From Conidiobolus incongruus B7586 (Eukaryota): a stretch of 39,029 nt of DNA. The notes below the pieces were generated by a model that was not told the origin of the DNA, did no database searches, and saw only the letters and a program-made list of their open reading frames with translations. The stretch spans positions 1 through 39,029 of the forward strand of contig JNEM01010206.1 of the NCBI GenBank assembly GCA_000697335.1, written 5' to 3'. Shown piece by piece: positions 1 to 39,029 of the stretch (within the stretch, counting starts at the first letter, position 1; every line of letters starts with the position of its first letter). A program made the translations under genes and the position numbers.

Positions 1-1946
1 ATTAAAAATATATAATTTCCTATCAACTTTGTATATATTTATTCATTTCAAACTAATAATATATTTGAAAAATCAGAAATTAAAAAATTTCTCATTATTT
101 CAAATTCAAGGTAATATATAATTTCTATATCAATAATATAAATTTTGATAAATCATAGTATATACTTATTTTGAATTTAAATTTTTCATTAAAAATTACC
201 TTAGCATAGTTATAAACTAAATTATTCAGTTGTTTATTTGTCAATTTAGGTTGAGCTTTCTCTTTATTTTGAGTTAAAAGCTTAGATATATTGTTTCAGG
301 AGTGATTAATTTTGCTATTATTCATGTTTAATTAGTATCAAGATATTATTTTATATTGACACTCAACAACATGTGTATATTTAATGAGTATTATATATAA
401 CTAAGAAAAATAATTATATTAATTTTCAGATCAACAATAGTGATAAATTATATTATTTTGAAAGTTAAAATAATTATAGAAAATTTATATATTAAAATTT
501 TTATTTAACTATAGAAATTTTAGTTAAAGCTTAAAATATTGTTATATTTATTGATTCGATGATCAATTAATAGTATATTCAAATATTTATAATGAAAATA
601 CCATGACTATGATTTAAGGTTTCTTAAAAATATATTTAAATAGCTTAATTTTTAAATAAATTATATTATCAAATATGTAGCTATATATATAATTTATTAA
701 CCAATTTCTTTGATTGTCAAAACTATATAAAAATATTACAAAAATATTTTTGATTTCTCAAGTAAATTATATCAATACCTCATAGAATTTTTTTATAATA
801 TTCTTATAATTGATCTAAATATAATATCATTCTAAAATTAACATTAATGTTTTTATACTAATTAAGTATTTATTTTTCAAGTTTTATAAGAGGAACTAGA
901 AATAACTTTGGTATAGAGCTAATATATTGCCTAAGGATGACTATCTAAAATAATATTTTTATATAGTCTTTCTTGGTAATTATCAAATATATTATTATAA
1001 TTAATGAAAATATTAATAAATTAATATTATTGCTGAATTTATTATTCTACAGTAGTTAAATCTTAGTTAATTATGAGGTATTGAGTAGCTAATTCAAAAT
1101 ATGTATTATTTTAAATTATTTTAATTAGTTATTATTGATTTTATCATATTTATAATTAAATATTAAAAATCAAATTTATATTGTCATTTATTAAATTCAT
1201 TTATAAAATAATAATAAATCTAGTGATTAAAAAAATTTTTAGCCTAAATTATATTTATTTAAAATAAGCATCAAGTATACTTAATAGCTGTAAACTCGAT
1301 TATCTATATATTTCAATTTTTTGTGATAAGTATTTTCAGTTATATTATCAATTATCACTCAAAATCTACATTTAATATAATAACATTAATAAAATTTGAA
1401 AATTTATAATTATATAATTTATTAACTGAATCACTTTAGTTAGTTGAATTTATTTAAACTTGTGATTAATTATAAAATCATATAAATTTATTAATTTTAT
1501 ATATTTTATAAAAGAAATATAATTCAATTACCTACAATAGCATCTGTTATAAATATTATATAACTTAAATATAGATTAATTTTGATGCAATATTATTATT
1601 AAATATTGAATATTATTTATTTAATTGAACAATATGCAAAATTTCAAATTTACTAATTGACGGAATTGATAATTTAATAAGAGTATATAAAGTAATAAAT
1701 TTGAAAAAAATATAACAATGAATTCAAATGATGATATTGAATATATTATAAAATATATTAACTTTTAAAGGTACCGGAATTGATAGTTGATATTAATTAA
1801 TGACTACCTATTAAATTATGAGCTATTATCCATGAAATGAGGGTAGATAATCATAATTGCAAGTATAAAAATTTGATTTAATATTAGGTTCATATTCGAT
1901 TATATTTTCAAGAAATTTGTTCAATAAACTCGAGCCACTGTTACAG

Positions 1947-1988
1947 CATTGGCTTTTGGAAATATAGGTTCGAATCCCGTAGATGTCG
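1947..1988 (+). pseudogene. tRNA-derived 3' fragment (tRNA-Ser-like variable arm, T arm and 3' acceptor strand); no 5' half
   Basis: CATTGGCTTTTGGAAATATAGGTTCGAATCCCGTAGATGTCG contains a B-box/T-loop (GGTTCGAATCC) and ends in GTCG like eukaryotic tRNA-Ser. The T stem is mismatched and no matching D arm or 5' acceptor strand is visible upstream. Confidence 0.4.
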
Positions 1989-3054
1989 TCAACATATATT
2001 TTCCAATATTTACTCACTTGCTATCTTGTACAATTCCACACTATCCAATAAAGAAGCCATATTATTAGAAATTAGATACAAATTATTTCAAATTAAAATT
2101 AAAATTAAAATATATATTCCTACTATACTTTTTAAAAAAGTTCTTATACCAATAAATTTTTAAATAATTGAAAATTCAAATAATACAGAATTTAATGTTT
2201 TTTAATAGAATATAGATTTCCACATTGATAATATATTATTTCATTCAATATATTTTGCTATTAAATTTCAAATTTATTAGGATAGTGGAGGCTCCGGATC
2301 GTGAGTCAGTAGGTTTTTTCCAATTCCTAAACTACTGTTAACTTTATTTTAAAATAAATATTAAAATTCATTTAATTTAAAAGATTGAAAAATCAAATTT
2401 TATTAAAAATTATATACTATATCGAATTTGAAAGTTAAATGCGAAAACTTATTATAGTAGCCAGAATAGAAATTGGTTAATTAATATCTTATCTCTATTA
2501 TTTAGTGATGATTATTCATTTTAATTATTATTTAGTATTCAGTATTGGAAAAAATATTTTTCTGGGGTAACTTGATTCTGATATATTAAGTTTTAACTGA
2601 TTGAATGTAATGAAAAGCAAAGTTATTAATCATTCAAGTGATTAATAATTCATTCTTATAGTGTTATACTTATCTAATAAAATTGATTATTCCAGATATA
2701 TCTATATAAATTAGTGGATAATATGAGGTTTTTATATATGATTAACCATCAAATTCTGTCAAATTTTTAATGACCTGTTTTGATATTTATGCAAAATTTA
2801 ATTTAAACCCAAGTGACTTAATTTTAGTTGCACCAATCATATTTAAATCCCCGAGAATATTATTTTCGTTTTGGAGTGAAGTCATCAAATATTAGATATA
2901 TAATTGCTTTACTTCTGTATCATTATCTCTTAGTATTTTATTATTTTTCGCTATCAAGGAAAGTAAAGTACAAAGTAATTATTATTTAAACTTATCTTCA
3001 ATATTGATTTATATTGTTTTATATTGATTAAACTATCATATTTTTATATCACTA

Positions 3055-3492
3055 ATGTTACAATCAGATCAAGAATCTATACCTAGAATGACTACAACTT
3101 GGAAGTGGCTTTTCAATCCAATCCACTTTTCCGAAGCTACCAGATTTGTTCTCGACACTATAAAACATAGAAGAAGAGTGGTTATCAGCTCTATAAAATG
3201 GGCTTTTAAAGCGACGCTGACATTCCTATTCCTAATATGCTTTATCTCTTACAGATTATTATATTATTCTTCAAAAATGGCACTCCAAGCTGCAACCTTC
3301 TTATACAGCCAAGTATCCTACTATCTCACCTGGTCCTATTTGAATTCCACTTTCAAAAGTCTCGCTTCTGTTATTATATTCGTAATACACATCATTTTGT
3401 CCCTTCTTTTAAATATGATTTGCATGATTATTCTTTTGCTCCGTCTTTTCGTCTATATAATCGATTATTATGCCGTATTTGAATTGGAATAA
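3055..3492 (+). CDS. hypothetical hydrophobic/membrane protein (145 aa)
   Basis: ATG-initiated ORF with higher GC than its flanks and two long hydrophobic stretches. No family recognised. The 3' end is uncertain because GC-richer sequence continues to about 3600. Confidence 0.45.
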   Translation: MLQSDQESIPRMTTTWKWLFNPIHFSEATRFVLDTIKHRRRVVISSIKWAFKATLTFLFLICFISYRLLYYSSKMALQAATFLYSQVSYYLTWSYLNSTFKSLASVIIFVIHIILSLLLNMICMIILLLRLFVYIIDYYAVFELE

Positions 3493-4066
3493 TTTCAAGA
3501 GAGTAGCTCGTACTTTTCAAATCTGTATAGCTATGGTATCCCGTTTGAATCCATTCAAATTCTGCTCAAGGATCGGGGCCCGGAATTGACTTTATGCCTC
3601 TAATTTTCCTCATTATTCATTGTAATTTTAATCATTTTTTATATTGCATTTGAATAAAAATTTAATCAAATTTATAATTAAAATAGTTAGATTTCATTTA
3701 ATATAAAAAAAATAATATAAATTGGATTAACATAGTGATATGAATTAAAATATTATAGCTATTAATTATACTTCATAATAGTGTACAAATCCAGCATCTT
3801 GTTAAATAAAATTTCTAAGTTTGAATTCACTGCTCAAATATTAATGCTTGAATTCAACTGAATTAATTTGTGTTTGAGGATAACTGAATATATTATCTTA
3901 TGTTTAATATTGATTAATGAACTTGAAAAAGTTTGTTAACTACTCTCAATAGGTGAGATATAAAGAAATCTTTATATCATAGCCTTGTCTTTAAAATATA
4001 ATTGATAGTTCTCTTTTTAATGCCTTCTTATAATAGTCAACTATCAATTCTTTTGCCTTATAAATA

Positions 4067-5374
4067 TTACTATAGAATTGAAGAAATGGGAAATTTTTTA
4101 ATTTCTGATTTTTCAAACATATTATTAGTTTCAAATAAACAAATATATACAAAACAAATAAGAAAATAAATAGTTTTGAATTATATATATATAATAATTT
4201 TTTTTATAAAAAAATTAATTTTTTAAAATTAGTTATTTAATTTAATTATACTTAAACTAAATAGTAACCATCAAAAGTTTTTTATTTTAGTATTAGTAAA
4301 ACTTAACCACAAACACTTTAAAATTATTTAAAATTTACAAACAGCTTTTGGTAATAGAATATTATTTAAATTAACAATTTATTGCTAGGTAAATTATTTT
4401 AAAGCTAGGAAAAAAACTACCTAAAACCTATTAAAATCTAAAAGATTAATTTTAACTATTATTTTTTTAATTGTTAATAAAATAAAAAATTATATTGAAA
4501 AGCACTTTTTTATTTTAATTAAAAAACTATTAAAACATTTTAATATTAGTTACATAAGTATTTTATATATATTAAAGTTTAAATTAAAATTAATTAATAA
4601 AAATATAAAATAGATACTTTATAATTTAACTAAAACTTAAAAAAAACTAGAGTAGCTATTATTAAACAAAACTTACTAAGGTATAACTAGAAACTAAAGC
4701 TTTTATAATAAATTATTATAATTAATAAATCTTAAATTTTTTTGTATAATCTTTTATTAAAATATAAATTAAAATGTTAAATTAAGTTAAATCAACCCTT
4801 TTTATAAATTCCTTTAAATAAACACTTTATTAATAAGTGAATATTAATTGTAATAATAGATTATAATAACATATGCTATTTTTATTTAGTTCTTAAAAGA
4901 AAATTTATTAATAGTAAACTTTATATTTTTTTTTAAATAAAACTATTTTTAATTGGTATTTTTAATATAATTTAAAAAAACCTATTATTTTGTATAATAA
5001 TTATAAAATACATAAATCTAAAGTTATAAAAAACTTTCTAATTAAAAATAACTAGAAAAAACTACTACATCTAGTATATTCTTTAGATTATAACCTATAT
5101 AACTATAATTGTTTTAGGCAATTAAAGAACTTGTTTATAGGAAAGAAAATTTCTACAGGAAAATTTAATTGGTTTATAAAATATTAAATTTTAGTCTTTA
5201 ATAAAAAGAATTATTTTTTAGGTGTTAGATCTTTGTTAAAAGTATAGCAAAAAGTTATTAGAAATAAAAGAAATTATTAATTTTATATTATATATTTATT
5301 TTTACTTTTTATATATTAAAATCTTTATTTTTTTTCAATCACAAAAAATTCCCATTATTTAAATTACAAAGTAA
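4067..5374 (+). mobile_element. mariner (DD34D) DNA transposon, copy 1, heavily hypermutated and non-autonomous
   Basis: Flanked by TA at 4065-66 and 5375-76. Imperfect TIRs of about 32 bp (TTACTATAGAATTGAAGAAATGGGAAATTTTT versus reverse complement of the end, TTACTTTGTAATTTAAATAATGGGAATTTTTT). Colinear with 27815-29132. Start codon is ATA, with many stops and two 1-nt deletions in homopolymers. Confidence 0.93.
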
Positions 5375-6156
5375 TAATATTTCAAATAACTATCACAATA
5401 AATCTAAAATTATTAATTATCTTATAATTGTTATTTGTAAAATTAACTGATTATTTAAAATTTTCTTAAATAATATAAGGAAGTCCTAAAATTATCAAAG
5501 GTAGAAAATGCATTTGTATAAAATTTTTAACTTCAACTATTTTGATAATATATTTTAAAATAAATTCATTATTAGCTAAATTCATAGAATTATTATAAAA
5601 TTTGATTAATATTTTATAGTAGATTCCTTGTAATACTTCTGTAAGATAATTCATTTGAATTGGATTAATATTTAAAATTTTCAAAAATCGAAATTACATA
5701 ACTCTATATAATAAATTTTATATAACTACTATCCAAAATCATATTCCAGTAACTTGAAATTACCACAATCACTATAGGAGTAATCATCACAACTGAATAG
5801 TTTGATAGAAAAAGAGATTTTTAATAAAATAATTTACCAAAAAAGATACGTTAATATACATTGATATTGGAGAATGGTAAAGGGTTATATTATTTGAGAC
5901 TACTGAAAAAATTCTTTTATTAACTCCATATCATATATTTCCTCTATTTTTTATCTTTTTAGGAATAGATATGATGAAGATGAAAGTCAAATTTAATTAT
6001 ATATAGTCGCATTAATGCATGATTTAGGGATAAATTCCAAAACGATTTTCAATTTTATGGCAGCAAATTAAATATTTAAAACAATCTAAAGGATTGTACA
6101 ATTAATAAACTAAAATCAGAATTAGAAATATAGTAATAAATTATAATATTTTTTAT

Positions 6157-6579
6157 TCATTGAATAGGATTCAATCCAAAGGAGTTGCCACCAGTTACTG
6201 GGTTGGGGTTGCTATCAAATGATGTATGTGAATCATCGTCACCATTACCAACAAAAAATGGAATAAAATTGCTAAAGAAGCCACTAATTTCACCCAATGT
6301 TTGCATAAAAACTGAAGGGTTCAAATAATTACGGAACGGTCCAATATTCTTAGGGCCAATACTAGGAATAAGAGGTGGTAATGGTTTCTGGGTTGGTCTT
6401 TCATTGCTTTGTGGCTGAAATGGGTGATTATTACTTGAATTTGGTGACGGAGTTTGGACCTGAACAGGAGCATGTGGTAGAGCTTGATCATCTCCTTGAG
6501 GATTGAAAATCCCAAATAGAGGGCTTGCAGCTAAGACAGATGCAAAATAAATATGAGCAATATTTTTGATAGAAACCAT
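6157..6579 (-). CDS. small secreted Pro/Asn/Gln-rich hypothetical protein (140 aa)
   Basis: Intronless ORF. The N-terminus MVSIKNIAHIYFASVLAASP resembles a signal peptide. TATATAAAA lies on the minus strand about 70 nt upstream. Confidence 0.7.
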   Translation of the reverse strand: MVSIKNIAHIYFASVLAASPLFGIFNPQGDDQALPHAPVQVQTPSPNSSNNHPFQPQSNERPTQKPLPPLIPSIGPKNIGPFRNYLNPSVFMQTLGEISGFFSNFIPFFVGNGDDDSHTSFDSNPNPVTGGNSFGLNPIQ

Positions 6580-7839
6580 TTTCTAAACTCAAATATGAAT
6601 GGTAATGTTAAGATATACAATTTGTTGGTTTAAATAGATTTCATGACTGCTTTTATATATACAAATTATTAATTAAAAAACAAACAGCCGATATGATATT
6701 TTTATGCCCTTTAATAAACCTTGACAATCAATAATTAATTCATCTTCCGATATTTATAATTTGGTATTTTTTAATAACTAAAATCATAAGCACTTTTAAC
6801 GATCAATGAAATATATAGTACCATATCACAGTGTTAATTTGATCTTTAAGACAATGATAGACTAAAAAATTCACATGTGCATTCATTTCATTTAATATTT
6901 TATCATATATTAGAAAATAACAGATAAGTCACTATTTTCAACTCAATATTGAAAATATTGTGGTAATTTGTAAATTTGATAGATTACAAAAAATAATCTT
7001 ATAACCTCTTGCTTTATGCTTAATAATTTTACCTAGTTGTAATGATTCTATCATAAACATTTAATTATGATAATGATAATATTAACAACTCTATTCCACT
7101 CTAATCAATTTGAAAATATACTTTATGACAGAATGATATTAAAATATATTTTTTTGAATACTATTAATAATTATCTAATAAACAGATGCTAATAAAAATA
7201 ATTTAATAAATTTCAAGTAATTTGAAAACTGTCAAATTAAAAAAAGTTAGATAAAAATGTATAGGAATAAATTTCTTTTTTAAGTAATGATCATTTCACT
7301 TCCATAATAATTGCATGTATGTAGATTATATCCCTCTGATTATTACGATAATCGATGCATATTGTATTTAACTAATTTTGACTATATAAATTTTGAAATA
7401 TATTGTCATTGTTAAAGATATAACCTGACAGTATAGACGTATTTTGCTTTTTTTGATCTTCAATAGTTTCATACAGCATAGTATTCAGTTATTCAGTTAT
7501 TGAGCTCTTTTATTGACTTTGACAATATAGAAATATCATCAATGGTTGACAAAGGTGAGCGTTATTTCAATTACAATGTTAAATTAATTGCTAAAAATTT
7601 TCTAGCTTATGTATTAGACTTGTATTAATTATGTGCATTATATAATTTTCATTGATGTAATCAATAACTAGATATTTTTGGTATTCGATACCTATAATAT
7701 AAGTAAAAAATTTACTATATAGTTTATTTTTCAAGTTTTCAGTATAGATTTTCATCTCTAACTAAATAAACACTTATCAATTTTTGAATTGACTAAATAG
7801 GTTTTTCTGGCATATAATTCATAAATAAATGTTATATAT

Positions 7840-8173
7840 TGCAAGGCTTCTGGAAAGTAGTCTTGCGATAAAGATCACGTGAGCTCGATGAAACGGGCCA
7901 AAGAAGGCTAACTAGATACTTTAGAGGAGTTTTATTAAAATAGCAAGATCTAGGGCTTGGCCCTGATCGAAGTGATCCCCCAGCAAATATCTGTCCAGTG
8001 ACTATTTTATAGTGTGGTTGATCCTTGGCCAATGTGTTGAGGCTCCAGCTTCTGCTATAGTCTGGAATTTTCCATTGTGCAAGGGTTGTTCCTGATATTT
8101 GTGAGTGGATTACATCTGGAATCTTGACGGACGGTTAAAATTGAAAGGCGAGCGGACCTCCCGATCCGCGACA
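7840..8173 (-). mobile_element. solo LTR (334 bp), probably Ty3/gypsy-like
   Basis: GC-rich island bounded by TG...CA (minus strand starts TGTCGCG) and flanked by ATAT at 7836-39 and 8174-77. On the minus strand TATAAAA (8005-11) precedes AATAAA (7931-36). Same architecture as 35464-35799. Confidence 0.75.
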
Positions 8174-9097
8174 ATATTAAACTATTATTGTTATCAATAA
8201 CGTGATATGTAATACAAATTTTTCTATATCAATTAATATACATTTTTTAAGTTCTAAATTTAAATAAATGCCACTTAAATAATTAGTTCAGTGTATTTGA
8301 TATTACACTATGAATAATTCTTTGAAAAAGTATATATTATTGATATATCATTTAATTTTGTCCACTCATGAAAATTTTTCACTAATTTAATTGAGGTATT
8401 TGGATATTTGAAAGGTTTTTAATAATGAAATACTAACTCCAGGAATTTCAATTAGCTAAATATAGCAAAAGATAAAGATTTAAATAACAGTCATTATTTA
8501 TTATAATTATTATTAAAAGTTAATAAGTAGAGTATAAATAATTCGATTTCCATATAATACGCACAGTTAATATGAGTATTTAAAAGGATTATATAAGTAC
8601 AAAGATATACAATGATTCTCATTTCTTCAATTGATAAATATAGAATTTGTAGTGAAAAGAAAAGATAAACAAAATTGCAAGTTAGATAATTACACTATTT
8701 CATTAATGAAATCTGTCAAATTTAATTGTTTCGATTATAATACCTAGAAGTTTATTTATACCTCTATTATAAGGGTGAATGGGAAATATTCGTTTAATTG
8801 AAATAAAAAAATTTTACAATGAGATGTATGCTATAGAATACTAGCCAAGTGTACTTTAGGTTGTATTCTGAATAACAAATAATTATACATTTAAATTATT
8901 TGATCCAGATAAAAATAAATCTACTTTATAATTAAATAATATATATTCAATATATTCGTGTTATTGATATACTTTAATATTGAATTGAAACAATTTAATT
9001 CAAATGAAATATTCAGTCTATTAAGTTAAATAATTATAATTATAGGAGATTGGCTAATAAAAATATTATATTTCATAGATATAAATTAAATATTGCA

Positions 9098-9122
9098 AAT
9101 ATATATATATATATATATATAT
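9098..9122. repeat. (AT)n microsatellite
   Basis: Perfect AT dinucleotide run. Confidence 0.8.
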
Positions 9123-10091
9123 TATAAATTTCAATCAAAATTTAACTCAACAAACGATCAAATAATGAAAAATTAAATCATAACCAATTCTATAATTACA
9201 ACATAATAACTGTTTATGACGTAATGATTTATATATAAAAACTAATTTAATATATTTTTTCTATAATTTTATATATTTAATATTGATATTTTCATTCCAA
9301 AAAATTAAAATTATTTTTATTGGTTATTATTCTTAATATTAATTTAATATTAAAATTACCAATATAATAATAGTAAATTCATTGATATTAATATTATTTA
9401 TAAAATAATAGTCATTTAAATTTATTTTAAGAATATTAAAGACATTATATACTCAAAAATTTAAAAATTTATCAATATTGTTATTCTAAATTAATTTTCA
9501 GTTAATATTAATTAATACTAGATGAAAATATATTTAAATGGATTATAACCTTAAAAATAGAATATAATTTTCAATATTGGTTGAATAACAAAGGTATTAC
9601 CAATGATATTTAATTGAATATAATTATCTTTTATTACAAAATCACTTATTAAAGTGTACTATTTTAATCTCGGCATTAAATTTTTATATCTTTTTCTTTT
9701 ACTTTATACCTATTAAATGCTATTGTAATATTTCGGATGAAACCATCATTAACACCTATATTTTCTATAAATATATATCAGCTATTTACATATTAATATA
9801 TTTTTTCAAAGTTATTAATGTTTAATATTGTTAAATATTTAATAATTCATTTTTATAGTTAAAATTAATATATTATTAAACAAAGATAAAATGATTTGAT
9901 TTTAAATTAAATAAAAATAAGACTAATTTTTAATAAAAAAGAATAGATATCATTATCAACTTAATAATAATAATAAAGTAGAAATATTAATAGTAGATGA
10001 TTAAGAACAACAGATGATTATTTAATTTTTTGCTATTCGATAATGATATATATATACGCATGCTGAATTGAGATGGTGAAATCAGCCAGTC

Positions 10092-11252
10092 TTAAATGGC
10101 TAAATAATGTGTGAATTTTTCGCTATCCTTATGCACTAACATTTCATTGCGCTTGTATTCGTTCAGTTCGCGTTTGATGTCTAAAGTATTGAGCATGTTT
10201 TGTTCTAAGTCGACTCCCATCCTGCGGTCATACTCTTCGTCACAGTAGGTTTCAAATATGACTACAAATTCGTTAAATCTGAAATGCTTCCCGTTAGTAT
10301 ACTTTTTGGAGCGTCCAACTTTGCTTAGTGTTCTAGTCTTAGATTTTCTCTTCTCTTTCTTGGGTGTAGTGTCATCCATTGAGGGTGTAGTTGGTCTTGT
10401 CTTGAGGATGCCCTTGCGAGGTGCATCTTGTGCTTCCATGGACACAATTTTACCCTTTTCATCCACCATGTACAGGCTCCTCGCATTGCCTACTGGTGGT
10501 ATCGAGTGAGATTTTGGACGTTGCTTATCCTCATCAGTATCTGTTTCACCTGAACCGGATGTAGCAGAGCAGATGGAGCCCTTACGTCCCCTCTGCCTAG
10601 GAATTTGGTCAATCCTCGAATCTTCAGAACTCTCCAACATCATTTCACCAGCTTTATTCTGATAATTGATGACTTCTTGAACCATAGAAGGAGACACAGA
10701 AAGCAAAGAGCTTTCATTCAGTGGGAGAGCGGGATCCGAAGAATCCATTTCATCCAATTTCCCAGCTTCTCTATCAAGATTTTCAAGAGTTGAAAGTGTA
10801 TTAAACTGGTCTTTCCACACAAATTTTAAAAATTTTAAAAACTTTCCCATTGGAGTGCTTGACTTCCTTGACAAACTCTTGCTCTCGAGCTTTTTATTTT
10901 TAAAATCTTCCAGAGATTGCTCGGTAGTCGCAGGATTACCGAGAGAGTACCTTCTATCGAATTTGGTCCCAGTCGGTATAATAGGTGAGATAGGCTCAGA
11001 TGGCATGGATTCTGATTTATGGATAGGTTCACCATTTAATTCTGGAACGGGTTCTTTTACGAGCGGCTTGTCAGAATCGACGATTTTAGGAAGCTGAATC
11101 TGGTTCTGCAGATCGATTTCGCCATGATCAAACAACTGTGTTGCCATTGAGAATCGCTTTCTTCTCTTTTCGAGCTCTTCGCTCGATTTAGGCCCTTCAG
11201 TTTTATATATTTTTCCAAAATTATCACTTCTAGCATCCAATAGTAGTGTCAT
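10092..11252 (-). CDS. PP1 regulatory/targeting protein, Bni4/Phactr/neurabin-type C-terminal domain (386 aa)
   Basis: Low-complexity N-terminus. GILK (SILK-type) motif and RVxF-like KHFRF, followed by ETYxxEEYDRR and IKRELNEYKRNEMLVHKDSEKFTHY, which match the Bni4/Phactr PP1-binding C-terminus. Confidence 0.8.
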   Translation of the reverse strand: MTLLLDARSDNFGKIYKTEGPKSSEELEKRRKRFSMATQLFDHGEIDLQNQIQLPKIVDSDKPLVKEPVPELNGEPIHKSESMPSEPISPIIPTGTKFDRRYSLGNPATTEQSLEDFKNKKLESKSLSRKSSTPMGKFLKFLKFVWKDQFNTLSTLENLDREAGKLDEMDSSDPALPLNESSLLSVSPSMVQEVINYQNKAGEMMLESSEDSRIDQIPRQRGRKGSICSATSGSGETDTDEDKQRPKSHSIPPVGNARSLYMVDEKGKIVSMEAQDAPRKGILKTRPTTPSMDDTTPKKEKRKSKTRTLSKVGRSKKYTNGKHFRFNEFVVIFETYCDEEYDRRMGVDLEQNMLNTLDIKRELNEYKRNEMLVHKDSEKFTHYLAI

Positions 11253-11640
11253 CTTTGCAATATTATCAATGATTAAACTATAGGATGAATTTGTTTATAA
11301 TGGATTAATAATTTTTTATATATCAATTTATCCTCCTCCAAAATTAAACTATGAATAGAATTTGAATATCGAAAATGCTCAGTATATAAAAATATATATG
11401 AGGTAAAATATAAAAAAATTAGGTATAACAGAGAAAAAAAATTATTAAAAATATTTTAGAAACTATGAAATATTTAAATAATGCCACCTATTTTGGATGA
11501 ACATACAAAGAATACAATTGCAAACTTGACTATTTGTATCAATTTCACCAATTCATCCAATTCAATTTGAAACCTTATTTTTTAGGTTAATTTTAATCTC
11601 TTTAATCCTCTCTTACTTAGTTCAATTCATTCAGTTTAAA

Positions 11641-11786
11641 ATTGGTTTGGTTAGTCAGCTACTATTGGATAATTCTTAGTCAGCTGAGTATTTAGTCTAC
11701 TTAGGTTCGATTCATAGAATTATTTATTTGTTAGCTTGATATCAAGATGCGAATGATACATCTGTACATTATTACGGTTTGATTGG
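11641..11786 (-). promoter_or_regulatory. candidate promoter module of the Bni4-like gene: two TTAGTCAGCT repeats (AP-1-like TGACTAA) interleaved with CCAAT boxes
   Basis: TTAGTCAGCT at 11651-60 and 11676-85; ATTGG at 11641, 11664 and 11782; about 400-530 bp upstream of the ATG. Confidence 0.35.
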
Positions 11787-12987
11787 CTCATATAGAAAAG
11801 GTCGTAAATATGTTTAAGACATAATTGCTGTCTAATCTGGGGTATAATATTACCAGAAAAATCAAGAAAATCTCATAATACTCCCAAGGTCTATCAAGTT
11901 TATTATTTAATTCAATTCAATTTTCAAAGATTAGTAATAATAGACAAATTTTCATTATATTTATGTAAATGAATAAAGCATTTCTTTGATATGCTATGTA
12001 AATGTTTGATTAGTAGATTATATTGTTAATGATCATCTTTTCATAATATTTATCGATAAAAATAGTCAAAATATTTTATATATTTATTGATTTAATACAA
12101 ATGTCAAGATAATTAAGTTGCTAGTTTTAAAACGGATAATATAAAATTTTATCTAAGGTTTTGAGATGATATCAACTCTACGTAACATATTGATCAATTA
12201 TTATATAATTTTAGTAGATTAATTGATTTGAAAAATGGTCATAACTAATTAAATTTTTAAATAGATAATTTATTTATTTACAGTATAGTTTTTGAATTTA
12301 CAAATGATTAAACAATTTGATTAAGTTATTTGTACAATCCCAGAATATTTTCCAATTATATTGTATTTTCTTTAATTTTGAAATTTGTTTTGTTTAAAAT
12401 ATTTCATTAACAAAGAATATATTAATGTTAACTTTATTTTATGATCAGTTGCTATTATTATGTTTATAAAAATTTTATGTACCCATTAATTCAATTCCTA
12501 ATACATTAGAATAAGCTATTAATGTTCGATACATTCAGTTCATTTTTAATAAACATTGTATTTATTTTAAATTAATATTTGTTCAAATTATTCAATATCA
12601 TTTATAGGTACTGATAAATTAGATTTATTTCATGAAGAATATAATAAGCAATTAACTTCAAAATTATATAATTTGTAATATTACTATGATCAACTTTTTA
12701 CAATGGTAATCATAATATTTGTTGTGTATTTCATATTTTATGACAGATTATTTCATACTATTTTAATATTTATCTTTTATATTATTAATTGTAATTTAAA
12801 GATACTATTTTTTAGTATATATTATATTTATCCAAATGAAAACAATTTAATAATGTACACATTGATTAAAAAAATTAAATATTGGAATTTTCAATCCCAT
12901 AATTTGAAATTAATGATTTAAAGGCATAAATTTTCAAAATTCCAAATCCTGAATCTAAAAATAAAAGATATATTGAATAAGTGTATA

Positions 12988-14195
12988 ATGAGTACACAAG
13001 GGTCACCACAAACACTCAATCACCACTGGAACACTGTCAATCTACCATATCCTACCAATAATACAAGCATATCACGAGCTCAACTGAATCGCCAATATGA
13101 ATTAAACATTCACAAATTTCCGGAACAAATGGAAGATTGGATAAATCCAGAAACCTTACAATTTCAACTAATTAAACAATGTTTAGTCAATTTACAAGCT
13201 AAAGATTACCGTGTCGAGCAATTGATAGCGAATAGAATCTATTATATGAATCGGAATCAACATCAAACAGGAAAATATTTTCAAAAATATCAACAGGTAA
13301 ATCAGCATAAATTCAATGTTAAAAATTACATTGATCGAATTGAGTTAGATTTTAAGAATTTTTAAAAAATTATATCGAATGGGGCTAGAAGAAGTTTGTA
13401 AAAAATTTCTAGCTTTATTTTATAATATTTCGAAGTAATTATTTCTTTTTATTCAATTAAATTCAAATATATTTATCAGTTTATATTAGTAAAAATCAGG
13501 TCAAAAAATTACCTCCTACTTGGACTCATATACCTAATTTAGATTGGTTGAAATTTGGTATTCAATACTTTACGGGAATTCATCAATTGTGTGCTAAGGG
13601 TTTGACATCGTGTGAACTGCTATTCAAGTAATTATATTATATTGTTCATTCCATCTGTACAATCCCTAATGAATTTTGAAGCTATTTAGTCCAATTAATC
13701 CAAACGCAAGAATATGTCCCACTTGCTGTAACTTTAATGAGCTTAATTTCTAGATTATTCACATATTTAAAATTAATCAAACACGATTCTAAAAAACTAA
13801 TATTATTATTAATCCATTGTCTTAAGATAACTAATGTAAGTATTTGATAATATAAATGATAATAAGTAGTGATTAACGTTTTGCTAGAAAGAGCACTTAT
13901 TAACTGAAGATTGGACATTAAAAGAATTTTTACCTAAAATTGATAAAAAGAGAAAATTAGTAGAATGTAAAGAGTAAGTTATTAATTTCAATATATATGT
14001 ATATATGTATACGTAAATATTTATAATCATCGACTTAATTAGAGATAATCCAAAAGGATTGGATAATAAGCTAAAAAAGAAGAAAAAGAAACCTTCAGTA
14101 TCCAAAATTAATTTAGATGATGATCTAGGAGGTAAAATAAATCATTCAATAACATTGACTAAACCAATTAAACGTTTTTATTAGAACCTGTGTAA
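12988..14195 (+). CDS. RMP1: NEPRO/RMP64 (yeast Rmp1)-like RNase MRP subunit, about 7 exons
   Basis: Hand-spliced through GT-AG introns (first 13297-13348; further donors near 13435, 13628, 13836, 13974, 14132) with the frame preserved. Motifs WNTVNLP, RIYYMNRNQHQTGKYFQKYQQILR, QEYVPLAVTLMSLISRL and C-terminal DDDLGEPV are characteristic of the NEPRO/DUF4477-Rmp1 family. Confidence 0.78.
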
Positions 14196-14390
14196 GTTAA
14201 AATAGAAATCAAAAGCAAAAAAATACCCTTAATTGCCAATGGAAATCTTATTGAAATGATTAATAAACACAAACATGAATACAAATACTATATTAATATC
14301 AAATTTTATATCTAATTCAATTTTCAAAATAAGACCAAATGTTCCAATATATTTAATGATAATAATAAAAATGAATCATGACAGGTTTAT

Positions 14391-17189
14391 TTAATTGAAG
14401 TTAAAAGGTTGATCAAATTTAGGGGGATTAGCAAGTGATTGTAATTCAGCAAAGAGGGCAAACACACGAGGATCAACGTCTTTGGTGAAAGTGATGTTTT
14501 CTAAAGTTACCATGAAAGGCGAATAAATTTCGAGATAATCACGACCAAATTCTCTGAAGCGACCAGCCATAATTCTGAAGAGTGTGTCTTCGGCGTGATT
14601 ACGGCCCTGGCTGTCCAAGTGAACTAAATATTTGGATAAGATAGAGCAGAAGCCTTGGAATACAAGGAAAATGTTATTTTTCAATTCTTGTCTAGCAGAT
14701 GTTAAGTTAGCTTGAAGTGAAGAAATTTCGTCAGCATAAGGGTCAAAATCATCGGTTTGCATAGAGTCCTCGGGTGTCAAACGTTTGATCTGAGTTTCAA
14801 TATCTAAGATCCAATATCTCAGTTTGTTAATTGTGTTTTGTAAAATCTCCCAAATGTGGGCGCGATGATAATGCTGCATAGCATTCTCACTGAATAGATA
14901 ATTGATGATATTTGCGGATGTAATAAGGTTATAGTTGGTAAATTTGTCGAGTTGTATACCCATCCATTGGGGAACAGGAGACCAAAATGATACAACGATT
15001 TGAACGAGATGATCTTTAGCGGCATCACTATCGACTAAAAATTTGAAAATGGCGGAATAACGTTCAATGACATTCAGCATATGACTGAAACTCTTACTAC
15101 CTTGAACGAGGAGCGTTTCGATAGCAATTTCACGGATAAGATCAGATGTCAACTCAGGATTGGCGCTAGCTTCATTAATACAATGCTTAATCATATTGAT
15201 ATCCGCCTTGGATTTGATGAAACCATCTAATTGCTGTTTGAGCTGAGCTTGAGGTGTATTTTCTTCAATATTTTTGAATTTATAGTTGGGTTCTGGGCTT
15301 AAATCACCAATTAAAGCTTGTAAAGGCTCAGGAATGGCTTCTTTAATTCTTTCATAATAAGCAAGACGAATGCATTTTTCTAAAGTTCCAGCAACGAAAA
15401 TTCGACGGAAATCGACAGGTTCTAGGTCCCAAACAGGGCCAAATGATTCAAAATGCCATTTATATTCAATGTGACTAAGGTAATGACTAAACCAATTGTA
15501 GAGACGGTTGATACATCCTATATCGAGATCAGAAATCTGTTCGTAAATACCGGGTACGGCATTCTTTAAGGCATATATAAAAGCAATAGGTGAACTCTTG
15601 ATTCCTTCAACGATTAAAACACCATAGTAAACAGGCTTGTGGCAAGGACTGGGTAATGTTAAAATTTTGTTAAAAATACATTCAATAATAATTTTTTCTA
15701 AGCTTAATAAACTTTGAGGTACAGAAATCTCACCAGCTTCTTGTTCTGGGTCTACTTCTTTAGCGGTATAGAAAGTTTCAGAGGGGAATGATGATGGGAT
15801 AGACAAAACATATTTAATGCATTCTCTACGATTATGTTCCATTAAATCAATGAGGTCGGATATGACATCTGAAATGATATAATAAGCAGGTGATTGGCAT
15901 TTGGTCAAATGTTCAGAGTAGCAAAAAAATATATTGGTAGGAGTGGGATAAGTAACAGATGAGTCGTGAGGAACGGGATTAAATTCAGGAACATCATGTT
16001 GAAGAGCAGATCCCAAAGTTGATTCAAATAAAGTATAGGGTTTGGGAAGAATTTGAGCATCCCAATTCTGTTCTTTCAATTTGAGCATTTGAGCCCAAAG
16101 CAATTCCAATTTGTCACTTGGAACTCCTGAGTATCCCTTTTGATGTACAGTTAAAACTTGTAATCTAGGATCTTGAAGCGCTTTACGAGCACTTATGTAT
16201 TTTTCAATAGATTCGAAAATTCTATTAAAATCATGAGGATTACGCTCACTCAAATCTCTAGCTGCCCAAGGCAAAGAAGCCAACACCAACTCAACCATGC
16301 AATCAATGCGATCCTAAGAATTTGATTAGTACATTTAGAGTAATAAATAATGAATTAAATAATACTTTAATTGGGTTTTCTTCATTTAATACAGATAATA
16401 GGTTATTATAAATAGCAATAAGATTAGAAGATAAAATCATATTTGAGTTAACTAACTCAGCGAAGAATCGAAGCTAAAAATTTGGTTAATTAAATGATAA
16501 ATGCAAAATATAGAGTCTTTTTCTTACTAAAATTTTAGCCCTGCGCCAATCTCCAGTTTCTAAAGCGTGAGAAAAACCAGTAGATGCTCTATTGACAATT
16601 GCACCACCCAAATCATAATTGCGAGCGGTTAATAAGCCGACCAAAGTACCATAGATGGAGGATTTATGGGGTAATTCAGAGATACTAAATATTAAAATTA
16701 GTGTTATTGTATATTAAATGTATATTGTAACGTTTACCATTTTTCAAAAATGTCCAAAATCAAATCTGAATGTTTACTGTAATCTTTTTCTAAAATTTCT
16801 GCCAAAGTTTCTAAATTATTTTGCAAATTTTTTGATATCTATTGGAACTAAAATAAATAAAAAATAATTAACATATATAAGAGTTTATAGTTACATTATC
16901 GCCAACTCTAAGAATCAAATTTGAAAGACGGTGCTCGAAAGTATCTTCTTTAGGGGGTCCCTGATTATAGCCTCTATTTCTATTATTGTAGTGACCTCTG
17001 TGACGATCTCTACTATAGGGCTTATTATGATCTAATAGAAGAATTTAGTATTGAAAATACTGTGATAGTATAAATTAACATACGACCAGTTTTAAAACCT
17101 CTTGAAGCTTTATCTAAACCACATGAACAAGATTAGTAAAACATTATGTAATAGACTAATTAAAAATAAAATATACCATAATAAACCAT
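14391..17189 (-). CDS. STO1: nuclear cap-binding complex subunit 1 (CBP80/NCBP1/Sto1), multi-exon
   Basis: Exons splice to MVYYD...RLSNLILRVGD...ELPHKSSIYGTLVGLL. The large last exon contains ELVLASLPW, WFSHYLS, KCIRLAYYERIK and GSKSFSHMLNVIERY, typical of the CBP80 MIF4G-like domains. The first exons are tiny (13 and 30 nt), so the start is less certain. Confidence 0.93.
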
Positions 17190-18668
17190 ATTGAATTATT
17201 TCGTAAATAGATATAATAAATTAAAGATGGATATATGATGAACTAAGAATAGTATATAAATAAAAGATATCAAAAAGAAGATTGGTATTTTGGTTGAAAA
17301 TATGGATAATATTTTTATAAATGAATATTAAAATCAAAATGTATGAAATTTTGTTATAATCTATTATACCAATGTTGATTGCATCATAAATAATTTTGGG
17401 AAATCCTTAATTTTTACCATTTTTTGATCAGAATGAAATGATTATGGGATTACATGGTTAAATAGTGAATTTCTATAATTATTAATTTTGAGTGAAAATG
17501 TGAGATTAATAACTAATTTTTGAATTCTTTTGTAGTTAAAATATTATAACTAATTATGTATGAATGAGTTATTTCAATATCAAATATATTATATCCGAAT
17601 AAGTATAAAAAGCCAAATTGTCCAATATTTGATAAAGTTAACAAAGTTATTTCAATTTAAGTAATGATCGAAAAATAAGCAAGAAACATTTTTCAATCCA
17701 TTTCACTCAAATTTTTAAACTATGCTAGTAATATTTTTCAAACTTGCCAAAACACGAAAAATTAAAATCCTTATAAATGATCAAAAATTTGATTACCAAT
17801 TTAAGTATATTCTTATTTTAGTTTGTTTTATGTTTTTTAAAGCTAACTGAATATTGAATAAATTATATCTGACTATTTTGATTCAAATGATTTAATTTCC
17901 ATTATATTCAAATCTTAATCATGGAAAAAAATTTTTTGTAATGGATTCAATAATATATCTTCGAGATTTGTTGAAAAAATAAAATATTATACTCTAATAA
18001 TATATTATTATTAAAATAATATATATATGATATTGTAAAATATATATTGTGTAAGTAAATAATAAACTATTTCTGGAATGGCATTGTAAAATTCTGGTAT
18101 TATGGATTCAAGTCAAGTGAAAAAATGTTGAATCAATGAACAGAAACGTTATTTGAAAAATTGTATATTATTAATTATAATTAGAAACTCTCTATCTACA
18201 ATAATTTTCAGTATTGTCATTTTTTGAGTATCAAAGCCATTGAAAGCTTTCCTATATATCATAATAATATCTCAATGATTGTCAATATGATTGAAATAAC
18301 TAAACTGAATCTATTGACTTAGGTAGCTAATACTGTTTTAAAGAAAGTTTGCAGAGCACCAAAATTTAAAGACTTTATGTTTATACTACTCAATTCTTTG
18401 AAGAAATTGTTTTTGAAATTAATTTATTTGAATTAGCTTTAATTTTTACAAGATCTATGATGATACTTAATTAAAATACAATTTTAATTATCAATTTATT
18501 ATAACATATTCAATTAAACTAATATTTTCACTATATTTAATAAAATAAATATCAAACTCTAAAGAAAATTATGTTTATTTATATTAGTCTATCAAGGAAA
18601 GAATTTTATTTAATTATATCAAAGTTCATTATGTAGTAATGGTGTTATTAACTAGATCAAAGAGACAA

Positions 18669-21590
18669 TTATTCATCGTCGTCTTGAGTTTGTAAAGTAC
18701 GTTTCCTAGATTGGTTAACCTTAACAATTTGTTTATATTGTAGTCCTAATGGAGTCTTGAACACATCAGTATCGCGCATAAATGTTTTCTAATTGATATT
18801 GTTAATAAACAGGATAAAATGATACTATAAAGTAACTTACTAAGCTGTTCAAATTGCTAGGATTAAATCTAACATTCTCTCTCTTTTGGTTGACGAAATC
18901 TGAAGTCTCTTTAATCTTGGTGAGAAGGACTTGAACGAACCTTGGAGTATTGGGAGCGGTCTTCTTGGCGAAACGTTTCAACTAATATAAGCTCACGTTA
19001 AAAATCAAGCTTATATAATCAATGAAATATAATGACTTACGTATAAAGTAGTTGGTAAAACGATTTCGGGGAAAGCAATGGAAGTGGACAGACAGGAGAA
19101 GTAAGCCAAGAAACATTCGTTTACTAATCTAGAAAGTTCATCCTAATTAAAATTGAAATTAATATATTTCAGACTATTTAGAAAAAAATGAAAGCATACC
19201 TGATAAGGCTTAGTTCTTAACTGAGTCTTAGGAGCTTTGATAACTACATCGAAATTGAGAGGTTTTTCGGTAGAGGGCTTGGGCTTCTTTTGAAATTCAT
19301 TAGATTCTAAGATCTAATAGCAATTGCATTAAGAAAAAAAGAACATATTAAGTAATATAAAAAATACCTCAATTAAATATGGAGCAATAGGAATATAGAT
19401 CTTGGTAGATTGCATAATGGGAATCAAAGCCTTGATACAGTGGAACTTCAAGGGGAAATACTTGGGACTGGGAATTAAACTCAAAGTTCCGAGAGTAACT
19501 TGAACGAAAGGATAAATCAAAGGTTTAAGAGGAGATTCGCCATTTTCTTGCTCTAATTTAACATTACAATAGCTGCACAATACTTGAGACCAAAAGTAAA
19601 TGCTATGGATGAATTGAAAGTTGTATACTTGTTGGTAAGAGTCTTTGGTTTTGTTAGTAAGAGATGCTCTTAAGTGCATGGCAAGACGCCTGATAAATTG
19701 AAAGGCATATTGGTAACTGACAGCGAAATCTTGACCAAATAATTCGACACCACAATTGCGCATCATTTCAATTTGAGGCAAATTGAAGGCAGTAATGTTT
19801 TTGGTATTTCTGATATAAGACATATATACACCCTAAATAATTTACCATTAAAGATACAAATCAGACAATATGAAATAATAGTTACCTTGAGAGCAAGTTC
19901 TAAGAACTCTTTGGAAGTTCTTGATAAATTCTTGAGAGTAATGAAAGCCAAAAGTCTAACTTTATCATCTTGTGCAGAACCGAATAATTTTAATAAAGTT
20001 TTGACTAAATCTCTAGATAATTTAGGGAAACTGGCGAAATAAACCAAGATGGATTCGAAACGATCAAGCATAAAGGTCAACATAGTGGGCTCAGTTAACT
20101 GTTGAAGCATATGGAGACAGCTTGAGAGGTAAGATTTGGCTAACAAATGAATAGCTTTCCAGTTTTGGTAAGTATTAGGTAATTTGTTGTTATTGGGTTT
20201 AAATTTGAGAGTTTCGTTAAAGAAAGCAGGTACAAGTTTCATTGTCTTGACCATGAGTTGATTGAAAACTAAAAATATAGATGAGAATTTGAAATAATAT
20301 TTTTATCACAAATTTTGATTACCTTTATCGTTGTTAATCTTGTATTTGGATGGCTGAGCTTCTTCACCTTCTTTCTTTTGATCATGAAGATGAGCACCAA
20401 ATTTGAAAGCACTTAACAACTGGTTACAAGCTTTCAAAGATTTTTTCTAAAACAAAGGGTCAGATTTGATTGGAAATCCTATCAATTTAAGGACTATACC
20501 TCCGTAATTTGTTGTTCCCAACCTGAAATCAATTTCAAAGAAACCAAAACAGTTTTATCGGACTCCTAAGTTTGAAAGTCATTTAAAGTCATTTAATATC
20601 CAAGAAAATTCTTACATTAGCATCGTCTTTATCATCGTTATCATCAGCTTCTTCATGGTCGGCAGCTTCATCTTCGTCCTCTTCTTCATCTTGAACATCA
20701 AAATCTAATAAAGCTTTGTCGTTTTCTTGAAGAAATTTGTAGAATTCAGGATCTTTCTCCTTTAAAGCAGCCATATCTTGTTTCATGGATTCAACAGCAC
20801 CATCGACATCTTCTTCATCATTGATATCCTCTTCTTCTTCTTCTTCCTCATCTTCCTCATCTTCTTCCCCATCTTCTCCCTCATCTTCGTCCTCATCTTC
20901 TTCTTCATCATTTTCAGCTTCGTTTTCATCATCACTTATATCCATGGCAGTATCTTCATTATTTTCAATTTCGTTATCATCATCGCCTTCTTCGTCACTA
21001 ACATCCATATCATTATTTTCTTCTTCGTCACTTGATAATTCAACCTCATCTAAATATATGGTTAGAAAATGTAAATAAAAGTCATGAATTATTTAAATTT
21101 ACCCTGAAGTACTTCTAAACCTTCAAAATCATCGTCTAATTTAGATCCTTGACCTTTAGAATTTTTCTATATTAATTTAATTAATAATTACTTGTGAACA
21201 TGTATTTAACCTAATTACTGTATGTTTCAATAGATTAATTTCATTTTCTCCTCTATATTAAAATAAAAATATTAGATATTGAATGACAAATTACAAATAA
21301 AAATATAGTTTTACTCTTCTTCAGAAGATTCTTCAGTTTCTTGAACTCTAGATTTATTCTTTAATTTTTCTTTTTCAGCAGCTAAAAAGAAATTGAAATA
21401 TGAATAAACCGTAATAAAAATAATAATAAAAATAAAAACCTTTTTGTTTTAACTTTTCCTTCTTTAATTTTTCCTTTTCCTTCTTTAAATTTTTGTCCTT
21501 TATAGCTTTATTTTTTCTACGTTGCTTTAAATGACTTTGTAAATGTTTTTTATTGAATTTTTTAGTTCTCTTGTCGGCTCCTTTTGACAT
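18669..21590 (-). CDS. NOC2: nucleolar complex protein 2 (Noc2), multi-exon
   Basis: N-terminal KRTKKFNKKHL, acidic tract, LKEKDPEFYKFLQENDKALLDF, YQYAFQFIRRLAMHLR, PLIYPFVQVTLG, IPSPKYFPLKFH and SIAFPE. Many short GT-AG introns; stop codon at 18669-71. Confidence 0.95.
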
Positions 21591-22180
21591 TATGATTTAT
21601 TGAACCAAATTAAAATCTATATTGAAGATTTTATATTATTTCTATTTAATTCAAAATTTATCAAATTGTCCATTTTAGATTTTTATGTCATACTTTTACA
21701 CTCTCCAAATTATGGGATTATCAATTTTTCCAAATATAGTGATTAACTGTTAACTTTGGATTAAAAATATCTTAAATAATACTCAGTATATCATGCCAAA
21801 TTTCATTAAATAATAATTCTTATAATTGATTGTAATTTTAATAAAATATTTTAAAGCAATTTTAAATATATAAATATTTTTTTTAATTTCGGAGTCAATT
21901 ATTTAATCATAATTTGAATATTTAAAATTTCACGTTGAATGGAAAGATAACTAAAACGATAACAACTAAAATAATGTATTTAATTCAGTAATAAAACACA
22001 TTAAATAATTGACTCAGTAATGAAAGGTAAAATATAAATACTAAAATACCATTTGCTAAATAAATGAATTTATTAAAATCTAGATAATTTGATTTTTTTA
22101 GAATTAATCAAATAATACAAGTTAAAATTAAACCTTAAATCAGCTATTGATTGTTGGTTTATATTCCCTTAAAATTTAAA

Positions 22181-22201
22181 TATATATATATATATATATA
22201 T
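22181..22201. repeat. (TA)n microsatellite
   Basis: Perfect TA run downstream of FCP1. Confidence 0.8.
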
Positions 22202-22300
22202 TTGTTAGATGATAGATTGAATGAGTATCGATAAATGAACGGTAAATATACATTGATGTTTAAATTTTGGGGTAAGGGATCAAAAATAAATATATAAACT

Positions 22301-24879
22301 TTAGTCTGTACCTGAATCTTGGATACCCCGTTGAGTATTGAGATCATTTTGATATCCGTCATTTGGAGATACATCATTTTCGAAATCCATATCATTGATA
22401 GGTGCGTCAGAGTAATCTGAGTCAAGGACCGCCAATCCTTCTTGGAAAAGATCTTTGAAATCTGATTCTATGTGTGCTTCCGTATCTTGTTCAAAGTTCT
22501 CATTTTCATTAGAAGGTTGATAATTAGGTGATTCAGAAGGAGAGCTGACTCCAGAAGGGGTTTCTTCATCACTAGCAAATTGGATTTCAGGCGTCTTTGA
22601 TACTAGATTATCGTCATAAGGAGAGTCAATGTTAAATGAGGAAGATGGTGACCCATTCTCATAATCAGATACATCGCTCTCTTCTTGTGATATTCTATTA
22701 ATAATCTTTTTCCTTAAAAATTGATTGGGTTGGCTTGAATCTCTACGTCTTCTCCTCTTGGTACGACTAGGTGGTCTCAAAGATGGCGATCTTGGTTGCT
22801 TCAAATTTGCGCTATTGGGATGAAGATGCGTGTTCTCATCTTGATTAGAAGGTGATGCATAATCGCTTTGTGTGTCGCTTAAATCGTCATCAGTTTCAAT
22901 ATCAGTAAAGGATTCGCCAAATAATTCTTTAATCTCGGGGTCGTCAAGTGATGGCATCTCATTTTGCCACTTTTCAAGATAATCGTGGAATTCATCTTCG
23001 TTAATATTGGGCTCGACATCCGTATTTTCTGTCTCTGCAGTTTCTGAAGGATCGACTATAATGGGGATATTGCTGGTGTTACTATATTGAAGCATGTCAA
23101 CATCTGGAATTGGATAATCAGATTCATTTTTCTTTTCCCATTGAGTTACAGAATCATATAACCATTTAGAATGTACAACTTTGATGTTTGGCATCCTAAG
23201 TGCTTGGTTCACTTTATGGGTTTGTTTTGTAGCAACTAAATGGGTAGTTTTACTAGAAATACTAGTTGAGCATTTAGCACCAAAACTTTCTGCCCATATC
23301 CATGCATCTTGCCTAGAAGAATATTAATATGAGAAAAAACATAATTAATAGTATATCTTACTTGGTAGGATCAGCATCAATAGGAATGATACCACTAAAA
23401 GTGATATAAACCCCCTTTAGGACCTCAGATTTCAACTTGGGTAATAAAAAGGGAACAGTGGGCACTACGTTATCTATTTTTTGAAGTTCACGGTTGTCTT
23501 GGTACTTGTAAAACATCTCATGCAGACGCTTGAGTTGTTTAAGTATTAACAATAACTCTTTGTCATCTTCAGTAAGTTGAGCAACATGACCATTTTGAAT
23601 AGTATTGGTAATAGTAGGTTTAGTGGCTTGAGGTTGTTTGAGGTCATCATTAGTTTGACTAGTTACTTCGCCATTTACTCCTTTATTTTCGCTAGATCTG
23701 TTCTGATTATTCGAATCGGAATTAGACTCTTCATTATTTTTAGTCTCAGCAGCGGTAGCGGCATTAGGTACAATAGATGTCGGGTCATTTTTGTTAATTT
23801 CAGGTAAGTTATTAGCATTAATATCCCCAGTTCCTGGGAAAAATTCAAAGGGCACTACTCTAATCAAATTTGGTGACCATTCCCAGACATCTGGACGATC
23901 ATCAATAGCGACTACCATGGACTGGTCAGTTGGAAAGAGCCTACTTATTGATTTTGTGGAACTTAAATTCTCGTCTCTGGTAATTACACGTTCTCTAAAA
24001 TATTTATTCTGAGGGTCAATAATCTTGACAACTTCCAAAGCATAACTTCTAACTCCCATGGTATAAATATGAAATTCATAGAGTGGGTCTAATTCTTCTA
24101 GAAACTTCTTAAGAAAAGGACGAGGTTTTATATAATATATATTTGGAGAGTCGTTAAGCGTAAATTTTCCAATATCGTGAGTAGCAGGATAATTAATATT
24201 TTCAGGATCTGACATCCACTCACCAATTTTAGTATTTAATGAAGCATGAATAATTGTTTGGTCAAGATCGATAATTAAAGTTAATTTACGAGCTTTTAGC
24301 AATCTATTAGCATTTTCTAAATCTAACATTTCTGCATTCTATGTAATATAATCAAATTAACAATTTCAAATTTATTGAATTATAATTAACATTACCTTTT
24401 TTGTGGTAGTTATATTATTTGTAGAATGATCAAATTTAATGGAAGCTCTCTCTAATTCATATTTATTATGAGATAAGTTAAGATCTTTACCACAATCTAC
24501 ACAGAGGCCTGCAAATAATGTTTCATGTGTACACTCAACTTCAATTTTGGCGACAAATTCACTAATAAAAAAAACTGAATATTAATGGTTGAAATAAAAT
24601 TGAGAATATTTTAATAATGGAATCGGATAGTGCCACTTACCTCACTGTAATTTCCTCACCTTCTTCAACCAAGATCGATTCCAAAATGCCTTCAAATTGA
24701 GCAGTTAAAAAATGTCTCAAATATTCGGGTTCAGATTCTTCATTTCCATGTCTAGGGTTTAGAGATTCATACAATAATAGATTCGTGTTGTACTTGACTT
24801 CAGAACCAGGTTTTGCCAAAACCCTAATGATACGAGCAGGGAGATGCTCGGCGGGGATACGAACTTCTTGAAATCCCAT
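22301..24879 (-). CDS. FCP1: RNA polymerase II CTD phosphatase Fcp1; exons about 24879-24641, 24561-24396, 24338-23362, 23312-22301
   Basis: N-terminal lipoyl-like fold, CTHETLFAGLCVDCGKDL, catalytic DLDQT, TMGVRSYA, IDDRPDVW, BRCT domain (THLVA...KWLYDSVTQW) and an acidic C-terminus. Confidence 0.95.
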
Positions 24880-25856
24880 TGAAAAAACTAGGACTTAATA
24901 CTAAAGCTTTGGACTAATAATATAGTATAATATAGGGTATTTTTGATTAACTGCTATTTGTTAATTATAAAATATTGAATGAATTTAATAATTTTAAATT
25001 CACAAATAAAATTTTAATAACAAAAATTGCATTCTAAATCTCCATTTATGCTTTCATTGACTGTTATAAATTCAAATTTTGCTAAAAATCCATTGATGAC
25101 ATAACATTCAAAACTCTATTATCCAATCAAACCTCGATTATTAAGTCGTTCCATTTTTAGACCAAATTGAGTAATATTGCAACTTTAGCACATTTTATCC
25201 TCAAGTTGTTTTAAACTATTTTGACTTTAAAAATTTTTATGATTAAATACAAAATCTTTTATACAATTCGTTTATTTCATAAATCATATATATTTTCGTT
25301 TTTTTAATATTATTCAAACGAATATATAGCTATATACTAAAATTTATATGATAATTTATACAAAGTTAAATGATCGGACTAGTTTTCATTTCACCTTCTG
25401 AACAAATCTTTGATCAATTGAAAATTTATTGTTTTAATACAATATTAGTATTTTGTAATATATTTTGAATAATATATATTTCGTTAACTGGTATAGAAAA
25501 TTGTTGATATTTAAACTATATTTTTGATTTATATCAAATTATAAAATATTTACCTACTTGAAAACTTGAACAATTATGCACTTACACAGACTACATATCA
25601 TCTTCCAAGTATCATTAACAGTTTTATTTTATATTATCTAAGCTGAATAATATAAAAAATTCTATATCTATTTTAAAAAATTTAATAAATGATAATTTCA
25701 AACATAACATAGTTCTGAAGATTTTAATTTTTATTCAATTTATTTATTTTATACATTGAAATCAAATTAATAGTTTAATTTATATCATCCAAAATATAAT
25801 TGTAAAAAAAATAATTTATTTTTTTAAACTTGATTGTTAATTAAGTATGTGTTGCT

Positions 25857-27199
25857 CTATAATGGAATTTCTTCAACTTTAGGCTTTTCTTCATATTCAC
25901 CTAATAATTAAATAAAATTAATATCAAATTGAAATATATTGGATTTAATTTACCTTTTTCAGTTGAAGATCTATTAGATTTCAAAGCAGCCTCTATTTCC
26001 CCCAATGTTTTCAATTCAGGAGGATTACCTCTGATACTGATGGTACTTTCCTCTGACTCAGATAGGTCATAGGCTTGCTTTCTCGTCTCTTCCCATTTCC
26101 TTGTGCTGGTAAATTTATGCTGTTCATAAATATCCTTCTCCTTGACAATATTTAACATAACAAACTCTACTGCCCATTGTGATAAATCCAGCATTGCCAT
26201 ACCCGCAACAATATTAAGAATCAAGTTAATGATATTAAATGCCCCAATACTTCCTGTTTGAATGAACATTATCCTAATACCATGCGTATTGACAACTGTA
26301 AAATGATTCATTGGTGAGGGATCTGTTGATAGAAGATTATCATATACAGACTCAACATATTTGAAATCGGCACCAGGCGCTTCTTGAACAGTTATTTCAT
26401 AAGTCACCTCCCAAGGACGATACCAAGGATTCTCGTAATTAATTAAGGCCAAAAGTACTATTCCTTCATATCTCTTAGGCTTGGATCTCTCATTTTCTAC
26501 TTCATCTAGATCAATTCCTCCTGCTTCTAATATTTGATCTACAGAGAATACATAATCTTTATCTTTTCCTTTAATAGGAAACTTTACAATTGGCTTATCT
26601 TTGGAATCTAGAATCTCCCCTCTCATTGACCTTGAAGTCAAGACTTCTCCAGTTGTCGGACTCATGATGGAATGATCAATCAGTATTGTGTAATATTCAG
26701 GATAGCTAGCGTAAAATGCAATAGCTCTATCATAATCGTTAGAATTATGCTCATAGATATCGTAAATACAATTGCGATCAGAAGAGATTAAACCATGTTG
26801 TGAGCTTTGACATCCAGGCTTCAAATCGTTATATAGAGTTAAATTTACTCTAGTAGGGACAAGGATAGAATGCTCAGTTGATCCATAAAATTCAGCTATA
26901 TATCTGCAGCCCAATGCTGGAGAATAATCCTTAGCACAATAATCCAAGTTTTTGCTCGATTCAAGCTTTTCAAAATCGGGTACACGCACAGACACTCGAA
27001 CGCTACCACCCGATGGCTTATCAAGATCCATGTAGCCTCTCTTATACATCAATTCATATAGCCCAATATATAATAGTGCCAAAATGGTCAAAAGAGTGTT
27101 GAATAAACCCAATCTAGGATCTTTGATCTTCACGACAGCTTGGGTCTCAAAAGTTGTGGTATTGTCTACAATCCAATTGATAAACTTTCTGAGAACCAT
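25857..27199 (-). CDS. P2X receptor-like (ATP-gated cation channel family) protein; one intron at 25953-25901
   Basis: FETQAVVKIKDPRLG N-terminal motif, TM1 followed by KRGY, GSVRVS strand, HGIRIMFIQTGSIGAFN before TM2, and YEQHK (YxxxK motif). The last exon reads GEYEEKPKVEEIPL*. Confidence 0.9.
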
Positions 27200-27814
27200 T
27201 ATATTTTTATAATATTCTTGATATATGTGTAGTTGACATCAATTCACTAACTACAACAATTATTCATCAAATGATATATTTATACTCTAGAGAGGATATT
27301 AAATATAACTTTTCAAACAGTATCAACAACTTCATACTTCTTGTAAGTCCTGATTCAGAAATATTTATCCTATGAATCAAAAGTACTATTTCAAAGACTT
27401 CAATCACTTTGATGATTTTGAAATTTGGCATTCTTTGAAAGATACTCCTTCGGAATTATTTCAAATATATTTCAAAAAACGGGTCATCTACCACAGTCTA
27501 AATACCACAATAGTGGTTCCTATCTCTTACTATGATAAGTTTATTTTATTAATAATCTTTGCAGCTCTATTACCTAATATAATATCGGAAGAATTTCACA
27601 TATTTTAAATTTACAATAAAGGAATTTGGTTCTAGGAATGCAATAAACTTTAGAGTAATATTTTAACCAATTAAATTCTGAATGAGAGCAACAAAGTAAA
27701 GTTTCAATTTTATAAAACTTAATATAATATCCTAAAAATATAACTTAACAGTATAACTATGAATAAAAAGTAATTTATATTAAATAAAATATTTGATGGA
27801 AATATTTTATCTTA

Positions 27815-29132
27815 TTACTATAGAATTGAAGAAATGGGAAATTTTTTAATTTCTGATTTTTCAAACATATTATTAGTTTCAAATAAGCAAATATATACAA
27901 AACAAATAGGAAAATAAATAGTTTTGAATTATATATATATATATATATAATAATTTTTTTGATTAAAAAATGAATTTTTTAAAATTAGTTGTTTAATTTA
28001 ATCATGTTTAAACTAAATAGTAACTATCAAAAGTTTTTTATTTTAGTATCAGTAAAACTTAACCACAAACCCTCTAAAATCATTTAAAATTTACAAACAG
28101 CTTTTGGTAATGAAGCATTATCTAAATTAACAATTTATTGCTAGGTAAATTACTTTAAGGTTAAGAGAGAAACTACCTAAAACTTGTTAAAATCTAGAAG
28201 ATTAATTTTAACTATTACTTTTTTAATTATTAATAAAGTAAAAAATTATATTGAAAAACACCTTTTTATTTTAGTTAAAGAATTATCAAAACACTTTAAT
28301 ATTAGTTACACAAGTATTTTATATATATTAAAGTTTAAATTAAAATTAATTAATAAAAATATAAAATAGGTACCTTATAATTTAACTAAAGCTTAAAAAA
28401 AAGCTAGAGTAACTATTGCTAAACAAAACTTACTAAGGTATAACCAGAAACCAAAGCTTTTATAGTGAATTATTATAATTAATGAATCTTAAATTCCTTT
28501 GTATAATCTTTTGTTAAAATATAAATCAAGGTGTTAGATTAAACTAAATCAACCCCCTCTACAAATTCCTTTAAATAAACACTTTATTGATAAGCAAATG
28601 TTAATTATAGTAATAAATTATAATAGCATATGCTATTCTTATTTAGTTCCTAAAGGAAAATCTATTAATAGTAAACTTTATATTTCTTTTTTAAATAAAA
28701 CTATTTCTAATTAGTATTCTTAATATAATTTAAGAAAACCTATTATTTTACATGATAATTACAAAATACATAAATCTAAAGTTGTAAAAAACTTTCTAAT
28801 TAAAAATAACTGGAAAAAACTACCACATCTAGTATATTCCTTAGATTATAACCTATGTGATTATAATTGTTTTGGGCAATTAAAAAACCAGCTTACAAGA
28901 AAGAAAATTTCTACAGGAAAATTTAATTGGTTTGTAAAACATCAAATTTCAGTCTTTAATAAAAAGAACTGTTTTTTAGGTGTTAGATCTTTGCTAAAAG
29001 TATAGCAAAAAGTTATTAGAAATAAAAGAAATTATTAATTTTATATTATATATTTATTTTTACTTTGTATATATTAAAATGTTTATTTTTTTTCAATCAC
29101 AAAAAATTCCCATTATTTAAATTACAAAGTAA
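27815..29132 (+). mobile_element. mariner (DD34D) DNA transposon, copy 2, hypermutated
   Basis: TA at 27813-14 and 29133-34; same TIRs as copy 1; colinear with 4067-5374. Confidence 0.95.
28004..29038 (+). pseudogene. mariner transposase pseudogene (345 codons, frame intact, 12 internal stops)
   Basis: In one frame: FGNEALS..TIYC*V (HTH region), *VPYNLT (WVPHEL motif), IIINES*I (IVTGDEKW), LHDN, LPHLVYSLDYNLCDY (YSPDLAPSDY) and V*QKVI. Exactly 34 residues lie between the second and third catalytic Asp. Confidence 0.92.
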
Positions 29133-31769
29133 TAATAAAGTGATATTCCCCTTTAATTAATATAATCACATTTAATTTACTTCACATTCATCAAGTCAAA
29201 GCTTTTGAAGAAATAATATATTTATTCTATACAAAGATTTCTAATTTATTGTTAATGAGTTTTTTTAATATTACTAAATCTAAAGTTATCTGTGTTTTAT
29301 TTTACTAATAGTTATTTGGAATAATTCATTATGAAAAGATTAAACAATGTTGATTGAACAATATATATCTTTAGACTGCAATATTTAAGTTGAAATATGT
29401 CGTATACATAGTTTCTTATAATTTATTATTTGCTAAAATCTATTATTTAAATAAATAATATTATTAACTAGAAATTCTGATTTTAAATAAATATGAGTTA
29501 GCCTTATCAAAATAAATATGTAATTGTGAAAATTTAATTTATTATACTATTTATTTAATTTAGGTTCATATTTGAAAGTTTTTGATAAATTTATGTTTAT
29601 ATCTTTAATATTGCCTATGTAATATATAGTTGAGCGATTTTTTATATTAACTTTTATCATTTATAGAATTATATTAAAAAATACTGGAGAATATATAAAT
29701 AAGGTATTTAATATAATGCAATAATGTTAAAAAAAAATAATTTTTTCATGTAGAAAATTTTCAAAATTCTAAAATTTGACTCATTGGATCATATTAAACA
29801 TCTGACTATGGTAAAACCAGCTTTCTGAAATATATAGGTTTTATAGGAAATTAATTATTAATAACATATTAAATAAAGTATCTTTATTTCAGTATATATA
29901 TATGTTTATATATTATGATTCCAAAAGGTATTTTAAATTTTTGTTAAATACAATCTCTTAAAATATTTCTTGTGTTTCATTTAAAATAATCACTTGTTAA
30001 TCCATATATAAGTATCTTTCATAATATTAATTATTATAATATAGTTCTTAAACCAACATCTAATATATTAAGAATAATATTGATTAACTGTGAATTTCTT
30101 AACCAAAGCTAATAAAAATTTTAGTAATAATTTAACAAAACATTATTTCTATTTAATGATATGGCGTTTCAAGAGTAATAAACTTATTTTGCTTTTACCA
30201 ATTATAGTTAATCATATTGATGTATATAATTTAAGTTTTATAGAATAAAATTCACATCAAATATTTCAATCATAAGCTGCAACATCCCGCAATATTTTGA
30301 ATACATAAAATAAGCTTTAATCTTTAAAAGATATTTTTCACCTTAATTCTGCAAGTTGGATTTCAAAATATTTGACCCAATGTGTTGCCTTATATCCCAA
30401 ACAGTGTTTTATTAAAAATATAATTTTTCAAATTAATCGATGAGAATTTAATATTACTAAAGATATAGTGCTGCCTGTTTTAAACAATAATCTTTAAAAG
30501 ATATATTAATAGTTATAATAGTAAAAATAACTCAATAATTTGCAATACAAACTGACACTAATTATATTTCATATATAAAGACAAAAACATTTTTAACTGT
30601 ATTTGTCATATATTCATAGATTAGATCCTATTGGGAAGATGAAATTACTCCAAGTAAACTGAATTGAATTAGGTGAAGTAAATTATAAAAAACCATATTT
30701 CAAATATAGTTATAACTTATCTTCTTAGCTTGACTTTATCATTTAAAGGTTGTTTAATTTCATTGAATTGAAACACTCCAAATTTATTCGAAATCAAGTA
30801 TAGAGAAATTTAATAAGAGTGTAACTGATTGATCGTTGGATTGGTATCTAATATTCAAATATCAAATACTTCATTATCAGATAAACGTTATGTTTTCATA
30901 CTATAACTATATATTGGATATTATATCAGACTCATTCGTTTAAATATGACTTAATTATGCTAAGATAGCATCTGATTTAATAGCATTGATAAATAAAAAA
31001 CTAATAGTTTCCATATTAGAATTCTTACACCGCAGATGGTTCACAATGATTTGATACAATTTTTATTCACATTATCCAACTATACTCTCTGTGACTAATC
31101 TTAAGCTGATCTCCCCAACTTTTCTCTAACTGTCGAATTTCAAAATTTGGTCAGATTCCAATTTTCTATATTTGTAGGATACTTAATTTGATAATGGTGT
31201 AAGCGTTATGAGAAGGAGATTATACAAATTACACTGATTGAATGAGATTTGTTTAATAGAGATAGCACACATCATAATGATATGAGTTGAAACTGTATAC
31301 CACCATGTTAATTTATAATAATAAATATAAACGCCCTGTTTTAAATAGTGTGTTAGGATAAGATGATGAAATTGAATTAAGTCCTATCAGTCCGTCATTA
31401 GGTTAAAATCAATTAAATTAAACTTCGAATAGCTCCTCAAGTTTAAACAATCGACTTACCACACTCTTTTTCTGCTTAAGATTCCAATTACCAATAAAAA
31501 TGATGCGATTTCAAAAAAGTATAAAAGTTGGACCAATCCATAAGAAATTGTGTTTCAAGCTTTTATCCAGTTTTTCTGACTAATAAATTCTTTATTTTCC
31601 TTCTACTCTCTATTTGATTTTTAGAAGGCTCCTTTTCCGAACAGGCTTGTATTATTTTTATTAACTTGTATTCTTCTATTTGATTATTGTCCCATTTTTG
31701 TATATACTTCAATCAACTTTAACTATCTATCAACACTTACTCGGCAATTACCCAATTATCCTTTTAACG

Positions 31770-33135
31770 ATGACTGAAACTATTAACACAATATTAGACA
31801 CTCTAGAAAATGATTATTCTAAAATGAGTTTGGAGCCTAAAATTAACTATGAAACCAAAGAATCACATATAACCGATTCCAACGACATTGATCCCGATAT
31901 CACACTGGATGGTAGTGAAAATTTATTTCCACCTCCTTACCAAAGCTCAATGGCTAGAAACCCTCACTCAGACCATCCCAGTATGAATATGATGTTATAT
32001 GAAAAAGTAATAATTTATCGCTTAGTATTATCAATGTGAGATTAATTTTATTTTTTTTAGATGCTCAATTTAGAATGTTTGGTATCTAATATTCATGATA
32101 CTATCGTGGATAGTGCATTACTTAATAAGGATGTTTCTCAACAACTTAAAGAGTAATCTTATATAATGCAGAATTTGCCCTTGTGCAATTATATTAATAT
32201 TTTATTTTCTTAGAATAAATGATACTATGAATAAGTTTCAAAAAGAAGCATCCGTTCGCTTGCGACAAAAACTTAGTGTAAAGCCAGACTGCCAAGTAAT
32301 GCTCAAAAATACACCTATTTTATAAGGAATAGTTATTGATACTATTTGACTTTAGACTCTCTTTAACCCTGATGGCTCACAGCCTGCTAAAACACCTACC
32401 ATGGAAAATGAAGACTGTTTTCCCGTTGAAGAAGACAGTCAACGATATGATAGAGTATGTTCAATGGTTGAAACCCTAATATCGGATGCCAACACGGTAT
32501 TATCAAATCGTGGTATTCCTTCTAAAGAACTATTTCAAAAACAATTGGAGAATGATCTCGCTGAACTTGGCCCATTGATGAAATCAACCGATTCAATTTC
32601 TAAAGCCGAGGAAATGACTCATCACTCAGAACCACCTACTATCTATGCTGAGCCTCAGCCTGTTGAAGAACCTGAGACTAATGGGGATTCACTGGTATTT
32701 GAATTTTCTTGCAGTTTCAAACGTCCTGGCAACTCCACAATTCCTCGCAGTTTGAAAAAGAAGCTTACTTTGCCTCTGTTTCGTCAACAGTCACTTACTT
32801 CTTCCAATGACAAATCATTAACAGATAGTAGTTCAACACAATCTACCGAGACTGCTTTGATTGATCCATCTTTGGTTACATTTTCAAATTTTGGAACTGT
32901 TGGATTATTAGTCCTTCTTGCCTATTGGACTTTCTTGTTTACTCTTGGTACTGTACTCCTGGATTCTTCTCTCTGTGATATGGCTGGACTTCAAGTAATG
33001 GAACTTGTTGATGCTATTTCAGGTTCTCGCGCTAAACGTGTTGAGCAAAGACGCCTTGCAACTAAGAAATCATTCCCCCGTATCGAGTACCAAATCCCTA
33101 TTGCACCTGTCAGACATCGTAGGAACTCATTTTAA
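31770..33135 (+). CDS. hypothetical protein with a C-terminal transmembrane segment, 4 exons
   Basis: Exons about 31770-32006, 32061-32152, 32214-32295 and 32356-33135 join in frame through GT-AG introns. Hydrophobic segment GTVGLLVLLAYWTFLFTLGTVLL followed by a basic tail. Family not recognised. Confidence 0.75.
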
Positions 33136-34212
33136 CTTATAATCAACTAGGTGATCATAAATATTTAGCTGAGAATTCACATTCATTGTATATTTTATTA
33201 ATTAAATATGTACATATTAACTTGAACATCTCCAATCGCGCTAAAGATTTTAATTGAGCACTAATCCTATTTATTTATGATCTTTAACCAAATTGTTAAA
33301 ATGAACAATGACTTTGACAATCTATACTTGTATTAAAAAATTATAAAAATGGACTAAATATTATATCTATTGCATATATTATAGCAATATTTAATAAAGG
33401 ACTATTTATTTTTATTCTCATTTAACTTGCAGGTAAATATTATTTAGATATGATACCTAGAACCAAAGATTCTAACAATCAAATATGACTAAACTAGTAA
33501 CTTCTTAGTAAAATATAGCTTAAACTGAGCAATTCAATCAAAATATTTGTCTATCTGACATGTATCATCTACTTTATGAAAAATGATTTCAAATTAATTT
33601 TGAAACAAAATTTCCTTATTTCAAAATAATAAAAAAATAAATACTGATGTTAAAACAAAAAATAATTTAACCACATAAATTGGAATCAAAATAATCTTAT
33701 TGCTCTACTAATTTGAATATGGTTAAATATTTTTAATAATTTGAATCGATTTAACACTGTTATCTAGTAATTTCTAATGATTATTCTATCATGATGTAAT
33801 TTTATTAAATCAATTTAACCTATATTTATTAATCTTTAATATTAAATTGGTTTCAATCAATGAATGAATTAATTTTCAGAAATTACTATGACTGCGAGGA
33901 TAATGAATGGATTAATTTTTCAGATGATTTCATAATCGAACGCCGATTATTTAGCTGATTTAACCAACTTTTTTATTGATATTTAATGTTGCGAAAATTA
34001 TTAAAATCTAATATTATATAAAAGAATATTATGGTTATTACTACTTTTAGTATTCTAAAATATATTTTTAATTATATTATTAATTAAATTACATTGATCA
34101 AATTAGATCTTAGTATTTTATTTGGATGGAGTACTTGTTGCTTTGATATTCTTAGTTTTGATGTATATGCATATATTATTATCAGTTTGTTAGATTAACT
34201 ATACAATTATAA

Positions 34213-35227
34213 TCAATTTGTAGTTCTATCAGAATTTGATAAAATTCTATATCTAGGATAAAGATGATAATTAATATTACACAGTAAAGTATAATATATT
34301 TCACTTACTTGAATAAGCAACCTTCGACACTTTCAATATCTAGGTGAGGACTTCCCAACTCGTCTAAAAATTTGACAAAATTATGGATCAAATTACCACC
34401 TTGATAAATCAGGAGAGTAGGAAGAACAATTTCGTCAAATTTAGTAGATAACAAATGACTTTGAATTCGACAAAATAGTGTATGCTGATATTCAAAGCAT
34501 AATTCATCTAGTATTTCATTTAATTTGTTACATTCTGGTATATGCTATTTATTTGAGTTAATATCTATTATAATCTATGATATTTATATGCACTTACTGT
34601 TTGATATAAATGAATAATAACATACACTTTAGGTGATTGTTCGTCGATAACTTGAATATAATTATCTTCGTTTAATTCATAAACCTTATTGAAAATAGGT
34701 TGATCAAGGTTATCTTTCTTGATATCCAACTTTTCAACTTTCTGACTCATTCTTAATTCTTCCAATCTCTTCTGTCTATATTGTTCAAAAAAAGCTTCAT
34801 CATCAGATAAATTATCTTCAAGTTCGTCTAAATCCAAATTGTTATAACTATTTTCCATTTGGTTTAAGAGTTCCAACTGGTCAGAGCTCACACCACAGTG
34901 ACTACTCATCTGATTGCCCATACTGTTACTCTTTTCCAACTTTTTCAGATATCGATAATCTGAAATAACACCCTTGACACCTGTTTGTCTTCCTGAAGTT
35001 CTTTGATTCAACAAATTAGCCTATCAATAATAATATTTAATATTAATAAATATTTAATTAATAAATATTACTTGCTCTATAGTTTTCTCTTCCTGAATTT
35101 TAGCATATTTATCAATTTTTTCATCTTCCTCATTTTCAATTTCTTTATCGGAAACTAAAGAGTCGTTATCTCTCTCATTATCACTTTTTTCATCGATAAA
35201 TTGTACAATATCGGGAATCTTTAACAT
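34213..35227 (-). CDS. phosducin-like protein (PhLP1-type), 4 exons
   Basis: TGVKGVISD motif, EQYRQKRLEEL helix and a thioredoxin-like domain (VIIHLY...C...LPTLLIYQGG). Exons splice in frame to the stop at 34213-15. Confidence 0.88.
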
Positions 35228-35463
35228 ATTTTGAAATTATTAACAATTAAAAAGAATAACGAATTAGATTATCCTAGAATTTAGTTTATTCAGTATTATT
35301 TTCTATCTTCTAATTTTGTTTGCTATATTTGTTTGTAAATGTATTACTTAATTTGGTAAAAGTTATTATTTCTAAATTATTTGATATAAATCAAATTTGG
35401 ATAAATTTGAAATTTAATTAAATTTATTAGTGACATTATAGATTTATCAATTATATTAAATAT

Positions 35464-35799
35464 TAACACGTCTTGGGAAAGCCGTGTCCGGAATAGTATA
35501 AGCAAAAGAGAGAGATCTAGGGAATTCCAGGTAAAGGTAAGGGAGATAGGGGGTTTATTAGTTCAGGCCAAATAACTGGGAGGACCCAGATCGAACTCCT
35601 TCTGTTTAGAATAGCTCTTGTTTCTGGGTTCTATATATAGTGCATAGAGTAGTAGGTTTCTGGAGTTTTCTGGAGGGTTGTATTGTTAGCTGATTAAAGG
35701 ATAAGGTTGAATTGGTTGGTCACGTGAGGGGGGGAATGACCCTTATATTCAGTTGAAGTAAGAATATTACGTGGGAGGAGAGTCACCTGACTCGTGACA
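35464..35799 (-). mobile_element. solo LTR (336 bp), probably Ty3/gypsy-like
   Basis: GC-rich island whose minus strand begins TGTCACG. The other end (TAACACG on plus) is an imperfect inverted repeat. ATAT flanks both sides. TATA (35632-39) precedes AATAAA (35554-59) on the minus strand. Confidence 0.75.
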
Positions 35800-37004
35800 A
35801 TATTAAAAAAATTGAAATAATTTTAGATATCTTGATACTAAGTATATCTATTTTATATAACTTTTGATCTAATATAGCTTATAATTGTAAACAATAATAA
35901 TTTTAATATTTCATGTATATTATCATTTAAATTCAAATATATAGTATTTTGTTATTCAAGAGTATTTTTTTTCTGTCCCATATATACTCTGAATTACTAA
36001 ATTTTATGATTAAGATATTCAAATAATAGTAACATATTTGTTATTTTATCTTTTATTAATTCAGTATTCTCATAAAATATATTGAAATAATAAATGCTTA
36101 GTTTGAAATAAATTAGTGCAAAATTATTTTTATTGTGATTAAAATACAATAATAATAAAACAATAATTTACCAATGAACAAATACTATAATAGTTAATAG
36201 ACGTTGATTTAATCTAGGTTTTTTCATGTATCTACCTTGTCATATAATGATCAAATTATATTCTATATTTTTCTTAGAGAGCTATATTTAATTTACAATA
36301 TCAATTTTCTTTAGGTTTGATAATTGTTAAAACTAAATAATTTGAAAGATACATAATTATTCAAAATGTGATAATTTTTTTTCAGTTAGTTAATATACAA
36401 ATTATTTTTTATTTTTTATTTTTCTTTTATAGTGCTCACTCAAAATAGTATTTCATTTTTAAAATAATATTTGCTTTCAAAAAATCGCGTAATTAAATGT
36501 TTTCAATAAAATGAAAAACTATTCAAAAATACATTACTTGCTTATATGTGTTTAATACATTGTCATTAATTAAAACAAATAATGATTTTAATCATATATA
36601 AAGTAGAAATAAGTTAAAACTATAATTTTGAATTAAAATATAATTGTCTTACCAAGCACCAATTATTTTGTTACCAATAGCTAATTAAATGATATAAATC
36701 ATAAAATATTTCAAAATAACAACTTCTTGAATCGTATAAGTATTAATAAAAAAACTGACATATATAATAAGATTTCATTCAAATACACATATTTTTTTAT
36801 ATTATAATAATATAAAATGAATTTCAATCAATTCAAAAAATTCTCACAAAATTTTTAAAGAAAACAGTAGTTGATAATAATAACTATATTTGGTAATAGA
36901 ACAATCCCAAAATTATTTTACAAAATTATATTACCTCAAGCTCAGTGTCATAAAATAACTTTTGACTGGTTGATCTTTACATCAATAATCAAAAATTAAA
37001 TAAA

Positions 37005-37907
37005 ATGTCTGCCATCACCCGTACTCTTGCCCAATCCGCCCCCAAGGTACTACCTCATCCAATATTACGTCACGCAACTAAAACTCAATAACATACATAT
37101 TTTAAAATTCAGTAAACTGATTCGATTTTTTAATTTCTTAGTTAGCCCGCTCTTATGCTACATCTGTCCAAAAAGTTCAAGTAATTTCAATCTGTGTTGA
37201 ATTTAAACTGAAATGTTATTGACCTAAAATGAATCTAGGTTCCTTTGACTTTACACGGAATTCACGGCCGTTACGCCACTGCCTTATACACCGCTGCTGT
37301 CAAGAAGAATGCTTTAGATCAAGTTGAAGCTGATTTGAAGAAATTCACCGAAACCTTGAACAAGGATCCTAAGGCTGTTGCTCTCTTGGAAAACCCCACC
37401 CTCAAAAAGGAATCTCGTGCTGTTGTTGTTGAAGCCGTCTTCCAAAAGGCCAAACTCAATCCTCTCACCTCCAATCTCTTCTCCGTCTTGGCCGAAAACC
37501 GTCGTTTGGACCAAGCTTCTAAGATTGTCGAATCCTACCAAGCTCTTATGTCTGCTCACCGTGGTGAAGTTGTTGTCAACGTCACCTCCGCCAAGGTACA
37601 TTCAATTCATTCTCAAAATGTCGAAATGCTAACATCTTTCATAGTCTTTGGAATCTGATCTCTTGACTCAACTCAAGAACAACTTGTCCAAGAGCTCCCT
37701 CGCCAAGGATGCCAAGTCCGTCGTCATCAAAAACACCGTCAGCCCCTCCATCTTGGGTGGTTTGATCATTGAAGTTGGTGACAAGACCATCGACTTGTCC
37801 GTCGCCAGCAAGGTTATGAAACTCAACAAGCTTTTAACCGGTAAATAATATTTTCTTATTATTTATAATTCTCTTATTAATATTGACTTCTTATAGATGC
37901 TATCTAA
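37005..37907 (+). CDS. ATP5: mitochondrial ATP synthase subunit 5 (OSCP), 5 exons
   Basis: Presequence MSAITRTLAQSAPKLARSYA, then GIHGRYATALY, LAENRRL, AHRGEV and SILGGLIIEVGDKTIDLSV. Strong C/T-ending codon bias; last exon (D)AI*. Confidence 0.97.
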
Positions 37908-39029
37908 ATTCTATCTTTTCAACAATGAAAAATCAAATATATTAAGTTTTTAAAAACTTAATTTTGTTTAATATTTTTTATTAACCACACTATTATTTAT
38001 TGTTTAGTATTTTGATCATCATTTATTATAATATTATTTTTTCTGATTCTATATTTTTATAACTATGATTTAGATATTTTCGTAGTTATTTAATCTATAA
38101 GCTAATATTTAATATTTAAACATTTTACTCAGCTCTTTTTAGCGACAGACTTTAATGATACAATTATTAATGATTACTTTATGATTTATCGTTTAATACT
38201 ATTTTACCTAAATATTTATATTTCCAATATATTTGAAATCAATTTAATGTTATTATTGTCAACAATTATTTCCAGAATTTTTCATTAGTATTGTACAATA
38301 TTAACCTCTTAAAATCTGTTTATTGTTATATCTCAGAGTAATACACTAATTTTGAAATAATGATTTTCAATAATAAGGTTATTTTAATTTATTTTATATC
38401 TTGAGCTTAAATATAGTTGATATACAACCACGAATGATAAGTTGTTAAATAATATTATATATCCACATAATATATTATTATCATTTACTCTTTCAAAATT
38501 AATATTTAATCAATAATTATTGATAATCTTATTTATTATTATCAAATGACTTTAGAATAATCTAAACTAAAATCATATATGAGCCACTGGTCCATTTCAC
38601 AATTTTTAAAACAAAATGAGAATATTCAAATTAATATTACATATTATAATACAGTCATATTGAATTATTATTAATAAATAAATTTTAAAAAATAATAGTA
38701 TGTTATTTAAATGTAATCCAAGATTAAAACTTTATAATTCAGAAATTTTAAAATTATTCTCTATATTTTATTATATTAGTGATATATTTAATTTAAAAAA
38801 TAAAAAAATTACTAAATAATGAAAATAATATTATTAATTTAGTTATTATTAAGTTTAATATTTTAACTATATTGTCGACTTTTCGAAATATATTCTATTC
38901 AAAAATAATAAAAGTAACAATATATTCAAAATCGAACAAAAATATTTAAAGTATATTTTATGATTTAAAAGTCAATAAAATATTTTATGTTAAAATAATT
39001 ATTTGAAAAAATTAAAATTTTCAAATCAA

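What the first reader, a model, noticed from the sequence alone, without database searches (positions are those of the whole stretch)
4067..29132. RIP-like C-to-T / G-to-A hypermutation of a duplicated transposon in an apparently early-diverging fungus
Seen: aligning the two mariner copies by hand over the 1035-bp ORF gives about 95 transitions and 2 transversions. Copy 1 has the A/T allele at roughly three quarters of the sites and copy 2 at the rest, so both were hit independently on both strands. Copy 2 keeps its frame but conserved Trp codons are TAG/TAA and the first catalytic Asp is AAT. I see no CpG in either copy; AAGTGA versus AAGCAA reconstructs an ancestral CpG resolved two different ways. 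Neighbouring single-copy genes keep CpG. Known: this is the signature of RIP, characterised in Ascomycota (RID/DIM-2 dependent) with RIP-like patterns in some Basidiomycota. Inferred: the host looks non-Dikarya, so this could be an ancient or independently evolved repeat-mutating genome defence. I cannot check whether it has been reported for this taxon.
Basis: partly seen in the sequence, partly recalled or inferred. Interest (0 to 1): 0.9.

Follow-up and report, generated by a model that had tools for sequence, protein, structure and literature searches.

The report
RIP-like transposon hypermutation in Conidiobolus fungus
Two dead copies of a jumping gene in an early-diverging Conidiobolus fungus differ almost only by C-to-T changes, at CA and CT steps as well as CG, while the DNA beside them shows no such scar; this likely reflects a methylation-linked transposon-mutating defence in a genus whose one surveyed species was scored as having none.

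Summary
Observation confirmed. Two mariner copies (4067-5374, 27815-29132) differ by 95 transitions and 2 transversions over the 1035-bp ORF; neither holds a CpG. The host is a Conidiobolus (Entomophthorales; CBP80 90% identical to C. coronatus), not an ascomycete. Direction is C:G to T:A, by distant transposases (31 of 46 differences at conserved columns) and by the family majority in reads (at least about 150 insertions). Targets are CpA, CpT and CpG; CpC is avoided (conserved Trp/Pro/Gly codons go CC>CT>TT, never TC). CpG decay alone and plain AT drift do not explain this; equally AT-rich neighbouring DNA is unscarred. Against classical RIP: no one-strand tracts, element ends spared, the family multiplied anyway, and no RID was shown. 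Best reading (0.5): repeat-restricted mutagenesis coupled to non-CpG cytosine methylation, like Dim2 in Zymoseptoria; true premeiotic RIP 0.25. Enzyme, methylation and timing are untested. RIP was already suggested for other Entomophthorales from dinucleotide indices, but a 2025 survey confined RIP-like signatures to Ascomycota and scored C. coronatus 'no_rip'. New variant of a known kind, resting on one family in one sample.

The parts
4067..5374 (+). Mariner copy 1 (dead), between TA dinucleotides at 4065-4066 and 5375-5376; 13.6% GC, no CpG; 80 private C:G>T:A changes; transposase remnant about 4248-5280 with two one-base deletions
27815..29132 (+). Mariner copy 2 (dead), between TA dinucleotides at 27813-27814 and 29133-29134; 18.6% GC, no CpG; 19 private C:G>T:A changes
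   Evidence: family junctions pile up at 27812/27813 and 29134
28004..29038 (+). Transposase ORF of copy 2, 345 codons in frame, 12 internal stops; weak DDE_3 and Transposase_1 Pfam hits below cut-off; 22-28% identical to 35 aligned mariner-type transposases
27815..27990 (+). 5' end of copy 2 with imperfect terminal inverted repeat; largely spared (2 of 22 G/C sites differ between copies)
28996..29132 (+). 3' end of copy 2 with imperfect terminal inverted repeat; 0 of 15 G/C sites differ between copies
4..120 (-). End fragment of a third, more diverged relative of the element, cut by the window start (82% identical; 12 transitions, 8 transversions against copy 2)
14391..16313 (-). CBP80 (MIF4G-like) exon used to place the host and as a single-copy control

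Best explanation
The two mariner copies have lost cytosines to C-to-T change on both strands at CpA, CpT and CpG but rarely CpC, inside the elements only, and the likely cause is a cytosine methyltransferase with non-CpG activity (DIM-2-like) that marks repeated DNA and whose marks are likely turned into mutations step by step over many cell generations. Shown: the transition excess, its direction, its context, its confinement, the lack of selection on the ORF, and that CC decays by way of CT to TT. Inferred: (1) copies are recognised as repeats and packaged as silent chromatin; (2) a methyltransferase acts on the element body and less on the outer 140-180 bp; (3) modified cytosines become T much faster than background mutation, by enzyme-assisted deamination or failed repair; (4) each hit in CC creates a new CpT target, so rounds accumulate until the ORF is dead. 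Whether this happens in mitosis, in zygospore formation or both cannot be told from the sequence.
For: 95 transitions to 2 transversions in the ORF; 65 missense, 7 stop and 23 silent, with no codon-position bias (p 0.26). Direction: 31 of 46 differences at conserved columns are undone by A>G/T>C, against 6 and 7 for matched transversion controls and 0 for the forward change; in 26 of 38 listed family rows most of the family has G/C where copy 2 has A/T. Context: CpA 40/83, CpT 51/127, CpC 5/42 (p 9e-5), CpG none left; at conserved Trp/Pro/Gly codons copy 2 shows CT 12, TT 7, TC 0, CC 5 and copy 1 CT 11, TT 10, TC 0, CC 3 (3 other each). Confinement: composite RIP index +0.68 and +0.42 in the copies, at most -0.08 in all 323 overlapping windows outside, -0.29 or lower in the 31 with GC of 20% or less, negative in the four 400-bp flanks. 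Interleaved C>T and G>A (runs z -0.2 and 0.44) and spared ends (4/33 against 95/224, p 0.0009) fit gradual, chromatin-bound mutation. Precedent: Dim2 drives mitotic C>T in Zymoseptoria repeats (PMC8016269 passages); DIM-2 methylates all CpN with CpT preference and occurs in Phycomyces (PMC13297926 passages); Dim-2 is said to exist in early-diverging fungi (PMC7862722 passages).
Against: No methyltransferase of this organism was seen and no methylation data exist here; the host proteome could not be searched. The Zymoseptoria process is over 98% CpA and spares CpG, unlike this spectrum. 5mC is described as scarce in Zoopagomycota (PMC11258239 passages). Copy loads are very unequal (80 against 19, p 4e-10), which fits episodic bursts as well as age differences. 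In 5 of 38 family rows the majority has A/T where copy 2 has G/C and 3 are near half. A 155-bp, 73% repeat pair in the window shows 8 transitions and 42 transversions, and the third fragment 12 and 8, so not all repeated DNA here carries the signature. Only one family in one sample was examined.
Confidence: 0.5

Rival explanations
1. True RIP: duplicates are detected by pairing around the sexual stage and mutated in bursts by a RID-like or convergent enzyme; several rounds have overlaid the two strands.
For: Transition/transversion ratio of 47 in the ORF; CpA+CpT is the RIP spectrum of Magnaporthe, Botrytis and Sclerotinia, tied there to RID (PMC4352252 passages); unequal loads 80/19; C. coronatus has 0 repeat matches of 1 kb or more at 95-100% identity but 555 at 80-95% (PMC12543289 supplement row; assembly collapse could also give this); index-based RIP of 24.2% in Zoophthora radicans (PMC11105155).
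Against: One round of Neurospora RIP gives one-strand clusters in 91.9% of cases (PMC7296669 passages); here even the 19 private changes of copy 2 mix 13 G>A and 6 C>T without runs. The family reached at least about 150 insertions. RID/Masc1 is reported for Pezizomycotina and a few other Dikarya only (PMC5751038 passages); the two-domain candidates in Entomophthorales are 12-14% identical to RID and their authors warn against calling them homologues.
Confidence: 0.25
2. A cytidine deaminase or RNA-guided process hits the transcribed body of the element without needing 5mC.
For: The mutated zone (about 27991-28995) roughly matches the ORF and spares both ends; there is a 5' preference too (ApC 27/101 against 72/154, p 0.002).
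Against: Both strands are hit equally in copy 1 (42 and 38), which transcription-linked deamination would not predict (own knowledge); no such enzyme was looked at.
Confidence: 0.1
3. Passive decay: spontaneous deamination of methylated cytosines (mainly CpG) with ordinary repair, no special mutator.
For: CpG is wholly gone; some apparent CpA sites may be old CpG sites hit in both copies; TE methylation in CpG is known in early-diverging fungi (PMC11258239 passages).
Against: CpT (51/127) cannot come from CpG, and TGG>TAG>TAA and CCA>CTA>TTA involve no CpG. 99 of 257 G/C sites differ against 7 transversions in about 1310 columns, roughly 70-fold per site, well above the roughly tenfold CpG effect recalled for vertebrates (own knowledge).
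Confidence: 0.1
4. General AT-biased mutation in a very AT-rich genome acting on GC-richer incoming DNA.
For: The copies (14-19% GC) sit near the local intergenic GC level.
Against: Only 2 transversions in the ORF; CBP80 differences from C. coronatus are 25 transitions (13 and 12 each way) to 26 transversions (Fisher p 1e-10 against the element's amino-acid-changing sites); equally AT-rich windows keep CpG and CpA. The CBP80 control is weak: protein-level and under selection.
Confidence: 0.05

Closest known systems
Dim2-dependent mitotic C-to-T mutation of repeats in Zymoseptoria tritici (PMC8016269)
   Same: C>T almost only, confined to transposon DNA, non-CpG context, no need for one-strand bursts
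   Different: Zymoseptoria: over 98% at CpA, CpG spared, enzyme and mitotic timing shown. Here: CpA about equal to CpT, CpG gone, CpC avoided, enzyme and timing unknown, Zoopagomycota host
RIP of Neurospora crassa and other Pezizomycotina (RID/DIM-2); CpA+CpT variant of Magnaporthe, Botrytis, Sclerotinia (PMC4352252, PMC7296669)
   Same: Extreme transition excess, C:G>T:A on duplicated DNA, premature stops at Trp/Gln codons, positive composite index, CpA+CpT targets
   Different: No one-strand tracts seen, ends spared, CpG also removed, large family expansion, no RID shown, host outside Dikarya
Index-based RIP in Zoophthora radicans, Entomophaga maimaiga, Entomophthora muscae, Massospora cicadina (PMC11105155)
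   Same: Same order of fungi, positive composite RIP index
   Different: That work used dinucleotide indices, with stated caveats, and left Conidiobolus and Neoconidiobolus out of the RIP panel; here the evidence is aligned copies with direction and context
CpG-type C-to-T decay of transposons in Basidiomycota (Microbotryum, rusts; PMC4352252)
   Same: Loss of CpG in transposons
   Different: Most changes here are outside CpG
Tc1/mariner transposons (mariner-type DDE transposase)
   Same: About 1.3 kb, TA target duplication, terminal inverted repeats, single 345-codon ORF with remnants of the motifs conserved in the alignment
   Different: No intact relative above 39% identity among the 150 best hits; inverted repeats imperfect

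Membership tests
RIP (strict sense) | C:G>T:A transitions in great excess over other changes | tested here: met
   95/2 in ORF, direction by outgroup and family majority
RIP (strict sense) | Confined to duplicated DNA | tested here: met
   Index positive only in the two copies, negative in 323 of 323 other windows and 4 of 4 flanks; genome-wide copy status known only for the flanks of copy 2; a short 73% repeat pair lacks the signature
RIP (strict sense) | Non-CpG dinucleotide preference (CpA, or CpA+CpT) | tested here: met
   CpA 40/83, CpT 51/127, CpC 5/42; CC>CT>TT path; CpG also lost
RIP (strict sense) | One-strand mutation clusters per round | tested here: inconclusive
   No runs in either copy; several overlaid rounds would erase them
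RIP (strict sense) | RID/Masc1 methyltransferase homologue required | not testable with these tools
   No genome held; literature reports RID only in Dikarya
RIP (strict sense) | Occurs before meiosis, triggered by pairing of duplicates | not testable with these tools
   Needs crosses or parent-progeny sequencing
Dim2-type methylation-coupled mutagenesis | DIM-2-like gene present and non-CpG 5mC on repeats | not testable with these tools
   No proteome or methylome; papers read do not list Conidiobolus methyltransferases
Dim2-type methylation-coupled mutagenesis | CpA-specific mutation with CpG spared, as in Zymoseptoria | tested here: not met
   CpT hit about as often as CpA and no CpG left
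CpG-only methylation decay | Transitions concentrated at CpG | tested here: not met
   At least 56 of 99 transitions are at C before T or C
Tc1/mariner | TA target duplication, terminal inverted repeats, DDE transposase | tested here: met
   Pfam hits below curated cut-offs because of the damage

The most novel reading that the evidence does not exclude
Entomophthorales run a repeat-mutating genome defence of their own, without RID, with a CpA/CpT/CpG-but-not-CpC signature that spares transposon ends; repeat-induced mutation would then be either older than the Dikarya or independently evolved from a DIM-2-like enzyme, and would be missed by composition screens in AT-rich genomes.
Probability: 0.4. 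Interest if true: 0.8.

Novelty: new variant of a known kind. Interest (0 to 1): 0.62.

Why it matters
How far RIP-like defences reach beyond Ascomycota is disputed: one paper proposes RIP in Entomophthorales from indices with major caveats (PMC11105155), and a 1,239-genome screen finds signatures only in Ascomycota and scores C. coronatus as 'no_rip' (PMC12543289). Aligned copies with direction and context are harder evidence, and suggest why a k-mer screen could miss it: here ordinary non-coding DNA is already 80-85% AT. Conidiobolus grows in culture (own knowledge), so a methylome and mutation-accumulation lines would test directly whether a RID-free, methylation-coupled route to repeat mutagenesis exists in an early branch of fungi.

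Tried and rejected
No whole genome was held, so no genome-wide copy set or proteome search. The orthologous locus was not found in metagenome contigs (83 pattern matches, none confirmed), nor the element's subterminal motif (0). A word-based protein search with the broken transposase found nothing (0 of 1076 candidates); the exhaustive search found only distant transposases. No RNA holder listed. A full per-site frequency table for the family and read depth across the gene-rich interval were not obtained, so family-wide context rates and the single-copy status of most control windows stay open. P2X as second marker gave one 68% unnamed hit and one 28% hit, no taxon. Summed contig depth (27-69 in flanks, up to 405,000 inside, run X1) was not used as a copy number. 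Considered and left open: that both copies descend from an already mutated parent; 16 of 26 copy-2 changes are shared with copy 1, above the 37% (76 of 205) rate of copy 1 elsewhere but explicable by hot and cold contexts. Rejected: ascomycete host, assembly artefact, CpG-only decay, plain AT drift. No print report for Conidiobolus turned up in searches, which cover open-licence papers only.
Full report
Observation. A self-comparison of the window gives one long repeat pair, 4065-5379 and 27813-29137, 91.2% identical, and a shorter inverted fragment at 4-120. Each long copy is a 1.3-kb element between TA dinucleotides (4067-5374; 27815-29132) with imperfect terminal inverted repeats. Copy 2 holds a 345-codon frame at 28004-29038 with 12 internal stops. 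An exhaustive search returned 1284 proteins at E up to 0.001, the best 150 at 22-39% identity; 35 of these, picked by hand among near-full-length hits, align with it along its whole length and show the conserved motifs of mariner transposases (the family name is my recognition of the motifs, Pfam gave only sub-threshold DDE_3 and Transposase_1 hits). Over the ORF the copies differ by 95 transitions, 2 transversions and 2 one-base gaps; the A/T allele lies in copy 1 at 76 sites and in copy 2 at 19. Neither copy has a CpG (expected 4.2 and 7.9 at the window's ratio).

Host. The CBP80 exon is 90.3% identical (577 of 639) to a Conidiobolus coronatus protein; all other 14 hits are 27-34%. The host is therefore a Conidiobolus near but not identical to C. 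coronatus (Entomophthorales, Zoopagomycota). This rests on one named marker; a P2X-receptor gene gave no named hit. The 'ascomycete' refutation does not apply.

Family. Four runs of one sample, possibly the window's own source, hold the region. Laid on copy 2, each gave 20,000-26,000 short contigs; flanks have single-figure to two-figure depth, and in run X1 157 contigs leave the element's left end into unrelated flanks and 67 leave the right end, a lower bound as the tool did not count everything. Of 341 variable places in X1, 293 are transitions. Both junctions of copy 2 are bridged without differences.

Direction. (a) At 102 columns where half or more of the 35 distant transposases agree, copy 2 differs at 46; 31 of these are undone by A>G/T>C, 6 and 7 by two transversion controls, 0 by further G>A/C>T (some of the 31 may be natural substitutions). 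(b) The tool listed its 40 best-supported of 367 variant rows; I dropped 2 single-contig rows. In 26 of 38 the family majority (58-99%) has G/C where copy 2 has A/T; 5 go the other way (three at third codon positions and shared with copy 1, probably subfamily differences), 3 are near half, 4 are transversions. The rows are not a random sample. The changes ignore the protein: 65 missense, 7 stop, 23 silent, no codon-position bias.

Context. Taking G/C as ancestral where the copies differ, C is changed before A at 40 of 83 sites, before T at 51 of 127, before C at 5 of 42, and in the one recoverable CpG on both strands (CpC against CpA+CpT p 9e-5). ApC is also cooler (27 of 101, p 0.002). This reconstruction misses sites hit in both copies, so some CpA are old CpG, but CpT cannot be. 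An independent view comes from columns whose top residue is Trp, Pro or Gly (27 columns): the CC step on the C-bearing strand is CT in 12, TT in 7, TC in 0, intact in 5 for copy 2, and 11, 10, 0, 3 for copy 1, with 3 unclassifiable each. CC decays through CT, which shows CpC avoidance, CpT targeting and repeated hits. In the 26 family rows the next base is A in 13 and T in 13.

Confinement and controls. The composite RIP index is +0.68 and +0.42 for the copies and at most -0.08 in 323 overlapping 1.3-kb windows elsewhere; the 31 windows of equal AT-richness range -0.83 to -0.29 and keep 2-17 CpG; the four 400-bp flanks are negative, so no leakage is visible. Amino-acid differences of CBP80 from C. 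coronatus need 25 transitions (13 and 12 each way), 26 transversions and 11 multi-step changes, a weak control because it is protein-level and selected. A true neutral single-copy comparison was not available. Against generality: a 155-bp, 73% repeat pair has 8 transitions and 42 transversions, and the third fragment 12 and 8.

Features that separate mechanisms. C>T and G>A are interleaved in both copies (runs z -0.2, 0.44), whereas single rounds of Neurospora RIP give one-strand clusters in 91.9% of cases (PMC7296669 passages); overlaid rounds could hide this. The element ends are spared: 4 of 33 G/C sites outside the ORF against 95 of 224 inside (p 0.0009), and 2 of 32 against 89 of 178 for CpA/CpT sites with boundaries chosen after the fact. 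Loads are unequal, 80 against 19. The family multiplied to at least about 150 insertions, so the process kills copies after the fact rather than blocking spread.

Mechanism. I judge a methylation-coupled, repeat-restricted mutator most likely (0.5): a DIM-2-like enzyme marks element bodies in non-CpG as well as CpG context and the marks become mutations gradually. The model is Dim2 of Zymoseptoria, which gives mitotic C>T in repeats (PMC8016269 passages), though there at CpA only. Strict RIP is second (0.25): the CpA+CpT spectrum matches RID-bearing Magnaporthe, Botrytis and Sclerotinia (PMC4352252 passages). A deaminase (0.1), passive 5mC decay (0.1) and AT drift (0.05) follow. Every enzymatic step is inferred; no methyltransferase gene or methylation was seen.

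What is in print. PMC11105155 (passages; supplementary file 2 whole; supplement search) reports index-based RIP in four Entomophthorales, with caveats, and did not include Conidiobolus in that panel. PMC12543289 (abstract, sections 8 and 9, passages, supplement rows) finds signatures only in Ascomycota and lists C. coronatus as 'no_rip'; its gene presence data are on an outside archive that I could not see and may say whether C. coronatus has Dim2 or Rid1. PMC5751038 (passages; 2 of 4 supplement places) notes mariners in Conidiobolus and RID only in Dikarya. PMC11258239, PMC13297926, PMC7862722 and PMC9915587 were seen as passages. I recall subscription papers by Clutterbuck on CG-type hypermutation that touch some early-diverging fungi and by Bewick and colleagues on fungal methyltransferases; I saw neither, and they may bear on novelty. 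Searches found no alignment-based report for Conidiobolus. Earlier unchecked notes of this scan describe similar transposon scars in Endogonales with a different spectrum (CpT spared); I did not test them.

Verdict. Real, well beyond chance, in a non-Dikarya host, and not explained by CpG decay or AT drift. It works like RIP in outcome; membership of RIP proper is unproven and two features lean against it. New variant of a known kind; interest 0.62, held down by the prior suggestion for this order, the single family and sample, and the missing enzyme and methylation data.

Noticed in passing
window 25901-27238 (-): Long ORF with a P2X receptor (ATP-gated channel) Pfam hit, E 5e-17; only 2 relatives found in the word-based search (68% and 28%).
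   Followed up: partly
window 27815-27990 and 28996-29132: Element ends are nearly free of differences between the copies although they hold CpA/CpT sites; unexplained, may mark the edge of the methylated or paired domain.
   Followed up: partly
window 27865-27883 (table 5): Many contigs share the first 50-70 bases of the element and then join other parts or other sequence, with a depth peak at 27830-27895: likely internally deleted or related elements with the same end.
   Followed up: no
window 28609 and 28663: Both window copies share two third-position transversions held by only about a fifth of the family, so they belong to one minority subfamily.
   Followed up: partly
window 9335-9488 and 38621-38775: Short AT-rich 73% repeat pair, partly palindromic around 9261-9439, with transversion-dominated differences; possibly an old miniature element or chance likeness.
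   Followed up: partly
window 12922-37658: Housekeeping genes by Pfam: CBP80 (14391-16313), NOC2 (about 19329-21092), FCP1-type NIF+BRCT phosphatase (22301-24338), phosducin-like (34568-35020), ATP synthase OSCP (37239-37658), DUF3452 below cut-off (12922-13365); ORFs at 10092-11294, 32356-33135, 3028-3492 and 6157-6582 had no Pfam hit.
   Followed up: no
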